A model generated the notes under the pieces. It was not told where the DNA came from. It worked only from the letters and a program-made list of their open reading frames with translations, and searched no databases. Source: Escherichia coli (GTDB lineage: Bacteria; Pseudomonadota; Gammaproteobacteria; Enterobacterales; Enterobacteriaceae). Taken from it: a stretch of DNA of 64,000 bases. The position numbers and the translations under genes are program-made. The stretch lies in NCBI RefSeq assembly GCF_024502345.1, contig NZ_JALDNN010000003.1. The stretch is one strand, 5' to 3'. Below are positions 1-64,000 of this stretch, piece by piece; within the stretch, counting starts at the first letter, position 1; the number at the start of each line of letters is the position of its first letter.

Positions 1-1201
1 CCGTATCACAGTGTCCGCCGGATGCGCCTCGCAGTACGCCGTCAGAACCGGTCAGTACGTTCACATTGAAGTTGGTGTCTACTTCTAATGCGCTCAGTAC
101 CACCACATCCAGACGGTCAACGGATGCGCCTTTTGAACCCCAGTTGGCATACTGGTTTGCACTGATTTCAATGTGGTTTGGGTTGCGGGCCAAGGACTCA
201 GCCGCGTTACGGTCGAAGCTCTGCACGTCCAGCAGTTTGCGAATCAGGCCTTTTTCATGCAGATCCACGATGGTGGCGGTGATGCCGCCCAGCGCGAAGT
301 CAGCACGGATATCGCGGCTGCGCATTTTGTCTTCCAGGAAACGCGTCACGGCCAGAGAAGCGCCGCCGGTGCCTGTCTGCAGTGAGAAGCCTTCATTGAA
401 GTAGCCGGAGTTAGCAATGACCTCTGCCGCGCTACGGGCGATTAACAGTTCACGCGGGTTAGTGGTCATGCGGGTCGCATCAGCACCGATTTTGTCCGCA
501 TCGCCGACCTGATCGATCTGCACGATCAGATCTACCTGATCCTGTGTAATGCTGGCCGGGTTATGTGGATAGGTCAGCAGTTGTTCAGTCAGCAGGACAA
601 CCTGTTTCGCGTTTTCGGCATCTACGCGGGCATAGCCCAGTGAACCGCAGCATGCTTTACCGGTATAACCGTTGGCGTTACCAAACTGGTCGCAGGACGG
701 TACGCCGAGAAACGCCACATCAATGCTGAGTTCGCCACTTTGTACCAAGTGTACACGTCCACCGTGGGAGTGAATCTGTACCGGTTCGGCCAGCAGGCCA
801 CGGGAGATCTCTTCCGCCAGCGGGCCACGCAACCCGGAGGTATAAATACGGCTGACCACGCCCTGACGGATGTGCTCAACCAGCGGAGCATGGCAATCGC
901 TCAGAGAGCTGGAGGCCAGCGTCAGATTTTTAAAGCCCATACTGGCGATGGCGTCCATCACCAGGTTAATCGTCAGATCGCCACCGCGAAAAGCGTGGTG
1001 GAAAGAGATGGTCATGCCATCCTGTAAACCTGAACGACGAATGGCGTCTTCCAGGTTAGCGCACAGCTTTTTGTCGCGCGGTTTTTGCGCCTGTAGTTCT
1101 ACTTTTGCGGTGCTCTGATAAGCGGAAAGCTCACTTTCTGCATGACGGCTCCAGGTCGCCACGCGATCCTGGCGTTGAGACTGTTCGATTTTCTGCGTCA
1201 T
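1..1201 (-). CDS. citF: citrate lyase alpha subunit (citrate CoA-transferase), 5' part only; gene runs off window start
   Basis: Reverse-strand ATG at 1201 gives MTQKIEQSQRQDRVATW..., matching CitF N-terminus; lies directly downstream of citE in operon order. Confidence 0.9.
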   Translation of the reverse strand, partial: MTQKIEQSQRQDRVATWSRHAESELSAYQSTAKVELQAQKPRDKKLCANLEDAIRRSGLQDGMTISFHHAFRGGDLTINLVMDAIASMGFKNLTLASSSLSDCHAPLVEHIRQGVVSRIYTSGLRGPLAEEISRGLLAEPVQIHSHGGRVHLVQSGELSIDVAFLGVPSCDQFGNANGYTGKACCGSLGYARVDAENAKQVVLLTEQLLTYPHNPASITQDQVDLIVQIDQVGDADKIGADATRMTTNPRELLIARSAAEVIANSGYFNEGFSLQTGTGGASLAVTRFLEDKMRSRDIRADFALGGITATIVDLHEKGLIRKLLDVQSFDRNAAESLARNPNHIEISANQYANWGSKGASVDRLDVVVLSALEVDTNFNVNVLTGSDGVLRGASGGHCDT

Positions 1202-1210
1202 TTTTTTGCC

Positions 1211-2119
1211 TTATTCTTCGCGAATGCCGGAAAGTTCTGCACGGGAGATAACCAGAAGGGCGCGCTCGATAACCGGGCTGTCGACCATTTTGCCGTTCAG
1301 GGAAACCACTCCACGACCTTCGCGGGCAGCGGCTTCAGCGGCTTCTACGACCAAACGGGCGTGAGCCAGCTCTTTGCGCGTCGGGGCGTACAGGTTATGC
1401 AGGAGTTCGATCTGGCGCGGGTTGATGAGCGACTTGCCGTCAAAACCCAACTGCTTGATGTGTGCGGCTTCGTGCAGGAAACCTGCTTCGTTGTTGGCAT
1501 CGGAATACACGGTGTCGAACGCCTGAATACCGGCAGAACGTGCAGCCTGCAAAATAGAGCAGCGGGCAAACAGCAGTTCAGTACCCTCCGGCGAGCGTTC
1601 AGTGCGCAGGTTACGCACATAATCTTCAGCACCCAGAGCAATACCGATCAGGCGCTCGGAAGCGTGGGCAATTTCTACCGCACGGGTAATGCCTAACGGC
1701 GACTCAATGGCGGCTAACAGGCCGGTGCTGCCGGGTTCACGGCCACAGGCGTTCTCGATGCGCAGAATTTCACTTTCGATGTCGATGACATCCTGCGCGG
1801 TATCGGTCTTCGGTAAACGTACGATGTCAGCACCGCCGCGTACCACGGCTTCAAGGTCGTTGATGCCCCATTCGGAGTCGAGGGCGTTTACACGCACGAT
1901 AGTTTCAACGTCGTGATACAGCGGATGCTGCAGCGCGTGGTACACCATGCGGCGAGCGGTATCTTTTTCACGCAACGCGACGGAGTCTTCCAGGTCGAAC
2001 ATCAGTGCATCTGCCGGGTAGATGAACGAGTTGCTGACCATGGCGGCATTGGCACCCGGTACGAACAACATGCTGCGGCGAGTACGGGTTTTACGTTGTT
2101 GCAAAGATGCGGAAATCAC
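1211..2119 (-). CDS. citE: citrate lyase beta subunit (citryl-CoA lyase)
   Basis: Translation [28 protein letters not shown]... near-identical to CitE; GTG at 2119 overlaps citD stop (GTGA coupling); alternative ATG at 2134. Confidence 0.9.
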
Positions 2120-2412
2120 TGGCAATCCTCCCATGGCAGTGCCGGAATACCGCCAGCGCGGGCCAGTAGTGCTTCCAGTCGCGCACGTAAAATGCAGTCC
2201 AGTGCGCCTTTATCATCAACATTTAATTGCACGCCGCGTACGTTGTAGCGGGACAGAACGTCCAGGATGGTGGTCCGAATGGCATCACCGAACTGTTTTT
2301 CGACGCTACTGTTAACCTGCAGGTCAATATCCTGCGAATCGAGTGGGGCGATGCGAATCATCACATCACCGGACTCGAGTGTGCCTGCGACGGCTGCCTG
2401 GTTTATTTTCAT
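2116..2412 (-). CDS. citD: citrate lyase acyl carrier protein (gamma subunit)
   Basis: 98-aa [27 protein letters not shown]... matches CitD; 4-bp overlap with citC. Confidence 0.9.
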
Positions 2413-3485
2413 TTTTCACCTGTTGCTAATGCGGGGGTATTTTGGCGGACTGCCGCACCCGATGAGGCTCGTTCAACCATGCTTTGCAGATAGTGCAGCG
2501 TGGCGTCAGGGACCAGGGATGCGATAGCCGTGAGATCTTTTTTAACCAGCAGCTTGCGCACCCAGGAGGCGGAAATCGGCATCTCCTGGAAGCACAGCCG
2601 CTCAATTTCCACCAGTTCAATCGGTGGGGCGGGAAGCGTTGGGGTCTCCAGCCAGTAGCGCATATCGTTGTTGTACTGGGAGGTGACGGAGCAATACGGC
2701 TCGGTACCGACGAAACGATGTGTAACGCCGAGAGCCGGTGCCAGGTACTGGCGGAAGATTTTCAGGTCTATTTCGGTGTAGCAGTGGTTAATAACGCTCT
2801 GCTCTTTGATGAAGTAGCACGGGAACGTGGCGCGGGAAATGATGTATTCCGAACCGCGATGCACGGTTAAACGTGGAATATCTTTTGTCCCTTTAAGCAC
2901 CAGATCCAACCGGTCTTCATACGGAAACCGTGAGGTATCCTCTTTGACCAAAAACAGATGCAGCCAGTCACATTGTGCGGCCGCCTGTTGGATCAGAAAA
3001 CGATGTCCGTTGGTGAAGGGGTTGGCGTTCATGACGATGCAACCAATTTTTTTCCCTTCACGACGCTGTTTTGCCAGAGATTCAGCGTAACGTTTCAGAC
3101 GCGTGGTGCTGTTTTCCATCAGCACCATAATGCCGGGAACGCTGGTCAGCGTAGAAAAGCCACACTGTTTAAACAGCGATTCGTACTCGGTTTTGGTATA
3201 GATGAAGAGGTGCGTACAGTGGCGCTCATAGGCGAGGTTGATTAACTCGGTCGCCAGCGTCAGCGCTAAGCCTTCGCCCCGTACGGATTCGCAGATGGCG
3301 ACACATTTTATAATATTCCCAGCGATACCGCCGCAGGCAATCAGGCGGTCGTCTCGGGTGACGGTGATAAATACTTCGACGGTGGTGTCAACGCTCAAAT
3401 CATTCTCTTTCAGAAATTGCGTGATAGCCGCCATCTTTTTATTTTCTGAGCGTTTAACTTGCGTGAATATATTATTACCGAACAT
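2409..3485 (-). CDS. citC: [citrate (pro-3S)-lyase] ligase
   Basis: 358-aa [28 protein letters not shown]... colinear with CitC. Confidence 0.92.
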
Positions 3486-3875
3486 AGTGAATAGAGCCCC
3501 GATGCTATATTTGTTACTGGGTTTCTGTTTTTGTTGCTCTGCTTAGCAACCTGATAACGTTTTGTTTGCAATTGAAGGGAATGGTTTTTTATTACGGAGT
3601 ATTTCTTTTTTTCCCTGCTGCATACATCGTAAGGGGTATTTTGGAGGTAATTTTTGATTTATTTCACAATAAGTTAGAAGGTTTTAATGTGTTTTATGGT
3701 TTTAAGTTTTTTAATTAATTTAACCTCGAAATAGCGTGTGGTTTTAATTTGTTTAATTGATTTAAAGTGGGGAATCTGCAACGATCTTGTTTTATACACG
3801 TAACGTGTAAATAAAACATTTCTATTACAACTACAATGAGAAATAAGTTTCGGGCAACGTGGATGAGGAAGATAT
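3486..3875. promoter_or_regulatory. divergent citC / citA intergenic control region, AT-rich with repeated GGTTTTAA-type motifs
   Basis: 390-bp ORF-free AT-rich spacer between divergent operon starts; repeated (G)GTTTTAA(T/G) units visible around 3660-3760. Confidence 0.45.
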
Positions 3876-5537
3876 ATGGCTGAGCAGAAAAATAAAACAC
3901 GGTTTCCTTTTTTCCGCAGCCTGGCGTTTCCTTTACGCATCTTTCTGCTTATTTTGGTCGTTTCTGTTTTTATCATCGCCGCCCTGGCACAATACTTTAC
4001 CGCCAGCTTTGAAGATTATCTGGCCGCGCATGTCCGCGATATGGCAATGAACCAGGCCAAAATCATCGCCTCTAACGACAGTATCATCACGGCAGTTAAA
4101 CATCGTGATTACAAGCGTTTGGCGACGATTGCCGACAAACTGCAGAGCGGAACTGACTTCGACTATGTGGTTATCGGGGATACCAACTCCATTCGTCTAT
4201 ATCATCCGAACCCGGAAAAGATTGGCTACCCGATGCAGTTCACCAAACCCGGTGCGCTGGAAAAAGGGGAAAGCTACTTTATTACCGGTAAAGGGTCCAT
4301 CGGGATGGCAATGCGCGCTAAAACGCCCATCTTTGATGACGATGGCAAAATCATTGGCGTAGTCTCAATTGGTTATCTGATCAGCAAAATCGATAGCTGG
4401 CGATCGGATTTCTTACTCCCGATGGCCGGTGTGTTTATCTTGCTGTTGTTGGTTCTTATGCTGCTATCCTGGTTTTTCGCTGCCCATATTCGTCGGCAGA
4501 TGTTGGGTATGGAACCGAAACAAATTGCGCGGGTGGTACGTCAGCAGGAAGCGTTGTTCAGCTCGGTATATGAAGGATTGATTGCCGTGGATCCTGATGG
4601 ATATATCACCGCAATAAACCGCAGTGCGAGGAAAATGCTGGGGCTGTCTTCACCAGGGCGAAAGTGGCTTGGAAAACCGGTGAGTGAGGTGGTTCAGCCA
4701 GCGGACTTTTTCACCCAACAGATTGCGGAAAAACGACAGGATGCGATGGTAAACTTTAATGGCCTGAGCGTTATCGCCAACCGTGAAGCGATTCGCTCTG
4801 GTGACGAACTGCTTGGGGCAATCATCAGTTTTCGTAGTAAAGATGAAATTGCTACCCTTAATGCGCAATTAACGCAGATCAAACAGTATGTAGAGAGCCT
4901 GAGAACGCTGCGTCATGAGCACCTGAACTGGATGTCGACCATCAATGGCCTGCTGCAAATGAAAGAATATGACAAGGTTCTGGCCATGGTGCAGGGAGAA
5001 TCCCAGGCGCAACAGCAACTGATTGACAGCCTGCGTGGCGCGTTTGCCGATCGTCAGGTCGCCGGTCTGTTGTTTGGCAAGGTTCAGCGCGCACGGGAAC
5101 TGGGCCTCACCATGACTATCGTTCCGGGGAGCCAACTGCATCAACTCCCCGAGGGGCTGGATAGCACAGAGTTTGCAGCAATTGTTGGCAATCTGCTTGA
5201 TAATGCATTTGAAGCGAGCTTACGCACCCAGCAAGGCAACAAGGTCGTAGAGCTCTATTTGAGCGATGAAGGGGATGACGTGATCATCGAAGTTGCCGAT
5301 CAGGGATGCGGTGTGCCGGAAGCATTGCGTGAGAAAATATTTGAACAGGGTGTGAGCACCCGTACCGATGAACCAGGTGAACATGGCATCGGTTTGTATC
5401 TGATTGCAAGTTATGTGAGGCGCTGTGACGGGGTGATTACGCTCGAAGATAACTCCCCTTGCGGTACCTTATTTTCTTTATTTCTTCCGAAAGTGAAAAA
5501 AAATAATGACGGAACCATTAACGCTGTTGATCGTTGA
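3876..5537 (+). CDS. citA: citrate-sensing histidine kinase (CitA/DpiB)
   Basis: 553-aa ORF; periplasmic sensor region plus HisKA/HATPase motifs (DNAFEAS, GIGLYL); colinear with E. coli DpiB. Confidence 0.92.
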   Translation: MAEQKNKTRFPFFRSLAFPLRIFLLILVVSVFIIAALAQYFTASFEDYLAAHVRDMAMNQAKIIASNDSIITAVKHRDYKRLATIADKLQSGTDFDYVVIGDTNSIRLYHPNPEKIGYPMQFTKPGALEKGESYFITGKGSIGMAMRAKTPIFDDDGKIIGVVSIGYLISKIDSWRSDFLLPMAGVFILLLLVLMLLSWFFAAHIRRQMLGMEPKQIARVVRQQEALFSSVYEGLIAVDPDGYITAINRSARKMLGLSSPGRKWLGKPVSEVVQPADFFTQQIAEKRQDAMVNFNGLSVIANREAIRSGDELLGAIISFRSKDEIATLNAQLTQIKQYVESLRTLRHEHLNWMSTINGLLQMKEYDKVLAMVQGESQAQQQLIDSLRGAFADRQVAGLLFGKVQRARELGLTMTIVPGSQLHQLPEGLDSTEFAAIVGNLLDNAFEASLRTQQGNKVVELYLSDEGDDVIIEVADQGCGVPEALREKIFEQGVSTRTDEPGEHGIGLYLIASYVRRCDGVITLEDNSPCGTLFSLFLPKVKKNNDGTINAVDR

Positions 5538-6186
5538 GGATGAAACGCTACTGGCGGAAATGCATGCTGAATATATCCGCCATATACCCGGTTTCAGCCA
5601 GATATGGCTGGCGGGTAATCTTGAGCAGGCGAGGATGATGATTGAGCGTTTTAAGCCCGGTCTGATACTGCTCGATAACTACTTGCCGGACGGCAAGGGA
5701 ATTACGTTGCTGCATGAGCTGACCCAGGCGCGCTATCCGGGCGGCGTAGTGTTTACCACGGCGGCCAGCGATATGGAAACGGTCTCCGAGGCTGTGCGCA
5801 GCGGTGCGTTTGATTACCTGGTCAAACCCATTGCCTACGAGCGGCTGGGGCAGACCCTGACGCGTTATCAACAACGTCGACGCATGTTGGCGGGGAATGA
5901 CAGCGCCAGCCAAAAGCAGATTGATGAAATGTTTAATGCCTACGCGCGGGGCGAACCGAAAGGGGATTTACCGACTGGGATTGATGCGTTAACACTAAAT
6001 GCAGTGTTGAAATTATTCGCCGACCCGACGGTACACCATACTGCGGAAACGATCGCCCAGGCGCTTACCATCAGCCGAACGACTTCCAGACGCTACCTGG
6101 AGTACTGTGCCAGCCGTCATTTGATTATTGCGGAGATTATTCACGGTAAGGTAGGCAGGCCGCAGCGTATTTATCATGGCGGCTAA
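5506..6186 (+). CDS. citB: response regulator CitB/DpiA
   Basis: 226-aa ORF MTEPLTLLIVEDETLLAEMH... receiver domain plus C-terminal HTH; overlaps citA end. Confidence 0.9.
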   Translation: MTEPLTLLIVEDETLLAEMHAEYIRHIPGFSQIWLAGNLEQARMMIERFKPGLILLDNYLPDGKGITLLHELTQARYPGGVVFTTAASDMETVSEAVRSGAFDYLVKPIAYERLGQTLTRYQQRRRMLAGNDSASQKQIDEMFNAYARGEPKGDLPTGIDALTLNAVLKLFADPTVHHTAETIAQALTISRTTSRRYLEYCASRHLIIAEIIHGKVGRPQRIYHGG

Positions 6187-6199
6187 ATGCTGATTTCTG

Positions 6200-6290
6200 A
6201 CGTAGGCCGGATAAGATGTTTTAGCATCGACATCCGGCAACGGTGCGGTTTAAATGCCGGATGCGGCGTAGATGCCTAATCCGGCCTACA
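6200..6290. repeat. REP/BIME-like extragenic palindromes
   Basis: GTAGGCCGGATAAG ... GCCGGATGCGGCGTAGATGCCTAATCCGGCCTAC, typical enterobacterial REP units in inverted orientation. Confidence 0.6.
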
Positions 6291-6302
6291 TTTCACTGAG
6301 TA

Positions 6303-7044
6303 TCAGCCGCCAACGACGGCTGAAGAAGAACCTGGTACCATCACTTCAGTTGCGATAATCACAACCAACAGCCCAACCAGAACCGGAACCGAGGTACGTT
6401 TCACCACTTCGAACGGAGAAATCTTTGCCATACCTGCGACAGCGACAACCACGCCGGAGACCGGGGAGATTGTGCGCCCAAGGTTTGACGCCTGCAGCAT
6501 CGGGATAACAAGGTAAGCCGGGTTAATGCCGGAAGAATGCGCCAGCTTAGGGATCATTTCAACGAAGGCGTAGAACGGGGCGTTACCGGAACCCGTAGTC
6601 ATTGCCGCCAGCATAGTCAGGATCACCAGCACCATCATCAAGATAATGCTCGCTGAACCAAACGAGGTGGCGATAGAAATCAGACTCTGAATAAAGCCGA
6701 TTGTGCTCAGACCCTGGGCAAAAACACCCGCAGCGACTAACAACATCACCACGTTAGCAAAGGCATCCGCCATGCCACGGTAAGCGACTTCCAGACCAGA
6801 GAAAACCTTTTGGGTGTTGAACCCACGTACGAACTCCAGAATAGCCGCGATGAGCATGCACAGAACCAGAATCGTAATGATGTGCAACTGCGGGCCCCAT
6901 TTACCATCAAAAATCAGGACGCCAACGATCGGGGTAAACGGCAGAATGGCGTAAAATGACGGGGCAGTCGTGGTGATTTCAGCCACATCTAACATTTCAT
7001 GAGAAATGTTCTCTTTTTTATCCAGAAAACGCTGCCAGAAAAAG
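6303..7044 (-). pseudogene. dcuC: anaerobic C4-dicarboxylate transporter DcuC, 3' fragment (N-terminal ~210 codons missing, cut by IS26)
   Basis: Translation FFWQRFLDKKENISHEMLDVAEITTTAPSFYAILPFTP... matches C-terminal half of DcuC; reading frame runs into IS26 IR at 7045. Confidence 0.85.
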
Positions 7045-7832
7045 GGCACTGTTGCAAATAGTCGGTGGTGATAAACTTATCATCCCCTTTTGCTGATGGA
7101 GCTGCACATGAACCCATTCAAAGGCCGGCATTTTCAGCGTGACATCATTCTGTGGGCCGTACGCTGGTACTGCAAATACGGCATCAGTTACCGTGAGCTG
7201 CAGGAGATGCTGGCTGAACGCGGAGTGAATGTCGATCACTCCACGATTTACCGCTGGGTTCAGCGTTATGCGCCTGAAATGGAAAAACGGCTGCGCTGGT
7301 ACTGGCGTAACCCTTCCGATCTTTGCCCGTGGCACATGGATGAAACCTACGTGAAGGTCAATGGCCGCTGGGCGTATCTGTACCGGGCCGTCGACAGCCG
7401 GGGCCGCACTGTCGATTTTTATCTCTCCTCCCGTCGTAACAGCAAAGCTGCATACCGGTTTCTGGGTAAAATCCTCAACAACGTGAAGAAGTGGCAGATC
7501 CCGCGATTCATCAACACGGATAAAGCGCCCGCCTATGGTCGCGCGCTTGCTCTGCTCAAACGCGAAGGCCGGTGCCCGTCTGACGTTGAACACCGACAGA
7601 TTAAGTACCGGAACAACGTGATTGAATGCGATCATGGCAAACTGAAACGGATAATCGGCGCCACGCTGGGATTTAAATCCATGAAGACGGCTTACGCCAC
7701 CATCAAAGGTATTGAGGTGATGCGTGCATTACGCAAAGGCCAGGCCTCAGCATTTTATTATGGTGATCCCCTGGGCGAAATGCGCCTGGTAAGCAGAGTT
7801 TTTGAAATGTAAGGCCTTTGAATAAGACAAAA
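7045..7832 (+). mobile_element. IS26 (IS6 family), left 788 bp, interrupted by IS66-family insertion
   Basis: Begins GGCACTGTTGCAAA (IS26 terminal IR); contains intact tnp26; sequence ...GAATAAGACAAAAG breaks at 7833. Confidence 0.9.
7108..7812 (+). CDS. tnpA: IS26 transposase Tnp26
   Basis: MNPFKGRHFQRDIILWAVRWYCKYGISYREL...RLVSRVFEM, 234 aa, matches IS26 transposase as I recall it. Confidence 0.95.
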   Translation: MNPFKGRHFQRDIILWAVRWYCKYGISYRELQEMLAERGVNVDHSTIYRWVQRYAPEMEKRLRWYWRNPSDLCPWHMDETYVKVNGRWAYLYRAVDSRGRTVDFYLSSRRNSKAAYRFLGKILNNVKKWQIPRFINTDKAPAYGRALALLKREGRCPSDVEHRQIKYRNNVIECDHGKLKRIIGATLGFKSMKTAYATIKGIEVMRALRKGQASAFYYGDPLGEMRLVSRVFEM

Positions 7833-7862
7833 GTAAGCGTTAAGTGAGCGCCGTATTGACGG

Positions 7863-9455
7863 CTATTTATTGGTGAGATCTACGTTCCATGGCAGCAGTT
7901 CGGCCACTTTGTTGATGGGCCACTCCGGCAATACGCTCAGGATATGGCGAAGGTAACCCTCTGGATCGATACCGTTCAGCCTGCACGTTCCGATCAGACC
8001 ATACAGCAGGGCACCACGTTCACCACCATGATCACTGCCGAAGAAGATGTAGTTTTTCTTGCCCAGACAGACCGCTCGTAGCGCGCGCTCAGCAGCGTTA
8101 TTATCCGGCTCTGCCAGACCATCATCGCAGTAGTAACACAGGGCATCCCACTGGTTCAGTGCATAAGCGAACGCCTCGCCTAACCGGGATTTTTTCGACA
8201 GAGTGGCTCTTTTCTCCACCAACCAGTCATGCAGGGATATCAGCAACGGTTTACTTCGGGACCGTCTGGCGGCCAGCCGCTGAGATGCCGGAAGGCCGCG
8301 TATTTCCTCTTCTATCGCGTATAACTCACTGATGCGCTTCAGAGCCTCCTCTGCTGTGGCCGTCCGGGTGCTGATATAGACGTCATGGATTTTGCGCCGC
8401 GCATGAGCCCAGCATGCCGCTTCTGTCAACGGGCCACCTTCACGCTCTGCGCTGAACAACCTGTCGTACCCTGCGAAGGCATCTGCCTGCAGCACGCCAT
8501 GATAGTGCCGAAGATGTTGCTGAGGGTGTTTCCCCTGTCGGTCCGGTGAGAAGGCGAACCATGCCGCTGGCGGATCTGATGAACCCGCGCTTCTGTTATC
8601 ACGGACATATGTCCAGATACGCCCGGTTTTCGTCTTCTTTCTGCCCGGCGCCAGCACGGGCACCGGAGTGTCATCCGTATGCAGTTTGCGGCAGTCCATC
8701 ACGTAGTGGTAGAGGGCTTCATCCAGCGGGGCCATTAACCGGCAGCACGCATCCACCCAGTTGGAGAGCAGCGCACGACTCAGATCCACACCCTGACGGG
8801 CAAAGATTTCGCACTGGCGATACAGCGGCAGGTGTTCACAGTATTTGGCCGTTAACACGCGGGCCAGCAGACCCGGCCCGGCGATGCCCCGGTCGATAGG
8901 ACGTGAGGGCGCTGGCGCTTCAACGACGCAGTCGCATCGGGTACAGGCCTTTTTCACTCTGACCGTGCGGATCACTTTCAGGGCGCTGGAGACCAGCTCC
9001 AGTTGCTCCGCGCTGACTTCGCTGAGATAGGCCATATCACTACCGCAACCAGGACAGCTGGTTTCAGCTGGCTCCAGTCTGTTTATTTCGCGGGGAAGAT
9101 GTTCCGGTAACGGGCGACGATGACGGGACTGGCGCAACTGACGCGGAACCTGCTGATCATTGTCCCGGCCGTTGTAACGATCGCTTTGCTGCTCCTGCTG
9201 TTTCAGCAGGGCTTCGGCTTCTTCGACCTGCCGGCGTAGCTTTTCTGAACGGGTACCGAACAGCATTCGGCGCAGTTTTTCTATCTGAGCCCGCAGATAT
9301 TCTATTTCACGCTCTTCGTTCTCTATTTTCTCTTCTGCGCGGGCCAGCGCCGAACGCAGGAACGACTCAGTCTCAGCAACGAGACTGAGCTGGCTGTCTT
9401 TCTGGCGAAGCGCGTCTTCCAGCGCAGCGATACGGGCGAGATAGTCCTGACTCAT
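7863..9455 (-). CDS. IS66-family transposase TnpC (orf3)
   Basis: 530-aa ORF with N-terminal coiled coil, zinc-finger (CPGCG...CTRCDC) and DDE core typical of IS66 TnpC. Confidence 0.9.
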   Translation of the reverse strand: MSQDYLARIAALEDALRQKDSQLSLVAETESFLRSALARAEEKIENEEREIEYLRAQIEKLRRMLFGTRSEKLRRQVEEAEALLKQQEQQSDRYNGRDNDQQVPRQLRQSRHRRPLPEHLPREINRLEPAETSCPGCGSDMAYLSEVSAEQLELVSSALKVIRTVRVKKACTRCDCVVEAPAPSRPIDRGIAGPGLLARVLTAKYCEHLPLYRQCEIFARQGVDLSRALLSNWVDACCRLMAPLDEALYHYVMDCRKLHTDDTPVPVLAPGRKKTKTGRIWTYVRDNRSAGSSDPPAAWFAFSPDRQGKHPQQHLRHYHGVLQADAFAGYDRLFSAEREGGPLTEAACWAHARRKIHDVYISTRTATAEEALKRISELYAIEEEIRGLPASQRLAARRSRSKPLLISLHDWLVEKRATLSKKSRLGEAFAYALNQWDALCYYCDDGLAEPDNNAAERALRAVCLGKKNYIFFGSDHGGERGALLYGLIGTCRLNGIDPEGYLRHILSVLPEWPINKVAELLPWNVDLTNK

Positions 9456-9485
9456 GACCCCATTTATAATGCGGTCATGCGCTTT

Positions 9486-9836
9486 TTACAACATCGTCAG
9501 TGAGTTAAGGCGTGCAGTTTTAGGTTGCCGCCAGTCCAGCTTATCGAGGAGCATGGCGAGTTGTGAGCGGGTGATGGCGATTTTGCCGTCGCGTACAGCA
9601 GGCCAGACGAACTGTCCCTCTTCCAGACGTTTGGTAAACAGACACAGACCGTCAGCATCAGCCCAGAGGATCCTCACGGTGTCACCTTTACGACCACGGA
9701 AGATAAACAGGTGGCCGGAGAACGGATTGTCATCAAGAACATGCTGGACCAGTTCGCCCAGACCATTGAAGGACTTACGCATATCGGTGACCCCGGCAAC
9801 CAGCCAGATACGAGTGCCTGACGGTAAGGGTATCAT
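9486..9836 (-). CDS. IS66-family accessory protein TnpB (orf2)
   Basis: MIPLPSGTRIWLVAGVTDMRKSFNGL... ; ATGA overlap with upstream orf1. Confidence 0.85.
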   Translation of the reverse strand: MIPLPSGTRIWLVAGVTDMRKSFNGLGELVQHVLDDNPFSGHLFIFRGRKGDTVRILWADADGLCLFTKRLEEGQFVWPAVRDGKIAITRSQLAMLLDKLDWRQPKTARLNSLTML

Positions 9837-10240
9837 CGGCTCCTCCCGGTCAGCTCGCGGATCAGCGTTTTCAGAAGTGCAGGTGATAAATCCCCGGACA
9901 GACGCAGGCTGGCACCGCCGACAGTCACCTCGCATGTCATGGCCTCGCGGCAGGCTGGAGCGGCGGGTTCATAGTGCGGCTCAGCATGGTGTGACAGGGC
10001 CATATCAGGCAGGACAACGGGGATAACAGAGTCTTGCTCTCTGATTGACCGTTGTATTTCATCGGGCAGAAGATGTCTGTAACGCTGGCGCCAGGTAAAC
10101 AGCAGATTGTCATTAATTCCATTATCCCGCGCCAACCGGGCAACACAGGCTCCAGGCTGATATGACTTTTCGACGAGAGCCAGCTTAAAGTCCATTGAGT
10201 AGGACGCCCGCGCCCTGCGGGGCTGAAGAGTGTTTGACAT
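9833..10240 (-). CDS. IS66-family accessory protein TnpA (orf1), HTH
   Basis: 135-aa ORF first in three-gene IS66 operon. Confidence 0.8.
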   Translation of the reverse strand: MSNTLQPRRARASYSMDFKLALVEKSYQPGACVARLARDNGINDNLLFTWRQRYRHLLPDEIQRSIREQDSVIPVVLPDMALSHHAEPHYEPAAPACREAMTCEVTVGGASLRLSGDLSPALLKTLIRELTGRSR

Positions 10241-10326
10241 TGATAGAGTCCATTAACGTTAATAAGAGGACTCTATCATCGTCAATCGTTAGTAATCGCA
10301 ACAGGCGGCAGTGGCTTGACGCTTAC

Positions 10327-10366
10327 AGACAAAAGGCTGCCTCATCGCTAACTTTGCAACAGTGCC
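10327..10366 (+). mobile_element. IS26 right end (includes duplicated AGACAAAA, then 32 bp ending in IS26 IR)
   Basis: AGACAAAAGGCTGCCTCATCGCTAACTTTGCAACAGTGCC continues IS26 exactly where it was broken at 7832. Confidence 0.85.
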
Positions 10367-10455
10367 GTCGCTGACATCGTGCAACGACACAGAGCTAACG
10401 CTTAGGGTGTCATTTCGCCCTCAGCCGGAACCGACCCCAAGGACAGCGACTCTCA

Positions 10456-12834
10456 GTGATGGAGCACCTAAAAAGAGGCCCTGTCACTATCAGCGGCCCC
10501 GCATTCACTGAAGCACTTGAACGTTACACTCGCCTGCGCAGCCTGGAATTTTCCTGCCTGAATTTCACTGGGCTGCCTGCCATACAGCTCCGCAACCTGG
10601 CACGCTATGCCGGAATGGCATCGGTGAAATATATCAGCAGAATGCCAGAAGAACGGCGGCTGGCTATCCTTACCGCGTTCGTGAAAGCGCAAGAAATCTC
10701 GGCGCTGGACGAGGCCGTTGACGTGCTGGATATGCTGATCCTCAATATTACCAGGGAGGCGAAGAAAACCGGGCAGAAAAAGCGACTTAGGACGCTCAAG
10801 GATCTTGACCGTGCGGCGTTGTTGCTGGCGCGGGCATGTGCACTTTTACTTGATGAAGATACTGGTGATGATTTGCTGCGAAAGACCATATTCAGCAGTG
10901 TACCTGTCGCCAGACTGGCAGAGTCAGTGGAAAAAGTGAATGAACTGGCCCGCCCCCAGGATACAAACTTTCAGGATGAAATGGTGGAGCAGTACGGACG
11001 GGTAAGGCGTTTTTTGCCCGCACTACTGCGCGATCTGCACTTCCGGGCGGCCCCAGACGGTGAACATACCCTCGCGGCCATCCATTACCTGGCAGAGCTA
11101 AACGGCTCGAAAAAACGGATCCTGGACGATGCACCTGAGCATATCATTTCAGGCCCTTGGAAACGCCTGGTGTACGATGCTGAAGGTCGGATACAGCGAG
11201 CGGGTTACTCGTTGTGTCTGCTGGAGCGACTTCAGGATGCGCTACGCCGTCGTGACATCTGGTTGGAAAACAGCGATCGTTGGGGTGATCCGCGCCAAAA
11301 ACTTCTTCAGGGGGAGGAATGGCAGGCGCAGCGGGTTCCAGTGTGCCGGGCATTGGGTCACCCCACCAATGGCAGTAAAGCATCGGTGCAATTGGCAGCA
11401 CGGTTGGATGAAACCTGGAAAACGGTGGCATCACGTTTTGACCGCAATACCGCCGTAGACATCTGCAATGAAGGTAAACATCCTTCGCTGACCATCAGCA
11501 GCCTGGATAAATTGGATGAGCCACCGGCGCTGATACGACTGAGCAGCCGAGTCAGACAATTGCTCCCACCCGTTGACCTGACAGAACTGTTGCTTGAGAT
11601 TGACGCCAGAACGGGTTTCACCCGTGAATTCAGCCATGTCAGCGAGTCAGGTGCCCGCGCGCAGGATCTGCATATAAGCCTGTGTGCGGTGATGCTGGCT
11701 GAGGCCTGCAATATCGGACATGAGCCGCTGATCAAGCACAATATCCCTGCACTGACCCGCCATCGCCTGAGCTGGGTGAAACAGAACTACATCCGAGCAG
11801 AAACGCTGGTCAGCGCCAATGCGCGGCTGGTTGATTTTCAGTCCTCGTTAGCGTTGGCAGGATACTGGGGTGGCGGTGAGGTGGCCTCCGCTGATGGTAT
11901 GCGTTTTGTCACACCAGTGAAAACGGTGAATTCTGGCCCCAACAGAAAATACTTTGGTTCAGGGCGCGGCATTACCTGGTACAACTTTGTCTCTGACCAA
12001 TATTCGGGTTTTCATGGCATAGTGATCCCTGGAACGCTGCGGGATTCCATTTTTGTGCTGGAGGGACTACTTGAGCAACAAACGGGACTAAACCCGGTTG
12101 AAATCATGACGGACACAGCAGGTACCAGTGACATTATCTTTGGCTTGTTCTGGCTACTGGGATACCAATTTTCACCTCGTCTGGCGGATGCTGGTGAGGC
12201 GGTGTTCTGGCGGGCTGACAAAGCAGCGAATTACGGGGCGTTGGACGAACTGGCTCGGGGTTGTGTTGACCTTTCTAAAATCGAAAGCCACTGGGATGAG
12301 ATGATGCGGGTTGCAGGTTCGCTGAAGCTGGGCACAATTCATGCGTCAGAACTCATTCGATCGCTATTGAGAAGTACCCGACCGTCAGGGCTTGCTCAGG
12401 CAATAATGGAGGTCGGAAGAGTTAACAAGACACTGTATCTTCTCAACTATATTGATGATGAGGACTATCGCCGCAGGATCCTAACACAGCTTAACCGGGG
12501 CGAAGGTCGCCATGCCGTGGCAAGAGCCATTTGCTACGGTCAGCGTGGTGAGATCAGAAAACGTTACCGCGAGGGGCAGGAAGATCAGTTGGGTGCGCTG
12601 GGTCTGGTGACAAACGCAGTGGTGCTGTGGAATACGCTTTATATGCAGGAAGCCTTGTCGCACCTGCGTAGCACTGGGGAAGGGCCAGAAGATGAACATA
12701 TCGCGCGGCTTTCGCCTCTGATGCATGGTCATATCAACATGCTGGGACATTATACGTTCACACTACCGGAGGATATTATGAAGGGGGAATTGAGGCCGTT
12801 AAATCTCAATTTAAACAATGAATTACCTCCTTAG
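10456..12834 (+). pseudogene. Tn3-family transposase TnpA, 5'-truncated (about 200 N-terminal codons missing; upstream 90 bp in a different frame)
   Basis: 792-aa translation colinear with C-terminal ~4/5 of Tn3-family TnpA (about 1000 aa); starts at IS26 junction; stop codon lies inside terminal IR. Confidence 0.85.
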
Positions 12835-12867
12835 CGTGGTTTTTTACATCATTGGCCCTCAAACCCC
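12830..12867. repeat. Tn3-family 38-bp terminal inverted repeat
   Basis: Reverse complement reads GGGGTTTGAGGGCCAATGATGTAAAAAACCACGCTAAG (GGGG...ACGCTAAG pattern of Tn3-family IRs), overlapping tnpA stop. Confidence 0.8.
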
Positions 12868-12913
12868 TTATATGCGTTCTTAACGTTTGCTGCCCACTGT
12901 TCAATGCGGAGCA

Positions 12914-13060
12914 TCATTGCATATGTTGCTGCGGCATCAAGATCCAGTTGTTCAGAGTGTTCAGGGAGCAGAATTTTACAATATTCCAGTCATGAGCCAC
13001 AGCTCCGAGCCGTTCATAAAGTGTAGATAGTTGCGTTATGGAATCATCAGTGCGGTTCAT
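12914..13060 (-). CDS. small ORF (48 aa), translationally coupled (ATGA) to upstream 222-aa gene
   Basis: MNRTDDSITQLSTLYERLGAVAHDWNIVKFCS...; start overlaps stop of 13057-13725 gene; ends 47 bp from Tn3 IR; may be remnant of a gene disrupted by the transposon. Confidence 0.25.
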   Translation of the reverse strand: MNRTDDSITQLSTLYERLGAVAHDWNIVKFCSLNTLNNWILMPQQHMQ

Positions 13061-13725
13061 GAATAGCGCCGACTTCCAATAATATATTGAGCAAGTTTGA
13101 TGTTAAGACATACCATGTTGCTTGATAGTTGGCGCATCATACGGGATTCGCTACGAATTAAATAGGATTCAAGTAGTCCAGAATATTCCCCTGACGTTAC
13201 AACCGTCAACTGGGCAATGTGATTATTTAATTTGCTTACCCCTGCCAGGATATCATCCTCCGTCGCCTCGATATAAACGGGGGAGGCAGCGATAACATAA
13301 TCATCGAAAGGTCTTGCTGCCATCAATGTCTCAATAGATTTCGCCGTCCTTTCTTTCCCGAATGTATTTGTTAATTCCCGCCACCATTGTCGGTGACTGA
13401 ACGGTAAATCATGAAAGGTGGCTTCATAAGCGTCCACGAGGTCACGACTATTCAAAAAACCCAACCCGGCCGAGATCACCCACAACTCCAGGTTCTCAGT
13501 TGTCCGTAATATCTCTTTTGCCGTTGACCAGTGATTACCGGCATAGAGCGACAGGGCCGGTACCGGTGAAGCACTTTGCGACCGTTTAATCGTTGCTGCC
13601 CAGCTGGACATTGCCTCTTCTGGTGTCTGTCCAGACCGGATACTCAGTTCTGGCATGGAGCCGCACTGGCTGTGCTTACCTTTGGTACAGGACGTTATTA
13701 GGTGTGTAATTCGCGACGCCGCCAT
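13057..13725 (-). CDS. hypothetical protein (222 aa)
   Basis: ATG at 13725 preceded by GAGGG SD; ORF track extends to TTG at 13743; no family recognised. Confidence 0.55.
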   Translation of the reverse strand: MAASRITHLITSCTKGKHSQCGSMPELSIRSGQTPEEAMSSWAATIKRSQSASPVPALSLYAGNHWSTAKEILRTTENLELWVISAGLGFLNSRDLVDAYEATFHDLPFSHRQWWRELTNTFGKERTAKSIETLMAARPFDDYVIAASPVYIEATEDDILAGVSKLNNHIAQLTVVTSGEYSGLLESYLIRSESRMMRQLSSNMVCLNIKLAQYIIGSRRYS

Positions 13726-13935
13726 TTTGTAGCCCTCAGCCAAATGTGTGTAATCACTGTCTAACTATCGTAACAGCCCCTCATCCGCCATAACGACAAA
13801 GAGGAAGCCCTAAACGTAAACGACTACCCCATTATACATTTAGTCATGCCTTTACTAATAACTAGATACCAAAGTAAACACCCCAGAGGTGACACCGTCA
13901 CGTTTTTCGGCTTTATTTAGTTCATTTTATGTACT

Positions 13936-13963
13936 ATGGGATTTAATTATGGGTAAATCCCAT
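13936..13963. promoter_or_regulatory. perfect 10-bp inverted repeat ATGGGATTTA-N8-TAAATCCCAT in divergent promoter region
   Basis: Read directly; sits in 500-bp AT-rich ORF-free region between divergent genes; CTTTACTAAT also repeated at about 13846 and 14141. Confidence 0.4.
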
Positions 13964-14233
13964 AGATTTACACCTCTACTCAAAAGAGCCTAATAGAAAC
14001 TAAATCCTTATATATCAATAACTTGAATTCGCCATCACGCACCCATAGAGAGCACCCGTCTTTTGTCGGGCCGTAGGGTTGTTGGCCCCATAGTAACTGC
14101 ATGCTAATCTCTTTCATGCTTAGTCACTAGTAAAGGCTTTACTAATTGCGATGCTACGTGAATATTATTGACGGAGGAGGGGGTTGGGGCAGTGAAAATC
14201 TCTCAGCCAAAACAGTGGGAAAAGGATCGTGAA

Positions 14234-15046
14234 ATGAGCATGAATTATCAGCCGGAACTGAAGTTGAGTACCCGCACCGAACAACTCGCCAGTAGTCGTG
14301 ATGCCGCTATGCAAAAATTTCTGGACGGTATTATGCTGATTGCCGAAGCCTCAGCTATTTGCGGGTTTTCACTATTTAACAGCAAAATTATGGCCCCTAA
14401 TGCTTTTGGCCTTCCTGCGTCCCTGGCCGCAAGCATCGAGGAAGGGCGACAGCAAATAGACCGTAAGACATGGAACAATCTTTTTGAAGAAACGGGTATT
14501 GACCGATTCTGGAATCACAACCAGCGAGCGGAGTTCAGTGAGTCTCTCCGGTCCGCTCCGCCAATTGCGTCGTTAACCGTAATCCGTAGCACATTGCGCC
14601 AGGCAGTGGCCATTCGGAGCATCACGCTTGCTCAAGGGTTTGTTGATCTGCTATGCCAGCTTGATCGCCGGTATAAAACTAATGCCCAGCAATTTGTGAT
14701 GCCAAAAAAACTGGTACTACGTGGCATTTTTCCCGACTCGAACATGATGAGATATAACGGCTTTTCTCAGGATAATCTCTTCTATTTGAACGACTTTGAG
14801 AATATCGTTTGCATCTGCTCCAACGCAGCGACACCTCCTGTCGGCAGTGGATTGAATATGTACGACCGGCTTGCTGCCTTAAGGAAAACCGATTTTACTG
14901 GTGACATTACCGACCCGAAGGGCTGGAAGTGCCGATTGTTCGTAAATGGTAATGTCCATATTTCAGTTGAGTGTGAAAGCCTGCATAACACACTGAATGA
15001 CCTGATTAGCATTTATTTTGCCAACCAGATCCCGGCCAAAGGATAA
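14234..15046 (+). CDS. hypothetical protein (about 270 aa)
   Basis: ATG at 14234 with AAGGA SD (ORF track uses TTG at 14168); 2-bp gap to next gene. Confidence 0.55.
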   Translation: MSMNYQPELKLSTRTEQLASSRDAAMQKFLDGIMLIAEASAICGFSLFNSKIMAPNAFGLPASLAASIEEGRQQIDRKTWNNLFEETGIDRFWNHNQRAEFSESLRSAPPIASLTVIRSTLRQAVAIRSITLAQGFVDLLCQLDRRYKTNAQQFVMPKKLVLRGIFPDSNMMRYNGFSQDNLFYLNDFENIVCICSNAATPPVGSGLNMYDRLAALRKTDFTGDITDPKGWKCRLFVNGNVHISVECESLHNTLNDLISIYFANQIPAKG

Positions 15047-15048
15047 GA

Positions 15049-16269
15049 ATGATGACTGACAATGAAAATTTGATGAACGGGGATGAACAGACAGCGTCCA
15101 ATTTAAGTGAAGAGACAACAAAAAAGCGCCCTCTCAGCCCCGAACTACTGAAGAATTCTCCTTATTCATCAATAGCTAAGGTTAAATATTTCACCGAAAT
15201 TGAACAAATCTGCCTCGATAAGGGCATCAGCACCGAAAACCTCGATCAGTTTTTCAAAGCCCACTGGCTGCGGGATAAAATGGGGGGGTCTTTTGCCCGC
15301 GCTCAGGAGATGCTGGCTGCCTACAAGCAATACGTGGACGAGGTGCCCGAGGAAGCGCGTGCGATTGAAATCCCTGACCAGATTAAAGAAGCATTTAGTG
15401 ATTTTACTGCGTTTATCATCTGGTACTTCCGCTTAAGCTATACGGCTATCCAGAGTGATAGCGTGAAAATTGCGAAGGCAGAAATTACTCAGTTAAGACA
15501 TCGGAATGCTGAAATTCTGGAAGAACTGTCACAGTCGAAAGAACAGGTTACAGTACTGAATAACGAAAAAGTTAACCTGATTAACCAGCTGGAACAACAG
15601 CGTGAACTCGCCAGTAAATTGGGGGATTCACTTCGGGAAGCAGAAGAAGCGCTGGCTACAACCCAAAGTGAATTACAGCATGCCCAAAACGAGATTCAGC
15701 TTATACAGCAGACAGTAGGGACACTGAACCAACAACTGAGTGAGCGCAAGCAGGAACTGGCCTCCCAGCAGGAGTACCAGAAGCAACTGAATGATGAGAA
15801 TAAAGAGCAGCAGGTAGAGCTGACAGCCCTCAAAAGCCAGAATGAACACTTACAACGGACCGTATCTGATTTAAAGGTCAGTGTCAGTCAGCTTGAACAG
15901 GACCTTTCCTCAGCACAAACCCATTCCTCTGAATTGAGCTCATCTTTAGCCGAAAAGGACACGGCCCTGACGCTCGTGCGGTCGGAGCTGTCAACAGCTA
16001 AAGGGGAGAATGAACAACTTCGAGCTGAAGCACAACGCTTAGGTGATGAGAGCCTGCTTGCCAAAAAGGTGCAAACAGCTCAGACAGAAGAACTTCGGAA
16101 GCTCCAGAATCAGATGATATCCATGGAAGCGACACTCAATGCGGAAAAGACCATTTCAGAGTCTTTACGAGGAACAATCAAGCAGCTTACCGAAGCTATG
16201 ACCGGCGCAGTTGCCATCAAACCTAAATCCTCTGGGGCATCAAAACCGCGAAACAAAAAGACGACATAA
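15049..16269 (+). CDS. coiled-coil protein with N-terminal globular domain (KfrA-like architecture)
   Basis: 406 aa; residues ~140-380 are heptad-rich Q/E/L/K repeats (LEQQRELASKLGDSLREAEEALATTQSELQHAQNEIQ...). Confidence 0.65.
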   Translation: MMTDNENLMNGDEQTASNLSEETTKKRPLSPELLKNSPYSSIAKVKYFTEIEQICLDKGISTENLDQFFKAHWLRDKMGGSFARAQEMLAAYKQYVDEVPEEARAIEIPDQIKEAFSDFTAFIIWYFRLSYTAIQSDSVKIAKAEITQLRHRNAEILEELSQSKEQVTVLNNEKVNLINQLEQQRELASKLGDSLREAEEALATTQSELQHAQNEIQLIQQTVGTLNQQLSERKQELASQQEYQKQLNDENKEQQVELTALKSQNEHLQRTVSDLKVSVSQLEQDLSSAQTHSSELSSSLAEKDTALTLVRSELSTAKGENEQLRAEAQRLGDESLLAKKVQTAQTEELRKLQNQMISMEATLNAEKTISESLRGTIKQLTEAMTGAVAIKPKSSGASKPRNKKTT

Positions 16270-16323
16270 CTGCTCCCGCCAGGAATTTGCAATAGACTTA
16301 AATTCCTGGCGTCCACAGGCTCT

Positions 16324-16539
16324 TTATCCCGTTCGCAGGAGTTTACGTCCTTCCGACAGCATTAGGCTGATTTTCCCCGAATCACTGATCTCAATAGCAT
16401 CAACCAGGCTAGTGATCCCGCCAACAGCTTGCTGTTGTGAAATAGCTCCCAGTTTGTAGTCATCGAGTACTGCCGCCAAAAACGCCTTCAGTTTAACCTG
16501 CTCACTCATCGAAAGTATGTACGCCATTTTTAGCCCCAT
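16324..16539 (-). CDS. small hypothetical protein (about 71 aa), 4th gene of methyltransferase operon
   Basis: ATG 1 nt after stop of 439-aa gene; MGLKMAYILSMSEQVKLKAFLAAVLDDYKLGAISQQQ... Confidence 0.3.
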   Translation of the reverse strand: MGLKMAYILSMSEQVKLKAFLAAVLDDYKLGAISQQQAVGGITSLVDAIEISDSGKISLMLSEGRKLLRTG

Positions 16540-16540
16540 T

Positions 16541-17860
16541 TTAAGGTTGTGATTCGGGTGAATTGTATCGTCTAGCTTCCGGGAAATGAGGGAGTTCCTG
16601 GTATTCAGTCTTCTCCGTAGCATCCCAGTGCCACCATCCATAGGCCCCATATTCCTGGTTGTAATACGCCTTCTTAAGTTCCTTTCGCGCAAGATAGGCA
16701 GGTGTCGACATCCCGAAAACTTCCATCGGGAACGGCTTATCACTTCGTGTATCCAGTAAATAAAAATCTGGGAAAACATCGCTCACACTGGCGTCATACC
16801 GCATAGGCTTAACATAGTGCCGGTGTTCGGCATCAAGTTTACGGGACACTATCGCTTCGTAGGAGGAGTCCAGAGGTATCCAGTTATCACTCACCAGCAT
16901 AAGCACTATCTGATGAGCTCGTGCAGAGATACCTCTACTGGTCACCGATACGGGAGATGTAAGAGCAAAAACAACAACTTTGCCCCCATTTTTCCAGGCG
17001 GCATATTCCAGAGGGAATCGCCGCTTCACGCTATCCCAGTGCCCGTCTGAGTTAAAGAAGGTAAGGGGCATACCGCCGAAGTTACGCATAGGTAGAAACT
17101 TCAGCGGCTTCTCATGCTTTTCTGCGTCATAGCGCGGCAGTACTGATAGCAGCAGCAGTCGTTTGTCGCTCAGTTCCGCCGACGACAGCAGTTGAACCTG
17201 CTCACTGGCCACTTTGCTTTTAGAGTCCGCCACCCCGATAAAAAGATGGTCGCCAATACATGCTCTACCCGATCTAATCTGCTTTGCGGCTTCCAACATC
17301 CGGTATCGAACCAGCGAATCATTTCGCTTCCCGGCCATATTCGGATACCAGACATTAAGACCGGCTTCAGTCCACAACAGACTCAGAAGTCCGGACAGGG
17401 TCATTGAAGCCTGGCCACCTTCAGGTCGCTGGATTTGGGGCAGGGAAGGAACCTCAGACTTTTCCGGCGGATCTTTCTCCGTCATGCCTATTCCAAGGCG
17501 GATTGACATGGTCCCCTCATTGTTGATGCGTACAACATTGCTGGCATAACCCTTTAACCCTGTATGCCTGGCATCAAGGTCGAAAAACACACACGATGGA
17601 TCATGCTCAGTGCCGGTATTTGCAGCCTTAATCAGGATGAACGTATCACTGTTTGGTAGTGAGCGGACGTAGAGACGCTTTGCGCCTTTTCCCCGACATC
17701 CGCAGCTGATCACAGATTTCTGCCCGGACGTGTGGTGTGCTTTCTTCAGGGCCGACTGCCATCCCTTTACATACTCATCCTGTGTCTGAAATTCAGCCGA
17801 GTATCGTTTCGTGTTTGGTTCGTCATCGTAAGCAATAAAAACTGCAAACTTCTGGCCCAT
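16541..17860 (-). CDS. hypothetical 439-aa protein downstream of C5-methyltransferase; candidate restriction endonuclease or methylation-dependent partner
   Basis: Strong SD AGGAGG before ATG at 17860; co-directional with MTase; no family recognised by eye. Confidence 0.65.
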   Translation of the reverse strand: MGQKFAVFIAYDDEPNTKRYSAEFQTQDEYVKGWQSALKKAHHTSGQKSVISCGCRGKGAKRLYVRSLPNSDTFILIKAANTGTEHDPSCVFFDLDARHTGLKGYASNVVRINNEGTMSIRLGIGMTEKDPPEKSEVPSLPQIQRPEGGQASMTLSGLLSLLWTEAGLNVWYPNMAGKRNDSLVRYRMLEAAKQIRSGRACIGDHLFIGVADSKSKVASEQVQLLSSAELSDKRLLLLSVLPRYDAEKHEKPLKFLPMRNFGGMPLTFFNSDGHWDSVKRRFPLEYAAWKNGGKVVVFALTSPVSVTSRGISARAHQIVLMLVSDNWIPLDSSYEAIVSRKLDAEHRHYVKPMRYDASVSDVFPDFYLLDTRSDKPFPMEVFGMSTPAYLARKELKKAYYNQEYGAYGWWHWDATEKTEYQELPHFPEARRYNSPESQP

Positions 17861-17884
17861 GGGACCTCCTGAAATTTAAAAATA

Positions 17885-18055
17885 CTAATAGCCTAGCCAT
17901 ATCAATACTTCTTGCGCGTTGTACTCTTCCCTCTCACCCAACTCGGAAAAAAATACGTCTATGTCGCTGGCTACGACGCAATGTTTTGCAAGCTCTTGCA
18001 GAGCTCTCTGTTTTGAAATGGTGAGGTCTTCTGCTGAATCAAAATACGTCATCAT
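17885..18055 (-). CDS. small ORF (56 aa) between methyltransferase and 439-aa gene
   Basis: MMTYFDSAEDLTISKQRALQELAKHCVVASDIDVFFSELGEREEYNAQEVLIWLGY; GGAGG SD; below ORF-track length cutoff. Confidence 0.3.
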   Translation of the reverse strand: MMTYFDSAEDLTISKQRALQELAKHCVVASDIDVFFSELGEREEYNAQEVLIWLGY

Positions 18056-18183
18056 TACCTCCTGATGAAGGAGTTGACTGAAGCAGGCCTTTCTCTCCCT
18101 GCCCAGGTTTTTTTCTGTGCAAAAGTTACAATATTAGTGAAATAAACCATTACGTTAACCTGCAAAATCACACAGAAGAATTA

Positions 18184-19611
18184 CTATGATGCCGCTTCAA
18201 ATTCTCCCTTGAGACGAGCCGCAACGGCGATCTCAATACGGCTTCGAAGCAAACTGGCCACGGCCGCAAATACGTCGACGATGACCGAATTGCCGAACTG
18301 GCGATAGGCCTGGGTATCAGAGACTGGAATGCGAAAAGTAACTTTTCCCGGTTGCTCGAATCCCATAAGGCGGGCACATTCTCGCGGGGTTAAACGGCGC
18401 GGGCGCCTTGCCATATTTACAGGATCATTAAAGTCCTTTTCGCCTATGCTGTGATCCCATCCACGGTCTAGCAAAATTTCAGAGCCATCACGATAGTACC
18501 GTGCGCTGAGTGTTCTGCAAACAACTGATTTATCAAGTGGATTTACCAGTCCGAAGCCAAATCCATTACCTTTTGCCTGGTGCTTTTTAGCGTAGTTATA
18601 AAGGTACTCCCAGAGCTTTGGAGAAAGGATGTAACGGCTATCGACCTCAGCGTCCAGCAGCTCCCCAAGGGTTGGCCGTCGTGAAGGATAAAGAGCCGAT
18701 ACACCACTTAACGAAAAGCCATCATGGAGCTTCAGATCGCGCCTGAATCCAACCAACACGATACGTTCCCGGTGCTGAGGCCTGAAGTTCTTACCGTCAA
18801 TTATTTTGGGGTCCTTTGATCCGTGAGCATCGCAGTCGGCAACATCGTAGCCAAGTTCATCAAGCGCTTTCATGATGATGCGGAACGTATTTCCCTTATC
18901 GTGGCTCTTCAGATTTTTTACGTTCTCAAGAACGAAAATGGCAGGCTGTTTGGCTCGGATGATCCGGGCGACATCAAAAAAAAGGGTCCCCTGGGTGTCG
19001 CATTCAAAGCCGTGTTTTCGGCCCAAAGAGTTCTTTTTGCTGACACCGGCAATACTGAACGGCTGGCATGGGAAACCGGCGAGCAAAACATCATGGTCAG
19101 GAATGGATGCAGCGATAGAAGCATACGCCTGGTCTTCCGACACATCGGGAAGATTGCTGAGTGTAATGTCCCGGATATCTGAGTTGAAATGGTGCTCGGT
19201 GTCTTCGCAGTACCAGTTTGCACTGTATGTCCGGCGGGAGAACTGATTCCATTCGCTTGTAAACACGCATTTCCCGCCAATGGCGTCAAAACCACTCCGG
19301 AGGCCACCGATCCCAGCAAACAAGTCAATAAAACGGAAAAATTTCTGGTCATAGTCTGCTGGGCGTGAGGGGAGCAACGATCGAAGATAATGATATTCTT
19401 CCTGGGTTATTCGACATTCATTAACTGAACCTTTGATCTGGCGAATAAGTGATGCCCTCGACCAGTCGCTGCCGGTTGCAGCATTAAGTTGCGCAGCCAA
19501 ATCTTTTACGTCATAGATACTTGCAACCTGAACCAGTAATTTATGGATAGAGGAATGTGTCTCATCATTTAGCAATGCAGTTATTGCAGGCTCATTTCTC
19601 GCGCTGTACAT
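18184..19611 (-). CDS. DNA (cytosine-5)-methyltransferase, Dcm/EcoRII-methylase-like
   Basis: Motifs FAGIGG (AdoMet binding), PCQPFS (catalytic Cys), ENV; colinear with E. coli Dcm over nearly full length. Confidence 0.9.
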
Positions 19612-19833
19612 CCTTACTCCGTGAAATGTGATTAATTTAGGTTCTCAGACTACCACGCGCAGAAAATTCAATTTTTCTTTAAAGCCCTTTATTTTCATCT
19701 CCTGAAATAAATTTTTTATCCACTTAAATTGCCTCCGTTAACGGAAATTTGCCCGGGTTCTAATTGGTACAATAAGCACTTCTAATCACACGACTAATTT
19801 GTTACTACAAACCATCTAATTCAGGGAGAATGT

Positions 19834-20349
19834 ATGACTCTGTTGAAAAAGTTACTTTTGCCGACATTAATTGTCCTTTTCCCGGCGGCAGTTCTGGCTG
19901 GTCAGTCTTCATTTGAAGCAAAAGTGGTAAAAATTATCGATGGGGACACCATTACCGCGCTCGACGGTCAGAATACAAGCATCAAAATCCGTATGTACGG
20001 TATTGATGCCCCCGAAAGTAAGCAGGCCTTTGGACAAAAGGCTAAACAAGCGTTGAGCTCCGCGATTGCTGCACAGAATATTACGGTAATAGACCACGGA
20101 CCTGATATTTACGGCAGGATGTTGGGGACTATTTGGCTTGATGGTTATGACATCAACGCTTCAATGGTAGACAGTGGTTATGCATGGGTATATCGGTTTG
20201 ACGGTAATCCCATCGTCCCAAACTATCTTAAATTCGAAGCTTCAGCTCAGAAAGCCGTTAAAGGTCTCTGGGTAGATCCTAATCCCGTTGCTCCTTGGGA
20301 GTGGCGCCAGCAAAACCAGAAACCTCAAAAGACGAAAAGCAGGGGGTGA
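19834..20349 (+). CDS. secreted thermonuclease-family (staphylococcal nuclease-like) endonuclease
   Basis: N-terminal signal peptide (MTLLKKLLLPTLIVLFPAAVLA); SNase core motifs DGDT...YGIDAPE... Confidence 0.85.
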   Translation: MTLLKKLLLPTLIVLFPAAVLAGQSSFEAKVVKIIDGDTITALDGQNTSIKIRMYGIDAPESKQAFGQKAKQALSSAIAAQNITVIDHGPDIYGRMLGTIWLDGYDINASMVDSGYAWVYRFDGNPIVPNYLKFEASAQKAVKGLWVDPNPVAPWEWRQQNQKPQKTKSRG

Positions 20350-20355
20350 GCGCGA

Positions 20356-21287
20356 TGACAAGCCAGCATCCTTTACTGAAAATTGCACTTAATGGCGATG
20401 GACTTCTTTCGTGGCCAAATTCACCCGGACAGACTATGCGCTGCCCAACGTGTATGCGAGATGTTATTACGGGTCCGGATGGTGATTTAATACATCAAAT
20501 GGAAGAGGGCGCTAACCCCTGCACGCCATCTGTTGATGTTGTCATTTCAAAGGCGATCATTGAACTACTCAGCACGGGTGAGCGCCTCTATGTCAACCCA
20601 GTTAAGAACGCGAATAGAACACTGGCCCCATCGTTTATCTTTCTGCATAAAGACAAGCAACTTCGACCATTCATAAATACGGAATATCAACCAGCAGGTG
20701 CCACCTGGAGAAGTGATAAAGGGAACAGGCTTGGTTTTTTCTATATGGATGCGCGAGCGTCTAAAATTAATAAGGACCAGTTCGATTTTATTGCTGTAAT
20801 AGACCCATCTACTTTTCAAGCAGAATTTAAGACCTTATGGTCCATGTGTGAATTCGATAACCCCCTTGCCGCGTTACAGCACTTATTGGTTTCAGAGAAT
20901 ATGTCTTCAGTCTGGGTGAAATGGCCTGTTAAAAGCCTACAACCGAGGAAAGAAGCAGTGAAGGCCGATTACTGGTATGACTATTATTCACCTCACTACC
21001 CAGCGCAGCAGGCAGCTTGCACAGCAACAGTGATTGGACTGGAAGGAAATGTATCCGGGGAAACTATTTACATGCTCCAGATCGCTGTAGACCGGTCGAT
21101 AGTTGAGTACCAGCTTGTAAAATCGCTAGGGGTTATATTGCTATTGGATAATACGGGAAATTTGGTATCGGAGACGCGCCCACACTTTGATATAATCATC
21201 AAAGCTTGCATCTCGGGTGTCAGAGACTTTGTACGTCAAAATCCTCGAATGCGAAGTGTGGAGCATCAGATTACCAGTGCAATATGA
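20356..21287 (+). CDS. hypothetical protein (311 aa)
   Basis: ATG at 20356 preceded by GGGGG/GAG SD just after nuclease stop; no family recognised. Confidence 0.55.
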
Positions 21288-21781
21288 GGAAATGGATCAG
21301 CGACTAAATCTGTTGCTCGCCGTAAATACAAGTGCGCACCATAAAATAAAAACACTTTATAAATCAATGACTTTGTCAAAGCTAAGTAGAGATGTCCGGG
21401 GTGGGGCAAAGTTCAAATGTCCTTTGATAATATTGAATTCCTGGATAAAAATCGCATCTTAACCTCTTCGTTTGAGTACCTTGTTGGGTTGACCCCGTAT
21501 TCGCTTTATTTGTAGTATTGGGCTGCTTTGAAGTGTTTCATGTTCAAACGCGACGTGTTCTGTAAGTTCTTCCTGACAACAGAGCCGACAATATATACAC
21601 ATCCGCTATGGAGAATCTGACAACCGCTATGCGTATTACGCCACCCTGAGTTTTTCCTTCCTCTGTCGTACTGAGCAAGCCTCAGCACGCACTCAATAAC
21701 ATCCCGTCTGCGGATGTGCTTTACCGTACGTAAAAATGTAGCCCTCCAGGGCTGACTGTATCTAAAAACTGAGAAATTACT

Positions 21782-23260
21782 ATGTTGCTGTCCTCGACGC
21801 GTAAGGACTGGCTGGGTAACGTCCGTGGTGACGTTCTGGCCGGTATTGTTGTCGCGCTCGCACTCATTCCAGAAGCGATCGCCTTTTCCATTATCGCCGG
21901 TGTTGATCCCCAGGTGGGCCTCTACTCGGCGTTCTGTATTCCTCTCGTTATGGCCTTCTTTGGCGGACGTCCGGCGATGATTTCGTCCTCCACCGGTGCA
22001 ATGGCTCTCCTGATGGTGACGCTGGTGAAAGATCATGGCTTACAGTATTTACTGGCTGCCTCCATACTGACCGGGGTATTCCAGCTGATAGCCGGATATC
22101 TGAAGCTTGGCGGGCTGATGCGTTTTGTTTCACGCTCAGTGGTCACGGGGTTTGTTAATGCACTGGCAATACTGATTTTTATGGCCCAGTTGCCTGAGCT
22201 GACCAATGTGACATGGCATGTTTATGCCATGACTGCGGCAGGGCTGGGGATCATCTATCTCTTCCCTTATATCAACAAAACCATTCCTTCACCGCTTGTG
22301 TGCATCGTGGTGCTGACTGGGATTGCCATGTGGCTGCATCTGGATGTGCGAACCGTCGGGGATATGGGGAAACTTCCCGACAGTCTGCCGGTCTTCCTGC
22401 TCCCGGACGTGCCTTTAAATCTTCAGACGCTGCTCATCATCCTGCCATATTCTGCGGGGCTTGCGGTGGTTGGCCTGCTTGAGTCGATGATGACCGCCAC
22501 TATCGTGGATGACATGACCGACACGCCAAGCGACAAAAACAGGGAGTGCAAAGCTCAGGGCATCGCGAACATCTGCACATCCTTTATCGGAGGAATGGCA
22601 GGCTGCGCGATGATTGGGCAATCTGTTATCAACGTAAAATCCGGTGGACGCGGACGACTTTCAACCCTCACGGCGGGCGTGGTGCTGCTTTGCCTGATTG
22701 TGTTCCTGCGCAACTGGGTCTCCCAAATTCCGATGGCAGCGCTGGTCGCGGTGATGATTATGGTTTCCATCGGGACATTCTCCTGGCGCTCCATTGCCAA
22801 CCTGCGGACACACCCCCTTTCAACCAGCGTGGTCATGCTTGCCACCGTAGCGGTTGTGGTGGCAACACATAATCTGGCCTTCGGTGTGCTGACCGGTGTA
22901 CTGATTGCTTCGCTCAATTTTGCCACTAAAGTATCCCGGTTCATGCGTGTAACCTCAGTTCTGGAGGGGACGAGCCGGACGTATACCGTCACCGGCCAGG
23001 TATTCTTTGCATCAGCAGACCGCTTTACGAGCCACTTTGATTTCCGTGAAGCGATTGAGAATGTGGTGATAGACGTTTCACATGCCCATTTCTGGGACAT
23101 CACGTCCGTCAGCGCCCTGGATAAGGTGGTCATTAAGTTCCGCAGAGAGGGCGCCGGGGTTGAAATACGTGGGATGAATGAAGCCACCCGCACCATCGTT
23201 GACCGGTTTGGTGTTCACGATAAACCTGAAGAAGTCGAAAAACTGATGGGCGGTCATTAA
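21782..23260 (+). CDS. SulP-family anion transporter with C-terminal STAS domain
   Basis: 492 aa, about 10 TM segments, SulP signature region and STAS-like C-terminus. Confidence 0.85.
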
Positions 23261-23278
23261 CAGACTGGAGGGAAAACT

Positions 23279-24106
23279 ATGAATAATACTGTTACAGCTT
23301 GTGTGGACGGTTCACTTTCAACGCGGTCAGTGTGTGAATATGCGGCGTGGGCAGCCCGCACTTTGCAATCACAGCTAGCACTGTTGCACGTTATCGAAAA
23401 AGACAGCACCCCGGTAGTGTCAGACCTGACCGGCACTCTCGGCATAGACAGTCAGCAATTGCTGACCGATGAGCTGGTAGAAATTGAAGGGCAACGTAAT
23501 CGCCTGCTGATGGCCCAGGGGAAAGCAATACTGGAAAGTTGTGCTGAACTGCTTCAAAAACAGGGAAGCCCGGATGTGCTTTTGATGCAAAAACACGGTA
23601 CACCGGATGAAGTTCTGGCAGAGCTGAGCGACCTTCGTCTCATGGTGCTGGGGCGTCGGGGTAGCCAGCATCCGGTAGGCTCTCATCTGGAAAGCGTTAT
23701 TCGTCTGCAAAAGAAACCCCTACTGGTTGTTCCGGAGAACTACTCAGTGCCTTCCAGAGTCATGCTGGCTTATGATGGCAGTGAAGAAAGCAGGAGTAAC
23801 CTGGAACGTCTGACGATGAGTCCCTTACTCAGGGGGCTGGAGTGCCACCTTGTCATGGTAAACGGTAAGAAGGAAGAGCTGCTGACCGCACAGCAAATTT
23901 TACGTGACGCGGATATAGAAAACAGCACAACACATCTTACCGGGCAATCAGTCGGGGACGCGCTTATTCGTTACGCCGAGGAAAATGCTGTCGATCTGAT
24001 AGTGATGGGGGCCTACGGTCATTCCAGGTTGCGGCAGTTCTTTATCGGTAGTCATACCTCCGAAATGCTGCAAAAGACGCAACAACCGCTTCTTATCCTC
24101 CGTTAG
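23279..24106 (+). CDS. universal stress protein, tandem UspA domains
   Basis: 275 aa with two Usp-like halves (VLGRRG..., VMGAYGHSRL...). Confidence 0.8.
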   Translation: MNNTVTACVDGSLSTRSVCEYAAWAARTLQSQLALLHVIEKDSTPVVSDLTGTLGIDSQQLLTDELVEIEGQRNRLLMAQGKAILESCAELLQKQGSPDVLLMQKHGTPDEVLAELSDLRLMVLGRRGSQHPVGSHLESVIRLQKKPLLVVPENYSVPSRVMLAYDGSEESRSNLERLTMSPLLRGLECHLVMVNGKKEELLTAQQILRDADIENSTTHLTGQSVGDALIRYAEENAVDLIVMGAYGHSRLRQFFIGSHTSEMLQKTQQPLLILR

Positions 24107-24125
24107 CACTGATTATCTTAAATAA

Positions 24126-24150
24126 AAAAGGGCGAGTTCTCTCGCCCTTC
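24126..24150. terminator. bidirectional stem-loop terminator between usp and arsC (convergent)
   Basis: AAAAAAGGGCGAGTTCTCTCGCCCTTCGT hairpin flanked by A/T runs. Confidence 0.5.
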
Positions 24151-24165
24151 GTCACAAGAACACGT

Positions 24166-24591
24166 TTAGTTCAGCCGGTTACCTTTTTCATCAACTACCT
24201 TCTCACCGTCCTCTTTCGTGAACGCGCTTTTCTGCGCATCGGGAAGAATATCCAGCACGACTTCAGAAGGGCGGCATAGCCGGGTACCCAGCGGCGTTAC
24301 CACGATAGGGCGATTGATCAGAACAGGGTGCTGCAACATAAAATCGATTAACTGCTCGTCAGTAAAGCGGTCTTCCGCCAGCCCTAACGCTTCAAAAGGT
24401 TCGACATTCTTACGCAGCAGCGCTCGTACCGTGATCCCCATATCCGCAATGAGTTTTACCAGCTCAGCTCGTGATGGTGGGGTTTCAAGATAATGAATAA
24501 CGGTCGGCTCTGTACCGCTGTTGCGGATCATTTCAAGGGTATTGCGTGACGTGCCGCAGGCCGGGTTGTGATAAATGGTAATGTTGCTCAT
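24166..24591 (-). CDS. arsC: arsenate reductase (glutaredoxin-type)
   Basis: 141 aa MSNITIYHNPACGTSRNTLEMIR... classic ArsC. Confidence 0.92.
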   Translation of the reverse strand: MSNITIYHNPACGTSRNTLEMIRNSGTEPTVIHYLETPPSRAELVKLIADMGITVRALLRKNVEPFEALGLAEDRFTDEQLIDFMLQHPVLINRPIVVTPLGTRLCRPSEVVLDILPDAQKSAFTKEDGEKVVDEKGNRLN

Positions 24592-24603
24592 ATCAGTATC
24601 TCA

Positions 24604-25893
24604 TTACAAAGTGAAAGACAGACGAAGCGCCAGTGCTGCAAGCGTGACAAACAGCACGGGGATTGTCATGACAATGCCCACCCGGAAGTAATATCCCCAG
24701 GTAATTTTGATATTTTTCTGCGACAGAACGTGCAGCCACAGTAACGTTGCCAGACTGCCGATAGGGGTAATTTTTGGCCCCAGGTCGCTGCCGATGACGT
24801 TGGCGTAAATCATCGCTTCTTTGATAACACCGGTCGCAGTGCTGCCATCAATCGACAGCGCCCCGACCAGCACGGTCGGCATATTGTTCATCACTGATGA
24901 CAGGAAGGCCGTCAGGAAGCCCGTACCCAGCGTTGCCGCCCACAATCCCTGCTCTGCCAGCTGATTCAGCAAGGAAGAGAGATAGTGGGTCAGACCGGCA
25001 TTTCGTAAGCCGTAGACCACCAGGTACATCCCCAGCGAGAAGATAACGATTTGCCAGGGCGCACCACGCAGCACCTTACCGGTGTTAATGGCATGCCCTT
25101 TTTTCGCAACAGCAAACAGAAGCAATGCACCAGCGGCTGCGACCAAACTGACCGGTACGCCCAGCGGCTCCAGTCCGAAGAATCCCACCAGAAGCAACAC
25201 CAGAACCAGCCAGCCGGTTTTAAAGGTATTCACATCACGTATAGCGTCTTTCGGTTCTTTCAACAGAGAAACGTCGTAAACGGCGGGAATGTCCTTACGG
25301 AAAAACAGATGCAGCATCACCAGCGTAGCCGCAATCGCGGCCAGGTTAACCGGGACCATCACGGCGGCATATTCTGAGAAACCAAGCTTAAAGAAATCCG
25401 CCGAGACGATATTCACCAGGTTTGAGACAATCAGTGGCAGGCTTGCCGTGTCAGCGATAAACCCTGCGGCCATGATAAACGCTAAGGTTGCCCCCCGGCT
25501 GAATCCCAGCGCCAGCAGCATCGCGATAACGATAGGTGTCAGGATCAGTGCCGCACCGTCGTTGGCAAACAGTGCCGCAACCATCGCACCAAGCAGGACG
25601 ATCCAGGTGAAGAGCAGCCGCCCCCGGCCATTCCCCCAACGGGCAACGTGCAGCGCGGCCCATTCAAAGAAGCCGGATTCGTCGAGCAGAAGACTGATGA
25701 TGATCACGGCGATAAAGGTGGCGGTCGCATTCCACACTATCTGCCAGACCACCGGAATATCCCCCAGATGAACGACGCCAGTCAGCAATGCCAGAATTGC
25801 GCCCAGTGAGGCACTCCAGCCAATCCCCAGCCCTCTGGGTTGCCAGATAACCAGGACGAGCGTGAATAAAAAGATAGCACCAGCCAGTAACAT
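24604..25893 (-). CDS. arsB: arsenite efflux permease
   Basis: [28 protein letters not shown]... about 429 aa polytopic membrane protein matching ArsB. Confidence 0.92.
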
Positions 25894-25938
25894 CAGAAAC
25901 TCCATTCACATTTGTTTATTCGGATATATATATCGCCA

Positions 25939-26259
25939 TCAGCAGGAGACAGATGCCACGCTACTGAGCTTGTTGCGTATGTTTTCTCGTTCACAGTTCC
26001 AGGCTGTATCAATAATACCCGCAGCCCATGCTGGCATGTGTGGCGACAGTCGGTAATGCACCCATTTTCCTTCGCGACGGTCGATGACCAGCTCGGCTTC
26101 ACGTAAAAGGGCCATATGGCGAGAAATTTTTGGCTGAGACTCTGCGGTTGCCGCACAGATGTCACAGACGCACATTTCACCGGACTCCCTGAGAAGCATC
26201 ACGATAGTTGAACGGGTCTCGTCGGCGAGCAGTTTAAAAAGCTGAACAGGCTGTAGCAT
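25939..26259 (-). CDS. arsR: arsenical resistance operon repressor (ArsR/SmtB family)
   Basis: MLQPVQLFKLLADETRSTIVMLL...ELCVCDIC (metal-binding CVC)... Confidence 0.88.
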   Translation of the reverse strand: MLQPVQLFKLLADETRSTIVMLLRESGEMCVCDICAATAESQPKISRHMALLREAELVIDRREGKWVHYRLSPHMPAWAAGIIDTAWNCERENIRNKLSSVASVSC

Positions 26260-26345
26260 GCTTAACCTCGTAAAAAAATAACAATACATATGGTATTTCA
26301 TATGTGATAACTTTTAAAGCATAGCTTATGAAATGGAGATTTTTT

Positions 26346-27050
26346 ATGACCGACTTACCAGCAATCGAACCGGCTTATTTTGATGATGCGCTTGCCAGCA
26401 AACTTACGGGCAACAACGAAACCATGCCGCGAATTCTCATCCTGTACGGTTCAGTACGAGAGCGGTCCTACAGTCGTTTTGCAGCGGAAGAGGCCGGGCG
26501 GTTGCTGGCAAAGATGGGGGCTGAGGTGAAAATATTTAACCCATCCGGTCTGCCGTTACCCGATGATGCGCCCGAAAGTCACCCCAAAGTGCTTGAACTC
26601 CGCGAGCTGGTCAGGTGGTGTGACGGAATGGTCTGGAGTTCTCCGGAAAGACATGGCGCCATGAGCTCGGTGATGAAGGCCCAGATTGACTGGATACCCC
26701 TGAGTGAAGGTGCTGTTCGTCCTTCCCAGGGTAAAACGCTGGCCGTCATGCAGGTTTGTGGTGGTTCACAGTCGTTTAACACGGTCAATCAGATGCGGAT
26801 ACTTGGCCGCTGGATGCGGATGTTCACCATCCCCAATCAGTCGTCAGTGCCAAAGGCATGGCAGGAATTTGATGATGAAGGGCGCATGAAACCCTCACCC
26901 TGGTATGACAGGATTGTCGACGTTACCGAAGAGTTGTTCAAAATGACGTTACTCCTGAAAGGGCACACAGCCTACCTGTCCGACCGCTACAGCGAAAGGA
27001 AAGAGAGTCATCAGGAGCTCGCGGCACGGGTCAATCAGGCCAAAATCTGA
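26346..27050 (+). CDS. arsH: ArsH (NADPH-dependent FMN reductase family)
   Basis: MTDLPAIEP...[18 protein letters not shown]... typical ArsH; divergent from arsR. Confidence 0.85.
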
Positions 27051-27082
27051 CAGCCAGGCATGCCCGGATGGATTACCGGGCT

Positions 27083-28486
27083 TTAAATCGGTTTCTTCCC
27101 AAATATCTCTTCAGAGCGTGACTGAAGTTTCACCAGGGCATTGAACATATCGTCCTGATCCAGGGAACGCTGGGATTTCTTCGTCGTGGGAGCTTTACGC
27201 CTGCGAGAAGGGCCGTCTCCGGATGGTACGGATTGCGACCGGTTATTATCCCGCTCGGCCTGGACCAGCTGCGCCATTTCCAGGGCCCGCCCCAGACGTT
27301 TGTTATCCACAATGGCCCCCTGATCGATTTCAGAAAGCTTGTCATAGGTGGAGTAGGGAAGTGATACGCCATTAAGCCGGAGCTCTTTATGTCCATCCGG
27401 GTAATGCCAGACATCGATGTATTTACCAATCGCCCGACGACTGAATTCGCTGTCTTCAATCAGATAAAGGACTTTGTCGTATTGCACTGTGAGTGATTTC
27501 GACACTTTACGAGCTTCACGCCAGTTAAATACCATATCAAGATCGTCATCGACATCCAGTTCCCGATGAACATCAAACTCCTGGCGAGGCGCTTTTGCGA
27601 AACGACGGTTGTAATCGTTCATGAACTCTTCGGCAAATGCGTTCGCAGCTTCCATGGAACTGATGCCCTGGAGCCTGAGCTCCTTGACCAGTCGGTCCTG
27701 AAGCGTCAGGTGCGCCCGTTCAACGCGGCCTTTGGCAGCACTGGTTTCTGCACAAATGGTCTGAATGTTCAGTTCATGCATCGCACGGCCAAACTGGGTA
27801 TCGCCGTCGCCGCCGGTTGCATTTTTATTGTTGATCCTGAATACGCTGGCTTTGTCGCTGTACAGCGCAAGCGGTTTGCCATGTTTTTCAATATAGCCCC
27901 GGGTCGCTTCAAAATAGGTGAAAGTAGACTCAGATTTCACGAAAAGAAGCTGCATTAAACGACTGGTTGCGTCATCAACGTAAACCAGTGCCGTACACTT
28001 AGGTCCCCGATTTTCAAACCAGTGGTGGTCGCAGCCGTCGATTTGTATGAGTTCACCGGCACAGGCACGGCGGTAACGAGGTTGCTGAATTTTTGGCGCA
28101 CGTTGCTTACGTGGGACCCACAGACTGGCCTGAGTCATCAGCTTACGGACGGTTTCTTTGGAAAGATGAACACCGTGCACCTCAGACAGTTTTTCACAGG
28201 CCAGCGTCGGACCGAAATCGTTATAGCGTTCGCGAATAATGTTCAGCGCGTATGCGGCCAGTCCCTGAGGCAACTGGTTGTTACTGGATTTACCACGACG
28301 GCGGCTGGTCATGCCAATCGGACCATCTTCACGATAACGCGCAAGCAGACGACGGCACTGACGGTCGGAGATACCAAGCCGCTGAGCTGCCATTTGTGTT
28401 GTCAGACGCCGGTCGATGACATCCTGAATGATTTTGAGTCGGTTAACTTCATCCAATGTGAAAAACTCCGCTGCGAGAGCCGTCAT
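27083..28486 (-). CDS. DDE transposase (integrase-core type, ISNCY/IS1202-like; family tentative)
   Basis: 467 aa: N-terminal HTH (LGISDRQCRRLL), DDE core (IQIDGCDHHWF...VYVDDATSRL...ETSAAKGRVERAHLTLQDRL). Confidence 0.8.
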   Translation of the reverse strand: MTALAAEFFTLDEVNRLKIIQDVIDRRLTTQMAAQRLGISDRQCRRLLARYREDGPIGMTSRRRGKSSNNQLPQGLAAYALNIIRERYNDFGPTLACEKLSEVHGVHLSKETVRKLMTQASLWVPRKQRAPKIQQPRYRRACAGELIQIDGCDHHWFENRGPKCTALVYVDDATSRLMQLLFVKSESTFTYFEATRGYIEKHGKPLALYSDKASVFRINNKNATGGDGDTQFGRAMHELNIQTICAETSAAKGRVERAHLTLQDRLVKELRLQGISSMEAANAFAEEFMNDYNRRFAKAPRQEFDVHRELDVDDDLDMVFNWREARKVSKSLTVQYDKVLYLIEDSEFSRRAIGKYIDVWHYPDGHKELRLNGVSLPYSTYDKLSEIDQGAIVDNKRLGRALEMAQLVQAERDNNRSQSVPSGDGPSRRRKAPTTKKSQRSLDQDDMFNALVKLQSRSEEIFGKKPI

Positions 28487-28780
28487 GGTAATCCTTACTT
28501 GATTATACACGCCGGACATCTTAACTTAGCCATTATCGGACATTACAACTTTGCTACTACAGACTTTGTCAAAGCAAGTTTAAAATGTCACCTCTTTGTG
28601 CAAGATAGAAAGGGCACTTTCAGCCTATGTAATCATATTAATGTGACTGCTGCGTTATCCCACTCAACCAATTAATAAAGCAAAAGTTAAATATGAAAGA
28701 CTGGAATAAAAATATAACGAAAACATCTTAATATGGAAATATCTGTGTCAACGGGATCTTTAGTTATTGAATATCTGGTT

Positions 28781-29587
28781 CTAAATAGGTTCTACATTCA
28801 ACGGGAAGGGAAACCAAATATCTATATGTTTTTTATAAATACCATTACGTGGCAAACAACAATCTGCATATTTTTTTAAAGAATCTCCACATGGACAAAT
28901 ATTTTCTGGCGATAATACTCCATCATGTTCTTTCGCCTTAAATCTCCAGGTCGTAATATTGAAAATTTGATGTGGGGATTGTATGTATTTGACAACACTA
29001 ATTAAAGTTGAATAGTTATAATGATCACCATCATTGGAGAAAAAAACACTACATTTGTTAACGGGATTACTAACTATGTCATAAGTAATTAATTCAAAAT
29101 CGATCACTTCATCAAAGCAAAGAACTCCATTATAAAGTTTATTTTTAACATGACCACAATCATTAATAAAACTACGGGTTGTATTACATACTGAACATTT
29201 CACTTCTTTTATTATTTCACGAGAACTACCGAAGATTTTATATGGGAATAACGCCTGCCAATTACATACCATTCTCGCTAAGAAGTTAACACCATAGAAA
29301 TTAACCTCAGGCAGAAACTCATTATTTTCTTTAATATGTATTAAATCTATTTCTATCCTTTCAAGTTCTACCCATGCTTCATAAAAATCACCTCTTGTAA
29401 GTAAATTAATGACTTGAATATATTTTAAATGGGCTAGTAAAATTGTTTTGTATAAAAACAATCTGTTTGATTCATTATTCAAGCTCAAGGATTGAGCTTT
29501 TTTTAACTCAGCATTAAGATAATCAAGAATAGCACTATCTTCTTGAGTAATACACATCCAACGCTTTAACTTTTCGTGAATATTCAT
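28781..29587 (-). CDS. candidate defence operon gene D: SEC-C / zinc-finger protein (268 aa)
   Basis: C-terminal CPCGDSLKKYADCC (SEC-C-like metal-binding motif) plus CSVCN...CGH; AT-rich. Confidence 0.6.
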   Translation of the reverse strand: MNIHEKLKRWMCITQEDSAILDYLNAELKKAQSLSLNNESNRLFLYKTILLAHLKYIQVINLLTRGDFYEAWVELERIEIDLIHIKENNEFLPEVNFYGVNFLARMVCNWQALFPYKIFGSSREIIKEVKCSVCNTTRSFINDCGHVKNKLYNGVLCFDEVIDFELITYDIVSNPVNKCSVFFSNDGDHYNYSTLISVVKYIQSPHQIFNITTWRFKAKEHDGVLSPENICPCGDSLKKYADCCLPRNGIYKKHIDIWFPFPLNVEPI

Positions 29588-29604
29588 AATATCTATATAG
29601 ATTT

Positions 29605-30051
29605 TTATTTGATTTTGTTAATTACTTTTAAAACATCGTCTACTTTTCCAGAAACAGTGTATTTCACATGTTTTCCTGATTTATTTTTTTTAATTATAGA
29701 GACTTTAACGTCTATATCTCTAGTTCCAAAGTTATCAATTTTTTTCTGAATATAATTTGAAACAAGATTTACTAAAAAAGGTATCATTACTGATGTGGCA
29801 AAGAAAGTGCCTAACGCTAACGTTATACTGTTTAATTGCAGGTACGAAACACCATTAGAATCTCCGTACACTTTAACATTAGAATGTGATTGCTTGGTGA
29901 ACTGGAAAAAATCCAGTGCATTACCTCCAGTAATTTTTGAACTATCAAAAACGATCGCAATCTCATCATCTTGAGGTTCATATGAAGAAATGATTTTTAC
30001 CTCTTCATCTTCATCACTCATTTCACTCAAAGTAATGGGGTTCATTCTCAA
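29605..30051 (-). CDS. candidate defence operon gene C: small single-TM protein (148 aa)
   Basis: Acidic N-terminus, hydrophobic segment ITLALGTFFATSVMIPFLVNLV, basic C-terminus; 17 bp upstream of gene D. Confidence 0.5.
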   Translation of the reverse strand: MRMNPITLSEMSDEDEEVKIISSYEPQDDEIAIVFDSSKITGGNALDFFQFTKQSHSNVKVYGDSNGVSYLQLNSITLALGTFFATSVMIPFLVNLVSNYIQKKIDNFGTRDIDVKVSIIKKNKSGKHVKYTVSGKVDDVLKVINKIK

Positions 30052-30197
30052 CTCCTTGTTTTATATTTTTACATTCAAATTTTACTATACGACTGGTTAA
30101 TTGCTCCTGTCCAACACACACCAGAGTTCATATGCTTAGCATACAAGGGACCAATGCCAGTAGCGACAGGCTAGTGTGTCAAAAAACCACATGAAGA

Positions 30198-31559
30198 TCA
30201 ATCTCCTGCGGAAAATTTGGCCGCAATTAGTTTCATTGTCCTTTCCATGCCTTGATAAACTGTCGCATCTGTAATGTTTAACCTTGCGAGTTCCTTAAGT
30301 ATTCTAGCTTTGTTTCTGATCACTATTTTTTCTACTTTAAACTCTTGCATAGCATCATCAGGGTTTGAAACTAAATCGGGATAAACAGCATTATTCCCAA
30401 ATAATAAGAATGCACCTGACTGTGATGACATCCTTTCATTATTATTTCTTCCTTTAACGAAAATTAACCTTTCCAAATCTGATGGTATAATTACATCTTT
30501 AAAATAAGGTTTTTCATCTTTAATGTAATGTATGAGTTTTTGACAAGCTTCAGTTTTATTGAAAGCCTCCTTGTCCATTTTACAATCCAGCTGATCTTTC
30601 AGTGTTTGACTTAGCATTGATATATTTGATATGCAACTTACTGTATCAGAGTCAAAGAATTTTATACGATCCCTTTTTGTTTTGAAAATAATAACATGTC
30701 CATCAACCTCATTTGTATTTTCATTATTACTAATGTCGCAACAAGCGAAATACAGAGCGATTAGTGGATTTGATGTTATATCCAACAAACGAGTTGGTAG
30801 TCCGTAGTGTTGCATCCTTACTAACTTGTCTAGCATTGTTTTATCATCAACAAACTCAGTTGGCCTTGCTGTTAGGGCTTCACGGACTAAATTTGATTCA
30901 CTGTGCAAATGCTTGAAGTTACCTTTTTTGTTTTTCCTGAAAACTGATGGAGCCAACTCGTAAGATACATCAGAATGTCCACGATAAAATATTTCTGCAT
31001 CTTCTTCATGATCTTGTTCTAAAACACGCGCCATGAAACTTTGAACATTATCTATTATTGGGTAGTTATCAACTTCATCAGGAAGTGCTTCAGTAGGAGG
31101 AAGTGGTGTACTTCTTGTCGTTATATTTAGAAGTGCTAATGTTTGATTTAAATCACGTGCTTTTATTCCCCAGTGAGTCCGTTTCAGCCCATATGCACCT
31201 AATTCTAAAGCTGTTTGATATAACTCTTTGTTTATCACTACGACATCATCTTGTGAGTGAGTGATTCTGAAATCAAACTCAACATTTTTGTTAACTGTTC
31301 GTAGATTTGAAATTACACCAAGTCGCAAAGTAATGTATTCAACATTGTCTCGGGAATAAAGTTCTGACATAAAAAGCGTAGGTAATTTCTCAATATAAGA
31401 TAATGCTTTATCATTCAAAGGCGTTAACTTCAACCGGATGTCATCAGAGGTGCCTTCTAACATACGTGATATAGGAAAATCACAACTCCCACTAACCCGT
31501 TCATACATGGGCCAATGTTCAAAATAGTCAGGTTCTCCGCCCATAATTAGATTAAACAT
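30198..31559 (-). CDS. candidate defence operon gene B: FRG-domain protein (453 aa)
   Basis: FRG-domain signature block IFYRGHSD...LAPSVFR...RMQHYGLPTRLLDITSNPLIALYFAC...SSQSGAFLLFG preceded by about 190-aa unknown N-domain. Confidence 0.7.
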   Translation of the reverse strand: MFNLIMGGEPDYFEHWPMYERVSGSCDFPISRMLEGTSDDIRLKLTPLNDKALSYIEKLPTLFMSELYSRDNVEYITLRLGVISNLRTVNKNVEFDFRITHSQDDVVVINKELYQTALELGAYGLKRTHWGIKARDLNQTLALLNITTRSTPLPPTEALPDEVDNYPIIDNVQSFMARVLEQDHEEDAEIFYRGHSDVSYELAPSVFRKNKKGNFKHLHSESNLVREALTARPTEFVDDKTMLDKLVRMQHYGLPTRLLDITSNPLIALYFACCDISNNENTNEVDGHVIIFKTKRDRIKFFDSDTVSCISNISMLSQTLKDQLDCKMDKEAFNKTEACQKLIHYIKDEKPYFKDVIIPSDLERLIFVKGRNNNERMSSQSGAFLLFGNNAVYPDLVSNPDDAMQEFKVEKIVIRNKARILKELARLNITDATVYQGMERTMKLIAAKFSAGD

Positions 31560-31572
31560 TAAAACTAAATCC

Positions 31573-32376
31573 TTATATTTTACTTAATGAATTATTTACA
31601 ATCCAATCAATTGCGCCAGAGGTGCGAATCCAAGGCTTTATATTATGATTCACATAATAAATGGCTTCATCCATTCCACCTAACGTGATATATCCACTGT
31701 TAGACTTGATCTGTAATCTGCACTTCGATAACAAGCCGGGGATGTGTCTATTAGAATCAATCGCAGCTTTAGCGATATCATCGGCATCCGGGGATGACTG
31801 TCGGTAGGCGAGTAGGGCGCGTGTATACTGAAAAAACGAACGCATATCCCCAGGATAATCGTCCAGTAGCAAGGCCAGATCATCCACCATTTCAAGCTCA
31901 AGGTAATAGTTCGCTAATAAATGACGAATCCCCTGGTTATCGTTCGGGTTGAGCTTCAGCATTTCGCGGCTATGAGCCATAGCCGGATAAAAATTACCAG
32001 ACTCCCATAAGGCCTCAGCCAAAGCTGCTTTTGCTCTCATATATGGACGTGTTTCGACAAATCCCCAGAAACGTCCTGCGAACTCCTGAAAATCCTCGCC
32101 AAGTGCAATGCTGGCTGCGTACAAAGCAGTCTCCAGCTTCCCGATTTTTGACTCAGGAGGTTCTTGAGATATCTCGCAGTAGAATGAGTATGCGTCAGCA
32201 CAGAGCGGGGATTTCTTGATAGCTTTTCTGATGAGTTTCAGCACAACTTCCAGGTCATCATTTTCCCAGGCATCGAACATGAACTCCTGAGCCGCAACCA
32301 GATCTAGATGTAATTGCTCAGAGCTGACAGCAGTTTTATACAAATCAACGCGCTTTGTAGTCGGGAATTTAATCAT
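31573..32376 (-). CDS. candidate defence operon gene A: helical-repeat (TPR-like) protein (267 aa)
   Basis: Alpha-helical repeat character (AMAHSREMLKLNPNDNQGIRHLLANYYLELEMVDD); 13 bp upstream of gene B. Confidence 0.55.
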   Translation of the reverse strand: MIKFPTTKRVDLYKTAVSSEQLHLDLVAAQEFMFDAWENDDLEVVLKLIRKAIKKSPLCADAYSFYCEISQEPPESKIGKLETALYAASIALGEDFQEFAGRFWGFVETRPYMRAKAALAEALWESGNFYPAMAHSREMLKLNPNDNQGIRHLLANYYLELEMVDDLALLLDDYPGDMRSFFQYTRALLAYRQSSPDADDIAKAAIDSNRHIPGLLSKCRLQIKSNSGYITLGGMDEAIYYVNHNIKPWIRTSGAIDWIVNNSLSKI

Positions 32377-32434
32377 CTCAAGTATCCTTTTGGGGACTCA
32401 CTGTTCCGGTACTTTGCAGCACTGATGGTCGATT

Positions 32435-33793
32435 CTATCGCTTTGAACTTGCCACAAACAAGCTCGGGTCTGCCAGAACGGGATTGATAGCCCGGAGCTG
32501 TTCCTGGATGCGCACCTGAGCCTTACGGCTGGGCGATTTTTTGCTTCGTTCCCGTTTGCCTTCGCTTTCCCGCTCATCCTGTTTTACCTGAGCCAGTCGG
32601 AGTACAGTCCCGAGACGTTTGTTATCAACAATCTGCCCCTGGTCGACACAGGCCAGCTTATCAAATGCCTGGCACTTAAGGCTCCGGTGCCCATAGAGGA
32701 AGGCGAGGGTGCCATCGGGATAATCCAGTACTTTAATTTTTTCACCGGCAAGACGGCTATTTTCTTCTGTGGTGTCCATGAGATAAAGGATCTTATCGTA
32801 CTGGAAGGTCAGTGATTTCGACACGGTACGAACATCATGCCAGGCAAAGATGTCTCTTAATTCATCGGGGCTTTCCTGCACCGGACGATGCAAATCTTTG
32901 GGGAACTTAGCCGGTCGTGAAAACCGGCTGTTAAAGTCAGCGATGAAAGTGGCAAGCCAGGCATTTGCGGCCTCAATGCCGGTTATACCTTCCAGACGCA
33001 TTTCTTTGATCAGCCGATCCTGAAGTGTCTGATTCGCACGTTCCACGCGGCCTTTAGCTTCAGAGCTGTTGGCACAAATAAGCTCGATTGCCAGGTCATA
33101 AAGCACACGTCCGAACTGGGTAACGGTGGTATTGCGTTTCTCCGGACCACTGACGCGAAATATTGCGTGTTTGTCACTGTACAGCGATACCGGCTTCCCA
33201 TGCTGCTCGATGTATTCCCGGGTTGCCAGCATGTAGTCAAAGGCTGTTTCTGACTCGCTGAACCGCAAATGCATCAGACGCCCGGTGGCATCATCGATAA
33301 AGACCAGCAGGCAGCATTTTGGCGCACGGCCTTCAAACCAGTCATGGTGGGAGCCGTCGATCTGGATAAGTTCACCCAGACAATCACGCCGATGTCGGGG
33401 TTGATAAACCCGTGACTTACGGCGAGCATGCGGGACCCAGAGTCCGTCAGACGTCATCCAGTTGCGGACGGTCTCGATTGAAAGCCGGATATTATGGCGC
33501 TCTCTGAGTTTTTCTGCGGCCAGTGTGGGCCCAAAGTCACTGTAGTTTTCACGTATCAGCGTGAGTACTCGTAGTTTGAGAGATTCGGTCAACCGGCGGT
33601 TGCTGGGCTGGCCGCGTTTGCGGCTGACAAGTCCTTCAGCACCAGAAACTCGGTAACGATTGATAAGTCGTTGCGCCTGACGTTCTGAAATGCCAAGCTG
33701 TGATGCTGCATCACGACGGCGTAGACGCTTTTCACAAACTGCCTGTATCACCGGTAGGCGGTGGATCTCTTTATCTGACATGGTCACCAACAT
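32435..33793 (-). CDS. DDE transposase (integrase-core type, ISNCY/IS1202-like; family tentative)
   Basis: 452 aa; same architecture as 27083-28486 protein but clearly a different sequence (LGISERQAQRLI...IQIDGSHHDWF...). Confidence 0.8.
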   Translation of the reverse strand: MLVTMSDKEIHRLPVIQAVCEKRLRRRDAASQLGISERQAQRLINRYRVSGAEGLVSRKRGQPSNRRLTESLKLRVLTLIRENYSDFGPTLAAEKLRERHNIRLSIETVRNWMTSDGLWVPHARRKSRVYQPRHRRDCLGELIQIDGSHHDWFEGRAPKCCLLVFIDDATGRLMHLRFSESETAFDYMLATREYIEQHGKPVSLYSDKHAIFRVSGPEKRNTTVTQFGRVLYDLAIELICANSSEAKGRVERANQTLQDRLIKEMRLEGITGIEAANAWLATFIADFNSRFSRPAKFPKDLHRPVQESPDELRDIFAWHDVRTVSKSLTFQYDKILYLMDTTEENSRLAGEKIKVLDYPDGTLAFLYGHRSLKCQAFDKLACVDQGQIVDNKRLGTVLRLAQVKQDERESEGKRERSKKSPSRKAQVRIQEQLRAINPVLADPSLFVASSKR

Positions 33794-34053
33794 GCGTTGA
33801 GTCCCTTAGAATTGCATTCAGTTTAGCTTACTCTAAGGTGACGTTTCTATCTGGATAAAAAGTGACATTACTAAATGGTTCTAACAATCTTGGTGCGCAT
33901 AACAAAGATTATGTTAAATATGGTGGGTTTGCTCTTAAGTTCATGAGTCCCTCTCTTTCAGGAACTTACCGATGAATCAGTCAGTTGCCAAAGTTTAGTT
34001 GTGGACTTACGATGACTTCATAACACAAAAATTACGGGGCATCCGCTAAGTTC

Positions 34054-35577
34054 ATGGCATATACCATCTTACATTTATCGAGGAACAACCAGAGAACTCA
34101 TCTCATAGTTGATGATGTGACTACCCTACCGGTCATGTTCGCCACAATTTATGGAATGAATGAACTGAGCAAGAAAAGCCTAGGGACTCAAGAAAACATT
34201 TTGTGTTCGCTGCGTTTCTTTTACGTCTATTACTATAAGAAGCATAAACAAACATTTGACTACGATTTCTATCGGTCTGGCTACAATATCTCCTGTTTTA
34301 TCAGGGAGCTTGATGGCTTCTTTACTTATCTGCTCGGGAAGCAGCACCTGAGTGACGAGACCGACATAATCTCTAACGGGTTTTTACATTCGGCACTCTC
34401 CAGAACCAACAAGTCCACCTATGGTAACCACGTCAGAAACGTTGGCCGATTCCTTAAGTATCTCAACTATAGATATATGAATCTGGCATACCAAGATATG
34501 TCACCTACTGAAGCTCACCAGATTAACCAGGCGAACCATAGAGATCTCGCTGCCAGAATTAAGGTCTTCAATAGAGTTGAAGTATCCAGGAACGAACCAG
34601 CTCACCGATACAAAAGTATCACCAGCCAGCAAAGTATCGAACTAACGAACATGTTAATCCCCTCCACTCCTGAATTTTCAGATATCGAGACCGGCGAACT
34701 ATTCACGGCCGTGGTTAATCCCCAAAACCCATTCGATTCAGGATTTCAACAATACCGTAACTACCTTATTCACCGGTTAATGTTTAACTATGGCTTACGT
34801 GTTGGTGAAGTTCAATTGTTGATGAAGGATTGCGTGGGGCCAACCCTTCCAGACTCACGAGGTAACATTCGTTTCATCCTGATTGTACAAAATCTACCAG
34901 ATGATGTAGTTGACCCAAGGAAACAACAACCTTCACTCAAGACTGAGCATTCACAGCGACAAATCGAACTAACCGAAGATGACTTCATTATGTTTACCAT
35001 TTATATGGAGCAATATCGGTCCCCATTATTTGAAGAGAAAAAAATTGTTGACCATGAGTTTGTTTTTATTAAAGGCTCAGGTAGGTTAACTCCATTAACT
35101 TACGATGCAATTCGAACATTTTATAAGGAAAAAATTGATCCGGCATTCATTGCCCTATTCCCTCATTATCGTACGAAAAGTAATAAAAATATTAATAATA
35201 TGGTTAATATAACACCACACGTTGGGCGGCATACTTGGGCTAATATCACTCTTGAGTTTATTTACAATAGTCTCCTGAGTGAATCACTAATACTGGCGCA
35301 AGACTATGGTATTCGAGCAAGGATGAATGGAGTACTTGAACCAGCTATTGAACAACTTCGTGCTTTAGGCGGCTGGTCACTGACCAGTAAAGTTCCATTA
35401 AGATATGCCAAGCGGTTTATTGAAGTGGTGAGTAACCAGAGCAACTATAAGCGTACGAAACATTCAGATATGCATTTAGCTTCCCCAGAAACAAACATTT
35501 CGCAAAGAAAAACCTCCAACTTGCTAGAAGATAATGTTTATGACGAAGACTTCACATTCAAAGATCTATTCAACTGA
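34054..35577 (+). CDS. tyrosine recombinase (phage-integrase family), trio gene 1
   Basis: C-terminal catalytic block HVGRHTWANITL...LGGWS...RYA (R..H..R..Y pattern); AT-rich. Confidence 0.7.
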   Translation: MAYTILHLSRNNQRTHLIVDDVTTLPVMFATIYGMNELSKKSLGTQENILCSLRFFYVYYYKKHKQTFDYDFYRSGYNISCFIRELDGFFTYLLGKQHLSDETDIISNGFLHSALSRTNKSTYGNHVRNVGRFLKYLNYRYMNLAYQDMSPTEAHQINQANHRDLAARIKVFNRVEVSRNEPAHRYKSITSQQSIELTNMLIPSTPEFSDIETGELFTAVVNPQNPFDSGFQQYRNYLIHRLMFNYGLRVGEVQLLMKDCVGPTLPDSRGNIRFILIVQNLPDDVVDPRKQQPSLKTEHSQRQIELTEDDFIMFTIYMEQYRSPLFEEKKIVDHEFVFIKGSGRLTPLTYDAIRTFYKEKIDPAFIALFPHYRTKSNKNINNMVNITPHVGRHTWANITLEFIYNSLLSESLILAQDYGIRARMNGVLEPAIEQLRALGGWSLTSKVPLRYAKRFIEVVSNQSNYKRTKHSDMHLASPETNISQRKTSNLLEDNVYDEDFTFKDLFN

Positions 35578-37210
35578 GAGCGGTATCACCGGGGGTGGTT
35601 TTTTTAAAACCCATCCCCTTCACTTTACAAAAGAACAGCTTGAATGGATTGAAAATATTCAGCTCCCTAAACGATTGTTTTTAATAAGTGCAACAGAATT
35701 TGATGACCGATATTTATATCTACATGATGATTGGCGTTACAGATTCTCAGGTAATAATTTGGCTATATTATTCTCTACTGGTAAATACTTTTGTGATTTA
35801 TCACCAGTTTCACTCAAGCTCTTGAAATACTTAACGATCGCGTACATTAATGAGAACTCGGCAAGTGTTGCTGATAAATTTGCTCAGTTTGTCGCAACAA
35901 CTTTCAAACAAATTGAGGTTATCACTCGCGAAAGCCTTATTGAAAAAATGCAAATGCTAGTTGCGAAGACTGAGCGAAATCACTCAGACAGCAGTCAGTT
36001 CTATTACACCCTCTATGCATTACGAAAACTTGATCGTAATGGATTCTTCGAAAGTAAGGATGACAGTGATGAGCTGGAAGATCTATTGCTGGAAGTGCCA
36101 CGCCCTAGGAACAATAACTGGGCTCGCTACCAAAACCTAGACCTCGTTATACCAGAAGAAGTATGCCTAATGATAGAAAATGGCATTCAACGTTGGGCAT
36201 CTAAGCTATGTCCAAAAATTGATGTTGAAGAAAATAAAAACATTCATCTGGAAACTGTAAGGAAAACCATTAAAATTGATACATTACGGGACTGCATTAT
36301 TATTGGCATAGTTTATTACATTGGGGCCAGACCTGTACAGATCGGTAAACTTTCCGGAGGCGATTTTATCGTTGATACCGAGAATAAGTACGGGATGCGT
36401 TATTCAGTACTTGTGCCATATGCCAAAAAGTCAAAACTAACTATCGATCGAGTTCGAGTTGCAATTCCGGAAGAACTTGGAAAGTTAATCTTACTGTATA
36501 AGTACCTAGTTGGAATTGGTGATACCGACCCGATGTTTTCCATCATAGTATCTTCAATGAAGATGGTGGAAGCGTCATTAAAGAAAATGCTTTTCAGATT
36601 TTCACCACAAGAGATTCAGGAGGCAGTAAAAAACGATGATTATCAACTACCTGTATATACCGCAAGCCTCTTTCGTCACAACGTTGGTCACTCAATGGCA
36701 ATGAGTGGTGCCAGTGCTCCTGAGATAGCTTATATATTGGGACAATCCTCTTATGTTGTTGCAGATCGATACATTGCAGCCACCCCTGAGCTGGCTGATA
36801 TTCGTGAGGCAGCTTTGGGTCGCAACCCTGTGTTTAAGAACATGATGGCACTCATGTTGACTGGGAATTTAGTTCACAGCAGCGAATGGGAAGGTCGCAA
36901 TGTTGCAGGGTCAATTGGTGGGCAACTTCATTACCATCTCGGTGGATGTAATTATGAAGAAGACATTTGCCCCTTTGCACAGGGTCGTGGATGTTACGGT
37001 TGCCTGTATTTCAAACCATTTATAGATGGAAACCACAAAAAAGTATTTCTTTCGCTGAATGATGAAATCCAAAATGTTCGTGATGTTGCCGATGATGCTG
37101 GCATTTTAAATCATCCACTTCTCAAGGAATTAGTGCGGCGGAAAGAGCATGTAAATCAGGTTATGGCTCGCATTGAAATGGCAAAGGCCGGAGGACTATT
37201 TAATCGATGA
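35534..37210 (+). CDS. tyrosine recombinase, trio gene 2
   Basis: LFRHNVGHSMAMSGASAPEIAYILGQSSYVVADRYIA catalytic block; overlaps gene 1 by 44 nt and gene 3 by 4 nt (ATGA). Confidence 0.7.
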   Translation: MFMTKTSHSKIYSTESGITGGGFFKTHPLHFTKEQLEWIENIQLPKRLFLISATEFDDRYLYLHDDWRYRFSGNNLAILFSTGKYFCDLSPVSLKLLKYLTIAYINENSASVADKFAQFVATTFKQIEVITRESLIEKMQMLVAKTERNHSDSSQFYYTLYALRKLDRNGFFESKDDSDELEDLLLEVPRPRNNNWARYQNLDLVIPEEVCLMIENGIQRWASKLCPKIDVEENKNIHLETVRKTIKIDTLRDCIIIGIVYYIGARPVQIGKLSGGDFIVDTENKYGMRYSVLVPYAKKSKLTIDRVRVAIPEELGKLILLYKYLVGIGDTDPMFSIIVSSMKMVEASLKKMLFRFSPQEIQEAVKNDDYQLPVYTASLFRHNVGHSMAMSGASAPEIAYILGQSSYVVADRYIAATPELADIREAALGRNPVFKNMMALMLTGNLVHSSEWEGRNVAGSIGGQLHYHLGGCNYEEDICPFAQGRGCYGCLYFKPFIDGNHKKVFLSLNDEIQNVRDVADDAGILNHPLLKELVRRKEHVNQVMARIEMAKAGGLFNR

Positions 37211-38355
37211 CTACACAAATAACAATACGTAATAAACAGGCGGATAATCTTCTTATTTATATAGAGAAATATAAAGCAAAATTTGAAGAGCGTCTTGTTG
37301 CCTACAATGCTGTTGGACAACTGGAGTGGAATGCCGGTTCCTGGCGTTTTGGTGAGAAAGGTGTTGCATGGCTTAAAGAAACAAAAGATCGCGGCTTTAA
37401 GTGGGACGAAGTTTCTAGTCGTATTAAGGGGCTCTCACAAATGAATATTTCTTCGGAATTTCAGGATTTTATGCGAGCTTATCACATGCATCTGGTGTGT
37501 ATCATTGGCGGATTACCATCAGGTTCTACACTAGACAAACCATTACAGGTCATGAAGCGCTGGTATTGGGAAATGGTAAATAAAACAGGTCAAACGCATC
37601 CAATGTATCTGACTTCCGATATTATTCATGCAGCGATGGAGCGGCATCATGAGAATTCTGACAGTCCTGATAATGTCAGTGACTATTGCGATATTGCAGT
37701 AAAGGCCATTGCTTTACTACGTCAATATGATCTTTTCTTAGTTAATATTGAAGTCAAAAATAAGTATCCTTATCGAAATGGTTCTAACAGCACTAAAGAA
37801 AGGAAGAAAGCGCAAGAAGCCACCCCTGATCAAACTGATGATGAAAGACTCATATCAATCCGTGCATTTATGTGTGTTATTGAGTTGATCGCTTTAGCTG
37901 AGAATAGTTATCAGCGTATCTTTTACAATATGTTGTTACTCACAATTATTTGCGGTTTCCGTTTCCAGGAAATAATGTTGCTGAAAATGACTTCTTTGGT
38001 TAAGCGAGAAATTACGGATAAAGATAAACGTCAGCACGCAATAGATCAAGACTGGCCTACTTACAGGTTGGGTATTGAGTATCTTGGTGCAAAAAAGGCT
38101 GGATGGCGGATCCATTGGCTGGCGCCAAGCACTTATTCTGTCGTTGAGATGATTTATAAATCTGTTCGAGAATTGACCTCTGGGTTCCGTAAAACGATTC
38201 AGGGCTTCAGAGATTCTAATTTCACTAATATGCTCCCAGGTAAGATCGCTGATTTTCCTGATGAATGGATTGAGCAAAATTATCTTGAAGACATCATGTT
38301 TAGTGGTTCTGGTGGCTCCAGGAATGATCTTGGAAAGAGTATTCGGAATTCCATT
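37207..38355 (+). pseudogene. trio gene 3, 3'-truncated by IS903 (ORF-track stop at 38370 lies inside IS903 IR)
   Basis: Reading frame runs straight into IS903 terminal repeat; no native C-terminus or catalytic block present. Confidence 0.6.
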
Positions 38356-39412
38356 GGCTTTGTTGAATAAATCAGATTTCGGGTAAGTCTCCCCCGTAGC
38401 GGGTTGTGTTTTCAGGCAATACGCACGCTTTCAGGCATACCTGCTTTCGTCATTTTGTTCAGCGCTCGTACCAGGGCCATAGCCTCTGCAACCTGACCAT
38501 CGTAGTCACGCAGTGTCAGTGAACCCCCGAACAGCTGTTTTACCCGGTACATCGCCGTTTCCGCTATCGAGCGACGGTTGTAATCTGTTGTCCATTTCCA
38601 CCGCGCATTACTCCCGGTCATTCGCTGATTAGCCACTGCACGGTTACGGTCTGCATATTCACCGGGCCAGTAACCCGCACCTTTTCGGGGAGGGATAAGC
38701 GCGCTGATTTTCTTACGCCGCAGTTCATCGTGACATAGCCGGGTATCGTAAGCGCCATCGGCGGCGGCTGACCTGATTTTCCGGTGGGTTTGCCGGATTA
38801 ACCCGGGGAAGGCCTCTGAGTCCGTAACGTTGTTCAGCGACAGGTCAGCGCAGATGATTTCATGTGTTTTACTGTCAACGGCGAGATGCAGCTTACGCCA
38901 GATACGGCGGCGTTCCTGGCCATGCTTTTTGACTTTCCACTCGCCTTCACCGAAGACCTTCAGCCCGGTGGAATCAATTACCAGGTGTGCGATTTCACCC
39001 CGGGTGGGCGTTTTGAAACTGACATTAACCGACTTTGCCCGCCTGCTGACACAGCTGTAATCCGGGCAGCGTAGCGGAACGTTCATCAGAGAAAAAATGG
39101 AATCAATAAAGCCCTGCGCAGCGCGCAGGGTCAGCCTGAATACGCGTTTAATGACCAGCACAGTCGTGATGGCAAGGTCAGAATAGCGCTGAGGTCTGCC
39201 TCGTGAAGAAGGTGTTGCTGACTCATACCAGGCCTGAATAGCTTCATCATCCAGCCAGAAAGTTATGGAGCCACGGTTGATGAGGGCTTTATTGTAGGTG
39301 GGCCAGTTGGTGATTTTGAACTTTTGCTTTGCCACGGAACGGTCTGCGTTGTCGGGAAGATACGTGATCTGATCCTTCAACTCAGCAAAAGTTCGATTTA
39401 TTCAACAAAGCC
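38356..39412 (-). mobile_element. IS903-like element (IS5 family), 1057 bp
   Basis: 18-bp terminal IRs GGCTTTGTTGAATAAATC at both ends; no flanking 9-bp duplication (AATTCCATT vs GATTTTGGA). Confidence 0.9.
38412..39335 (-). CDS. IS903 transposase
   Basis: (V)AKQKFKITNWPTYNKALINRGSITFWLDDEAIQAWYES... about 307 aa; GTG start at 39335 (ORF track ATG at 39380). Confidence 0.9.
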   Translation of the reverse strand: MAKQKFKITNWPTYNKALINRGSITFWLDDEAIQAWYESATPSSRGRPQRYSDLAITTVLVIKRVFRLTLRAAQGFIDSIFSLMNVPLRCPDYSCVSRRAKSVNVSFKTPTRGEIAHLVIDSTGLKVFGEGEWKVKKHGQERRRIWRKLHLAVDSKTHEIICADLSLNNVTDSEAFPGLIRQTHRKIRSAAADGAYDTRLCHDELRRKKISALIPPRKGAGYWPGEYADRNRAVANQRMTGSNARWKWTTDYNRRSIAETAMYRVKQLFGGSLTLRDYDGQVAEAMALVRALNKMTKAGMPESVRIA

Positions 39413-39562
39413 GATTTTGGAATTTCCCCTACCATAATCTGGTAGCTACACATTCACTCGCAGAGATTAATCGCTTTAACATAATTAGTGCCAGCACTGA
39501 GTCCTTTAAAATTATAAATCCATGTTCTATCCATAACGTCGTGCCATTGCTCCTTTCGGTGT

Positions 39563-39844
39563 TCACTGCAAACGGGAGCAGGAATTCCGTTGCAGTTCTT
39601 CGGCCGCCTGCTGTTGCAGCACGACCATCACTCTGCTGAGCATTGTCAGCGCCTGGGAAGGGGAACCGCCAAACGTCAATTTGATTTCGTTGGTGGTGTG
39701 GTGCTGTTCCAGGTCGAGAATATTTACTTCCACGTCTGCGCCCTTCTCATCCTTAGCCGTACAATGAATGCTGACCCGGGTCACCGGGTCCTTAACTGTC
39801 TGCAATGGTTTCTTCGTGCTGATGTTGATTGCGGTATTCTTCAT
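39563..39844 (-). CDS. hypothetical protein (93 aa)
   Basis: ORF downstream of ParB-like gene; no family recognised. Confidence 0.4.
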   Translation of the reverse strand: MKNTAINISTKKPLQTVKDPVTRVSIHCTAKDEKGADVEVNILDLEQHHTTNEIKLTFGGSPSQALTMLSRVMVVLQQQAAEELQRNSCSRLQ

Positions 39845-39909
39845 TGCCCTGTTTCTCCTTGACCAGTGGTGGTAACCGACCCTACCGGGTGGCGGGGTCA
39901 GTCAGGAAA

Positions 39910-41115
39910 TCATGCCTGGCCCTTGTTCTGCTTTTCAGCATGTTTACGCAGGTACTGCGTCAGATCGCCGTGAGCTTCACAAATGGCATTCATCTCGTCA
40001 TTGGTCAGCACCAGAGTGTAAGTATCGTCGCTGAGGTTCTTAGCGGCCCGTTGTTTAGCTTCTTCCGCAATACGCGAAAACAGCGGGATTGCCGTGTCCG
40101 CAATCGTCGTCACGGTCTTTTTGTTCAGTACGCTGGAGACCGACACAGCTTTAGGCTCTGGCGTTTTGACCGGGTCTTTCATCTGCGGTGCCGGGGTCCT
40201 TTCCGGGGTCGGCTCCGGGTTAGTGCCCGCACTCCCGTCCACCAGCTGCGGTGGGGTGGTCTCATCGTTAGTACCTTCGCCGGACGTTTGTTCAGTCACG
40301 GTGGTTTCCGGGGGGGTCGCATTTGCGTCCGGCACGATGGCTGCTTTCGGCTTCATCGCTGCATCAATGTTGCCAGCTTTGACGAATTTCAGGGTTTTGG
40401 CCGTCGCCTTACCATAAACATCAATGGCTTTGGTGATGTTGTTGACCGCTTCATCGCCGCTGTAAAGGTATTCATCCAGCGCGACATACATACTCACTTC
40501 ACCCTTCACCAACATGGCCTGGAGGGCTTCAGGCAGATCCAGGACGCGAACCATCTGACGCAGGTGCTGTTCGGTTTTACCGCGACGCTTCGCCAGTTCA
40601 GCGAACGTTTTGGGTTCTTCCGCGTCTTCAACCATCCGTTTGATGGAGAGCGCCTCAGCTACGACAGACAGAGCCAGATTTGAGTTACCGTCCAGCGTAA
40701 ACTGCTCGGCACTGGCGCGGCTACCGCGAAACTCCTCGCATCGAATTAACGTGATCAATTCACGCCCTTCATCTGCCAGCTCGATGTTTGCCATCGCGAC
40801 GGCACGGATACGGCATGCTCCCTGGCGCAGGACCGGACGGCCATTCAGAATCTGTACGACAATAGCTTGTACGCTTAAAGGATCGATCTTGTAGGACTCT
40901 TTCAGGCTGTTCAGGTGGGCTACCACGTCAGGTAATGAGTAGTAACTCTCCCCAATGCCAGCAGTACGGGTGTTAAACCCCTCTTCCTCTTCGACCACTG
41001 CCGGGTTAATGACTAGACCATTGCTTTTGCGTGCGCCGTTACCGGTACGCTCCAGGTAGGTGCGCAGGCTGATATCGTTGTTAGCGGTTTTTACATCATT
41101 TTCGACAGTGGACAT
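39910..41115 (-). CDS. ParB/KorB-like DNA-binding protein (orphan, no adjacent ParA)
   Basis: GxxRxRA-type ParB box (RQGACRIRAVA), HTH (KTFAELAKRRGKTEQHLRQMVRVL), low-complexity P/T/E linker; assignment tentative. Confidence 0.5.
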   Translation of the reverse strand: MSTVENDVKTANNDISLRTYLERTGNGARKSNGLVINPAVVEEEEGFNTRTAGIGESYYSLPDVVAHLNSLKESYKIDPLSVQAIVVQILNGRPVLRQGACRIRAVAMANIELADEGRELITLIRCEEFRGSRASAEQFTLDGNSNLALSVVAEALSIKRMVEDAEEPKTFAELAKRRGKTEQHLRQMVRVLDLPEALQAMLVKGEVSMYVALDEYLYSGDEAVNNITKAIDVYGKATAKTLKFVKAGNIDAAMKPKAAIVPDANATPPETTVTEQTSGEGTNDETTPPQLVDGSAGTNPEPTPERTPAPQMKDPVKTPEPKAVSVSSVLNKKTVTTIADTAIPLFSRIAEEAKQRAAKNLSDDTYTLVLTNDEMNAICEAHGDLTQYLRKHAEKQNKGQA

Positions 41116-41204
41116 GGTGCCTTCCTTTTAGTTTTCGTTTAGGGTGTTTGTTCGCTACAAAACAACAATACCAGGTTCGATTCATTTCCTAATAACCTGA
41201 GGCG

Positions 41205-41230
41205 AAAAAAAAGTAACTTTTTTTCCGGGG
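41205..41230. promoter_or_regulatory. palindromic motif copy R0 (AAAGTAACTTT core + TTTTCCGGGGG)
   Basis: about 90 bp upstream of ParB-like gene start; see motif finding. Confidence 0.45.
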
Positions 41231-41324
41231 GTTATAGTACGCGATCCGTCCGTTTTAAATTCTCGCTAAGGAGGGCAAATTTCACTTTAGTGTGAAAAGC
41301 GGGTACATAAAGCAGGAATATGTC

Positions 41325-41348
41325 GAAAAAGTTACTTTCCCGGTTGCC
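41325..41348. promoter_or_regulatory. palindromic motif copy R1 GAAAAAGTTACTTTCCCGGTTGCC
   Basis: 23/24 match (one indel) to copy at 59289-59312. Confidence 0.5.
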
Positions 41349-41875
41349 TGAAAAAATGCCGTTGCAGCAAACACAAGGTGTGAACACCCCCCCCGCCCCG
41401 GCGGCTCCGGGCAAAGGAGTATCCGATGAAGCTTTCCCGGCAGACCACAAATGATACGGCTGTAATCGAAGGCACCCGCAGATTACCGACCATATCGCCT
41501 CCCAGCGAGCCACCGAAGCCAAAAAAGACGGCATGAATTTTAATGCAGGCGTTGAGCTTGCATCTAAAAGGAACTGTGCAACGAGGACAAACATTACCAT
41601 GATTGAACACCGCACAGAGATGCGCCAAACGGCCATTAAATCGCTTCAGGAAGCCGAAGAAGCATTGACGGCACTGGCTATGTCCTATGAGCTACAGCCC
41701 GATGATAAGGCCAGTTCGTGTCATCCACGGACCGGTACTCTCTCCACGGCCAGCCAGGTACGGAAATTGCGCCGTGTCGTCGAAAAGCAGAAAACTTGAA
41801 ATTCGACAAGGCGGCGGGTAGCTATTTCCTGCATGTACAAACTAACAAGGGTTTAGCCGACGATAGAAAGGAAAA

Positions 41876-41907
41876 AAGGGTTTCCCCGACCGGAGAAACC
41901 CTTTTCT
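41876..41907 (+). terminator. rho-independent-type hairpin (GGGTTTC...GAAACCC + T-run)
   Basis: AAGGGTTTCCCCGACCGGAGAAACCCTTTTCT. Confidence 0.45.
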
Positions 41908-41944
41908 AAAGGTGCCATTAGCTTGCTGGCCCACATTCTGAAAT

Positions 41945-41964
41945 GAGGGGGGTCGCCCCCCCTC
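41945..41964. terminator. G/C-rich perfect hairpin GAGGGGGG-TCG-CCCCCCTC just downstream of hok
   Basis: Read directly; 6 bp from hok stop codon. Confidence 0.4.
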
Positions 41965-41970
41965 TTTCAG

Positions 41971-42129
41971 CTACTTACCGGATTCGTAGTCCATCACAGC
42001 CGACACTTCCCGTGTACCGTCTTTCAGCCTCAGTTCGCAGAGCGAATTGCGCGTAAGCCAGGTGAATATCAACAGCGTAAGACATACTATCAATACGCAC
42101 AAAACAACGGGTTGGTTCGGCAGTTTCAT
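41971..42129 (-). CDS. hok: Hok/Gef-family type I toxin (52 aa)
   Basis: [52 protein letters not shown]; AAGGAG SD; ORF-track 100-aa version is an in-frame upstream extension. Confidence 0.85.
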
Positions 42130-42486
42130 GGCCTTCTTCTCCTTGCATTTAAGCGGGTAAGAGGCTACTCTGAATGTGACTAGCATACAGGGGCCTCGGG
42201 TTAATTTGAAAAAATTACTCGGGGCTTTCTGCTTTTTACCACAGTCAAACAGTGAATCTGCTGGCTGGGGCAAAAGCCTCCAGCACCGAGGTTATTATAC
42301 CACCCCGCCCCTTTTAAACGAACAGATCGTTCTCCTAAATATTTAATAAGTAAGTATTTCAGGTTTTGCTGCTTCGCAGGCTGTAACAGCAGGTGTCTGA
42401 CGTAATAACTGATTAAACAGACGGATTCGAATCTCAACACTCAACGACGCCAGCTCGCCTGTTCCCCCGCTTCTTTCCGGCTGTAA

Positions 42487-43092
42487 TCAGTCCGTTTTCG
42501 TACCAGCGATCAGTGACAAACGGTGAGCACGAACACTACTGTGCCGGAGGCTGTCCGGGTAATGGGCGATTTTCTCCAGTTCCTCATCGAGGCGGGTATA
42601 CGTCAGCCTCCTGATTTTCAAGATTTCCTTGTGAAGCCAGCGTTTGATAAAGGGATTGCCGGAAAGCAGTACCAGGTCTGCATCCTCCACTTCATCAAAA
42701 AGCCAGACGGGTTTTGCCGGAGTAAGGCGGTAGAGCCAGGTGCGGGAAAACTCCCCCGTTGCAATCAGAAACCAGACAACCATGCCAAGTGCGAACTCGA
42801 TGACCAGCATCAGGGTAAACTGAATATCCCGGACGTCAGGCTCTCCGGTAAAGCTCATTAGGCGGTCGCCAGTTGCCAGACGCTGAATAATACAGACCAG
42901 CATCAGCAGAGCCAGTAACAGCGCCATGAGCAGCCCGCCGTTCACTTCAAAAGTAGCTTTCTGGACGCGATCAGGCGGCACCTGCTTACGGTAGCGGCCG
43001 ACCACATCACCAATCATTACCCTGATGGCTATGCGTTCTTCATCGACCGTTGTTTCGGTAAATCCGGACGGGCCCGTTTCTGTTTGATTCAT
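42487..43092 (-). CDS. hypothetical membrane protein (201 aa, 2 predicted TM helices)
   Basis: Hydrophobic segments LLMALLLALLMLVCII and FTLMLVIEFALGMVVWFLIA. Confidence 0.5.
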   Translation of the reverse strand: MNQTETGPSGFTETTVDEERIAIRVMIGDVVGRYRKQVPPDRVQKATFEVNGGLLMALLLALLMLVCIIQRLATGDRLMSFTGEPDVRDIQFTLMLVIEFALGMVVWFLIATGEFSRTWLYRLTPAKPVWLFDEVEDADLVLLSGNPFIKRWLHKEILKIRRLTYTRLDEELEKIAHYPDSLRHSSVRAHRLSLIAGTKTD

Positions 43093-43305
43093 GTACCCTC
43101 TCCTCTCTCTGAAAAATAATGGTAAGACGCAAGCTGATCATACCAGGTGAGCAGGAGTGGTTTTGTCGGTTAAAGGCTGGAAAAAAACGGTTAAAAAAAG
43201 AGGGAAATGACAGCAAGAAGGTGGGATGCAGTAAGCGGCTTTGGTTCCCTCCGGTTCTGTGGGGAGGAAACGGCCAGAACAGCAGACCGATACGATGGGC
43301 GGGCG

Positions 43306-43587
43306 CTATTTTGTATCCAGAATTCGTGCCTTTTCTTCCCGCGTCGCCAGTCGGGCACTTCCGGAACGGTCGCGGATCAGCAGTGGCTTTTCCTTTTTCC
43401 AACCAGTGATAGCCGTTTCCCCGAAACGACGCGGTGCATTGCCATTCCAGCTGGCAATCACGTGATTATCGTGTACTTCCTTGATGACGACAGAATGAAG
43501 AGTCACCGTCTTAATGGTGGTGTTTCCCATTTTGGTCCGGGAGAGTGACCAGACGGTCATCCCCACCTCCAGCTGACTGAGTTTCAT
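43306..43587 (-). CDS. hypothetical protein (about 93 aa)
   Basis: Internal Met MKLSQLEVGMTVWS... taken as start. Confidence 0.4.
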   Translation of the reverse strand: MKLSQLEVGMTVWSLSRTKMGNTTIKTVTLHSVVIKEVHDNHVIASWNGNAPRRFGETAITGWKKEKPLLIRDRSGSARLATREEKARILDTK

Positions 43588-43718
43588 CTTTACTCCGGTA
43601 ATATCGGGATACATCATTAAACGACGTGGAGACGTAGGTTAGCATAAGCACTCACAGCGGATACTGCCGCCAGATAACAGGGTGAGGTATCCGCCATGAG
43701 CAGTCTTTACGGCTGGCG

Positions 43719-43889
43719 TTATTCGGCCAGGGCGCGGGTAATAGACGCACGCTGACGCTGGCGCTCAGCCTTACGCTGGCTGCGGCGATATAGCGGCTTC
43801 GCGGCAGCGTAGCGACAATCTTCCGGGTGGTACCAGCAACAGCCGCAGGGCTCAGGCTGGGGTTTTCCGGCAAGTCCGAATGGTTTCAT
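43719..43889 (-). CDS. small Cys-rich ORF (56 aa), not in ORF track
   Basis: MKPFGLAGKPQPEPCGCCWYHPEDCRYAAAKPLYRRSQRKAERQRQRASITRALAE; AAGGTGA SD 5 nt upstream; the overlapping ORF-track frame (43652-43873) lacks a comparable start context. Confidence 0.35.
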   Translation of the reverse strand: MKPFGLAGKPQPEPCGCCWYHPEDCRYAAAKPLYRRSQRKAERQRQRASITRALAE

Positions 43890-43930
43890 AATGTCACCTT
43901 TTAAATGGAATAATGTTCAGGTCCCGTCCA

Positions 43931-44254
43931 TCAGGCCACGGGTTCATTAATGAAGCGGCGTTGCATAAACAGGTACAGATAACCCTCTGGCGAGAACATA
44001 CAAAGATTCTCGGTAATACAGGCATCGAGGTACTTCGTGTCGCCAAGGAGTCGCTTAATGACAGCCAGCTGGTTAGCCGCAGACTGAATCAGCGGATAGC
44101 CATTCACGGCACGATGAATACCTGAGTGGAATAACGAACGAGCCTTTCCAATCTTTTCCCGGGTTGCGTCCATTTCCATATCGATAACAGACTGACGCGC
44201 AACATTAATAGCATTGCCGGATAACTCCGCGAAGCTAACCAGAGGCTTATTCAT
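43931..44254 (-). CDS. hypothetical protein (107 aa)
   Basis: ORF with SD-like GGAAGGAG upstream. Confidence 0.45.
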   Translation of the reverse strand: MNKPLVSFAELSGNAINVARQSVIDMEMDATREKIGKARSLFHSGIHRAVNGYPLIQSAANQLAVIKRLLGDTKYLDACITENLCMFSPEGYLYLFMQRRFINEPVA

Positions 44255-44439
44255 AAAAAACTCCTTCCAGGTATGTGAGCTTATTATATCAATACGGACT
44301 TTGCCCCAAACAACCCGACTCGAAATATTTTGGAAATTACTCTAATAACTAAAAATGGCACCCGGAAAATAGAATGAATTTATTTTAAGCTTGCCGAACA
44401 TGGCTGGCGGCGGAATTAAATTTGGGTAATGACTCCAAC

Positions 44440-44943
44440 TTATTGATAGTGTTTTATGTTCAGATAATGCCCGATGACTTTGTCATGCTGCTCCACCGAT
44501 TTTGAGAACGACAGCGACTTCCGTCCCAGCCGTGCCAGGTGCTGCCTCAGATTCAGGTTATGCCGCTCAATTCGCTGCGTATATCGCTTGCTGATTACGT
44601 GCAGCTTTCCCTTCAGGCGGGATTCATACAGCGGCCAGCCATCCGTCATCCATATCACCACGTCAAAGGGTGACAGCAGGCTCATAAGACGCCCCAGCGT
44701 CGCCATAGTGCGTTCACCGAATACGTGCGCAACAACCGTCTTCCGGAGCCTGTCATACGCGTAAAACAGCCAGCGCTGGCGCGATTTAGCCCCGACGTAT
44801 CCCCACTGTTCGTCCATTTCCGCGCAGACGATGACGTCACTGCCCGGCTGTATGCGCGAGGTTACCGACTGCGGCCTGAGTTTTTTAAATGGCGGAAAAT
44901 CGTGTTGAGGCCAACGCCCATAATGCGGGCGGTTGCCCGGCAT
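44440..44943 (-). CDS. insB: IS1 InsB (normally expressed as InsAB' by -1 frameshift)
   Basis: [27 protein letters not shown]...; differs at several residues from copy 2. Confidence 0.95.
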
Positions 44944-45137
44944 CCAACGCCATTCATGGCCATATCAATGATTTTCTGGTGCGTACCGGGTTGAGAAGCG
45001 GTGTAAGTGAACTGCAGTTGCCATGTTTTACGGCAGTGAGAGCAGAGATAGCGCTGATGTCCGGCAGTGCTTTTGCCGTTACGCACCACCCCGTCAGTAG
45101 CTGAACAGGAGGGACAGCTGATAGAAACAGAAGCCAC
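44862..45137 (-). CDS. insA: IS1 InsA
   Basis: [43 protein letters not shown]... Confidence 0.95.
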
Positions 45138-45290
45138 TGGAGCACCTCAAAAACACCATCATACACTAAATCAGTAAGTTGGCAGCATCACCGAAAATAA
45201 AATAGAGAGAGTTTTCAATCCGCATGACTTTAAAAAAGACAATTTTTAGAAATAAGCCGGATAAAAAAATAGCTTTATCCGGCACTCATA

Positions 45291-46241
45291 TTACAACCAG
45301 TTCTTCCGCTTAAAGTACAGATACGGTGCCAGGCCCGCGAGGATCATAAAGATAATCGCGGCAGGGTAGCCGAAGCTCCACTTCAGTTCTGGCATAAACT
45401 CAAAGTTCATGCCATAGCTGGAAGCAACGAGCGTCGGCGGCAGGAATACCACGGATACCACCGAGAAGATTTTGATGATGCGGTTCTGCTCGATGTTGAT
45501 AAAACCCATTGCCGCCTGCATCAGGAAGTTCACCTTCTGGAACAGGGATTCGTTATGCGGCAGCAGGGATTCGATATCTCGCAGGATTTCACGCGCCTGC
45601 TCCAGTTGCCCACCCGGTAAACGCGCTTTACGCACCAGGAAGTTGAGCGCGCGCTGGGTATCCATCAGACACAGGCGAACTTTCCAGCCGATATCTTCCA
45701 GTTCCGCCAGCGTGGAGAGCGCCTCGTCGTACTCATCGCCCTGATGCCCTTCCATAATCACCCGGCTCAACTGCTCCAGGTCGCTATAGATATTTTCAAT
45801 TTCATCTGCCAACTGTTCGATTTTGGTTTCGAACAGATCCAGCAGCAACTCGTAGGCGTTACCGTCTACCATCGACTGGCTACGGGCACGCATACGATAC
45901 AGACGAAAAGCGGGCAGTTCACGCTCACGCAGAGTAAACAGACGACCATCACGGATGGTAAATGCCACAGTGGAGTTACCGGCGTGATCTTCCGCATCTT
46001 CAAAGAAGAAGAAGGAGTGAATATGCAGGCCGTCGTCGTCTTCAAAGAAACGTGCCGATGCTTCGATGTCTTCCAGTTCCGGGCGGGTTGCCAGGCTCTG
46101 GCCAAGTTCAGATTGTAAGCGCAGTCGCTCGTCGTCGTCCGGTTCGACAAGATCAATCCATACTGCATTTACAAGGGGTTGTGACTCTTCGACTTCCAGC
46201 CGGGTCAGTCGGTTATTTTCCAGTTGAAATGCGCTCAGCAT
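45291..46241 (-). CDS. corA: magnesium/cobalt transporter CorA
   Basis: [31 protein letters not shown]...[17 protein letters not shown]...YFKRKNWL, essentially identical to enterobacterial CorA; terminator hairpin GCCGGATAAA...TTTATCCGGC downstream. Confidence 0.95.
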
Positions 46242-46640
46242 GACCGGGACTCCCAATGCTTAAAATATCGGACAGTTCGGTGGGCACACAGAAACAAATT
46301 GGGTTTCAGACCATTAAACAGCCTGACTCAGCGCGACGGGAAAAATTGAGGTCGCTGACAACCGCTAAGGCTATCAGCAAAAAGGGATAGCCTTAGGAGT
46401 TGATCCTGGATGACAGGATAGTGAGCCAGTATCTACTGGGTGTGTCCAAGGCGAATGTCCTCTTAGAGTGATCGTGCGCGCATGTTACGCCAGCAAAATT
46501 TTGCCGTCAACACGCAACAGAACACCACAGAACAATAGTTGAACTTCGCGCTTTTTGGTACTCGTCAAGGTCGCTAACAGGATAAAAAAATCCCACATCC
46601 AGGACCTATAATGGCGCATCAGCTACTCATTGGTAAAGGA

Positions 46641-46940
46641 ATGATCACCTTGAATCTCAAACGGATTTTTCTCGCCCTCACCTTACTTCCCTTGTTTGCT
46701 GTTGCCGCTGATGATTGCGCACTCTCAGATCCGACGCTGACCGTACAGGCGTATACCGTTAATCCTCAAACAGAGCGGGTGAAAATGTACTGGCAAAAAG
46801 CCAATGGCGAAGCGTGGGGAACGTTACATGCTCTGCTGGCGGATATTAATAGTCAGGGTCAGGTGCAGATGGCGATGAACGGCGGCATCTTAAATTTGAC
46901 GGTTTTTGATATAAAATATAGAAAGAAGGAGGTTTTCTGA
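46641..46940 (+). CDS. signal-peptide protein (99 aa), possibly a truncated chromosomal gene at an island junction
   Basis: MITLNLKRIFLALTLLPLFAVAADD...; stop embedded in hairpin AAGGAGGTTTTCTGAATACCTCCTT. Confidence 0.4.
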   Translation: MITLNLKRIFLALTLLPLFAVAADDCALSDPTLTVQAYTVNPQTERVKMYWQKANGEAWGTLHALLADINSQGQVQMAMNGGILNLTVFDIKYRKKEVF

Positions 46941-46959
46941 ATACCTCCTTCACTGGCGC

Positions 46960-47166
46960 TCAGTTCGAGAATACGTTAACGCTGTACCGTTTACCGAGCA
47001 CCTCGGCAGTGGTATCGACAATTTTCTGAATATCATCGGCAATCGCGGGTTTACTGAATGCGACGGTGTGCAGTTCACCAGCCTGTTCCGCCGTCGCACC
47101 ATCATGAAAGCGGCTGGCATCGTAAAGCTGGACCCGGAGTGTCCGGGTATAATCGACATGGCCCAT
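46960..47166 (-). CDS. small hypothetical protein (68 aa)
   Basis: ORF in unidirectional array; C-terminal block resembles the two 74-aa paralogues. Confidence 0.4.
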   Translation of the reverse strand: MGHVDYTRTLRVQLYDASRFHDGATAEQAGELHTVAFSKPAIADDIQKIVDTTAEVLGKRYSVNVFSN

Positions 47167-47200
47167 TATTCCTCTCCTGTTCAGTCAGGCGCTATACGCG

Positions 47201-47425
47201 TTAATAATCACTTTCTTCCGGTTGCGGCTGGGTGACAAACTGGTACTTCACCCCATTAGGGACGCCAACGGCTTTTGCTACAGATTCACACAGCAGCGAC
47301 AGGTCATTCAGAGTCATCGGATATTCGATATCGACGGAATATAAGGCCCCGGCGTTCTCGGCCTCTTCGATATTTTTATACTGGGCACTGAAAATGGCTA
47401 TGGTAGAGATTTCAAGGTTATGCAT
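47201..47425 (-). CDS. small hypothetical protein (74 aa), paralogue of 53302-53526
   Basis: Shares 19-residue block YPMTLNDLSLLCESVAKA(V/L) with 53302-53526 product. Confidence 0.5.
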   Translation of the reverse strand: MHNLEISTIAIFSAQYKNIEEAENAGALYSVDIEYPMTLNDLSLLCESVAKAVGVPNGVKYQFVTQPQPEESDY

Positions 47426-47478
47426 GAGTCAGTCCTTGTTAATAAAAAAGAAGCCACCGTAAGGTGGCTGAATAAAGG

Positions 47479-47685
47479 TTAATGGACCTGGCTGGCCTTT
47501 TTTTCCGCGTTCTTGTTGTAATCAACGCGGGCAATAACGACGGCAGCGGCCAGGAGTGCAGCGAGACCGCCGTAGAATACTGGTCGGGAGATATCGACGA
47601 ACATATCGCTCAGGTTATCAACGCCGAGGAGAAATACGCAGATAATGACGATAAAGCGAACAGGTTTGCTGTAGAACAATTTCAT
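47479..47685 (-). CDS. small membrane protein (68 aa)
   Basis: Two hydrophobic helices. Confidence 0.4.
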   Translation of the reverse strand: MKLFYSKPVRFIVIICVFLLGVDNLSDMFVDISRPVFYGGLAALLAAAVVIARVDYNKNAEKKASQVH

Positions 47686-47884
47686 CAGGAGCTATCCTTC
47701 TGGGGTGAAATGACACCAGCATTACACCATATCAGATGCCAATTTTTTTTCGGTAACGGGCCTATTTTGACAAGAAAAAAGACACATCAGGGAGGCAATG
47801 ACGAGAGTATTTTCGAGGTGCCTATGGCCTGTCACTTCCTGAACTCAGGAAAAGAACGATGCTGTAGAACACAATCGAAATATA

Positions 47885-47900
47885 GAAAAGTAACTTTTCC
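47885..47900. promoter_or_regulatory. palindromic motif copy R4 GAAAAGTAACTTTTCC
   Basis: Intergenic, 200 bp upstream of 47685 gene start. Confidence 0.45.
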
Positions 47901-48080
47901 ACCGACGATATGTCCGGCGGCAAGTTATTCTTATGCAGGGCACAAATCAGTGAATTGGGTTCCGCGCGGGAAAGTCAAAAAAACTTGCATGTCGTTCCGG
48001 ATGCCAGGCGACGTAGCACATAGATTTGGGCCTGTGTAAGCGGGGAGCTGGGACGTTTTGTGTCTGCCATAATGTTCCTT

Positions 48081-48341
48081 TTATAACGAGGGCTGTCCGG
48101 CTGACAGATTAGCGGACAGACCTGAAAATAACGTGCATATCCAGCACCTGGCTGAATCCCTGAGCGAGGCAAATGCCTTTACTCTTCCCCCTCCGACAAC
48201 AACAAAAATGCGTTGAGCTTCCTCTTCGGCCTGTTCATCAGTCATGCTTTTCTCGCGGATGTGCGAAGTAAACAGGCTCCAGTTTGCAGCGATAAAATCA
48301 CGTACTTGATGCATTTCCGAATTCTCAGCGTCAATAACCAT
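48081..48341 (-). CDS. hypothetical protein (86 aa)
   Basis: ORF in array. Confidence 0.4.
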   Translation of the reverse strand: MVIDAENSEMHQVRDFIAANWSLFTSHIREKSMTDEQAEEEAQRIFVVVGGGRVKAFASLRDSARCWICTLFSGLSANLSAGQPSL

Positions 48342-48429
48342 TTTTAGTGTCCTGTGTCTTAAATAAGGTCCGCCCTGTTAATAGATCAGGGACGGACTGT
48401 TTAAGCGAGATAGCCAGCCTGTGCCGTGG

Positions 48430-48936
48430 TTATCCATTCACCAGAGTGATTTTTGTGGGGGATACTTTGATACTAAAAGCATTAAATTTCTTTTTAAGAG
48501 CGAGTTCAAACCACGCCACCGGGATAGAGACCGAACTATCATCGCCGCCCAATGCCTCCTCTGCCTCGTCATACCATTCATCATCAACAGACGGATTCAT
48601 CCCACGGGCATAGACAACCGTATCACGGGAAACAGGGGTTCCATCCAGAGATGCATTGGTAATCAGATAGACGCCATGATCTTTTACCAGAAGGATCTGT
48701 GGAGTCAGGCGGGCCGGGTCAATGTGTTTGGATGATGGCCAGAAAATTCCCCCCGTCTGGTTCATTTCCACTTCTGTTTTGCCCTCTTCGTTGAGAGGAG
48801 TACCGCCGGGGTAATTTGACGGTTCAAAAAGCTGTTCAATGGTTGCATTGAACCGTTCCGCCGAGCGGAGTTCTTCGAGGAGCTTTTTTACCCCAGCAAT
48901 TTCGAATGTTAATGTGGTCATAAACTTATTCTCCAT
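48430..48936 (-). CDS. hypothetical protein (168 aa)
   Basis: ORF in array, acidic. Confidence 0.5.
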   Translation of the reverse strand: MENKFMTTLTFEIAGVKKLLEELRSAERFNATIEQLFEPSNYPGGTPLNEEGKTEVEMNQTGGIFWPSSKHIDPARLTPQILLVKDHGVYLITNASLDGTPVSRDTVVYARGMNPSVDDEWYDEAEEALGGDDSSVSIPVAWFELALKKKFNAFSIKVSPTKITLVNG

Positions 48937-49234
48937 CCGTAGTCAGCATCAGATATCGGGTGGCCAGTAGCAACTCTTTGACGTCAGCAGTTGAAACCTC
49001 CCCTTTGCCTTCTACCGCGTCCTGCAAACGCTGACGCGTCGCCTGAATCGTCTCTGACGACAGTGACGCCAGTTTGCTCAATACAGCGTTAGCTTTTTCC
49101 ACAGCGGGATACAGGGACTCTGAGGTGGTATTGTCTACATCGTTATCGAAAAACAGGTCAGACTCCATATTAATATTGTCTTCGAGCCAGCTGGTAAGAA
49201 TATCAAGTAAAGACATAACTTTATTAATCTGCAT
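48926..49234 (-). CDS. hypothetical protein (about 102 aa)
   Basis: ATG at 49234 with GAGGG SD; ORF-track N-terminal extension unlikely. Confidence 0.45.
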   Translation of the reverse strand: MQINKVMSLLDILTSWLEDNINMESDLFFDNDVDNTTSESLYPAVEKANAVLSKLASLSSETIQATRQRLQDAVEGKGEVSTADVKELLLATRYLMLTTDGE

Positions 49235-49442
49235 TTTTCTCGCCCTCGGTTGATGTAATTCAAATATAACAAACTGTCTCGTCTGGCTAATAACCCAGAA
49301 TGAAAAAAATAAGCGATTTATTAGATAGGACTGAATTAAATTTAAATGGAGTGCAGCCGGACTCAGTTTAAAAACACTCCGCGCTAAAGGCAGAAAAAAG
49401 CCTTCCGAAAGGGAAGGCTTATGCACTACATCAGGAAAAGAA

Positions 49443-49823
49443 CTATCGCTGCTTCTGGAGCGCGATATACGCTGCGAAAACAGCTACCAACACCGTCATG
49501 AAGTAAACTAGATATGAACCAGATTGCCAGACATTAACGCCAAAAAACGATATTAATTTTCCGTCCGGGATAACAGAAAAAATCAGGTTCCAGAATCCAA
49601 CCAGAACGACCTGAGAGATAATCATTTTACCAAGCGCTCCCAGTTCATGAGCCGCATACATTGCAGCCATGACAAATGTCAGAGCTACCACAAGCAGCGC
49701 AGACAAAGCCACAACCGAAATGCTCAGGCCGACGGATGTAAACAGAATGGCATCTTTAAAAGTCAGACCTGTAAAACCCCAGATCAGAATGGCTAAAATG
49801 AAAAACATAAGGATAAATTTCAC
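49443..49823 (-). CDS. integral membrane protein (126 aa, 4 TM)
   Basis: Hydrophobic throughout. Confidence 0.5.
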   Translation of the reverse strand: MKFILMFFILAILIWGFTGLTFKDAILFTSVGLSISVVALSALLVVALTFVMAAMYAAHELGALGKMIISQVVLVGFWNLIFSVIPDGKLISFFGVNVWQSGSYLVYFMTVLVAVFAAYIALQKQR

Positions 49824-49908
49824 TAGAATTGCGTCCCTCTTTCGGTGGCAGAGTGTCGGTCAGGATGCCTGTGGCGAGGCAACTACAGACAGAATTTAAC
49901 ACAAAAAA

Positions 49909-50193
49909 TTAATTACAAATCCGTTCACAGGCCTGTTTCAATGATTCTTTGGTATGGCTATGTGCGGCCTGATTTAACAATGCCCGGATGTGTAGTTCAT
50001 CATGACCGTCAGCTACAAAGAGTTTGATTTTACTTTCAAGGCGGCTCATGGCTTCGTAGAGTTTTGCCTCTTTATTGTTCTTCATAAAGCGAAGAATGTA
50101 ATCCGCAATAATATGCTCTGGTGGCGTTTTAATTTCACGGCAGCGATTGCTTGTCATGAGTTTTTCCTCAAGTTTGTGGCAAAATGGCACCAT
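49909..50193 (-). CDS. hypothetical protein (about 94 aa)
   Basis: Internal Met start MVPFCHKLEEK... Confidence 0.4.
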   Translation of the reverse strand: MVPFCHKLEEKLMTSNRCREIKTPPEHIIADYILRFMKNNKEAKLYEAMSRLESKIKLFVADGHDELHIRALLNQAAHSHTKESLKQACERICN

Positions 50194-50194
50194 C

Positions 50195-50422
50195 TCATTT
50201 AAGCCACCCTTTTCCGGTTGTATAATTAATTTGACCTGCTTTACACAGCGCCAGCAAACGGCGATCAAGAATATGCGACGGTTGCGGATTGCTTTCCCCG
50301 GCTGCAATCCGGTGACACTCTGCTTTGATCTCTCCGGCAAATAATGTCGAGAACGGCGTAGGAACTGGGGTAAGAATTTCGTTGAGTGCCCTGTCCAGCG
50401 CCAGATACTTATCCATATTCAT
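50195..50422 (-). CDS. hypothetical protein (about 75 aa)
   Basis: Internal Met start MNMDKYLALDRALNEIL... Confidence 0.4.
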   Translation of the reverse strand: MNMDKYLALDRALNEILTPVPTPFSTLFAGEIKAECHRIAAGESNPQPSHILDRRLLALCKAGQINYTTGKGWLK

Positions 50423-50591
50423 GTCCTTGCAGGTAATTGAATGGATGGGATTTAAATTTATTATACTGAATCGAGTTACTAAACTAATATCCTTCAGGAT
50501 GAAGAAAGGAATCATCCACCTTCAGTATGTATTCGACATATAGGACACGTCTCTAAAATTTTTCGCGTTTTCGCGATTTACACCGACAGGC

Positions 50592-50945
50592 CTACCAGTC
50601 ACCACCTTCGATATGAAGTTGCGTCGCAGAAACAGCCACCATTTCCTGCATTGGCTGGTCATGCTTGTTATGACTACTCCCAAGCAGTAGGCTCACCTTG
50701 CCGTTAGCGGAATAAAACATAGCATCAGGAAAATGCTCTCTGACTTCCCCCAGCAATGTGTGCATCGACTGAGTCAGTCGGTAGAATCGACGTGCGGCAG
50801 TCGGCATTGCATCATCAAGGAGATCTCCGGCGTCGCCGTCCCCGCTGTTTATGAAACTCAGTACCTTATCTTCGTCCATTCGAACCTCTTTTTCAGTCAT
50901 GTCATATATATCCATTGAGATATCTGTCAGCCTGAGCAACGACAT
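50592..50945 (-). CDS. hypothetical protein (117 aa)
   Basis: ORF in array. Confidence 0.45.
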   Translation of the reverse strand: MSLLRLTDISMDIYDMTEKEVRMDEDKVLSFINSGDGDAGDLLDDAMPTAARRFYRLTQSMHTLLGEVREHFPDAMFYSANGKVSLLLGSSHNKHDQPMQEMVAVSATQLHIEGGDW

Positions 50946-50960
50946 CAGGCTGACCTTCGC

Positions 50961-51569
50961 TCACCCGGTAATAACGATGGCCTGTTCCAATTGTGGCTGG
51001 CGATCCCCCCGCAGCGCTACCGACTCCTGGAGGCGTGCGGAAGGCATCGTCATTGCCTTAAACCCCTCATCCCGCGAACGCACCAGCATCCCCCACGAAT
51101 GGGTTTCACAGACATCGTTCTCGAAATTGGGTTCGGTCGACAGCAGTGATTCCATCTTCGGTTCGATGTGTACCGGCGCAATGTTTTTATAAACAGGGTG
51201 AACACGACACTGTTCAGACGCTTGTGCTCGGTAGCTCCCTTGCGCCAGCAGCACGTCATGGGAAACCAGGTCATAATCTGTATCTTCGACAAAAGTCTTC
51301 AGGGTGTGCGTTATTTTGCCGAATCCTTCGATATTCCAGACGGACACCATCGTAAACTCTTCAAACGCACGGGGACTTTTGACCAAAAATCCATTCAGCG
51401 CCCTACGCCCCTTCAGCATCCCCACCAGGTATTGCTTGTTGGGATAAGGGCGCATCGCAACAAGGTCATTACCAGTCAGGCGTAGCGACAGTTCCGGGAC
51501 GCTTACGGAATCCAGCGTGCAAAGATTTCCCATCGGATGCAGGATTTTTGGTACAAGGTGCAAAAACAT
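50961..51569 (-). CDS. hypothetical protein (202 aa)
   Basis: ORF in array. Confidence 0.5.
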   Translation of the reverse strand: MFLHLVPKILHPMGNLCTLDSVSVPELSLRLTGNDLVAMRPYPNKQYLVGMLKGRRALNGFLVKSPRAFEEFTMVSVWNIEGFGKITHTLKTFVEDTDYDLVSHDVLLAQGSYRAQASEQCRVHPVYKNIAPVHIEPKMESLLSTEPNFENDVCETHSWGMLVRSRDEGFKAMTMPSARLQESVALRGDRQPQLEQAIVITG

Positions 51570-51599
51570 CGGTATTCTCCTCGTTTATTAAGCCTTCAA

Positions 51600-52136
51600 T
51601 TATTGTGCCGTCGCCTGATGTATTTCGAACCAGAAGACAACCGGCTTTTCCGTGACTTCAATTAACCCAAATCGCTCTGCGGTTCTGAAGTTGACGCTGT
51701 ATGCCCTGGCGCGTTCTACCTGGCGGCTTATTTCTTTCCTCATGCCTTCAACACTTAATGCACCTTTAAAGAGATTGCAGGGGGCGCAAGCCGGAAAAAG
51801 ATTTTCGATTGCATGCAGTTCAGGGTGCATGACCTTACCGGTACTTCGAGCCCGGTGTGTCACTCGACTTCCAGCGGGGGCTCTGACCATTTCAAAATCC
51901 CGCCTCACCGGTTCAACATGATCGGCATGCCAGCCTTTTTCCGGCAAAGGACAGCCGCAGTAGGCACACCGACCGCCAAATTTCAAACGCAGTTCGGCTC
52001 GTTGCTCTTTGGATATTTTATTTTTTGGTTTTGAAAATCGCCCATCATCAGATTCAACCTTCGGGAGGAGTTCTGAAAAATTGGGTAATTCGATTACTGC
52101 GCCTTTGTTATTTAGAACTTTCACCGGACCTCCCAA
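51600..52136 (-). CDS. HNH endonuclease-domain protein (178 aa)
   Basis: CAYCGC...HADHVEP...N...ACAPCN = C-x2-C / H-x-D-H / C-x2-C HNH signature. Confidence 0.75.
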   Translation of the reverse strand: MGGPVKVLNNKGAVIELPNFSELLPKVESDDGRFSKPKNKISKEQRAELRLKFGGRCAYCGCPLPEKGWHADHVEPVRRDFEMVRAPAGSRVTHRARSTGKVMHPELHAIENLFPACAPCNLFKGALSVEGMRKEISRQVERARAYSVNFRTAERFGLIEVTEKPVVFWFEIHQATAQ

Positions 52137-52154
52137 CCATATTAAGACGATTTT

Positions 52155-52466
52155 TTATTTATTTTCCTGAATTAGTTTTCGAATTTTAATCAGGTGTGGT
52201 CGGCTTAATTTGCATAGCTGTTCGGTCGCGGCATCCAGAGTGGGAAATACATGGGCCTCATTAATATCCAGTGTCCAGTATTTCGCTTTACCTTCTCCCA
52301 GATCAGATTCAAAGTAATTCCGCTTTACCCCAATCTGCTTTGGTCTTCCATTAATTCTGACGATTTCATGCCGCTCGTCGAAGATAAAACCCTCTCCGAC
52401 CAACGTCAGGAGGACAAAAGGGCCCTCGGCCTTTTGCGTACCCAGCGAACTCATCTCATTATTCAT
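52155..52466 (-). CDS. hypothetical protein (103 aa)
   Basis: ATGA-coupled to upstream gene. Confidence 0.45.
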   Translation of the reverse strand: MNNEMSSLGTQKAEGPFVLLTLVGEGFIFDERHEIVRINGRPKQIGVKRNYFESDLGEGKAKYWTLDINEAHVFPTLDAATEQLCKLSRPHLIKIRKLIQENK

Positions 52467-53146
52467 ACGACCTCCCCGGTAATACGCTTAAAGTTGACGA
52501 CCCAGACCCACGGGTTGGCCTGCCAACTGTCCTCGCCGTACGTGTTTTTCCAGAGGCTGCGGAAGCCAAGAAAGTGCTTATCGCCAAGAACACAACATTC
52601 TGTTGGTGCGCCTTCAGCTTTGGCATCTTCCTCGCTGATGGTATTTAACCGCTCTACCCGCAAATCGGTAATTTCCAGTGCAATACGGCTGGCCCAGCGA
52701 GGCATATGGATTGAAGGTGTCCACGCACCTTCGAACTTCATATTTTCGGTACGAGGCTTCCAGTCGGCCTCATCAGGGATCGACCACAGCCCATAATCCC
52801 CCGACCGCTGTTCGCAGCTCGCCCGGTAAATGCGGGCTGCTTCAGTCCTGTCCATCACGATGTTGTCATTCCAGTCCACCGCGCACGCATCTTCATTCCC
52901 GAGCAATGAAAACGCCTCACGGACCGTAATGCGGTCGCCAACTACGCCGTACGGACAAGGCCGAAGCGCCGAGTATGGCTGGGTCCCTGTTGGAAGCCAC
53001 CAGTCATGCGTGTGCCCGCGATGTCGCGGTGTTTGCGCAGGCCTTATAGACCATTCATCCGAACTATATTGAGGCTTTATAATCCGCCGCGTCTGTGTTT
53101 TCTGATCTGCCAGAATTGCCCGGACCATTTCATCATTAAAAAGCAT
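52463..53146 (-). CDS. phage-type ASCH/PUA-like protein (tentative)
   Basis: N-terminus MLFNDEMVRAILADQKTQTRRII resembles common phage ASCH-domain proteins. Confidence 0.5.
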   Translation of the reverse strand: MLFNDEMVRAILADQKTQTRRIIKPQYSSDEWSIRPAQTPRHRGHTHDWWLPTGTQPYSALRPCPYGVVGDRITVREAFSLLGNEDACAVDWNDNIVMDRTEAARIYRASCEQRSGDYGLWSIPDEADWKPRTENMKFEGAWTPSIHMPRWASRIALEITDLRVERLNTISEEDAKAEGAPTECCVLGDKHFLGFRSLWKNTYGEDSWQANPWVWVVNFKRITGEVV

Positions 53147-53301
53147 TCCACGAGTCTTCACTGTGCTGACTCCTTTCACACATGGTTCACACATTGAGAG
53201 GCCTATCCCTCTTTATCAGCCAGGCATACCGAAACTGTCGGTAGTTTTACGGGAACGGGCAACTGCCCCCCTACCTGATAAAGTGGTGTTCTCCCCCAAA
53301 A

Positions 53302-53526
53302 TTAATCGTATTCCCCATCCACTACCGGCTCAGTCGTAATTTCATATTTCACTCCGCCGGGTACATCCAACGCTTTAGCGACGGACTCACACAGCAATGA
53401 CAAATCATTCAGGGTCATTGGGTATTCAACTTCCAGGCTGTGCAGTGCATTGGCGCTGGCAGCAGCAGCCTTGTCAGCATGACAGGCATTAAAAACGAAA
53501 ACGGTGGTTTTTTCTTGAATAGGCAT
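53302..53526 (-). CDS. small hypothetical protein (74 aa), paralogue of 47201-47425
   Basis: ...EYPMTLNDLSLLCESVAKALDVPGGVKY... Confidence 0.5.
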   Translation of the reverse strand: MPIQEKTTVFVFNACHADKAAAASANALHSLEVEYPMTLNDLSLLCESVAKALDVPGGVKYEITTEPVVDGEYD

Positions 53527-53612
53527 AGTGCAATCCTCTGAATAATTAGCCCTGTGATCAGGGCGGTTTTTGATTAAATTTAAATGTTCGTTTTCAATAA
53601 TTAGTGAATCTG

Positions 53613-54077
53613 TTAATCGGGTTGTGACTTATCATTTTCTCCAACCGAAGTGCTGTCGAGAAATGACCATTCTTGTTTGGGGCTTTTATATAATGCACTA
53701 GCCTCAGTACTCATCCACGACTCACAGGCTTTATAAGTCATGCCTTCCTCTCTAACGCGGTCCTTAAAATACGCCCAGGCTTGCAGATCAAGCGGCTGAT
53801 ACTCTTTCAGCGACTGGTCAAGCCTTTCCTTCCAGATTTTCTTCCGATGAGTAAAATGAGGAAAAGCCAGGAATGCATAACTACCTGCAACAAAAAAAAA
53901 GAACAGGAGTCCGCCCCATAGAGAATGTTTGAAAAACACCAGTCCTGGGAAAATCCATGCCACAATGGCAACAAATAAAAGAAGGTGCTCCTTCCCAGTA
54001 GGTTTATTAAAATGCCAGGAAATTGCAATACACTTTAATTTACTAAAGTGATTTTGTTTCTCCTTAATATCGGTCAT
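53613..54077 (-). CDS. membrane protein (154 aa)
   Basis: Two long hydrophobic segments. Confidence 0.5.
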   Translation of the reverse strand: MTDIKEKQNHFSKLKCIAISWHFNKPTGKEHLLLFVAIVAWIFPGLVFFKHSLWGGLLFFFFVAGSYAFLAFPHFTHRKKIWKERLDQSLKEYQPLDLQAWAYFKDRVREEGMTYKACESWMSTEASALYKSPKQEWSFLDSTSVGENDKSQPD

Positions 54078-54123
54078 ATATCAGTCCTTACTTATAAAAA
54101 AATGGTTATTATTAGTCTGATGT

Positions 54124-54137
54124 AAAAGTTACTTTTC
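54124..54137. promoter_or_regulatory. palindromic motif copy R5 AAAAGTTACTTTTC
   Basis: 47 bp upstream of 54077 gene start. Confidence 0.45.
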
Positions 54138-54259
54138 AAAACAGTCCCTTTAACGAATTCCGCACCTGCGCTCATTACAACACACACCATTCGGCGCTTT
54201 TTCCGTTAACGGGGCTATTTTCACGTTTTTTGCACGTATGTCTGATTTTGCTGGTGGGC

Positions 54260-56689
54260 TCACGCCAGCAGGCGGACCATACGTTTCAACAGAGGCCTTA
54301 ACAACGCCGCCGTCCTCTCCCGGCATTCATCCACATGCCGGAACCCCGTCTTTTTCGAAGACTGGGGGCCGGATAACATCCGCAGCTCCCAGATGACTTC
54401 CCGTAAGGTTCCTTCGCGCTCCGGCGAAATACACCCGGCTAATGTCTCCAGAAAGCGTTTTCTTACGGCCCGGTAATACAGACGTTCTTCCGGTTGCTGT
54501 GACGAAATCCGCAGGTTACAGAGGGTCAGGACAGCGTCAAGAGTCCTTGCCTTCAGTTCGTCTCCCGTCCGGGCCAGATGTAGCTGTTGTTCTGTCTCCA
54601 GTTGCGTCGTTATCCACCCCCCCAGAGGGGTTTTGTTGTAGGTGTGCAGTGCCACACAGGCCGCAACACAACACCAGAAGCGCAGTTTCTGCCGCTGCCC
54701 CCGCAGTTTGCGGGCTACGAGCAAGCGATAATCGCTGTCGGTCAGGATCTTGAAACGGCGGCTGGCGAGCAGAGACGGCAGCGGCGTCTGGTCGTTAATG
54801 CCAAGACGTGAATAGGCCTGCCCGCGTTGAGCGAGTCGATGGTACACCGCACCTTTCCCCCGCGAAATTCGGACGGCGCCGTATCTAAGCAGGTACTGTG
54901 CCGCCGCCACAGGGGTAAACTCACCGTCAGACACACGCTGGCGTAATCCGTCATATTCATGCCAGATAATCCAGGATGCCGTGTCTTCATCGACCGTCAG
55001 CTCATCCTCTTCTTCGAATGCAACGATGTTCAGGCCTTCCCCGCTACTCATCAGACTGCGGGAAGCTCGCTCATCCTCCCGACCGTCAAAATAGGCTATT
55101 TCGGATGACGGATCGGACAGCCCGTCAAATGACGTCCCGATACGGCCTTCCGGCAACTTCATCCAGCGTGGTGCTGGCATCGGCGTGCGGGGTACTGGTT
55201 GCATAGCTGGCTCATCGTCGAGAAGATCCAGTGCCCCCCCTTCCCACACCTGGCGGTAAAGTTCAATGGCACGAAATGGGCGCGGGTTAAAGCAATGCAG
55301 TGACCAGAGAAAGTCGATATGCAGCACGTTAGCCTCCTGCACCAGTCGAAACTGCGGCTCCGACATGCGGCGGTTATGCGCGGTATCTTCGATCTCGCCT
55401 GAAAGTAACTTTTCATGCACCGCTGCGGCCCGCTGAGCCTCCACGTAATCGAGGCTGCAACAGATATGGAACAGTCTTTCGGTCAGGGACGACGAGAACA
55501 CATTGGGCTGAAGACGCACATACCCGCCCTCAAACACTTTGCGTCCGATATAATCCCGAAGGCTCCAGTCGTACTGAATTTTGGTCAGGAAACGCTGAAG
55601 GCGGTTGAGACCAGCCTGGTAGCCGTACTTCTCAGGGTCAGTGCGGAGTAAGGTTTCCATCGAGTGATCAATGCCGACGGCGCAGCATAGCGAGCATCCA
55701 TAGCGAGCGCCGCAGGCAGAAGACCGGACAGTGGATTTCTCCGGCGTCCAGATACATTCCCCGGTCGCGTCTTTGTAAAGCGTGGCGAGGCTGAAGTTGT
55801 CCGGCAAAAAGCTTGGCAGCGGAAATCGCGCCAGAGAACCACAGGCCATCAGAAATGACCAGATATCCTGTGCCCGCCACTCTTTCACCGGGTACAGTTC
55901 GCCGCCGTGCTCCGTGAGCGAGACGCTGTCCGCCTGCCCGCCCATTCTTAGGATGTTGTCTGCCCGACGGGCGCTCTCATCATCGCGGGAACCCAGCATC
56001 AGGCACACTTTGTTGCGGACAGAAGCAGGTGCATTTTTCAGATAACGGGCTTTGGCCTGGCGCAGTGGAGAACGCTTTAGATCTGTAGCGCATTGACGCG
56101 TAGAAGAATTTGTCCAGGTTGGAAGTCCACGCCCGGTCAGAATGCGTCCGACCCAGCTCTGGGTCATGGACGGGCGGGCCACAAGGACGGTCAAAGGCAG
56201 TTCTTGTTCGGCAATAAAGGCTCTGAGCTGGCTGAGAACCTGCGTGGCCTGATGATGCATCTCAGGGTTTTCAATCAGGGTGTCAGACATCTGAATGAAG
56301 TGGTGCTGGCTGACGTTCGACCCGTTTCGTACTGCACGGATCAAGGCCATAAGGAACAAGTGCAGTAGCGAGTGAGAGTCTTTCCCGCCGCTGTAGCCGA
56401 CGCACATGGTCCAGCCTTCGGTAATCGCATGATAAATGGCACTGGTTGCCGTCGTCACGCGCGAAGCGAGACTGATCGGCTCACCGGCATCAGTATAATT
56501 CAGATCCGCATCGGTCTTCAGTGTCTGCCAGACATCGCCCCATTTATCCTGCGTCAGAATGGCAGCGTTAGCCGCCTCAGAAAATTGAATTTCTGAGGGT
56601 AATTCAAGGAATGTTTCTTTCATTTCGATATACATATTATTTCCTGAATTTGGCTTTCGCTGTATTGTCGCGATATTTATTAAATCCAT
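54260..56689 (-). CDS. large PP-loop ATP-pyrophosphatase (PAPS-reductase / DndC-like) domain protein, 809 aa
   Basis: PP-loop GYSGGKDS near residue 100; Cys cluster ACGARYGCSLCCAVG; long C-terminal extension of unknown function. Confidence 0.75.
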   Translation of the reverse strand: MDLINIATIQRKPNSGNNMYIEMKETFLELPSEIQFSEAANAAILTQDKWGDVWQTLKTDADLNYTDAGEPISLASRVTTATSAIYHAITEGWTMCVGYSGGKDSHSLLHLFLMALIRAVRNGSNVSQHHFIQMSDTLIENPEMHHQATQVLSQLRAFIAEQELPLTVLVARPSMTQSWVGRILTGRGLPTWTNSSTRQCATDLKRSPLRQAKARYLKNAPASVRNKVCLMLGSRDDESARRADNILRMGGQADSVSLTEHGGELYPVKEWRAQDIWSFLMACGSLARFPLPSFLPDNFSLATLYKDATGECIWTPEKSTVRSSACGARYGCSLCCAVGIDHSMETLLRTDPEKYGYQAGLNRLQRFLTKIQYDWSLRDYIGRKVFEGGYVRLQPNVFSSSLTERLFHICCSLDYVEAQRAAAVHEKLLSGEIEDTAHNRRMSEPQFRLVQEANVLHIDFLWSLHCFNPRPFRAIELYRQVWEGGALDLLDDEPAMQPVPRTPMPAPRWMKLPEGRIGTSFDGLSDPSSEIAYFDGREDERASRSLMSSGEGLNIVAFEEEDELTVDEDTASWIIWHEYDGLRQRVSDGEFTPVAAAQYLLRYGAVRISRGKGAVYHRLAQRGQAYSRLGINDQTPLPSLLASRRFKILTDSDYRLLVARKLRGQRQKLRFWCCVAACVALHTYNKTPLGGWITTQLETEQQLHLARTGDELKARTLDAVLTLCNLRISSQQPEERLYYRAVRKRFLETLAGCISPEREGTLREVIWELRMLSGPQSSKKTGFRHVDECRERTAALLRPLLKRMVRLLA

Positions 56690-56811
56690 TTAATATCTTC
56701 AGCGCAATATGTGAAGCTAAAAATAGTTAAATTGAAATCATGCCAATTTAATTAAATAACACTGAACAAATAAAATTACGCGGCAATAAATATATTATGT
56801 TCTCCACGCTC

Positions 56812-57258
56812 TCACGAATACTGCTGGGTAATTAAAACCGTCGCATTTGATTCCAGCTCTGCCAACGGAATTAGGGGCGTATTGAGCATCATGTCATCGC
56901 CGCAATGACGGGGTACAGCCGTCAGATGAAATGATTCTTTCATGACCCGGATGGAAGTTGTTTCCGTGCGGCAGGAGGGCATTACGTCCCGGAGCATCGT
57001 TTCCTGTCCGCTGCTGTCACTTTCAATAAACGCAGCCTGCGACATGAGAACCTCAATGTCCTCTTCCAATGTTTCGGACCAGTGGCAGTCATAGAAGAAA
57101 AACTCGGCGGCGTACAAATCATTTTCTTTCACGTATGCCGCCAGTTCACGGATACGCTTAGCCAGCGACGTATCAATGGAAAAGAAGACGCTTTGCGGGA
57201 CATCACTCGCAAATTCATTGATGCAGCTAGCGGACAAAATCAGGATTTTATTGGTCAT
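56812..57258 (-). CDS. hypothetical protein (about 148 aa)
   Basis: Internal Met MTNKILILSASCINEF... Confidence 0.45.
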   Translation of the reverse strand: MTNKILILSASCINEFASDVPQSVFFSIDTSLAKRIRELAAYVKENDLYAAEFFFYDCHWSETLEEDIEVLMSQAAFIESDSSGQETMLRDVMPSCRTETTSIRVMKESFHLTAVPRHCGDDMMLNTPLIPLAELESNATVLITQQYS

Positions 57259-57305
57259 TTTCAGCTCTCCATGCCACCGGCTGTTCCGGTGGCAATCAGG
57301 GATTA

Positions 57306-58112
57306 TCAGGCAGTCACGGGGCACAATTCGTCAAGTGAAGGCAGTAATTTGCTCAGGCTTTCGTACACGACGGGCATCAATTCAGTGACGCTGTGAAGCG
57401 CCATGCTGGTATTGTCTTCTTCGCTGAGAATGATAACTCCATCCTCACCAGGATTGTCGGGCGTGCTCTCGTCAGAGGCCAGGCGGTGGCGTGCAACGTC
57501 ATAAGCCGATTCTGATTTTTTGCAGCTCATCAGATAGCATTGAGTGTATGTGTATTCGTGGTTGTACTGGTTCACTTTCACCAACGCATACTGAACACCG
57601 GCATCATGAGCTTCGTTCATCAGGCGAGAAAAATTAAAGCCTTCTTCGTAGTGGTGTGTATCTTTAGTCACCACAATAGTCGCACCGCCGAACTCGTTTT
57701 CGCGTGGTCGGTCGCAGACGAAAGCGGCATTGATTGTGACCATCTCAGGCAGGTTAAACACCGACAACACGGCAGTTGTTACCGCGATAGCGTGGTCGAG
57801 GTTAATGCTTTCATCATGGCAGATTGCCAGGCCTTTACCGGTGATTTCCGCTTTGAGTTCCAGCTCGTAATTGTCTTCTGGTGACTCCGACTGACCAAAA
57901 GTCGGCTCAAACGGATCGCACTCCGGGTGGTTCTGAATAATACCCAGGACAAGCAATTCAGTGAGGGAACACTCTGAAACCGGTTTAGACAGCAAGTGTT
58001 CACCTTCCGCCACATCCGTGTCTGTAACATACGCAATCGCGTCCAGTGCCATCTGTGCCTGTTCCTGTGAACAGAGAATTGTGAAGGATGCCTGAGTGTA
58101 ATTGTTCGCCAT
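57306..58112 (-). CDS. hypothetical protein (268 aa)
   Basis: ORF in array; acidic. Confidence 0.5.
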   Translation of the reverse strand: MANNYTQASFTILCSQEQAQMALDAIAYVTDTDVAEGEHLLSKPVSECSLTELLVLGIIQNHPECDPFEPTFGQSESPEDNYELELKAEITGKGLAICHDESINLDHAIAVTTAVLSVFNLPEMVTINAAFVCDRPRENEFGGATIVVTKDTHHYEEGFNFSRLMNEAHDAGVQYALVKVNQYNHEYTYTQCYLMSCKKSESAYDVARHRLASDESTPDNPGEDGVIILSEEDNTSMALHSVTELMPVVYESLSKLLPSLDELCPVTA

Positions 58113-58339
58113 TGCATAACTCCTTATTTAATTAAATGTGATTGCTGTCTGTGAATAGATAATATCAAAACAGATACCTGCACCTAATAACCAATAATGA
58201 AATATGTTCGAAATTTTTATAGAGCAGACAGCGCCATATTTAATAATCCAACTTTTATTCTGGATACGGTGTAAAATAAATATACGGGAAAACAAAAAAC
58301 CGCCACAAGGGCGGAATTTATTAGACGGGAAAGATTTGG

Positions 58340-58603
58340 TTATACGGTATGTGTCAGGGAGGAAGCAATGAGCCTGTCTGGTAACAGTGATTGTAGGGAC
58401 GCAGACGAAATAACAAGCACCTGATCCAAGTGCGCTATACCTTCGTCGATATGTTGCTGGAATGCCGCTTCAGCTTCACCGCAGGAGTCCGCTTCGACCA
58501 GCATCACCTCTTCCTCATCATCAAACATCATGCGGCCTGAGATAATATACAGTCGGCTTAAGTCCGGGGTATTTACAGCGATGCCCTGTTCGTTAATCAT
58601 CAT
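58340..58603 (-). CDS. hypothetical protein (87 aa)
   Basis: ORF in array. Confidence 0.4.
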   Translation of the reverse strand: MMINEQGIAVNTPDLSRLYIISGRMMFDDEEEVMLVEADSCGEAEAAFQQHIDEGIAHLDQVLVISSASLQSLLPDRLIASSLTHTV

Positions 58604-58659
58604 TTTTCTCCGCCTTCAATTTTTAAATTTGTCAGTTCTGCTACGTGTAAAAAACAGCA

Positions 58660-58992
58660 TCAGCCCTGTAAACCCGGACAGGTATCAACGTAGCTCATTG
58701 GTTTGCCGATCGCGGCGCTCAGGCGAAGGATTTCGCCGATGGAGACGTACCGAAGCATTTCCGAACGCCCGTGTTTCTGGTATTCATCCACCGACATAGT
58801 GCGCCAGTCCTTGTGCGGTGCGGTTTTGCACAACTGCCAGTTGTCGGCAGTGGTCGGGCGACGCAGGACATATACACCCAGCGAAGGCGTGAGGCCACTG
58901 CCGAATGCCTGCTCCACCACAATACGTACTTCAGAGCCGTCGGGGCGTTTCAGTGTCTGAGTAATTTTAGTAATGAGCTGTTCGGATTCCAT
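58660..58992 (-). CDS. hypothetical protein (110 aa)
   Basis: ORF in array. Confidence 0.45.
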   Translation of the reverse strand: MESEQLITKITQTLKRPDGSEVRIVVEQAFGSGLTPSLGVYVLRRPTTADNWQLCKTAPHKDWRTMSVDEYQKHGRSEMLRYVSIGEILRLSAAIGKPMSYVDTCPGLQG

Positions 58993-59288
58993 ACTATTAA
59001 CCTCGACCGTCAGTTGGGTTGCTGTAGGGATATTTTACCAAAGTCGGCTCTCTGGCTAATAAGTAAGAAGTGATTTTTTTCATTCATTGAAGTTTCTTTC
59101 ATATGGAATGAATATTAATTATTTAAACTGACTCGGCCTATTTTAATTATTATTAATCAGGGTATTTAATGTGCAAATTGGCAGGGCGCTGAATTACCGG
59201 GCATCCATTGCCCGGACAGTTTATTAAAAAAAACTGATAATGCCCCGCCGGAGAATTACGCCAATTCCTGTGAAGGCATGGTCTGGCT

Positions 59289-59312
59289 GAAAAGTTACTT
59301 TTCCCGGTTGCC
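59289..59312. promoter_or_regulatory. palindromic motif copy R2 GAAAAGTTACTTTTCCCGGTTGCC
   Basis: In 500-bp ORF-free region upstream of 58992 gene. Confidence 0.5.
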
Positions 59313-59491
59313 CTGCCTTGATCCCGTATCGTTTATACCGGTCTGCTCTTACATCCTACCTGGGCAGCAGCTGGCTACGGTGATCGGGTATTAAAATAGA
59401 ACCGGTCTGTTTTACCGCAGATTCAACGCCCCGCACCTAGCGTAAAATCGCCTTTCCCGGATGCCCTCCTTAGTCGTCCGGCACGATGGCG

Positions 59492-60653
59492 CTACTCCCA
59501 GCGATAAGGGGTAAAATAGTCCTCGTTAACAGCAAGAAATTCGGTCAGGGAATGCATCGCCTTCGTGTCATATGCCGTCACAATAAAACGGTATCCGTCC
59601 ACCGTTTCGATGTAGCTGATCCCCCGTGGCGTGCAACTGGATTTCACAACTTCCGCCGTCATCATAAACTGCCCTTGCGGGAATTCCGGTGACAGGTAGA
59701 TAAAGCCAGTGGTGGCTGATGACGGGTTGGCATTCATCAGCACGCTGTTAAATTGCTTTCCGTGCCGCGCCGGAATCAACGCGCTCCCCGCTGTCGCCTG
59801 AGTCATCAACTGGCGGATCAGGGTTTCCTCTTTATCTGAGCTGTAGGCGCGAACATCATTTTCAGCCCCGGAGCGTGAGTAGACGCCGACATGAGCAAGA
59901 CGTCGGTACTCGTTACGCATATAGGCATGACAGGATGCACCGGCTCGCCCCTGAAGAGTGACGCCAAAGTCTTCACATAACATCAGTACCTGGCGCAGGT
60001 TTTTGTCATAGACCGTGGCAGAGAGCGCCAGGTTATAGCTGATGAATGTCAGCTCAAAAACCCGGGTATGTGCGTCACTAAGGTGTGCCTCCATGCGGAT
60101 CACTGGTTTCTCCGTCATTGGAAACGGCGTACCGGCCAAGCAGTACGAGGTAACATCGCTAAAACACTCGTCGATCACACTGGCAATGACCGTATCGGCG
60201 TCAATGACAGCCGGAGCTGGAACATAAATCTGAAACTGTCCTTCAGTGCCCGGTTGGATCAGGACGGGGTATAGACGCGGGGAATTGAGTTGTTCGCAGT
60301 CGGCATTGATCAGTTCTGTCCAACCGGGTTTTCCGGTGGGAGCATCAAGGCGAAGACCCAGGTTATCGCAGAAGTCGACGATCTGGCGGGAGTGCTCCAC
60401 CATCACTGCCCCGGAGAGTGTCAGACCGTGCGTAACCATCTGCATCTCACTCGTCCGGGTCTGGGAGTTCTGGGACCAGGGCTGTAATGAAAGCGTCGTC
60501 CGACTTAAGGAGGGAATGATGGTTTCATTCAGAGGTTCAATAAGCTGGCAATGCGCATACAGCCGGGTGGCGAGGAAGTCAAATATGAAGCTTGCCTGTT
60601 GTTTTGTGCTGGCCTGAATATAAAACATCGCATCCATGCCTGAATCCCGGGAT
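59492..60653 (-). pseudogene. 395-codon gene of unknown function split after codon 7 by IS1; first 5 codons and start of the TSD remain at 61436-61450
   Basis: Removing IS1 and one TSD copy restores ATG AAA CTT TTC GGT ATT TCA TCC CGG... (MKLFGISSRDSGMDAMFYIQ...); ORF-track start MAASPG is encoded by the IS1 terminus. Confidence 0.7.
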
Positions 60654-60717
60654 GAAATACCGGGTGATGCTGCCAACTTACTGATTTAGTGTATGATGGT
60701 GTTTTTGAGGTGCTCCA

Positions 60718-60993
60718 GTGGCTTCTGTTTCTATCAGCTGTCCCTCCTGTTCAGCTACTGACGGGGTGGTGCGTAACGGCAAAAGCACCGCCGGACATCA
60801 GCGCTATCTCTGCTCTCACTGCCGTAAAACATGGCAACTGCAGTTCACTTACACCGCTTCTCAACCCGGTACGCACCAGAAAATCATTGATATGGCCATG
60901 AATGGCGTTGGATGCCGGGCAACAGCCCGCATTATGGGCGTTGGCCTCAACACGATTTTACGTCACTTAAAAAACTCAGGCCGCAGTCGGTAA
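60718..60993 (+). CDS. insA: IS1 InsA
   Basis: Near-identical to copy 1 InsA. Confidence 0.95.
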
Positions 60994-61415
60994 CCTCGCG
61001 CATACAGCCGGGCAGTGACGTCATCGTCTGCGCGGAAATGGACGAACAGTGGGGATACGTCGGGGCTAAATCGCGCCAGCGCTGGCTGTTTTACGCGTAT
61101 GACAGGCTCCGGAAGACGGTTGTTGCGCACGTATTCGGTGAACGCACTATGGCGACGCTGGGGCGTCTTATGAGCCTGCTGTCACCCTTTGACGTGGTGA
61201 TATGGATGACGGATGGCTGGCCGCTGTATGAATCCCGCCTGAAGGGAAAGCTGCACGTAATCAGCAAGCGATATACGCAGCGAATTGAGCGGCATAACCT
61301 GAATCTGAGGCAGCACCTGGCACGGCTGGGACGGAAGTCGCTGTCGTTCTCAAAATCGGTGGAGCTGCATGACAAAGTCATCGGGCATTATCTGAACATA
61401 AAACACTATCAATAA
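60912..61415 (+). CDS. insB: IS1 InsB
   Basis: [25 protein letters not shown]... Confidence 0.95.
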
Positions 61416-61458
61416 GTTGGAGTCATTACCGAAATACCGAAAAGTTTCATTTTTTACC

Positions 61459-61755
61459 TTAATGGATGAGCGATTTATAATCATGCGCCGACAGGTGGAC
61501 GTTATGTACGCCATCGTTCCACTCAAAGAATAGCCGATATTTTGAATTAACTCGAATGGAAGAATACCGGTTTGCGGTCATTCTTAAGCGTTCGTACCGC
61601 AAACTACCAGATAACAATTCGCGTTCGTTTTTAACATTATTTAACGTTTCCAGTCTGCATGAAATCGCATTAATCAGTTCAGCAGGAATGCCTGCCGTGG
61701 ATTTTCCATTACGGAAAAACTTTTCCAATCGCCTGTCTTTAAATGAATGGATCAT
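61459..61755 (-). CDS. HigB-like toxin (plasmid-maintenance killer protein family, RelE/ParE fold)
   Basis: [38 protein letters not shown]...SIRVNSKYRLFFEWNDGVHNVHLSAHDY aligns with Rts1 HigB pattern (MIKSFKHKGLKLLFEKG...P...RL...SITVRANWRITF...DY). Confidence 0.65.
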   Translation of the reverse strand: MIHSFKDRRLEKFFRNGKSTAGIPAELINAISCRLETLNNVKNERELLSGSLRYERLRMTANRYSSIRVNSKYRLFFEWNDGVHNVHLSAHDYKSLIH

Positions 61756-61818
61756 ATTTTCCTCCGTAACGAAATGAGTTTAAATAAATAAGAATTAAAA
61801 AAGCCTAAATCTAATTTA

Positions 61819-62286
61819 TTACATCCCGAGGATTCTGGCTGCGACCGTCAGTTGTTTATCACTTAATGGAAATTTGCGTGATAACGTCGACTTCAGGCTG
61901 TTCAAAAAACTGTTCTCGCCGTCTTGCTGCGTGATGGCGTCCACCAGTTCTTGGTGGTTCTGACACCAGAGGTTGAACGCGGAAGTCTTTGATTGAACAG
62001 CACGTTGACGCTCTGCTGCCTGAGCGGCTGAGATCTTGCGAGCAGCTTCTGGGTATATGCGATACAGTGCAGTCAGGGTGTAACAGGTACGGGTAGTGAC
62101 CAGGCTATAGCCAGTGGCATTACAGGCAATACAGCGGCTCTTATAAAAGTGATTGCGTTCGCCACGTCCATTGCATTTATTGCAAGTAACACGGTAAATA
62201 TATTCCCCGGTGCCTTTTACTGAATCAATACACTTAATCTTAGCGTTATCGATTGCCATTCCGCTACGGTCAAAGTATTTATCCAT
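61819..62286 (-). CDS. zinc-finger protein (155 aa), CxxC-x-GxG repeats
   Basis: CNKCNGRGE...CIACNATGY DnaJ-type zinc-finger-like spacing. Confidence 0.5.
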   Translation of the reverse strand: MDKYFDRSGMAIDNAKIKCIDSVKGTGEYIYRVTCNKCNGRGERNHFYKSRCIACNATGYSLVTTRTCYTLTALYRIYPEAARKISAAQAAERQRAVQSKTSAFNLWCQNHQELVDAITQQDGENSFLNSLKSTLSRKFPLSDKQLTVAARILGM

Positions 62287-62608
62287 TTTTGATTCCTCAG
62301 GTTTGGTCTGAAGTAATAATGACAGATTGGCCTCGCTGGCTAATAACCTGAACGAACGTTTTTTGAAAATAAATCAGGAAGGATGATTGAGATGATTTAT
62401 ATATGCAGGATTCAATTTTAATGGAGGGTATTTTCAGAATTATCTGTTTACAAAAAACGAAACAAATCCTAATGAGGCATTTATTGCATCACAATAAAAG
62501 TGATTGCTTTTCACTCATTTGAGTAGCGATGCTTAAGTATTTATCCGTTTTAAGGTATAACAGCAGCGTGATACGACTCAGGGAATGCCTGTCCGTCACC
62601 TTAATGAT

Positions 62609-62626
62609 GCTTTACTTCCGGTTGCC
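62609..62626. promoter_or_regulatory. motif copy R3a GCTTTACTTCCGGTTGCC (half-palindrome + CCGGTTGCC extension)
   Basis: In 860-bp ORF-poor region. Confidence 0.35.
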
Positions 62627-62999
62627 GAAACAGTCCATATGGCTGACATGTATTACACGCACGGTCTAACGCAGTTCCGGGGGGTGGCACAGCGGCGTGA
62701 TGCCGCTTTAATCTGGAAAACGCAGGCATCTACTGGTGCCTCAGGATCGCGGCACTCGCAAGCTGAAACACCAGAGCCTGTTCGTCTTCCGGCTGTATCG
62801 CTCGTCCCCGTCTACAAAACCCGTCTCATCCGCAGGTATCGCTGGCGCACTCCCAGACGGTTAGAGGCTTTCGGGAACTGCCTGGGTCAAAGAACACCGG
62901 CGTTCAGGTAGCTGTTGAAATGGACATCTACACGTTTTTGTTCAAGTGATTCAGTTGTGGTGAGGGCATAACGGGTAATGCCCTCCCGTGAAGCCCTGA

Positions 63000-63015
63000 G
63001 AAAAGTTACTTTTCC
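63000..63015. promoter_or_regulatory. palindromic motif copy R3b GAAAAGTTACTTTTCC
   Basis: 130 bp upstream of 63146 start codon. Confidence 0.45.
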
Positions 63016-63145
63016 AGGATTAATGCAGTCTGGCTTTTAATATAAATTCAGGGGATATTTTTTAAAAAAAATACCTGTCGTCAACTTATTAGAAAAGTAA
63101 GTCAAAATGCTAGAGTGTTCTCATTCAAAAAGAGGAGAACTAACC

Positions 63146-63922
63146 ATGCCAAAATATTTGTTACCTGCCGAGCTTGCGGAAATTGTTTGTGGATTACTGG
63201 TGCAACCAGCATTATTGAATGAATTAAAAACACCAGCCACGCATAAAGCATTTATGCAGGACATCGGCGAGCTGGTGGCGAAACATTGCGGCGGTCAAAT
63301 TGACGGCGTGATCATGCCTGAGGTACGCGATGAAGACAGCCAGGCCGATTACCTGACATCTCCAGATGAAACCCCTTATATTGTTGTCTCTCCTGGCCAG
63401 GACATGCACTCCCTCACAGATAACGTCTGGCGTCATCATGCCCGGGATGGCTGGCTTGACCATATCAAAGGCAGTGTCGAAGAAAGCCCTGATGAACTGC
63501 CGACCCACAAAGAGTGCGCTGTACGCCGCTACACCCTCCAGCGTCTGCTCCTTCAGGAAGAAACCAGCCATGCTAATCTGCCAGTACAGGTGGTGCGGAT
63601 GTGTGAGTACAGCACCGACGATGTTGAGCAGACCGATTCTTCAGCAGAGTTTAACGTCACAATGGCGCTCGGTGGTCATGCCATGCTGGCAGTAAAAGAT
63701 ACAGATTCCCGTCTGGTGATGGCCCTGACACTCTTGATTGAAAATGGAGTTCCCTCTGTCCACGTTAATGCGGGTGACACTGATCCTTCAGTTCTGCACA
63801 TCCGGGCAGCTCACGGTGGTCTGGTTCTTTCAACCGACTCCCTTAATCATGATTTCAGTATTTCGCCCTCTGACCAGTATACCTACGGACGCCCTGGATT
63901 ATTATTGAAAGCCGCCTACTGA
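63146..63922 (+). CDS. hypothetical protein (258 aa)
   Basis: ATG at 63146 with GAGGAG SD (AAAGAGGAGAACTAACCATG); ORF track starts further upstream. Confidence 0.5.
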   Translation: MPKYLLPAELAEIVCGLLVQPALLNELKTPATHKAFMQDIGELVAKHCGGQIDGVIMPEVRDEDSQADYLTSPDETPYIVVSPGQDMHSLTDNVWRHHARDGWLDHIKGSVEESPDELPTHKECAVRRYTLQRLLLQEETSHANLPVQVVRMCEYSTDDVEQTDSSAEFNVTMALGGHAMLAVKDTDSRLVMALTLLIENGVPSVHVNAGDTDPSVLHIRAAHGGLVLSTDSLNHDFSISPSDQYTYGRPGLLLKAAY

Positions 63923-64000
63923 TTTATTAATTCAAAATCCGTCATTATTATTTACCCCCATTTTTCGCCCCTAACTTATGGGGCGAGTATATTTTAAAAA

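Follow-up and report, generated by a model that had tools for sequence, protein, structure and literature searches.

Arsenic-resistance genes of an Escherichia coli plasmid are very probably carried by a 7,188-bp transposon of the IS1202 family

Members of the IS1202 family have TGT/ACA ends, imperfect terminal repeats of 24-26 bp, an inner binding site and target duplications of 3-6 bp; they insert with the left end proximal, 5 bp from a XerC arm, and are also found as tandem arrays that share one duplication (PMC10132070; bioRxiv 10.1101/2022.12.17.520857). In published members, the terminal repeats match at 15/25 to 25/25 positions, and the family has been likened to Tn7 (PMC10132070). Points in common are TGT/ACA termini, several transposase-binding repeats per end, a duplication of 5 bp, and insertion in one orientation at a set spacing beside a conserved ‘safe’ site. 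The described elements closest to the locus studied here are ISKpn21, a transporter IS of the ISAba32/ISAjo2 subgroup (2,278 bp), and ISLad2, which is listed as 1,647 bp (PMC10132070).

We analyzed a 64,000-nucleotide stretch of E. coli DNA (the window), in which genes for a SulP transporter and a universal stress protein (Usp), arsC, arsB, arsR and arsH, and a transposase gene very probably make up a single 7,188-bp transposon of the ISAba32/ISAjo2 subgroup of the IS1202 family. This arsenic unit occupies positions 21374-28561. The features of the region are as follows:

21369-21373, no strand: left copy of the 5-bp target-site duplication GACTT, identical to 28562-28566
21374-21422, plus: right end (IRR) of the arsenic unit, with the terminal repeat TGTCAAAGCTAAGTAGAGATGTCC at 21374-21397 and an inner motif copy at 21409-21422
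21423-21781, plus: non-coding leader upstream of the SulP gene, where the cargo starts, with two promoter-like sites
21782-23260, plus: SulP-family anion transporter with a C-terminal STAS domain, cargo (Pfam Sulfate_transp 2e-59, STAS 3e-14)
23279-24106, plus: universal stress protein, cargo (Pfam Usp 9e-35, two stretches)
24127-24150, no strand: terminator-like hairpin between the convergent Usp gene and arsC (10-bp stem with 6 GC pairs, then a T run)
24166-24591, minus: arsC, glutaredoxin-dependent arsenate reductase (NF007456, 298 bits vs. a cut-off of 242)
24604-25905, minus: arsB, arsenite/antimonite efflux permease (Pfam ArsB 1e-158; TIGR00935, 740 bits vs. 415)
25939-26301, minus: arsR, metalloregulatory repressor, divergent from arsH (NF007528, 197 bits vs. 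97)
26328-27050, plus: arsH, NADPH-dependent FMN oxidoreductase of arsenic resistance, last cargo gene (TIGR02690, 378 bits vs. 292)
27062-27081, no strand: small hairpin GCCCGG(N8)CCGGGC just past the transposase stop codon, innermost conserved piece of the chassis
27083-28486, minus: IS1202-family (ISNCY) transposase, 467 aa, intact (NF033594 ‘ISNCY family transposase’, 513 bits vs. 250)
28514-28561, minus: left end (IRL) of the arsenic unit, with the terminal repeat TGTAGTAGCAAAGTTGTAATGTCC read on the reverse strand from 28561 down to 28538 and an inner motif copy at 28514-28527
28562-28566, no strand: right copy of the target-site duplication GACTT, matching 21369-21373
28567-33886, minus: second element of the same family, 5,320 bp, with IRR' TGTCAAAGCAAGTTTAAAATGTCAC and IRL' ending at 33886 (ends identical at 17/25 positions)
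32435-33781: ISLad2-family transposase of the second element
33892-33919, plus: dif-like XerC/XerD-type site GGTGCGCATAA-CAAAGA-TTATGTTAAAT, 5 bp from IRL' of the second element

The outer ends of the arsenic unit, TGT...ACA, are imperfect inverted repeats, with 17 of 24 positions identical between IRR and IRL. Each end holds two copies of a 14-nt motif, AAGT(N4)ATGTCC, the ends being inverted relative to each other; the extra internal copy near each end is a candidate transposase-binding repeat, of the kind that the family carries. When the pattern was searched as AAGT(N3-6)ATGTCC, the IRR inner copy being the 4-nt-spacer form, four matches were found in the 64-kb window vs. 0.45 expected, all at the two ends of the unit. 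The IRR sequence is kept in sister elements (see below) as far as 21422 and is divergent beyond. As expected for a junction promoter, the IRR tip reads TTGACA outward; in the left end, TGTAAT is the best -10-like candidate to pair with it, would be 19 nt away and is not called by the promoter scan.

The initial annotation had limited the block to 21782-27050, a range that proved too short, and had suggested that the transposase and the ars module might be a single transposable unit, with a search for inverted repeats bounding 21.3-28.7 kb as a check. That proposal is borne out, i.e. IRR starts at 21374, IRL ends at 28561 and GACTT stands on both sides, and the SulP, UspA, arsRBC-arsH and transposase gene calls are confirmed at their positions by Pfam/NCBIfam profiles. 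Terminal repeats drawn tightly around the transposase gene alone were not found. From the end of the arsH stop codon (27050) to the start of the transposase stop codon (27083) there are 32 nt, in which the initial annotation saw no room for a separate IS terminal repeat; they hold only the small hairpin and no such repeat. The block was also said to be richer in GC than the DNA on either side. The GC content of the arsenic unit is indeed 0.519 (window mean, 0.487), with steps near 21.5 kb and 28.5 kb that coincide with its ends; the GC-rich block takes in the transposase gene. The contrast is clear on the right (0.398), where the AT-rich DNA is cargo of the second, related element (0.353); the left flank is plasmid backbone, only mildly lower (0.44-0.47) and not markedly AT-rich.

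The unit consists of a transposition chassis of ~1.55 kb and a cargo of ~5.6 kb. The chassis is split: 49 bp form the right end, while the transposase gene, its terminal hairpin and the left end make up the remainder; the cargo fills the space from the right end to the transposase stop codon. The transposase is a single protein with N-terminal HTH domains (Pfam HTH_23/28/29/32) and a predicted DDE core, its length falling within the ~400-500 aa of the family, and it matches NF033594 over positions 1-367 of 368. The hairpin at 27062-27081 keeps its stem in sister elements with other cargo, where the loops differ, and its folding energy is no better than that of shuffles (z = -0.15).

The cargo joins a SulP-Usp module to a divergent arsH/arsRBC module, and the hairpin at 24127-24150 marks the seam. 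A stand-alone SulP-Usp module found elsewhere spans 21505 to 24112 in window coordinates. The promoter-like sites in the SulP leader (21424-21452 and 21489-21518) come from a consensus promoter scan and are consensus matches only. The SulP protein scores under the cut-offs of the named NCBIfam subfamilies, and the two profile stretches of the Usp protein are likely tandem domains. As predicted from their profiles, arsR, arsB, arsC and arsH, all intact and above the NCBIfam curated cut-offs, make up an arsRBC plus arsH arsenic-resistance determinant. ArsR is a repressor, ArsC reduces arsenate, ArsB exports arsenite and antimonite, and ArsH detoxifies trivalent organoarsenicals.

The arsenic unit has the TGT...ACA ends, the ~24-26-bp repeats and the 3-6-bp duplication of the family, and it is an unusually large member of it, a ‘transporter IS’: described members measure 1.3-2.5 kb and carry no more than one passenger ORF, whereas the unit has 7,188 bp and six passenger genes. 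This size range describes the members reported to date and is not mechanistic; the unit is a transposon-sized member. The ISKpn21 transposase has the same length (467 aa) and is 76.6% identical to that of the unit. Like the unit, ISKpn21 ends in TGT...ACA, duplicates 5 bp of its target and inserts beside dif-like sites, its left end lying 5 bp from the XerC arm; it is found in tandem arrays with one shared duplication, and it too has its passenger DNA downstream of the transposase gene, before the right end. In contrast to the six genes and 5.6 kb of the unit, which is three times longer, ISKpn21 has one small ORF of unknown function, and the end sequences differ (TGTCAAGGCTCAATTGAAATGTCC in ISKpn21-type elements vs. 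TGTCAAAGCTAAGTAGAGATGTCC). Under the naming criterion of ISfinder, as cited in PMC10132070, the arsenic unit would count as a separate element. A search of the literature gave no paper describing this arsenic-carrying element, which may already have a name in ISfinder or TnCentral.

Closer still are sister elements that carry CBASS genes (L006, pKpnB199; L010, E. cloacae EN3600), in which the terminal repeats, inner motifs and cargo slot are as in the arsenic unit, the transposase is 97% identical (97-99% across sister elements) and the chassis has about 91% nucleotide identity. They are bordered by the 5-bp duplication AACTT, and their cargo, an oligonucleotide cyclase and a 4TM effector (3.57 kb in all), stands in place of ars; no published name was found for them. 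The 5,320-bp neighbour, an ISLad2-type element, agrees with the unit in family, subgroup, target, orientation, 5-bp duplications and cargo slot, but its transposase is only 51% identical and its cargo consists of four AT-rich genes, including one for an FRG-domain protein (Pfam FRG and TPR; PADLOC PDC-S15 1.7e-99). No right end was found in this neighbour at the 1,647-bp distance of ISLad2, and the best match lies at 28567. As for Tn7-like elements, with their TnsB transposase and attTn7 homing, the likeness is one of working and not of membership. In the unit the transposase gene stands alone, and TnsA, TnsC, TnsD and TnsE are all absent. No match came from searching the sequence against solved structures.

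The tandem array appears to have landed at the dif-like site at 33892-33919. This site is the single match in the 64-kb window to a custom regular expression, which very degenerate sites would escape, and its sequence appears as an ISKpn21/ISKpn65 target (PMC10132070, Table 8). The arsenic unit is the outer member of the pair, separated from this site by the second element, as in published tandem arrays. Since its left end adjoins the right end of the second element and not xrs, the order of arrival and the targeting of xrs at this locus are inferred. GACTT is the native 5 bp beside the XerC arm of the dif-like site in this backbone, as seen in related IncHI1 plasmids, among which the XerC arm varies. 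The xrs-side duplication of the second element is ATCTT and not GACTT, and the array is therefore not the simple product of two insertions.

The same unit was found in other plasmids with other duplications. It is bordered by ACTTA in the IncHI2 plasmids L001 and L002, TTATA in L011, TTATA/TTTAT(A) in L007, CATGT(T) in L010 and CACTT in L012, the spacing reading 6 bp and not 5 in two of these contexts (L007 and L010); an internally deleted copy (arsB-arsH) in L005 is flanked by CCCTT. The left end lies exactly 5 bp from a dif-like site in both L005 (AGTGCGCATAA-CAAAGA-TTATGTTAAAT) and L012 (AGTGCGCTTAA-TCATTG-TTATGTAAAAT), i.e. the oriented insertion of the family is seen there directly. ISKpn21-type copies adjoin the unit in L002, L007 and L010. 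The 5,320-bp element has matching duplications of its own (ACTTA in L001, ACCTT in L003). In a homologue with an empty site (L018), sequence like the left flank is followed by AACTT, xrs and the right flank of the window with nothing in between, while in IncHI1 plasmids with an identical left flank and GACTT the site is occupied by other family members, namely: a Shedu carrier (L008) and a unit with three small ORFs (L009), the latter bordered by GACTT on both sides. The Shedu-carrying element is a more distant relative than the CBASS carriers. Because one xrs gives the same duplication for every insertion, a duplication shared inside an array is no proof that insertions were separate; what proves it is that duplications differ from site to site. 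Several distinct ones, including some directly at xrs sites, point to repeated and fairly recent transposition, and the copies are 99.4-99.8% identical in backbones that are only 71-92% identical.

The lack of a repeat by the transposase stop codon is also what truncation would leave: an ordinary IS of ~1.5 kb without its right end might abut an unrelated arsenic island, the repeat at 21374 being a chance match or an orphan end, and orphan ends of sister elements do exist elsewhere (a truncated copy in L005, a remnant in L012). We regard this as very unlikely and largely refuted, given that the same 7,188 bp are bounded by matching duplications that vary by context, that the two-site architecture of 21374-21422 mirrors the left end, and that sister elements with different cargo retain the same 49-bp end; unrelated flanks exclude the duplications as artefacts of one ancestral flank. 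It is also unlikely that a once mobile unit is now a fossil, spread only through plasmid transfer and homologous or Xer-type recombination of the whole array. The mismatch between ATCTT and GACTT suggests that recombination has reshuffled flanks, the neighbour is inverted in L011, and most copies belong to one IncHI2 lineage with the same ACTTA junction; however, the transposase ORF is intact and matched end to end by the family profile, and both the near-identity of the copies and their distinct duplications speak for recent movement.

The second element lies beside the arsenic unit in L007 and in IncHI2 plasmids as well as in the window, and the end sequences of the two are related, as they would be if both moved as one larger structure by the outer ends only, with the arsenic part as its cargo. 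Joint movement would keep the inner 5 bp unchanged, yet these vary by context (GACTT, ACTTA, TTTATA), the unit occurs without the second element in L002, L005, L010 and L012, the second element occurs without the unit in L003, L004 and L009, and the two transposases are far apart in sequence; we give this arrangement almost no credence. Equally negligible is the probability that the arsenic block is a Xer-mobilised dif module or an arsenic transposon of the Tn2502/Tn3 type. A dif-like site is close by and a degenerate XerC-arm-like string lies at 21331, but the block is not bounded by dif-like sites, the one match in the window standing outside the unit. Tn2502 (Yersinia enterocolitica pYV, arsHRBC), to which a comparison had initially been suggested, is also plasmid-borne and has the same ars set in the same order, with arsC-arsB-arsR divergent from arsH. 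The likeness ends there: nucleotide identity is only 74% and limited to 24166-27046, SulP-Usp and IS1202-type ends are missing from Tn2502, and its ars genes lie beside a Tn3-family transposase fragment and a resolvase gene, of which no counterpart exists within 21374-28561. A Tn3-type transposon would have a TnpA, a resolvase and terminal repeats of about 38 bp around the ars genes. A composite transposon, with two IS copies flanking its cargo, was likewise rejected: there is one transposase gene, and the opposite end has just 49 bp of chassis.

For the single IS1202-family transposon, target and duplication can be read at the insertion points, while the chemistry is proposed by analogy with ISKpn21. 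The HTH-DDE transposase would bind the two repeated sites at each end, and the whole unit would move via a circular copy-out/paste-in intermediate. Insertion is next to a dif-like (xrs) site, with 5 bp between the XerC arm and the left end, and 5 (sometimes 6) bp are duplicated. In the window, the arsenic unit may have landed first at the xrs of an IncHI1-type plasmid backbone, after which the 5,320-bp family member with its AT-rich cargo would have inserted between the unit and xrs, so that the two would now lie head to tail with the same GACTT between them. In PLSDB, 435 plasmids contain 80% or more of the 8-kb query, and the unit described here points to how a widespread plasmid arsenic determinant moves.

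The arsenic resistance genes and the adjoining transposase gene form one mobile unit of 7,188 bp, at 21374-28561. Its genes, as determined from the ORF listing and profile searches, are the following (strand in brackets):

21782-23260 (+), SulP transporter with a STAS domain
23279-24106 (+), universal stress protein with two Usp-profile stretches
24166-24591 (-), arsC
24604-25905 (-), arsB
25939-26301 (-), arsR
26328-27050 (+), arsH
27083-28486 (-), transposase of 467 aa (NCBIfam NF033594, 'ISNCY family transposase', 513 bits vs. a cut-off of 250)

Every gene named in the initial annotation is borne out at its coordinates, and the ars cargo would function as in established ars biology. A terminator-like hairpin at 24127-24150 marks the seam of two cargo modules, namely: SulP-Usp and arsCBR/arsH. 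The GC content of the block, including the transposase gene, is 0.519, compared to a window mean of 0.487. The block had been described as more GC-rich than the DNA on either side; this holds for the right flank, where the contrast is strong (0.398, with 0.353 in the cargo genes there), but on the left (0.44-0.47) it is just mild.

The ends of the unit were located by an inverted-repeat search over 20-29 kb, after which the sequence around the paired arms was read. In this search, 21381-21403 pairs with 28508-28530 (87% complementary). The right end, from 21374, reads TGTCAAAGCTAAGTAGAGATGTCC, then GGGGTGGG, then GCAAAGTTCAAATGTCC, and the left end, on the reverse strand from 28561, reads TGTAGTAGCAAAGTTGTAATGTCC, then GATAATG, then GCTAAGTTAAGATGTCC. 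At the outer tips, the right end reads ...TTGACA and the left end starts with TGTAGTAGC. The termini are of the form TGT...ACA; 17 of the 24 terminal positions match between the two ends. In addition, the motif AAGT(N3-6)ATGTCC is present in two copies per end, and these are the only four found in the 64 kb (0.45 expected from shuffles). The pentamer GACTT is found on both sides of the unit, at 21369-21373 and 28562-28566. Inverted repeats bounding approximately 21.3-28.7 kb, which the initial annotation had proposed looking for, are thus present, starting at 21374 and ending at 28561. The stop codons of arsH and of the transposase gene are separated by 32 nt, and neither the inverted-repeat search nor a 3-mismatch search with the left-end sequence reveals a terminal repeat in this gap (27051-27082), in agreement with the suggestion that the transposase has no separate IS repeat there. 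Allowing up to three mismatches, no further copy of the left-end sequence is found anywhere in the window.

The unit, with its copies elsewhere (below), conforms to the ISAba32/ISAjo2 subgroup of the IS1202 family as described in the literature, namely: TGT/ACA ends; imperfect repeats of 24-26 bp, with a transposase-binding repeat further in; duplications of 3-6 bp; insertion in a fixed orientation, with the left end 5 bp from the XerC arm; and tandem arrays split by one and the same duplication. Family members with a passenger gene are termed 'Transporter IS' (PMC10132070; bioRxiv 10.1101/2022.12.17.520857). The transposase shares 76.6% identity with its ISKpn21 counterpart; a sequence search of solved structures with it gave no matches. 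Whereas the described members are at most 2.5 kb long with one anonymous passenger ORF, the arsenic unit lies about threefold beyond that range. No description of an arsenic-carrying IS1202 element was found in the literature searched, and within this scope we rate the unit as a new, unusually large member of the IS1202-type elements.

Two other kinds of element were considered. Tn2502, proposed earlier for comparison, has the same ars gene order, but its alignment to the unit is limited to the ars genes, at 74% nucleotide identity, and the Tn2502 copy adjoins Tn3-family genes; a Tn2502-type transposon was rejected. A dif module was ruled out, as no dif-like sites (XerC arm, spacer, XerD arm; searched for with a hand-made regular expression) flank the unit.

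Among PLSDB plasmids, at least 435 hold 80% or more of the arsenic region. Several of these contexts were fetched and their junctions read, and the duplications bordering the unit are as follows:

IncHI2 plasmids (L001, L002): ACTTA on both sides
L005, an internally deleted copy of the unit: CCCTT on both sides
L007 and L011: TTATA, with TTTAT(A) on one side of L007
L010, the E. cloacae EN3600 plasmid (CP035634.1): CATGT(T) on both sides
L012: CACTT on both sides

The duplication is 6 bp as read in two contexts. In L005 and L012, the left end of the unit lies exactly 5 bp from a dif-like site, AGTGCGCATAA-CAAAGA-TTATGTTAAAT and AGTGCGCTTAA-TCATTG-TTATGTAAAAT, respectively. The copies are 99.4-99.8% identical to the one in the window, vs. 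71-92% for the adjoining backbones. Furthermore, one plasmid (L018) provides a homologous empty site, where sequence resembling the left flank runs through AACTT and a dif-like site straight into the right-flank sequence of the window. These junctions establish the ends, duplications, target and orientation of the unit, as well as its repeated insertion into different backbones. Paired ends, GACTT duplications and repeated insertion elsewhere all uphold the earlier proposal that the ars module and the transposase form a single transposable unit. At a coverage of at least 80%, the left junction of the window has no counterpart in PLSDB, and therefore this combination of backbone and arsenic unit is absent from that collection. 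A scan of species-representative genomes with the right-end sequence gave no matches, and the unit seems to be confined to plasmids of non-representative strains.

Two of the fetched plasmids hold further arrangements. At 6000-23400 of CP035634.1, four family members lie head to tail, namely: an ISLad2-like element with three cargo genes, a CBASS element, the arsenic unit and ISKpn21; of their junctions, the two bordering the arsenic unit were read, and both have the same 5-6 bp, CATGTT. In a Citrobacter sp. MGH103 plasmid (L011, ~21188-26700), a 5,320-bp element is inverted with respect to the arsenic unit, such that their left ends face each other across TTATA, which suggests either an inversion or an oppositely oriented insertion.

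This 5,320-bp element is also the right-hand neighbour of the arsenic unit in the window, where the order is backbone, GACTT, arsenic unit, GACTT, second unit, ATCTT and dif-like site. Its right end, TGTCAAAGCAAGTTTAAAATGTCAC, directly follows the right-hand GACTT, and it runs to 33886. It is an IS1202-family transporter element with the following parts:

Cargo: four AT-rich genes, one encoding an FRG-domain protein that matches the candidate defence family PDC-S15 of PADLOC (1.7e-99)
32435-33781: ISLad2-family transposase gene
Left end (IRL'), ending at 33886: TGTTAGAACCATTTAGTAATGTCAC

The element recurs with the same boundaries in several plasmids and has matching duplications of its own (ACTTA in L001, ACCTT in L003, GACTT on either side in L009). 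The listed length of ISLad2 is 1,647 bp (PMC10132070); no repeat is found at that distance from IRL', the best match being at 28567.

The single dif-like site of the window, GGTGCGCATAA-CAAAGA-TTATGTTAAAT, is at 33892-33919, 5 bp beyond the second element. The backbone is IncHI1-like, and in IncHI1 plasmids with an identical left flank the same site, GACTT followed by AGTGCGCATAA-GATGGA-TTATGTTAAAT, has other occupants:

L008: a Shedu-carrying family member
L009: a member with three small ORFs, plus the 5,320-bp unit
R27: a sister element, whose right end was not found within 2.5 kb

Over 33887-33919, the 5 bp beside the site, the XerC arm and the spacer read ATCTT-GGTGCGCATAA-CAAAGA in the window, GACTT-AGTGCGCATAA-GATGGA in the other IncHI1 plasmids and AGTACATATAC-CAAAGA in R27, and the XerD arm and the flank beyond are identical between the window and the other IncHI1 plasmids. 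This difference could be a recombination footprint or simple divergence. Given the non-matching ATCTT and the XerC arm that varies among IncHI1 plasmids, the sequences show an array that has apparently been affected by recombination as well.

Right after the dif-like site, 34054-38370 contains two long ORFs annotated elsewhere as site-specific integrases and a third ORF, with weak profile support (NF041502, 86 bits vs. a cut-off of 350). In L018, an unrelated MOBP plasmid, the block is again preceded by a dif-like site, there unoccupied; these recombinases, and not XerCD, may be what the site belongs to. On the other side, a degenerate XerC-arm-like string, AGTGCGCACCA, is found in the backbone at 21331-21341, 28 bp to the left of the duplication. 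Several plasmids have, in the left flank of the insertion site, the motif AAATCAAT and then 5 bp; this motif is also found on the XerD side of the dif-like sites in L005 and L017. The left backbone at 18184-20349 has genes for a C-5 cytosine DNA methyltransferase and for a thermonuclease homologue of the secreted type, and is 92% identical to an IncHI1B-type plasmid and ~71% to IncHI2.

The constant part of the unit, its chassis, was defined by comparison with a sister element in pKpnB199 (L006, MK552108) and L010, whose ends are the same, whose transposase is 97% identical and whose 5-bp duplication is AACTT. The chassis consists of the right end (21374-21422) and of 27062-28561, starting from a conserved hairpin directly beyond the transposase stop codon. 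The folding energy of this small hairpin is no better than that of shuffles (z = -0.15), and we count it as chassis, with no claim of a terminator, because it is conserved in the sister elements. Everything in between, ~5.6 kb, is cargo. The cargo of the sister element, in the same slot, is a CBASS cyclase with a 4TM effector. Thus one chassis, with a fixed slot between right end and transposase stop, holds either arsenic resistance with SulP-Usp or CBASS. In the same arrays, Shedu, the candidate defence set PDC-S15 or other small sets of genes are the cargo of more distant members of the family.

The SulP-Usp module (21505-24112; also L013 and L014) is also found alone, at 94% identity, beside a resolvase in an E. 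coli IncFIB plasmid, and in a Klebsiella plasmid it adjoins, at ~76% identity, a differently arranged ars cluster. This repeated association hints at a functional link with arsenic resistance. In MK552108 (5480-5500) and CP001630, the neighbours of ISKpn65 are poorly conserved 'dif-like' sequences of Table 8 in PMC10132070, which resemble the left ends of neighbouring IS1202-family elements (TGTAACAGCAAAGTTGTAATGTCC), not degenerate Xer sites.

Going by the family literature, the transposase would bind the paired repeats at the ends, the arsenic unit would move by copy-out/paste-in through a circle, and the element nearest the dif-like site would arrive last in arrays; the arsenic unit would thus be the earlier arrival in the window. 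Right-end tips read TTGACA outward, so that in the array the left end of the arsenic unit has a -35-like hexamer 5 bp away, as it would at a circle junction. The best -10-like hexamer (TGTAAT) follows at a 19-nt spacing. A consensus scan called neither a junction nor a resident promoter at the ends, and we offer a TTGACA/TGTAAT promoter at the array junction as an idea.

On a wider reading, which we hold with somewhat less than even confidence, H-group and related enterobacterial plasmids would share a dif-like 'landing pad' on which IS1202-family transposons are stacked head to tail, one chassis having exchangeable cargo, and the arsenic unit would be one face of this unrecognised platform. 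This pattern, in which elements stack at plasmid dif-like sites and one chassis takes resistance or defence cargo interchangeably, would be the more novel reading. If true, plasmid dif-like sites would act as resistance and defence islands that assemble themselves through site-specific transposition, not Xer recombination; the outward TTGACA of each upstream right end might drive the transposase of the next element; and two published descriptions may need revision, namely: the length given for ISLad2 (1,647 bp) and, in some cases, the 'degenerate dif-like targets' listed for ISKpn65.

The arsCBR-arsH determinant of IncHI2 plasmids (R478-type, now mcr-9 plasmids) is widespread, and the literature found on it notes just that it is 'co-located with an ISNCY transposase'. 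With a 7.2-kb site-specific transposon, its arrival on different H-group backbones and its constant kind of location are explained, and this transposon is what could carry it further. The true mobile unit is overlooked wherever a pipeline annotates the transposase as an isolated IS. The IS1202 family was recently defined, and its members were known to have at most one anonymous passenger gene; the arsenic unit widens it to multi-gene resistance cargo, and the sister elements to phage-defence cargo.

What the first reader, a model, noticed from the sequence alone, without database searches (positions are those of the whole stretch)
28520..32434. AT-rich four-gene operon (helical-repeat / FRG-domain / small TM / SEC-C zinc-finger) bracketed by two transposase genes: candidate undescribed defence system
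Four co-directional genes with 13-, 146- and 17-bp gaps sit between two different ISNCY-like DDE transposase genes, all in the same orientation. Genes B-D are visibly far more AT-rich than the flanking ars and transposase DNA, which points to horizontal acquisition. Gene B carries the FRG-domain signature (FYRGHSD ... RMQHYGLPTRLLDIT ... ALYFAC ... SSQSGAFLLFG) behind an unrecognised ~190-aa N-terminal domain. FRG is a domain of unknown biochemistry that I recall as defence-island associated. Gene D ends in a SEC-C-like CPCG...KKY..CC metal-binding motif. Gene C is a 148-aa single-pass membrane protein with acidic N- and basic C-terminus, the sort of small membrane component often seen as an effector in abortive-infection modules. 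I cannot map this gene combination to any named defence system.
Basis: partly seen in the sequence, partly recalled or inferred. Interest (0 to 1): 0.85.

Follow-up and report, generated by a model that had tools for sequence, protein, structure and literature searches.

The report
Dif-targeting transposon carrying candidate phage-defence genes
The four genes are real, but they are not one operon-sized defence system: together with the upstream transposase they form a single 5.3-kb jumping element that inserts next to Xer/dif sites and carries two separate candidate anti-phage modules, neither of them tested experimentally.

Summary
In detail: four co-directional minus-strand genes with 13/146/17-bp gaps, cargo at 30-35% GC against about 52% in the flanks, and an FRG domain at Pfam E=1.5e-21.

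The reading as one four-gene system bracketed by two transposases is not supported.

- **One mobile unit.** Four insertion contexts define a 5,320-bp unit (window 28567-33886) made of transposase + A + B + C + D. It has 26-bp imperfect inverted repeats and matching 5-bp target duplications in three contexts. It always lies 5 bp from the XerC arm of a dif-like site, and in E. coli that site is chromosomal dif. A 5,320-bp draft-genome contig has exactly these ends. This is an IS1202-family element (ISLad2, listed in the literature as 1,647 bp) that carries cargo.
- **Separate histories.** A (TPR-like) travels with the transposase in 418 of 430 plasmids. B is a stand-alone FRG protein (PADLOC candidate PDC-S15) found alone in prophage hotspots. 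C and D form a two-gene pair conserved in 11 of 11 distant loci across three phyla, often beside known defence genes and absent from PADLOC.
- **Sibling elements.** Related elements carry Thoeris or CBASS instead.

A defence role is likely but untested.

The parts
33892..33919 (+). dif-like XerC/XerD site GGTGCGCATAA-CAAAGA-TTATGTTAAAT, the insertion target
   Evidence: It has 0 mismatches to both 11-bp arms of E. coli dif. It is the only such site in the window, and 0 are expected by chance. The same site sequence is listed as an ISKpn21/ISKpn65 target in PMC10132070 Table 8.
33887..33891 (-). 5-bp spacer between the XerC arm and IRL (AAGAT read on the minus strand)
   Evidence: Alignment of four contexts. 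This position is the target-site duplication in the other copies.
33861..33886 (-). Left inverted repeat (IRL) TGTTAGAACCATTTAGTAATGTCACT
   Evidence: Conservation across four unrelated contexts begins exactly here. It matches the right end at 17/26, the best match in the region. It is also the first base of the 5,320-bp Huaxiibacter contig.
32435..33793 (-). ISLad2 transposase (IS1202 family, formerly ISNCY), 452-aa ORF (RefSeq annotates 448 aa)
   Evidence: NF033594 E=2.7e-152. RefSeq names it 'ISNCY-like element ISLad2 family transposase'.
31573..32376 (-). Gene A: TPR/ST7-like helical-repeat protein, the conserved companion of the transposase
   Evidence: The transposase-plus-A segment is covered at >=80% in 418 of 430 matching plasmids, whatever lies downstream. 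There are 1,476 homologues, and three sampled distant ones lie directly after Tn3-family transposases.
30198..31559 (-). Gene B: stand-alone FRG-domain protein with an N-terminal beta-rich domain and a C-terminal FRG (ART-superfamily) domain
30052..30197 (-). B-C spacer: the junction of two cargo modules, holding the shortened relic of an ISLad2-like transposase 3' end and a promoter-like site
   Evidence: In the 88-93% variant (L006) this spacer encodes ...CVGQRLVVDNYKRLVTVLRLSQVKQDEQEKE, matching transposase residues ~380-423 (tblastn 66.7% over 45 aa, E=3e-8). The window copy keeps both flanks but has lost about 84 nt. A TGGACA-18-TATAGT site lies at 30113-30084, though promoter-like hits in the region are not above chance.
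29605..30051 (-). Gene C: small protein with one conserved hydrophobic helix, the obligate upstream partner of D
   Evidence: A C-family ORF lies immediately upstream of the D homologue in 11 of 11 loci. No Pfam-type, PADLOC or NCBIfam family matches.
28781..29587 (-). Gene D: SEC-C-motif zinc protein with an N-terminal helical domain and a C-terminal beta/zinc domain
28567..28592 (-). Right inverted repeat (IRR), ...GGTGACATTTTAAACTTGCTTTGACA
   Evidence: Conservation across four contexts ends exactly at 28567. It is the last base of the 5,320-bp Huaxiibacter contig.
28562..28566 (-). 5-bp flank AAGTC, which does not match the left flank AAGAT in this copy
   Evidence: Flanks match in the other copies: TAAGT/TAAGT in IncHI2, AATAT/AATAT in the E. 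coli chromosome and GATGT/GATGT in IncFII.
27076..28561 (-). Separate, older IS1202-family element (IRL TGTAGTAGCAAAGTTGTAATGTCCG plus a 467/478-aa transposase), truncated just after the stop codon and not part of the unit
   Evidence: NF033594 E=3.8e-154. It is 51% aa identical to the ISLad2 transposase and has no IRR. It is 90.8% nt identical over 1,487 bp to an element that carries CBASS in Raoultella plasmid L038, and the similarity stops at about 27076. It is absent from the E. coli chromosomal copy.

Best explanation
Window 28567-33886 is one 5,320-bp transposable unit: an IS1202-family 'transporter IS' of the dif-targeting ISAjo2/ISAba32 subgroup. It is the element called ISLad2, correctly delimited.

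**Mobility.** It inserts with its left end 5 bp from the XerC arm of a dif or dif-like site and duplicates 5 bp. New arrivals stack in tandem in front of older ones, which is why a second, unrelated IS1202-family transposase sits downstream.

**Contents.**
1. The transposase and its constant companion A, a TPR/ST7-like protein of unknown role.
2. B, an autonomous single-gene candidate defence protein. I infer that its PUA-like N-terminal domain senses a nucleic-acid cue, possibly a modified base, and controls the C-terminal FRG (ADP-ribosyltransferase-fold) domain. That domain would either deplete NAD+ or ADP-ribosylate a target.
3. C-D, an autonomous two-gene module that is often translationally coupled. 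I infer that the cytoplasmic zinc protein D works with the single-helix membrane protein C to exclude phage, either by abortive infection through the membrane or by blocking entry.

**Origin of the cargo.** The cargo is a mosaic. A relic of a transposase 3' end between B and C shows that C-D came from a second, stacked IS1202-type element, fused by an internal deletion.

**Shown:** unit boundaries, dif targeting, modular distributions and the defence-rich neighbourhoods.

**Inferred:** every biochemical activity and the anti-phage phenotype.
For: **Unit and targeting**
- Four contexts (the window, IncHI2A plasmid L001, E. coli chromosome L005 beside hipA, and IncFII plasmid L006, which carries an 88-93% aa variant) lose similarity at exactly the same two bases.
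- The imperfect inverted repeats match at 17/26, the best match in the region.
- The 5-bp duplications match: TAAGT, AATAT and GATGT, plus AATGC for a sibling element.
- A dif-like site lies 5 bp from IRL in 7 of 7 copies. In E. coli it matches chromosomal dif at 27/28.
- The Huaxiibacter draft contig L029 is 5,320 bp, 99.98% identical, with the same first and last bases.
- The published behaviour of this IS subgroup matches: insertion 5 bp from the XerC side, tandem stacking and occasional passenger genes (PMC10132070 and bioRxiv 10.1101/2022.12.17.520857).

**Modularity**
- Transposase plus A occurs in 418/430 plasmids, but the B-C-D cargo in only 204-211.
- B alone, at 44-66% identity, sits in P2-like and lambdoid phages, in prophage hotspots and in a Rhizobium island with a methylase, a PLD nuclease and a UvrD helicase.
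- The C-D pair is found in 11 of 11 loci from Gammaproteobacteria, Bacteroidota and Cyanobacteria. Seven are independent of the HMM used (E from 4e-25 to 5e-11). The two ORFs overlap in 10 of 11.
- The transposase relic lies in the B-C spacer.

**Defence context**
- Sibling elements with the same transposase-plus-A core, or a related IS1202 core, carry a complete Thoeris system (ThsA 1.5e-122, ThsB 7.9e-74) or a type I CBASS (cyclase 5e-150, 4TM effector 1.6e-152).
- Genes next to C-D in distant genomes include HEC-06/DUF262, PDC-S20, an AriA/OLD-like ATPase, an SNF2 helicase with viperin-like and SIR2-like genes, and a UG17 defence reverse transcriptase.
- In Proteus, C-D sits between the CI repressor and the integrase of a P2-like prophage.
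- B hits PDC-S15. FRG is assigned to the ART superfamily as a predicted NADase effector (PMC9503650). Other FRG proteins, not B itself, score as predicted defence genes in the DefensePredictor supplements.
Against: - No experiment supports a defence role for B, C or D. None was found in the held literature.
- The window's own copy has non-matching 5-bp flanks (AAGAT and AAGTC). This copy's flanks have therefore been reshuffled, and it does not itself prove transposition.
- Published tables give ISLad2 as 1,647 bp with a 4-bp duplication. I found no right-end repeat at that distance, but I could not inspect the ISfinder entry.
- The membrane location of C rests on hydropathy alone.
- D homologues gave no tblastn match in 50,697 GenBank phage records.
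- Two transposase-plus-A copies (L009, L011) have no detectable right end within about 9 kb.
Confidence: 0.8

Rival explanations
1. One reading: the four genes are one integrated, undescribed defence operon. A would act as scaffold or sensor, B as FRG effector, C as membrane effector and D as a zinc-finger regulator, with the whole block acquired horizontally.
For: The genes are co-directional and tightly spaced. The whole block is conserved at 88-93% aa identity in a second lineage, L006. One member is a catalogued defence candidate.
Against: Outside this single mobile element the genes never co-occur. B is solitary in at least five independent contexts. C-D is a pair without A or B in 11 contexts. 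A stays with the transposase when the cargo is Thoeris or other genes. GC content steps from 0.445 in A to 0.30-0.35 in B-D. A transposase relic separates B from C.
Confidence: 0.05
2. The genes are the payload of a composite transposon formed by the two flanking ISNCY copies, which would mobilise whatever lies between them.
For: Two same-orientation ISNCY-type transposase genes flank the block in the window and in IncHI2 plasmids.
Against: The transposases are only 51% identical. The downstream IS has no right end. The E. coli chromosomal and IncFII copies move without that downstream IS yet keep identical ends and matching 5-bp duplications. The 5,320-bp contig excludes the downstream IS.
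Confidence: 0.03
3. The cargo serves the element or its host replicon rather than fighting phage. A would assist transposition or Xer/dif-site choice. C-D would be an addiction (toxin-antitoxin-like) or membrane or metal-handling pair. B would be an NAD-linked toxin used in plasmid competition.
For: A is retained with the transposase in 418/430 plasmids, and its relatives follow Tn3-family transposases. C-D has the outline of a small hydrophobic protein plus a partner. The element lives mostly on large conjugative plasmids.
Against: Other dif-targeting IS1202-family members lack any A-like gene (1.3-1.7 kb elements), so A is not needed for targeting. The neighbours of C-D and B in distant genomes are predominantly recognised anti-phage genes and prophage lysogeny slots. 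Sibling elements carry bona fide Thoeris and CBASS systems in the same slot.
Confidence: 0.12

Closest known systems
IS1202-family insertion sequences of the ISAjo2/ISAba32 subgroup (ISAjo2, tISKpn21, tISKpn65, ISLad2)
   Same: It shares the transposase family (NF033594). It has ~26-bp imperfect terminal repeats starting TGT and a 5-bp duplication. Insertion is oriented, 5 bp from the XerC arm of dif or pdif sites, and elements stack in tandem at one site.
   Different: It is 5.3 kb with four passenger genes. Described members are 1.3-2.5 kb with at most one unannotated passenger. Published tables list ISLad2 itself as 1,647 bp with a 4-bp duplication, and a plasmid-comparison paper treated the 'four-gene region downstream of ISLad2' as backbone (PMC6140695). 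Cargo made of recognisable defence systems (Thoeris or CBASS in siblings) was not reported in the held literature.
PADLOC candidate PDC-S15 / FRG-domain (PF08867) proteins
   Same: B matches 14 PDC-S15 models (best E=1.7e-99, residues 167-450) and Pfam FRG. It behaves as a single-gene unit in phage and defence-island hotspots.
   Different: PDC-S15 is a prediction, not a validated system. B belongs to a ~450-aa subfamily with a constant ~165-aa N-terminal domain that lies outside the PDC-S15 and Pfam matches. That domain gives PUA-like/YTH/EVE fold matches.
Two-gene phage-exclusion modules made of a small membrane protein plus a cytoplasmic partner, expressed from the prophage immunity region (lambda RexAB; lactococcal Sie proteins between repressor and integrase), recalled from my own knowledge
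   Same: C-D is a small hydrophobic protein plus a ~270-aa soluble partner. In a Proteus P2-like prophage the pair lies directly after the CI repressor gene and before the integrase gene.
   Different: There is no sequence or fold relationship. The gene order is membrane protein first. C has a single hydrophobic helix rather than several. D is a zinc protein with a SEC-C motif. No phenotype is known.
Rugutis (lactococcal plasmid anti-phage protein with a SEC-C motif; PMC11381338)
   Different: Rugutis is a single 359-aa protein with the motif at its N-terminus.
Modification-reading PUA-like domains fused to effectors (McrB N-domain, VcaM4I, PD-T4-3, EVE/YTH/ASCH)
   Different: The effector here is an FRG/ART-type domain rather than a nuclease or GTPase. 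There is no sequence-level support, and binding of any modified base is untested.

Membership tests
IS1202 family, dif-targeting ISAjo2/ISAba32 subgroup | Single DDE transposase of the IS1202/ISNCY type, 400-500 aa | tested here: met
   NF033594 E=2.7e-152, score 507 against a cutoff of 250.
IS1202 family, dif-targeting ISAjo2/ISAba32 subgroup | Imperfect terminal inverted repeats of 24-26 bp | tested here: met
   TGTTAGAACCATTTAGTAATGTCACT and TGTCAAAGCAAGTTTAAAATGTCACC match at 17/26. They sit at the exact points where four contexts diverge.
IS1202 family, dif-targeting ISAjo2/ISAba32 subgroup | 5-6-bp target-site duplication | tested here: met
   TAAGT (L001), AATAT (L005), GATGT (L006) and AATGC (sibling L010) match at both ends. 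The window copy itself does not match (AAGAT vs AAGTC).
IS1202 family, dif-targeting ISAjo2/ISAba32 subgroup | Left end 5 bp from the XerC arm of a dif-like site, in a fixed orientation | tested here: met
   True in 7 of 7 copies examined. The window site has 0 mismatches to both E. coli dif arms.
IS1202 family, dif-targeting ISAjo2/ISAba32 subgroup | Length 1.3-2.5 kb with no more than one passenger gene (as described so far) | tested here: not met
   The unit is 5,320 bp with four passenger genes. This makes it a large 'transporter IS' variant.
PADLOC PDC-S15 (candidate single-gene system) / Pfam FRG | Match to the PDC-S15 HMMs and the FRG domain | tested here: met
   PDLC04936 E=1.7e-99. 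PF08867 E=1.5e-21.
PADLOC PDC-S15 (candidate single-gene system) / Pfam FRG | Functions as an autonomous single gene | tested here: met
   By distribution only. Homologues are solitary in P2-like and lambdoid phages, in prophage hotspots and in a Rhizobium island.
PADLOC PDC-S15 (candidate single-gene system) / Pfam FRG | Protects against phage | not testable with these tools
   No experimental report was found.
ADP-ribosyltransferase (ART) superfamily | ART fold with an NAD+-binding catalytic core | tested here: inconclusive
SEC-C motif (PF02810) | C-terminal CxC...C(C/H) zinc-binding motif | tested here: inconclusive
   The Pfam HMM gives E=1. However, CPC-x9-CC is invariant or nearly so in 104 family members, with consensus CPCxSGxxYxxCC. 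Zinc binding is untested.
Composite transposon | Two copies of the same IS flank the payload and the outer ends carry the duplication | tested here: not met
   The flanking transposases are 51% identical. The downstream IS lacks a right end. The payload moves without it.
   All four genes are together only within copies of this element (>=88% aa). Elsewhere B, C-D and A are found separately.
Rugutis | Sequence homology to the lactococcal Rugutis protein | not tested
The architecture differs, with the motif N-terminal in a single 359-aa gene.

The most novel reading that the evidence does not exclude
Two linked claims.

1. Dif-targeting IS1202-family elements in Enterobacterales are dedicated vehicles for anti-phage systems. 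They have a swappable cargo slot after the transposase (Thoeris, CBASS, FRG, C-D and unknown pairs). They gain cargo when elements stacked at one dif site fuse by deletion. This delivers immunity genes to the one site present on every chromosome and on many plasmids, including the clinically dominant IncHI2 plasmids.

2. The C-D pair, a single-helix membrane protein plus a SEC-C zinc protein, is a previously unnamed anti-phage system. It has at least 536 representative clusters and is spread across Proteobacteria, Bacteroidota, Cyanobacteria, Firmicutes and Spirochaetes.
Probability: 0.4. Interest if true: 0.78.

Novelty: new variant of a known kind. Interest (0 to 1): 0.62.

Why it matters
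- **A wider view of dif-targeting insertion sequences.** They were described only in 2022-23, as small elements with at most one anonymous passenger gene. Here one turns out to be a 5.3-kb carrier, and its siblings carry complete Thoeris and CBASS systems. That points to an unrecognised route by which immunity genes reach chromosomal dif and plasmid Xer sites. They would then spread on IncHI2-type multidrug-resistance plasmids found in more than 200 sequenced Enterobacter, Klebsiella, Citrobacter, Salmonella and E. coli plasmids.
- **A correction to existing annotation.** The work corrects the delimitation of ISLad2, and it corrects plasmid comparisons that treated its cargo as backbone.
- **Two short constructs ready for testing.** One is a PUA-like-FRG protein. 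Testing it could finally give the FRG domain a biochemical activity. The other is a widespread two-gene SEC-C/membrane module with no catalogue entry.

Tried and rejected
- **Sequence libraries for A, C and D.** PADLOC, NCBIfam and PHROGs gave no meaningful hits for any of the three. Pfam was run on A and D only and returned weak TPR and SEC-C hits.
- **Solved structures by sequence.** Searches with B, D and A found nothing useful.
- **ISLad2 right end at the published 1,647-bp distance.** There is no inverted-repeat match there. The only good match is at 28567.
- **Pfam scan of 64 B-family members for an N-terminal EVE/ASCH/YTH hit.** None was found.
- **D against GenBank phages.** No match.
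- **Locus search with the 104-sequence D alignment.** It was too divergent to seed a search. A 17-sequence alignment worked but returned only 9 loci.
- **Promoter and terminator scan.** Counts were not above chance, so it is used only as a weak hint of a promoter before C.
- **Right ends of the transposase-plus-A copies in L009 and L011.** Not found.
- **Literature.** Searches for an experimental FRG or SEC-C/C-D defence report, or for IS1202 linked to defence cargo, found only predictions and the unrelated-architecture Rugutis.
- **Composite-transposon and single-operon readings.** Both were considered and rejected (see the rival explanations).

Full report
**1. Observation**

The region holds four minus-strand ORFs:
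- A, 31573-32376, 267 aa
- B, 30198-31559, 453 aa
- C, 29605-30051, 148 aa
- D, 28781-29587, 268 aa

The gaps are 13, 146 and 17 bp. Two same-orientation ISNCY-type transposase genes flank them (NF033594, E=2.7e-152 and 3.8e-154). GC content is 0.35 in B, 0.31 in C and 0.30 in D, against 0.52-0.53 in the transposases and arsH. A is intermediate at 0.445.

Pfam confirms the FRG domain in B (residues 189-279, E=1.5e-21). The SEC-C hit in D is not significant (E=1). However, the CPC...CC motif and a second CxxC...CxH motif are invariant or nearly so in a 104-member alignment. C has one hydrophobic segment, an acidic N-terminal part and a basic C-terminal part.

**2. The four genes and the upstream transposase are one mobile unit**

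The 3.9-kb region is 99.9% identical in more than 200 plasmids, mostly ~300-kb IncHI2A plasmids of Enterobacter, Klebsiella, Citrobacter, Salmonella and E. coli. It is also present in E. coli chromosomes.

I aligned four contexts:
- the window
- IncHI2A plasmid pCRENT-193_1 (L001)
- E. coli 0H15 chromosome beside hipA (L005)
- an IncFII Klebsiella plasmid carrying an 88-93% aa variant (L006)

All similarity starts at TGTTAGAACC... (window 33886) and stops at ...CTTTGACA (window 28567). The two ends are imperfect inverted repeats matching at 17/26, the best such match in the region.

The five bases outside each end are identical in three contexts: TAAGT, AATAT and GATGT. These are target-site duplications from three independent insertions of the whole 5,320-bp unit.

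A draft-genome contig from Huaxiibacter chinensis is exactly 5,320 bp long, 99.98% identical, and begins and ends at the same bases. A contig like that is the expected signature of a multi-copy repeat unit.

**3. It targets dif**

In every copy examined (7 of 7) the left end lies 5 bp from the XerC arm of a dif-like site. In the window this site is GGTGCGCATAA-CAAAGA-TTATGTTAAAT at 33892-33919. It has no mismatch to either arm of E. coli dif, and none is expected by chance. In the E. coli chromosome the site matches dif at 27/28.

This is the published behaviour of the ISAjo2/ISAba32 subgroup of the IS1202 family, including tandem stacking of successive arrivals at one site (PMC10132070; bioRxiv 10.1101/2022.12.17.520857).

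The downstream transposase (27083-28519) belongs to such an older, separate element:
- It has its own left repeat at 28536-28561.
- It is only 51% identical to the ISLad2 transposase.
- It has no right end.
- Similarity to an intact relative stops 7 nt after its stop codon.
- It is absent from the chromosomal copy.

Published tables list ISLad2 as 1,647 bp with a 4-bp duplication. An earlier plasmid comparison described 'a 4-gene region downstream of ISLad2' as backbone that is deleted elsewhere (PMC6140695). My boundaries disagree with that delimitation.

**4. The four genes have separate histories**

*Gene A.* The transposase-plus-A segment is covered at >=80% in 418 of 430 matching plasmids, but only 204-211 carry B-C-D. 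In the others, A is followed by different genes. A has 1,476 homologues with TPR/ST7-type Pfam hits. Three sampled distant homologues (41-47% identity) all lie directly after Tn3-family transposase genes. A is therefore a transposon-associated gene, not a member of a defence operon.

*Gene B.* Full-length homologues number over 4,000 hits, with 43-66% identity over 100% of the length. They occur alone in several settings:
- as reverse-oriented inserts in a P2-like phage, in the lambdoid phage Tritos and in PhiR11_1, with no A, C or D nearby
- in a P2-like prophage tail-region hotspot
- in a Rhizobium island beside a methylase, a PLD nuclease and a UvrD helicase

B matches PADLOC candidate PDC-S15 (E=1.7e-99) and phrog_4962 over its full length.

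*Genes C and D.* In 11 of 11 loci holding a D homologue, the ORF immediately upstream belongs to the C family and has one hydrophobic segment. The two ORFs overlap in 10 of the 11. The loci come from Acinetobacter, Pseudoalteromonas, Proteus, Pseudomonas, a plasmid metagenome, four Bacteroidota and a Calothrix. Seven of the hits are independent of the HMM's training set (E from 4e-25 to 5e-11). None of these loci has A or B.

*A fusion scar.* In the variant element L006, the B-C spacer still encodes about 45 residues of an ISLad2-like transposase C-terminus (tblastn 66.7%, E=3e-8; reading frame shown). The window copy retains both flanks of this relic but has lost about 84 nt. C-D therefore arrived as the cargo of a second, stacked IS1202-type element that fused to the first by an internal deletion.

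**5. Evidence that the cargo is defence-related**

A sibling element in plasmid ptgc-02-mcr8 has the same transposase-plus-A core and matching AATGC duplications on both sides. It carries a complete Thoeris system in the cargo slot (ThsA-Macro E=1.5e-122, ThsB-TIR E=7.9e-74).

In a Raoultella IncHI2A plasmid, an element with a transposase 90.8% nt identical to the window's downstream IS carries a type I CBASS (cyclase 5e-150, 4TM effector 1.6e-152). It is stacked against an ISLad2-like element that carries two unknown genes.

The immediate neighbours of C-D in distant genomes include:
- HEC-06/DUF262, PDC-S20 and an AriA/OLD-like ATPase
- an SNF2 helicase of the DpdE/ZorD type, with viperin-like and SIR2-like genes
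- a UG17 defence-type reverse transcriptase

In Proteus the pair sits between the CI repressor and the integrase of a P2-like prophage. That position is typical of lysogen-expressed exclusion genes, a point from my own knowledge.

No experimental test of B, C or D was found. FRG is only predicted to be an ART-superfamily NADase effector (PMC9503650). Other FRG proteins, not B itself, score as predicted defence genes in the DefensePredictor supplements.

**6. Structures**

The tool does not say which residues aligned. I assign the PUA-like hits to the beta-rich N-terminal domain by inference from size and secondary structure. Pfam gives no support.

**7. Most likely mechanism**

*Shown.* The unit is a dif-targeted IS1202-family carrier with mosaic cargo made of independently distributed modules.

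*Inferred for B.* B is a one-protein sensor-effector. A PUA-like domain would read a nucleic-acid cue, and an FRG/ART-type domain would consume NAD+ or ADP-ribosylate a target. I put this specific mechanism at about 0.35 and a defence role in general at about 0.6.

*Inferred for C-D.* C-D is a membrane-associated two-component exclusion module. D would be the cytoplasmic zinc-protein partner and C the membrane component, acting by abortive infection or by blocking entry. I put a defence role at about 0.5.

*A.* A has an unknown transposon-linked role.

**8. Unresolved**

- The window copy's own 5-bp flanks differ (AAGAT and AAGTC). Recombination between two copies is the likely cause, because strains with both a plasmid and a chromosomal copy exist. 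This was not tested.
- Two transposase-plus-A copies lack a detectable right end.

**9. Verdict**

The region does contain uncharacterised, probably defensive genes that match no named system. However, it is not a four-gene system and not a composite transposon.

The novelty lies in three things:
- the carrier, a large, defence-laden, dif-targeting IS
- the uncatalogued C-D pair
- the PUA-like-FRG architecture of B

Noticed in passing
window 31573-32376; loci L020-L023: Homologues of gene A (ST7-like/TPR, 41-47% identity) lie directly after Tn3-family transposase genes in Sphingomonadales, Allomesorhizobium and a metagenome contig. In Enterobacterales, A follows the IS1202-family transposase. 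The same kind of gene thus follows the transposase in two unrelated transposon families, and its function is unknown.
   Followed up: partly
L010 7001-10927 (K. pneumoniae plasmid ptgc-02-mcr8): A 3,927-bp sibling element with matching AATGC duplications has the same transposase-plus-A core. In place of B-C-D it carries a complete Thoeris system (Macro-type ThsA plus TIR ThsB).
   Followed up: yes
L038 3423-11505 (Raoultella planticola IncHI2A plasmid p208355-NR): This is a tandem array of IS1202-family elements separated by the same AACATG junction. One element (transposase 90.8% nt identical to the window's downstream IS) carries a type I CBASS. The next (ISLad2-like transposase plus A) carries unknown 214-aa and 437-aa genes. 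An AbiJ-like gene lies just beyond its right end.
   Followed up: partly
window 28562-28566 and 33887-33891: The 5-bp flanks of the window's copy do not match (AAGTC and AAGAT on the minus strand), unlike all other copies checked. This suggests that recombination between two copies swapped one flank.
   Followed up: partly
window 27076-28561: The downstream IS1202-family element has a left repeat and an intact transposase gene but no right repeat. Similarity to its cargo-bearing relative ends 7 nt after the stop codon, directly against the end of arsH.
   Followed up: partly
window 34054-38370; L005 17501-22798: Just beyond the dif-like site lie two large tyrosine-recombinase genes plus a third ORF. 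A similar trio lies just beyond chromosomal dif in E. coli 0H15. This may be another dif-associated mobile element. It has no PADLOC hits.
   Followed up: no
literature vs window 28567-33886: Published tables list ISLad2 as 1,647 bp with a 4-bp duplication, which would end inside gene A. One plasmid paper treated the four downstream genes as plasmid backbone. The context comparison here indicates a 5,320-bp unit with a 5-bp duplication.
   Followed up: yes
L024-L027 3432-4829: In P2-like prophages of Klebsiella and relatives, the B homologue is preceded by an unknown 439-465-aa gene with no Pfam or PADLOC hit, in the tail-region hotspot. It may be a further uncharacterised hotspot gene.
   Followed up: no
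L030, L031: Contigs assigned to an Erysipelotrichia metagenome-assembled genome carry this enterobacterial element at 99.7% identity. The likely cause is binning contamination rather than cross-phylum transfer.
   Followed up: no
L007 7823-9019: In Acinetobacter baumannii the C-D pair is convergent with a UG17-class defence-associated reverse transcriptase.
   Followed up: partly

What the first reader, a model, noticed from the sequence alone, without database searches (positions are those of the whole stretch)
34054..39412. Trio of overlapping tyrosine-recombinase genes (RIT-like) inactivated by IS903
Three consecutive plus-strand genes overlap by 44 nt and 4 nt (ATGA). Genes 1 and 2 carry clear tyrosine-recombinase catalytic blocks (HVGRHTW...LGGWS; LFRHNVGHS...YIA). 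Gene 3 runs directly into the IS903 terminal repeat and has lost its C-terminus. Recombinase-in-trio elements are a distinctive mobile-element class; this one is AT-rich, unusually large (507 and 558 aa), and decayed. IS903 lacks a 9-bp target duplication, so a deletion or rearrangement accompanied it.
Basis: partly seen in the sequence, partly recalled or inferred. Interest (0 to 1): 0.55.

Follow-up and report, generated by a model that had tools for sequence, protein, structure and literature searches.

The report
Broken GInt-type island at a dif-like site
The three overlapping recombinase genes are the front end of a GInt-type integrative island, not a RIT element. Its relatives insert beside the bacterial chromosome-unlinking site dif, and this plasmid copy was crippled when IS903 removed everything downstream.

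Summary
Three co-oriented ORFs (34054-35577, 35534-37210, 37207-38355) overlap by 44 and 4 nt. The third is cut at codon 383 of 845 by a 1057-bp IS903 (38356-39412) that has no 9-bp target duplication.

The RIT reading is only partly right. Intact, 99.9-100% identical copies on E. coli plasmids and chromosomes have a conserved fourth small gene, about 9 kb of cargo (type I restriction-modification) and a defined right end. Profiles of genes 1, 2 and 3 match GinA, GinB and GinC of a curated GInt, gene for gene (HHalign 99.5%, 95% and 98%). They do not match SE proteins. All three keep invariant R..H-x-x-R..Y catalytic residues.

An unexpected feature is a perfect Xer site, 135 bp upstream of gene 1 (33892-33919: GGTGCGCATAA-CAAAGA-TTATGTTAAAT). 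In 33 of 51 related loci from Escherichia to Acinetobacter and Vibrio, the module sits beside dif in the same orientation. In E. coli the element lies between dif and yneL. It is flanked by TATGTTAAATCA/TAAGTTAAATCA, so the crossover falls inside the XerD arm and dif stays intact. I found no report of dif targeting by GInts.

The window copy is an immobile relic, hemmed in by xrs-targeting IS1202-family elements on the left and IS903 on the right.

The parts
33892..33919 (+). dif-like Xer site (xrs) at the left border of the element: XerC arm GGTGCGCATAA (33892-33902), 6-bp centre CAAAGA, XerD arm TTATGTTAAAT (33909-33919) facing gene 1
   Evidence: Both arms are identical to E. coli K-12 dif as read in L059. 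It is the only such site in the window. The same site, in the same orientation, sits upstream of the module in 33 of 51 related loci. An xrs-targeting IS abuts it at 5 bp.
33920..34053 (+). left-end leader of the element, with the conserved motif TTAAGTTCATGAG at 33935-33947 (17 bp after the XerD arm); probable recombinase binding site and promoter region
   Evidence: The motif [AT][AT]NTTCA[TC] lies 16-18 bp after the XerD arm in all 33 loci that have the site. An inverted copy (ATGAACT) lies 15 bp inside the right ends. Binding and promoter roles are inferred.
34054..35577 (+). gene 1, ginA-like tyrosine recombinase, 507 aa, intact
   Evidence: R249, K296, H389, R392, W441 and Y451 are conserved in 30-32 of 32 homologues. 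HMM against Sakai GinA gives E 3e-26, and HHalign 99.5% over 375 columns. phrog_1 integrase E 3.5e-9. 100% identical to WP_000331940.1.
35534..37210 (+). gene 2, ginB-like tyrosine recombinase, 555-558 aa, with a C-terminal four-cysteine cluster, intact
   Evidence: R266, R381-H382, Y413 and C472/C479/C487/C490 are invariant in 35 homologues. NCBIfam NF041502 E 2.6e-24; the same model scores Sakai GinB at 320 bits. HHalign against GinB 95%.
37207..38355 (+). gene 3, ginC-like recombinase-fold gene, truncated: the first 383 of 845 codons; the catalytic H-x-x-R...Y block and the Cys cluster are lost
38356..39412 (-). IS903 (transposase ORF 38412-39380 on the - strand) that truncates gene 3; no target duplication
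   Evidence: Different IS903 positions or simple insertions occur in other copies (L001, L003).
28567..33886 (-). context: 5.3-kb IS1202-family IS (annotated ISNCY/ISLad2-like) with four passenger ORFs; its IRL lies 5 bp (ATCTT) from the XerC arm
   Evidence: The geometry is identical to the xrs-targeting ISAba32 subgroup (bioRxiv 10.1101/2022.12.17.520857). Ends are TGTCAAAG... and ...TTCTAACA. It is 100% identical to L001 1053-6350, although the gin genes there are only 90.6% identical.
28002..28561 (-). context: 5' fragment of an older IS1202-family IS (the type that abuts the xrs in p22Q34-1), now displaced by the insertion above
   Evidence: 93% identical to L003 11123-11688. IRL ...GCTACTACA followed by GACTT, as in L003.

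Best explanation
The trio is the ginA-, ginB- and ginC-like recombination module of a GInt-type integrative island (Genomic Island with three Integrases). The closest relatives of its third gene outside the enterobacterial copies are mostly in Vibrionaceae, and it is AT-rich. Intact copies are about 15.7 kb. They consist of a left end, four overlapping genes (507, 555, 845 and 167 aa), cargo (HTH regulator, M48 peptidase, type I restriction-modification) and a right end ...TTTATGAACT-N15-ATAAGTTAAAT.

The element and its more distant relatives integrate at the outer part of the XerD-binding arm of dif on chromosomes, or of dif-like Xer sites on plasmids. attL keeps a complete Xer site directly upstream of ginA. 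attR carries only an XerD-arm-like 11-mer. The exchange falls within GTTAAAT(C).

By analogy with tested GInts, all four gene products would be needed to excise the island as a circle and to re-insert it. In this window, IS903 with an adjacent deletion removed the catalytic half of ginC, the fourth gene, the cargo and the right end. The copy therefore cannot move. Only the Xer site, ginA and ginB remain intact.

Shown here: anatomy, homology, conserved catalytic residues, insertion site and junctions. Inferred: that the element's own recombinases rather than XerCD catalyse the exchange, and the roles of the AAGTTCAT motifs.
For: - **Intact copies.** L003 plasmid p22Q34-1, L060 pE16EC0715-3, L068 E. 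coli chromosome at hipA-dif, and L012 E. cloacae chromosome.
- **Module conservation.** The four-gene module is conserved in 46 genome loci and more.
- **Homology to a curated GInt.** Gene-for-gene profile matches to GInt ECs_3512-3510, which is listed in Additional file 10 of PMC10214605: HMM E 3e-26, 2e-5 and 5e-11 with no cross-hits; HHalign 99.5%, 95% and 98%. NF041502 links gene 2 and GinB.
- **Active sites.** Catalytic residues are invariant in all three proteins. Gene 3 has a recombinase fold.
- **Xer site.** Present upstream of the module in 33 of 51 loci, with host-specific XerC arms.
- **Insertion mapped.** E. coli against K-12 gives 12-bp imperfect direct repeats inside the XerD arm. 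The same ends occur on plasmid L062, and attP-like tandem junctions occur in L063 and L049.
- **Independent support for the site.** xrs-targeting IS1202-family elements abut the site in the window, L001, L002, L003, L012 and L062.
- **Published function.** GInt genes ginABCD are each essential for excision and integration, and GInts are flanked by 10-17-nt imperfect repeats (PMC5385486).
Against: - The fourth gene shows no detectable similarity to GinD (or to Srap) by HMM or HHalign. It has no Pfam domain. The parallel rests on position, size and a predicted helical or coiled-coil character.
- The protein accessions were not found in the published GInt lists, but the held copy of that file is truncated.
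- Similarity to the reference Pseudomonas GInts could not be tested directly; only the E. coli Sakai GInt could.
- No experiment shows excision or integration of this lineage.
- The catalytic block of gene 3 is modelled with low confidence (pLDDT below 50 for residues 512-618).
- The right end of the 100%-identical element is broken in L060 and L068 (...ATAAG|AGCC). Its intact form is seen only in a tandem junction (L063).
Confidence: 0.75

Rival explanations
1. It is an IMEX. The island is integrated and excised by the host XerCD recombinases acting at dif, as for CTX, VGJ and TLC phages, the gonococcal island or EcloIMEX elements. The three recombinase-like genes then have another role, such as control, directionality or resolution.
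For: The element always lies beside dif or a dif-like site, and its right end carries an XerD-arm-like 11-mer. Filamentous prophages share the same dif in L007, L009 and L010. IMEX arrays at dif are well known (PMC5357621).
Against: attR has no XerC arm and no matching central region. The repeats lie in the outer XerD arm, 4-11 bp away from where XerD cuts. The four-gene module, with invariant active-site residues in three proteins, is conserved down to about 26-31% identity. Its homologues in GInts are each essential for integration and excision. A real EcloIMEX (blaIMI-1) shows no gin-like genes in its first ~17 kb.
Confidence: 0.12
2. It is a RIT (recombinase-in-trio) element: a self-contained three-recombinase unit that moves on its own.
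For: There are three adjacent co-oriented recombinase-type genes with short overlaps (4 nt between genes 2 and 3), and all have R..H-x-x-R..Y-type motifs. This is the RIT hallmark.
Against: RITs are about 3.5 kb with three ordinary-sized recombinases and no cargo, mainly in alpha- and beta-proteobacteria (PMC3414803). Here the trio alone spans 5.7 kb. A fourth gene and cargo are conserved, the ends are a Xer site and an 11-mer, and the genes match GinA/B/C specifically. Pfam Phage_integrase hits are only marginal (E 0.06 and 0.19).
Confidence: 0.04
3. It is a strand-biased circularizing integrative element (SE), a Tn554-type transposon or a 'gamma-mobile-trio' element. These are the other known systems that use two large tyrosine recombinases plus accessory proteins.
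For: They share general features: large recombinases, a recombinase-fold protein, a small helical fourth protein, target specificity, a gammaproteobacterial (Vibrio) host range, and Cys clusters near the C-termini of SE IntB and Tfp.
Against: The SE gene order is intA-tfp-intB-srap. There was no HMM or HHalign signal to any of the four SE-Pda04Ya311 proteins. The NCBIfam GmtY model scores only 17-22 bits on the related module and on Sakai GinA/B, against a cut-off of 340, and did not appear at E <= 1 for the window's own genes. Tn554 was not compared by sequence.
Confidence: 0.05
4. It is a plasmid multimer-resolution system: a Xer-like site with dedicated recombinases encoded next to it.
For: A perfect Xer-type site lies directly upstream of recombinase genes on a plasmid. 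Large plasmids often encode their own resolvase beside its site.
Against: The same module lies at chromosomal dif with cargo and a defined right end. It occurs next to Xer sites with different XerC arms and centres. The copy here is truncated.
Confidence: 0.03

Closest known systems
[quoted passage not shown] 2017, PMC5385486; catalogued by Idola et al. 2023, PMC10214605)
   Same: A 5' operon of three recombinase-type genes plus a small fourth gene, co-oriented and overlapping. Cargo follows gene 4. There is a short conserved 3' end and 10-17-nt imperfect direct repeats. The elements carry no transfer genes, and restriction-modification cargo is common. Genes 1-3 match GinA/B/C of the curated E. 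coli Sakai GInt position for position.
   Different: The proteins are larger (507/555/845 against 401/437/543 aa in Sakai). Gene 4 shows no detectable similarity to GinD. The target is the XerD arm of dif or plasmid Xer sites, not ssb, an ABC-transporter gene, an RNR gene or hupB. [quoted passage not shown] GinC here keeps the first arginine and the tyrosine.
IMEX elements (CTX/VGJ/TLC phages, gonococcal genetic island, EludIMEX-1/EcloIMEX)
   Same: They reside at dif, keep a functional-looking dif at one border, and form arrays with other dif-integrating elements.
   Different: IMEXs have no integrase and recombine through XerCD at the central region. This element carries three recombinase genes, and its junction repeats lie in the outer XerD arm. 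An EcloIMEX examined here lacks the module in the part seen.
RIT elements (RitA/RitB/RitC; Van Houdt et al. 2012, PMC3414803)
   Same: A trio of adjacent, overlapping tyrosine-recombinase genes, each with a plausible catalytic motif.
   Different: RITs are about 3.5 kb with no fourth gene and no cargo. They have different hosts and different ends (a 28-29-bp inverted repeat).
Strand-biased circularizing integrative elements (SE; intA-tfp-intB-srap) and Tn554 (tnpA-tnpB-tnpC)
   Same: Multi-recombinase, target-specific, non-conjugative elements with a small accessory protein. They have a 6-bp-type crossover and copy-out-like behaviour, and they live in Vibrio and other Gammaproteobacteria.
   Different: The gene order differs, and there is no detectable sequence relation to SE proteins. 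Tn554 was not compared.
ISAba32 subgroup of the IS1202 family (xrs-targeting insertion sequences; Siguier et al., bioRxiv 10.1101/2022.12.17.520857)
   Same: They exploit the same Xer sites. The window shows two such IS stacked on the XerC side of the site that the island occupies on the XerD side.
   Different: These are DDE transposons, not part of the island. They are neighbours that confirm the nature of the site.

Membership tests
GInt | ginABCD-type operon at the 5' end: three recombinase-like genes plus one small gene, co-oriented | tested here: met
   Intact copies L003, L060, L068 and L012 and 40+ further loci have four genes of about 500/550/850/165 or 450/525/785/150 aa. The window keeps A, B and 45% of C.
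GInt | Sequence relationship of genes 1-3 to GinA, GinB and GinC | tested here: met
GInt | Fourth gene homologous to GinD (small helix-loop-helix / coiled-coil protein) | tested here: inconclusive
   No HMM or HHalign similarity. Same position and size. A conserved N-terminal block (LHARLKAKG..GGLSTLS) and weak coiled-coil-type Pfam hits in the C-terminal half.
GInt | Cargo after gene 4, short 3' end, 10-17-nt imperfect direct repeats, site-specific insertion | tested here: met
   L058 against K-12: a 15.7-kb insert with TATGTTAAATCA/TAAGTTAAATCA. L062, L043 and L049 have the same right end. All of this is lost in the window.
GInt | Excision as a circle and integration requiring all four genes | not testable with these tools
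   Only indirect evidence: attP-like tandem junctions in L063 and L049.
RIT | Self-contained unit of about 3.5 kb with exactly three recombinase genes and no cargo | tested here: not met
   The trio spans 5.7 kb. A fourth gene and cargo are conserved, and the element is about 15.7 kb. The definition is from PMC3414803.
RIT | Proteins belong to the RitA, RitB and RitC subfamilies | not tested
   No RIT reference sequences were retrieved. There are only marginal Pfam Phage_integrase hits.
SE (strand-biased circularizing integrative element) | intA-tfp-intB-srap order and homology to Tfp/Srap | tested here: not met
   No hit of any of the four profiles to SE-Pda04Ya311 IntA, Tfp, IntB or Srap. 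The gene order also differs.
IMEX | No self-encoded recombinase; attP with XerC arm and central region; exchange at the central region by XerCD | tested here: not met
   There are three recombinase genes with conserved active sites. attR lacks an XerC arm and centre, and the repeats are confined to the outer XerD arm. Catalysis itself was not tested.
Tn554 family | tnpA-tnpB-tnpC homology; 6-7-bp core; att554-type target | not tested
   No reference sequence was available in the collections used.
gamma-mobile-trio (NCBIfam GmtX/Y/Z) | Score above the curated cut-off of the GmtY/GmtZ models | tested here: not met
   The window's genes 1-2 and the full-length gene 3 homologue from L001 show no GmtY hit at E <= 1. 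The related module's gene 2 (L058) and Sakai GinA/B score 17-22 bits against a cut-off of 340.

The most novel reading that the evidence does not exclude
This lineage and its roughly 30%-identical sister lineages form a previously undescribed clade of GInt-type islands. Their attachment site is the XerD-binding arm of dif. They insert with their own three-recombinase machinery just outside the Xer cleavage points, so the host keeps a working dif. They pile up there with filamentous-phage IMEXs and xrs-targeting IS1202 elements, swap core modules and cargo, and use plasmid Xer sites as stepping stones between Vibrionaceae, Aeromonas, Acinetobacter/Moraxellaceae and Enterobacteriaceae. That would make dif a shared landing pad for three mechanistically different kinds of mobile DNA.
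Probability: 0.45. Interest if true: 0.65.

Novelty: new variant of a known kind. Interest (0 to 1): 0.5.

Why it matters
**The copy in the window.** It is a dead relic and matters little.

**The family.**
- It shows that GInt-type islands are common on conjugative enterobacterial plasmids. They also occur at the E. coli terminus: 163 and 309 of 5,426 complete genomes for the two lineages.
- They carry defence cargo.
- They target one of the most conserved 11-mers in bacterial chromosomes without destroying it.

**What follows from this.**
- It gives a concrete, testable system for how multi-recombinase elements choose targets.
- It allows asking whether these elements interact with XerD or FtsK.
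- It would explain recurrent 'integrase, integrase, hypothetical' gene triplets next to Xer sites on resistance plasmids.
- It would improve annotation. The third and fourth genes are currently labelled 'hypothetical protein' in every annotated copy and database entry seen here.

Tried and rejected
- **Pfam.** Only marginal Phage_integrase hits for genes 1-2, and nothing for genes 3 and 4.
- **PDB sequence search of gene 2.** Nothing relevant.
- **PADLOC and PHROGs.** No defence-system assignment for the trio. Gene 2 matches phrog_24633, of unknown function.
- **Published SE/GInt tables.** Looking up the protein or replicon accessions gave no hits, but two of the files are truncated as held, so this is inconclusive.
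- **Upstream ISNCY transposase as a fifth core gene.** Its Vibrio homologue is 64% identical and in the same position. I rejected this because chromosomal copies lack it, and its placement fits the published xrs-targeting behaviour of that IS group.
- **EcloIMEX/EludIMEX as the same element.** The primary papers are not held. An IMI-1 EcloIMEX locus shows no gin-like genes and no good dif-like site in the 17 kb seen. Its last ~10 kb was not seen.
- **E. cloacae and Enterobacter loci.** They are not at setB-yeiP.
- **Literature searches.** Searches for dif plus GInt or three recombinases found nothing.
- **BLASTP of single proteins against Sakai GInt.** Only weak; profiles were needed.


Full report
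**1. The observation**

The window has three plus-strand ORFs at 34054-35577 (507 aa), 35534-37210 (558 aa) and 37207-38370. They overlap by 44 nt and by 4 nt (ATGA).

A complete 1057-bp IS903 lies at 38356-39412. It has 18-bp terminal repeats and is 99.8% identical to an annotated IS903B. The 9 bp on either side (AATTCCATT and GATTTTGGA) differ, so there is no target duplication.

The third ORF runs into the IS. Only its first 383 codons are native. The region has 40.1% G+C against 48.7% for the window.

**2. Intact copies show a four-gene module with cargo**

- Megablast against plasmids finds identical or 90%-identical copies in E. coli, Klebsiella, Citrobacter, Enterobacter and Raoultella plasmids.
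- In p22Q34-1 (L003) and pE16EC0715-3 (L060), gene 3 is 845 aa. It is followed, with an 8-nt overlap, by a 167-aa fourth gene.
- In pE16EC0715-3 and in the chromosome of E. coli PCP06173 (L068; 99.96% identical over 15.8 kb), the four genes are followed by an HTH gene, an M48 peptidase gene and a type I restriction-modification system.
- In K. pneumoniae pNDM1_085031 (L001), gene 3 is merely interrupted by an IS903-like element at another position.
- None of the missing DNA is elsewhere in the window, and there is only one IS903 copy. The IS903 event here therefore included a deletion or an exchange.
- This exact junction is in no PLSDB plasmid.

**3. What the proteins are**

Pfam is nearly blind to them: Phage_integrase E 0.06 and 0.19 for genes 1 and 2, nothing for genes 3 and 4.

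I built alignments of 32-43 homologues, taken from 46 loci found in species-representative genomes plus other loci. They show conserved active-site residues:

| Gene | Conserved residues |
|---|---|
| 1 | R249, K296, H389, R392, W441, Y451 |
| 2 | R266, K298, R381, H/Q404, Y413, plus C472/C479/C487/C490 |
| 3 | R253, K297, H510, R513, R536, Y545, plus a second four-cysteine cluster |

**4. Which known system it belongs to**

Two papers describe four-gene, multi-recombinase islands.

- GInts have ginA-ginB-ginC-ginD. Each gene is essential for excision and integration. Cargo follows ginD, and the island is flanked by 10-17-nt imperfect repeats (PMC5385486).
- SEs have intA-tfp-intB-srap (PMC10214605).

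I fetched a GInt curated by the second paper (E. coli Sakai ECs_3512-3509) and an experimentally active SE (SE-Pda04Ya311 on pAQU1).

|---|---|---|---|
| 1 | GinA | 3e-26 | 99.5% |
| 2 | GinB | 2e-5 | 95% |
| 3 | GinC | 5e-11 | 98% |
| 4 | GinD | no match | no match |

There are no cross-matches between positions and no match to any SE protein.

Gene 3 and GinC share the signature H-x-x-R-H-x-x-N-T-F...G-R...Q-N-x-x-Y-x-H. The NCBIfam model NF041502 scores Sakai GinB at 320 bits and gene 2 at 86 bits. Gene 4 matches neither GinD nor Srap. It shares only position, size and a conserved N-terminal block followed by a probably coiled-coil tail.

RIT elements are about 3.5-kb three-gene units without cargo (PMC3414803), and that architecture is not met here. 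The NCBIfam 'gamma-mobile-trio' model gives no hit at E <= 1 for the window's own genes. It scores only 17-22 bits on the related module and on Sakai GinA/B.

I therefore file the trio as the ginABC part of a distant GInt-type family.

**5. An unexpected feature: the left end is a Xer site**

Aligning the upstream regions of copies in different contexts shows that homology starts at a 28-bp sequence. In the window it is GGTGCGCATAA-CAAAGA-TTATGTTAAAT (33892-33919). Both arms are identical to E. coli dif as read from K-12.

Of 51 loci that carry the module, 33 have a dif-type site upstream. It is always on the same strand, with the XerD arm facing gene 1. Twenty of these lie within 300 bp of the first core gene. 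Most loci without the site lack enough upstream sequence or have slightly variant motifs.

In chromosomes the XerC arm is the host's own variant (ATTTCGCATAA in Acinetobacter, TTTTCGCATAA in Psychrobacter, AGTGCGCATTA in Vibrio), and the centre is usually TGTATA. This marks it as the resident dif.

A motif [AT][AT]NTTCA[TC] follows 16-18 bp after the XerD arm in all 33 loci. In the window it is TTAAGTTCATGAG at 33935-33947.

**6. Where exactly the element inserts**

E. coli 2015-01-2097 (L058) carries a sister element whose GinC is about 31% identical. It lies between hipA-dif and yneL. Compared with K-12, the insert is 15.7 kb:
- attL retains the whole dif;
- the flanking repeats are TATGTTAAATCA (left) and TAAGTTAAATCA (right).

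The right end reads ...TTTATGAACT-N15-ATAAGTTAAAT. That is an inverted copy of the left-end motif followed by an XerD-arm-like 11-mer. There is no XerC arm and no matching centre.

The same right end occurs in E. whittamii, in Acinetobacter towneri and on plasmid L062. In L063 and L049 a right end is followed directly by a left end, which gives an attP-like junction.

The exchange therefore falls within GTTAAAT(C), in the outer XerD arm. It does not fall at the borders of the central region, where XerC and XerD cut.

The window-type element sits at the same chromosomal dif in E. coli PCP06173. It also sits beside plasmid Xer sites with different XerC arms and centres: CAAAGA here, CGAGGA in L003 and L060, TCATTG in L001. 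This is what repeated insertion next to different Xer sites would produce.

**7. Independent support from the neighbours**

Immediately left of the site, 5 bp from the XerC arm, lies the IRL of a 5.3-kb IS1202-family element (28567-33886). Left of that lies the truncated IRL end of a second one (28002-28561).

A preprint on this IS family reports that the ISAba32 subgroup, including ISKpn21 on Klebsiella plasmids, inserts 5-6 bp from the XerC arm of Xer sites. Insertion is IRL first, often in tandem, and sometimes with passenger genes. The window reproduces that geometry exactly.

Related IS abut the site in L001, L002, L003, L012 and L062. In Vibrio and Aeromonas, filamentous prophages occupy the XerC side instead.

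**8. Mechanism, and what is inferred**

Shown:
- the gene-for-gene relation to ginABC;
- conserved catalytic residues;
- the four-gene-plus-cargo anatomy;
- insertion beside dif, with repeats in the XerD arm.

Inferred from published GInt genetics: the element's own proteins excise it as a circle and integrate it, and all four are needed. The location of the crossover and the lack of a XerC arm at attR argue against a classical Xer-dependent (IMEX) mechanism but do not exclude a helper role for XerD.

On this model the window copy is immobile. It lacks the catalytic half of ginC, gene 4 and the right end.

**9. Novelty**

Neither GInt paper, nor a 2024 preprint on GInts, mentions dif or Xer. 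Their listed targets are ssb, an ABC-transporter gene, an RNR gene and hupB. Searches of the held literature found no description of a three-recombinase island at dif.

[quoted passage not shown] Here gene 3 homologues occur in 113 plasmid records.

The Enterobacter 'EcloIMEX' islands are the nearest dif-linked islands in the literature. One examined here has no gin-like genes in the 17 kb seen.

The held library lacks most subscription journals, so prior description cannot be excluded.

**10. Verdict**

The finding is real. It is correctly recognised as a decayed multi-recombinase mobile-element module, but it is mis-assigned to RIT. It is a truncated GInt-type island. Its family-level trait, targeting the XerD arm of dif and of plasmid Xer sites, appears to be undescribed, and it raises the interest above that of an ordinary relic.

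Noticed in passing
window 28567-33886: A 5.3-kb IS1202-family (annotated ISNCY/ISLad2-like) insertion sequence carries four passenger ORFs. One is an FRG-domain gene (30198-31559, - strand) that matches the PADLOC candidate defence family PDC-S15 at E 1.7e-99. A 100% identical copy sits next to a gin module that is only 90.6% identical in K. pneumoniae pNDM1_085031, so the IS moves on its own and re-targets the same kind of Xer site.
   Followed up: partly
window 28002-28566: A truncated second IS1202-family IS (93% identical to the one abutting the Xer site in p22Q34-1) has its IRL 5 bp (GACTT) from the next IS. This is a stack of xrs-directed insertions. The 5-bp sequences flanking the inner IS (GACTT and ATCTT) are not a perfect duplication.
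   Followed up: partly
L060 18394-27728 versus L058 26002-35747: Two islands whose GinC proteins are only about 31% identical share 90-93% identical cargo (HTH, M48 peptidase, type I restriction-modification) and the same right end. This suggests core-module or cargo swapping between islands that occupy dif.
   Followed up: partly
L063 2050-2110; L049 12358-12420; L062 about 822 (- strand): Right ends are followed directly by a left end (attP-like tandem junctions). An orphan about 40-bp window-type left end lies beside a second Xer site on an IncHI1A plasmid.
   Followed up: no
L007 300-3000; L009 and L010 1-6500: Filamentous prophages (Zot, coat, Rep genes) lie on the XerC side of the same dif that the island occupies on the XerD side, in Aeromonas and V. 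parahaemolyticus.
   Followed up: no
L068 35776-44464; L003 19332-28112: The type 3 fimbrial cluster mrkABCDF with mrkHIJ lies just right of the island in both an E. coli chromosome and plasmid p22Q34-1. In L068 and L060 the island's right end is broken after ...ACACAACATAAG and fused to an alcohol-dehydrogenase gene fragment. How mrk came to travel with the island was not worked out.
   Followed up: no
window 39910-41115 (- strand) and beyond: To the right of IS903 lies a 401-aa ORF that looked ParB-like to me when I read its translation. No domain search was run on it. The window's plasmid type was not determined.
   Followed up: no
L064-L067 (Enterobacter chromosomes with blaIMI-1): The EcloIMEX island next to setB carries a large serine recombinase (Resolvase + Zn_ribbon_recom, 638 aa). 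No dif-like site with 6 or fewer arm mismatches was found in the one locus scanned (L064, 20.9 kb). The 'Xer-dependent' label in the literature may deserve a second look.
   Followed up: partly

Follow-up and report, generated by a model that had tools for sequence, protein, structure and literature searches.

A 13-bp palindrome scattered over the IncHI plasmid backbone is a candidate binding site of a plasmid-encoded ParB/KorB-like protein

Noc, encoded on the Bacillus subtilis chromosome, is a ParB paralogue with about 70 scattered palindromic sites. On the IncP plasmid RK2/RP4, the regulator KorB has 12 OB operators, TTTAGCSGCTAAA (PMC11790492). The parS of IncC/IncA plasmids, AAAC-TTTCACATGTGAAA-GTTT, is an EMSA-proven site of the KorB-domain ParB of parAB053 and is present in 14 scattered copies, four of them in ORFs (PMC10954446). 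In the BisD-bisS system of ICEclc, transfer-competence promoters are activated from a distance by BisD, a CTP clamp of the ParB-like type (PMC12409273), and for KorB and BisD alike sites can act from afar, also from within genes (PMC11790492; PMC12409273). For IncHI, a clinically important family of drug-resistance plasmids, the literature searched contained no description of a docking site of a plasmid-encoded ParB/KorB-like protein. Here we describe a palindrome scattered across the conserved IncHI backbone that is a candidate for such a site.

The window, i.e., the whole 64-kb stretch analysed here, is IncHI1-type plasmid DNA, 49% of which aligns to the reference plasmid R27. The palindrome core, AAAGTNACTTT, occurs in it in nine exact copies against 0.04 expected, a number reached in none of 100 shuffles, and the 15-mer GAAAAGTWACTTTTC gives 10 matches with up to two mismatches against 0.16 expected; the recurrence pointed out in an earlier note on this DNA thus stands out clearly from a shuffled background. 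All nine copies are located in the R27-aligned 49% and none in the accessory DNA (p = 0.0017), hence the distinction once drawn between plasmid-like and island segments falls away, as every copy belongs to the IncHI backbone. In 102 pooled sites, the conserved unit is the two-fold symmetric 13-bp A-AAAGT-W-ACTTT-T, i.e., AAAAGT-W-ACTTTT (site sequence AAAAGTWACTTTT), with strict conservation of the inner AAAGT/ACTTT and no information beyond +-8. The full form proposed earlier, GAAAAGT(T/A)ACTTTTC, is right for these 13 bp, but its outer G/C is found in only about 42% of the pooled sites. A de novo palindrome count identified the motif as the sole enriched odd palindrome in the IncHI2 and IncHI1B/FIB loci, and the same count also recovers the IncC parS. 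Judged from the sequence, the perfect two-fold symmetry implies a dimer on duplex DNA.

Six of the seven intergenic copies in the earlier list are real, within 1-3 nt of the positions reported, and lie 53-304 bp upstream of annotated start codons; the seventh, at 62609, lacks the palindrome. Two of them (all copies are given without strand) precede the gene for a 401-aa ParB/KorB-like protein (39910..41115, minus strand), which corresponds to R0104 of R27 by gene order. The promoter-proximal one, AAAAAGTAACTTTTT at 41208..41222, is embedded in an A-tract/T-tract with its centre 100 bp upstream of the gene start, and a copy occupies the equivalent position in the IncHI2, IncHI1B/FIB, Yersinia, and Lelliottia loci. 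The other, AAAAAGTTACTTTCC at 41326..41340, is 218 bp upstream, abuts the octamer CCGGTTGC, and has its IncHI2 orthologue at 19774 of locus L003. The exact 15-mer GAAAAGTAACTTTTC at 47885..47899 (R27 85552) is intergenic, about 207 bp upstream of a small minus-strand gene. The intergenic copy TAAAAGTTACTTTTC at 54123..54137 (R27 72184) adjoins the downstream end of a PAPS-reductase-family gene and is 53 bp upstream of a 154-aa gene (53613-54077, minus strand). Two more exact 15-mers are found at 59289..59303 (R27 67018), intergenic, abutting CCGGTTGC, 304 bp upstream of a gene at 58660-58992 (minus strand), and at 63000..63014 (R27 64084), in the 859 bp that separate two divergent genes, 139 bp upstream of the one on the plus strand, which starts at ~63146. 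Three exact copies had been overlooked, all intragenic (cores at 18335, 19848, and 55402), the first two of which are outside positions 41205-63015. The exact 15-mer at 18333..18347 (R27 142406) lies 156 nt before the stop of a DNA cytosine methyltransferase gene (18184-19611, minus strand), within its 3' end, and abuts CCGGTTGC; the copy at 19846..19860 (R27 140893) covers codons 5-9 of a thermonuclease-family gene (19834-20349, plus strand), and that at 55400..55414 (R27 70907) is inside the PAPS-reductase-family gene (54260-56689, minus strand).

The earlier description of the copies as promoter-proximal, correct for the six, proves too narrow for the plasmid as a whole. R27 carries 46 copies, 22 intergenic and 24 in genes, the latter in all three frames, and the 22 fall in the 20% of R27 that is intergenic (p = 3e-5), at a density of ~1 copy per 1.7 kb. 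Their distance to start codons is 53-464 bp, and three copies are flanked by the ends of convergent genes. For those promoters that can be guessed, the site does not overlap the core promoter but lies further upstream, at about -55 to -62, and copies recur about 45-50 bp upstream of conserved -10-like elements. The presence of copies at homologous loci is borne out in diverged plasmids, often at the identical position: there are 14 copies in the 41-kb IncHI2 locus, 21 in the 41-kb IncHI1B/FIB locus, and 5-7 per 21 kb in Yersinia, Lelliottia, and Leclercia-type loci, and traD has two copies at identical offsets in the three lineages checked. Between R27 and IncHI2, where the flanks are 70-80% identical, six of seven aligned copies retain all 10 specified bases while the centre base varies; R27 70907 (window 55400) is the single aligned copy lost in IncHI2. 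At third-codon (synonymous) positions, 22 of 22 are conserved inside the motif versus 301 of 684 (44%) in the flanks (Fisher p = 2e-8), which shows that purifying selection is acting on the motif DNA itself, even within genes. A cis element that ties many backbone genes together, as the earlier note had suspected, is supported by these data, and of the two forms it allowed, a dimeric regulator or a single-stranded element, the strict symmetry favours the former.

We tentatively regard the palindrome as the specific double-stranded site of a dimeric IncHI backbone protein, most likely the 401-aa one, although our confidence in this reading as a whole stops a little short of even. The candidate has an N-terminal ParB-CTPase-type domain (GFNTR; GACRIRA = GxxR), a helix-turn-helix (HTH) at residues 149-209, a disordered acidic linker (253-330), and a helical C-terminal domain, an order of domains as in KorB. 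Pfam HTH_ParB matches with E 3e-5, TIGR00180 in part, and phmmer aligns it with the ParB DNA-binding domains 6s6h/6t1f. The AF2 model has pLDDT >90 over residues 13-250, and its only Foldseek matches are ParB, KorB, and Noc, with KorB 8qa9 (a DNA/KorA complex) giving the best superposition (TM 0.63-0.65). Orthologues down to 36% identity retain the residues S-x-x-H-[LIV]-R-[QK] with which the recognition helix begins, in keeping with the invariance of the site, even if the most distant of them conserves the helix only in part. All six lineages have at least one copy 80-260 bp upstream of the gene, a count in which IncHI1 and IncHI2 are not independent samples and which, given the intergenic density in R27, is only moderately surprising. 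In locus L004, six copies within about 750 bp at the ParB-like gene form the densest cluster of the locus. The gene is expressed at about 2,200 units at 25 and 37 °C alike, similar to parA and parB. The plasmid NZ_LR890350.1 is 100% identical to the window over the latter's left 21 kb, but a tblastn search of it with the 401-aa protein gives at best 35% identity over 55% of the query, and it may therefore lack an orthologue.

By analogy, the IncHI palindromes are most likely binding or loading sites comparable to the RK2 KorB operators and the scattered IncC parS. KorB operators and the IncHI motif are alike in being palindromes of odd length whose centre base is degenerate and which are scattered over the backbone of a conjugative plasmid at variable distances from promoters, the transfer/oriT region included, and the two proteins share the predicted fold. 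The sequences differ, and the IncHI sites are about four times as numerous, with half of them intragenic. Moreover, korB is part of the korA-incC(parA)-korB operon, whereas the IncHI gene is an orphan for which a search found no KorA-like partner. The nucleotide pocket is degenerate, with GxxR retained but GERR and ENxxR missing; CTP clamping is therefore putative in the IncHI protein, and whether it slides as a nucleotide-dependent clamp of the KorB type is uncertain. IncC plasmids belong to a related super-group with a MOBH relaxase and MPF_F, and their backbone palindrome, mostly intergenic with some copies in ORFs, likewise has one copy at the binder's promoter. However, the IncC binder is a true partition ParB with canonical GERRWRA and ENIQR, encoded next to parA, while the IncHI candidate belongs to an orphan family homologous to the IncC orphan "ParB-like regulator" and not to IncC ParB. 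BisD resembles the candidate as an orphan ParB-like protein of a conjugative element with intragenic palindromes, at which it loads to control transfer genes over long distances, and in it, too, only the minimal GxxR pocket motif is stressed. It has two loading sites, an additional activator domain, and a requirement for BisC, as opposed to dozens of sites and no such domain in the IncHI protein; a link of the latter to TrhR/TrhY would be speculative. Noc with its NBS sites is also an orphan without a ParA partner, with many dispersed palindromes, genic and intergenic, and Noc structures are among the significant fold matches, but nothing suggests a membrane-tethering role in cell division for the IncHI protein.

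We propose that the two HTH domains of one dimer would read the two AAAGT half-sites, by analogy with KorB/OB, IncC parS, and BisD/bisS. Copies adjoining promoters would be operators, including those at the protein's own promoter and in the divergent traH-trhR region around oriT, and copies within genes or between gene ends would be extra binding or loading points, by which one protein could span the whole 180-300 kb backbone. An action of the 401-aa protein on transcription, by repression or activation, is proposed by the same analogy.

That another IncHI protein binds the palindrome is rather unlikely in our view, but the site does not vary between lineages whose 401-aa proteins share as little as 36% identity. 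A backbone protein with stronger conservation could be an equally good fit. The contenders are a 385-aa paralogue, the partition ParB, relaxosome/oriT proteins (TraH/MobI, TraJ, R0121), TrhR/TrhY, or an uncharacterised protein. The paralogue has a conserved one-mismatch variant of the palindrome in its own promoter, but its recognition helix is unlike the one that co-occurs with the site. The R27 partition ParB has an array of its own, about 30 tandem repeats upstream of parA, and neither this array nor the region upstream of parA contains the palindrome. A relaxosome protein is conceivable since the half-site AAAAGTGACCCTATG, which is arrayed eight times in the oriT core, begins with nine bases, AAAAGTGAC, that equal one palindrome half, and since two palindrome copies flank this array; against this, the long oriT half-site is confined to oriT and has the opposite, everted arrangement. 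TrhR/TrhY deserve attention because a mutation of htdA derepresses 139 of 181 R27 genes through them (PMC7366339), a scale that suits a site with 46 copies, and copies are located 81 bp upstream of trhR and within it. However, the regions upstream of the F, Z, and AN operons have no copy even at one mismatch, and F and Z are reported TrhR/TrhY targets, with F as the standard reporter, while HtdA is reported to work at the protein level (PMC7366339). Furthermore, Pfam recognises no DNA-binding domain in TrhR or TrhY, and sequence comparison with the PDB gives no match to either.

The 401-aa protein could also bind as we propose without the copies being operators, if they were Noc/NBS- or parS-like sites that organise the plasmid through condensation, positioning, segregation, or incompatibility. 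Such a role would fit the intragenic position of half of the copies and the position of some between convergent gene ends; in R27, copies flank both RepHI1 genes, and a second cluster in L004, of five copies, adjoins the replication initiator gene. In IncC, the sites are genuine parS and show incompatibility of the centromere type (PMC10954446). We nevertheless consider such a role improbable. With Par1 and Par2, R27 is already equipped with two partition systems, the 401-aa protein was found to have neither an adjacent parA nor a canonical ParA-binding motif, and both the intergenic enrichment and the spacing to -10-like elements point to promoters.

Recruitment of an enterobacterial transcription factor or nucleoid protein by the plasmid is very improbable. 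The motif is identical in plasmids of Escherichia, Salmonella, Klebsiella, Yersinia, Lelliottia, and Leclercia, as a conserved host reader predicts, and there is a loose resemblance between the 15-mer and the Fis-site outline G-N3-R...Y-N3-C. However, the motif is missing from the window's 32 kb of accessory and chromosome-derived DNA and from 40 kb of IncC backbone with the same host range, and no E. coli regulator with such a consensus is known to us. Ten bases are exactly conserved, unlike the degenerate sites of nucleoid proteins, and the strict conservation is in the inner AAAGT/ACTTT and not in the outer G/C.

A structured single-stranded element, such as a Frpo-like hairpin promoter on the transferred strand, can practically be dismissed. 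The copy-bearing arrays do resemble a leading or anti-defence region, with many small co-oriented genes by Tra1/oriT including hok and HNH, but copies in tra genes and all round the plasmid misfit such a role. The palindrome folds only into a 5-6-bp A/T stem with a 3-nt loop, inconsistently between sites (dG -1.7 to -8 kcal/mol, z 0 to -3.5), and flanks add to the folding inconsistently. Similarity between copies stops at about 13 bp, whereas known single-stranded promoters are long, at about 100-300 nt, and form imperfect hairpins. Being the same on either strand, a perfect palindrome also carries no strand information.

The 24-bp extension ascribed earlier to some copies is present at 41328 and 59291, and also at 18335, but it is not general: CCCGGTTGC abuts only 3 of the 46 R27 copies and is absent from the IncHI2 and IncHI1B/FIB loci. 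Its supposed echo at 62609..62626 (plus strand), GCTTTACTTCC, shares only the octamer CCGGTTGC.

The palindrome AAAAGT-W-ACTTTT (13 bp, also written AAAAGTTACTTTT) is far more frequent in the window than its composition predicts. Its core AAAGTNACTTT occurs nine times against 0.04 expected, a number reached in none of 100 dinucleotide-preserving shuffles, and the 15-mer GAAAAGTWACTTTTC with at most two mismatches is found ten times against 0.16 expected, so the enrichment over a shuffled background holds. Of the seven copies listed in the earlier note, six (41208, 41326, 47885, 54123, 59289 and 63000) are true copies, all intergenic and 53-304 bp 5' of annotated start codons, while the seventh (62609) has only the octamer CCGGTTGC in common with the palindrome. 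Three exact copies missing from that list are each intragenic, at 55402 in a PAPS-reductase-family gene, at 18335 in the 3'-terminal part of a cytosine methyltransferase gene and at 19848 at the beginning of a thermonuclease gene. The likeness between copies stops at about 13 bp; in a frequency table of 102 sites pooled over seven sequences, information is confined to A-AAAGT-W-ACTTT-T, apart from a weak preference for G/C at ±7, and is nil past ±8. The window represents an IncHI1-type conjugative plasmid (MOBH relaxase, MPF_F) broken by accessory segments. Alignment with the IncHI1 reference plasmid R27 splits it into 31.6 kb of backbone and 32.4 kb of other DNA, and all nine copies lie in the backbone (p = 0.0017); the "plasmid-like and island segments" across which the motif had been thought to act are therefore one backbone holding every copy.

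Complete R27 carries 46 exact copies. Intergenic DNA harbors 22 of them, though non-coding DNA makes up only 20% of the plasmid (p = 3e-5), and 24 are intragenic, occupying either strand and each of the three frames; three copies sit between convergent gene ends, and the distance to the next start codon ranges from 53 to 464 bp. The motif is also present at homologous loci of related plasmids, with 14 core copies in 41 kb of an IncHI2 locus, 21 in 41 kb of a Klebsiella IncHI1B/FIB locus, and five to seven per 21 kb in Yersinia, Lelliottia and Leclercia-type relatives. No other odd palindrome is enriched in the IncHI2 and IncHI1B/FIB loci. The locus of the IncC plasmid pC1394 contains no copy, and a contig scan for the 15-mer gave isolated chance matches among the matches listed, with at most two core copies at the loci examined. 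Two observations concern replication genes. A second dense cluster of five copies occupies the 2 kb directly 3' of the RepB (IncFIB/HI1B) initiator gene of the Klebsiella locus (L004 163-1419), which hints at a replication-proximal or centromere-like role. In the R27 stretch L005, 43-bp iteron-like repeats (38840-39006) contain AAAGGCACTTT, a sequence that differs from the palindrome core by one mismatch, three to four times in tandem and adjoin a RepB-family initiator gene (39480-40355).

The palindrome is a selected, symmetric and backbone-specific DNA element. Where R27 and IncHI2 are 70-80% identical, six of seven aligned copies retain all ten specified bases, for which we calculated a chance probability of about 1e-5 or less, and the centre base varies freely. 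Within genes, all 22 third-codon positions covered by the motif are conserved, versus 301 of 684 in the flanking coding sequence (Fisher p = 2e-8). In R27, IncHI2 and Lelliottia the two traD copies keep their places, one lying 55 nt from the stop and the other 299 nt from the start. The strict two-fold symmetry of the palindrome implies that a dimer reads it as duplex DNA, and it is very probably the specific site of a plasmid-encoded dimeric DNA-binding protein.

The strongest positional association of the palindrome is with a conserved gene for a 401-aa ParB-like protein (window 39910-41115, minus strand), which has at least one copy 80-260 bp 5' of it in six lineages. These copies lie at 100 and 218 bp in both the window and IncHI2 and at -84 to -252 in Yersinia, Lelliottia and the Leclercia-type plasmid, and the Klebsiella plasmid has six within about 750 bp, the densest cluster of its locus. 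The protein carries a ParB-type HTH (Pfam HTH_ParB). In an AlphaFold2 model based on an 18-sequence alignment, residues 13-250 (pLDDT >90) comprise an N-terminal ParB/Srx (CTPase-type) fold and then the HTH. The model continues with a linker that is disordered (253-330) and ends in a C-terminal region that is helical and conserved (pLDDT 60-80). A Foldseek search of the PDB gave 29 matches at E<=0.001, every one of them to ParB, KorB, Noc or Spo0J and spanning about 180-245 aligned columns, and the best superposition is with RK2 KorB in its complex with KorA and DNA (8qa9; TM 0.63-0.65, rmsd ~5 Å). The nucleotide pocket keeps GxxR (GACRIRA), with G99 and R102 invariant in the 18 sequences; Box II GERR and Box III ENxxR were looked for and are both absent, and the protein agrees with the published picture of orphan ParBs on mobile elements, in which Box III is often divergent (PMC12704722). 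The start of the recognition helix, S-x-x-H-[LIV]-R-[QK], is retained in orthologues down to 36% identity. In contrast to ParABS systems, no parA adjoins the gene in any of the six lineages, and the ParA-binding motif (regex [LFI]G[KR]G[LFI]) is absent from the protein. Searches of PADLOC, NCBIfam and PHROGs with the ParB-like protein, its small neighbours and HtdK, HtdF and HtdA gave no defence-system or KorA-like match. By gene order the gene corresponds to R0104 of R27, for which about 2,200 units were recorded at 25 and 37 °C alike, near parA and parB (PMC7366339 supplement). Taken as a candidate, this protein is probably the binder, a view we hold with some reserve.

The 401-aa protein has a 385-aa paralogue with a different recognition-helix start, encoded divergently from a Dam-family methyltransferase gene. 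About 90 bp 5' of its start lies the one-mismatch variant AAAAAGTACCTTTTT (R27 L005 45096-45106; about 4650 in L130), which is perfectly conserved and forms the only well-kept island of this promoter between IncHI1 and IncHI2. The 300-kb, IncHI1A-typed plasmid NZ_LR890350.1, whose locus L002 equals window 1-21387 at 100% identity, gave a best tblastn match to the 401-aa protein of 35% identity over 55% of the query. This match is probably the paralogue, and NZ_LR890350.1 may have lost the 401-aa orthologue as a natural deletion.

Several plasmid systems offer a comparison. The parS of IncC plasmids has about 14 backbone copies, mostly intergenic with four in ORFs, is bound by a KorB-domain ParB in EMSA, and overlaps the −10 element of PparA with one copy (PMC10954446). 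Our de novo palindrome count, the one that also picks out the IncHI motif, was applied blind to the IncC locus of pC1394 (L129) and returned this published site, AACTTTCACATGTGAAAGTT, seven times (292, 3876, 4335, 9650, 12986, 24030 and 27445, one of them directly 5' of parA), and served as a positive control for the approach. RK2 KorB is a CTP-dependent sliding clamp that silences distant promoters (PMC11790492), and ICEclc encodes BisD, a ParB-like clamp whose loading sites are intragenic palindromes and which activates transfer promoters tens of kilobases off (PMC12409273). By analogy, the IncHI palindrome would fit among the sites of KorB, BisD and IncC ParB. Like a KorB-type operator set, it is short, multicopy, confined to the backbone and placed both near promoters and at a distance, with a copy at the candidate regulator's own promoter and hence putative autoregulation. 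However, the IncHI sites are about four times as many as those of KorB and half are intragenic, and the candidate differs from the proteins of known dispersed ParB-family site sets in being an orphan with a degenerate nucleotide pocket and without a ParA or KorA partner. The palindrome would best be classed among the dispersed site sets that serve ParB-family regulators of plasmids.

A dimer of the ParB-like protein would take both AAAGT half-sites, copies near promoters would modulate transcription, and intragenic copies would act as extra binding or loading points. At promoters that could be guessed by eye from conserved −10-like elements, copies are centred about 55-62 bp 5' of the start site, inside A/T tracts; a simple sigma-70 and terminator scan found no consensus promoter adjoining the copies. 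We propose tentatively, at slightly short of even confidence, that the 401-aa protein binds the palindrome as a KorB-like regulator. Binding by the same protein in a structural or centromere-like role appears rather improbable. Doubtful, if possible, is the broadest proposal: that a ParB-fold orphan whose nucleotide pocket is degenerate controls or organises a whole 180-300-kb IncHI resistance plasmid through some 46 strictly conserved 13-bp palindromes, half of them intragenic and including those at the promoter of trhR, the master transfer-activator gene, and on both sides of oriT, that this is the missing DNA-level layer under the plasmid-wide derepression of htdA mutants, and that, in the manner of SGI1 and IncC parS, IncHI plasmids could be destabilised by exploiting or mimicking the site.

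Other binders were also considered. A relaxosome protein is a residual candidate: the oriT core between traH (mobI) and trhR carries eight alternating half-sites AAAAGTGACCCTATG, paired as CATAGGGTCACTTTT-N-AAAAGTGACCCTATG (L007 8415-8585, i.e., R27 108415-108585; L003 36520-36665 in IncHI2), and the first nine bases of this half-site equal one half of the palindrome. The array is near-identical in IncHI1 and IncHI2, occurs nowhere else on R27 and is flanked by two palindrome copies. Against a host factor, which is unlikely, stands the lack of copies in accessory DNA and in IncC DNA of the same hosts. The TrhR/TrhY-HtdA circuit deserves attention because derepression by an htdA mutation is plasmid-wide in scale (139 of 181 R27 genes; PMC7366339), and copies lie 81 bp 5' of trhR, inside trhR and 192 bp 5' of traH (on the operon map of PMC7366339, trhR is R0123 and traH is mobI). 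Among the operons activated by TrhR/TrhY, H has a copy at -192 and AC one at -287; however, none is present, one mismatch allowed, in the upstream regions of the F, Z and AN operons, of which F is the standard TrhR/TrhY reporter. Neither TrhR nor TrhY shows a known DNA-binding domain, a Pfam family or a PDB sequence match. The palindrome is therefore not a TrhR/TrhY box, and its binder may control trhRY. Binding by the partition ParB of R27 is opposed by a repeat array of its own that is free of palindromes; parAB lies elsewhere on R27. In this array, repeats of 52-54 bp (GGGGTTAAATGCCACGCTACGCGACCAGC...), about 30 of them in tandem, take up the 2-3 kb of unannotated DNA 5' of parA (L005 25602-27846), probably as the Par1 centromere or an incompatibility determinant.

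The structured ssDNA element suggested in the earlier note, in the form of an Frpo-type hairpin promoter (a long, stable and strand-specific hairpin with −35 and −10 elements in the stem), is not supported because the stem is short (5-6 bp of A/T with a 3-nt loop; dG −1.7 to −8 kcal/mol, z 0 to −3.5) and the palindrome, whose likeness ends at 13 bp, has no strand polarity. A polar, Tus-related reading, based on GTAACT in the motif as in Ter sites and on the Tus homologue encoded by R27, is at odds with the two-fold symmetry, which speaks against a polar protein that binds as a monomer; nor does the centre base switch cleanly in orientation along R27. The idea that AAAGTGA is a half-site common to the whole family, including the promoter of the IncC orphan, was rejected, as this heptamer is not enriched in IncC (8 versus 7.4 expected).

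In typhoid Salmonella, IncHI plasmids carry multidrug resistance, and in Enterobacterales they carry mcr-1, tet(X4) and NDM genes. The regulation of these plasmids has so far been described only in terms of H-NS/Hha and the TrhR/TrhY-HtdA circuit, with undefined DNA targets, and we found no account of the motif or of the function of the 401-aa protein in IncHI in the searchable literature. Binding at the palindrome could explain the joint response of most R27 genes (PMC7366339), and IncHI would be a large and clinically relevant addition to the ParB-fold regulators that act at a distance, i.e., KorB, BisD and IncC ParB. Curing of IncHI plasmids through incompatibility is a further prospect, as SGI1 achieves by mimicking IncC parS. 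A strictly conserved plasmid-wide site with a strong candidate binder is a concrete and cheap experimental handle, and the palindrome itself is a simple sequence marker of IncHI backbone DNA.

The 24-bp extension once read as part of the motif is the separate octamer CCGGTTGC, which adjoins few palindrome copies. It occurs eight times in the window against 2.4 expected (0 of 100 shuffles reach eight), always on the plus strand and thus with full strand bias (18348, 19472, 27813, 41340, 47218, 54490, 59304 and 62618), and only three of these octamers adjoin the palindrome. R27 has 20, of which 16 are on one strand, and the sense strand of the local genes mostly reads GCAACCGG; the octamer could reflect codon use or base composition, or else be a second motif with polarity. 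A further feature of the window is the accessory block at 27083-38370, which is low in GC (36-40% over 28-38 kb) and free of palindrome copies. Two ISNCY-family transposase genes (27083-28519 and 32435-33793) flank unknown genes, three tandem ORFs follow (34054-35577, 35534-37210 and 37207-38370), the middle one matching a site-specific integrase, and the block resembles a trio-of-recombinases element.
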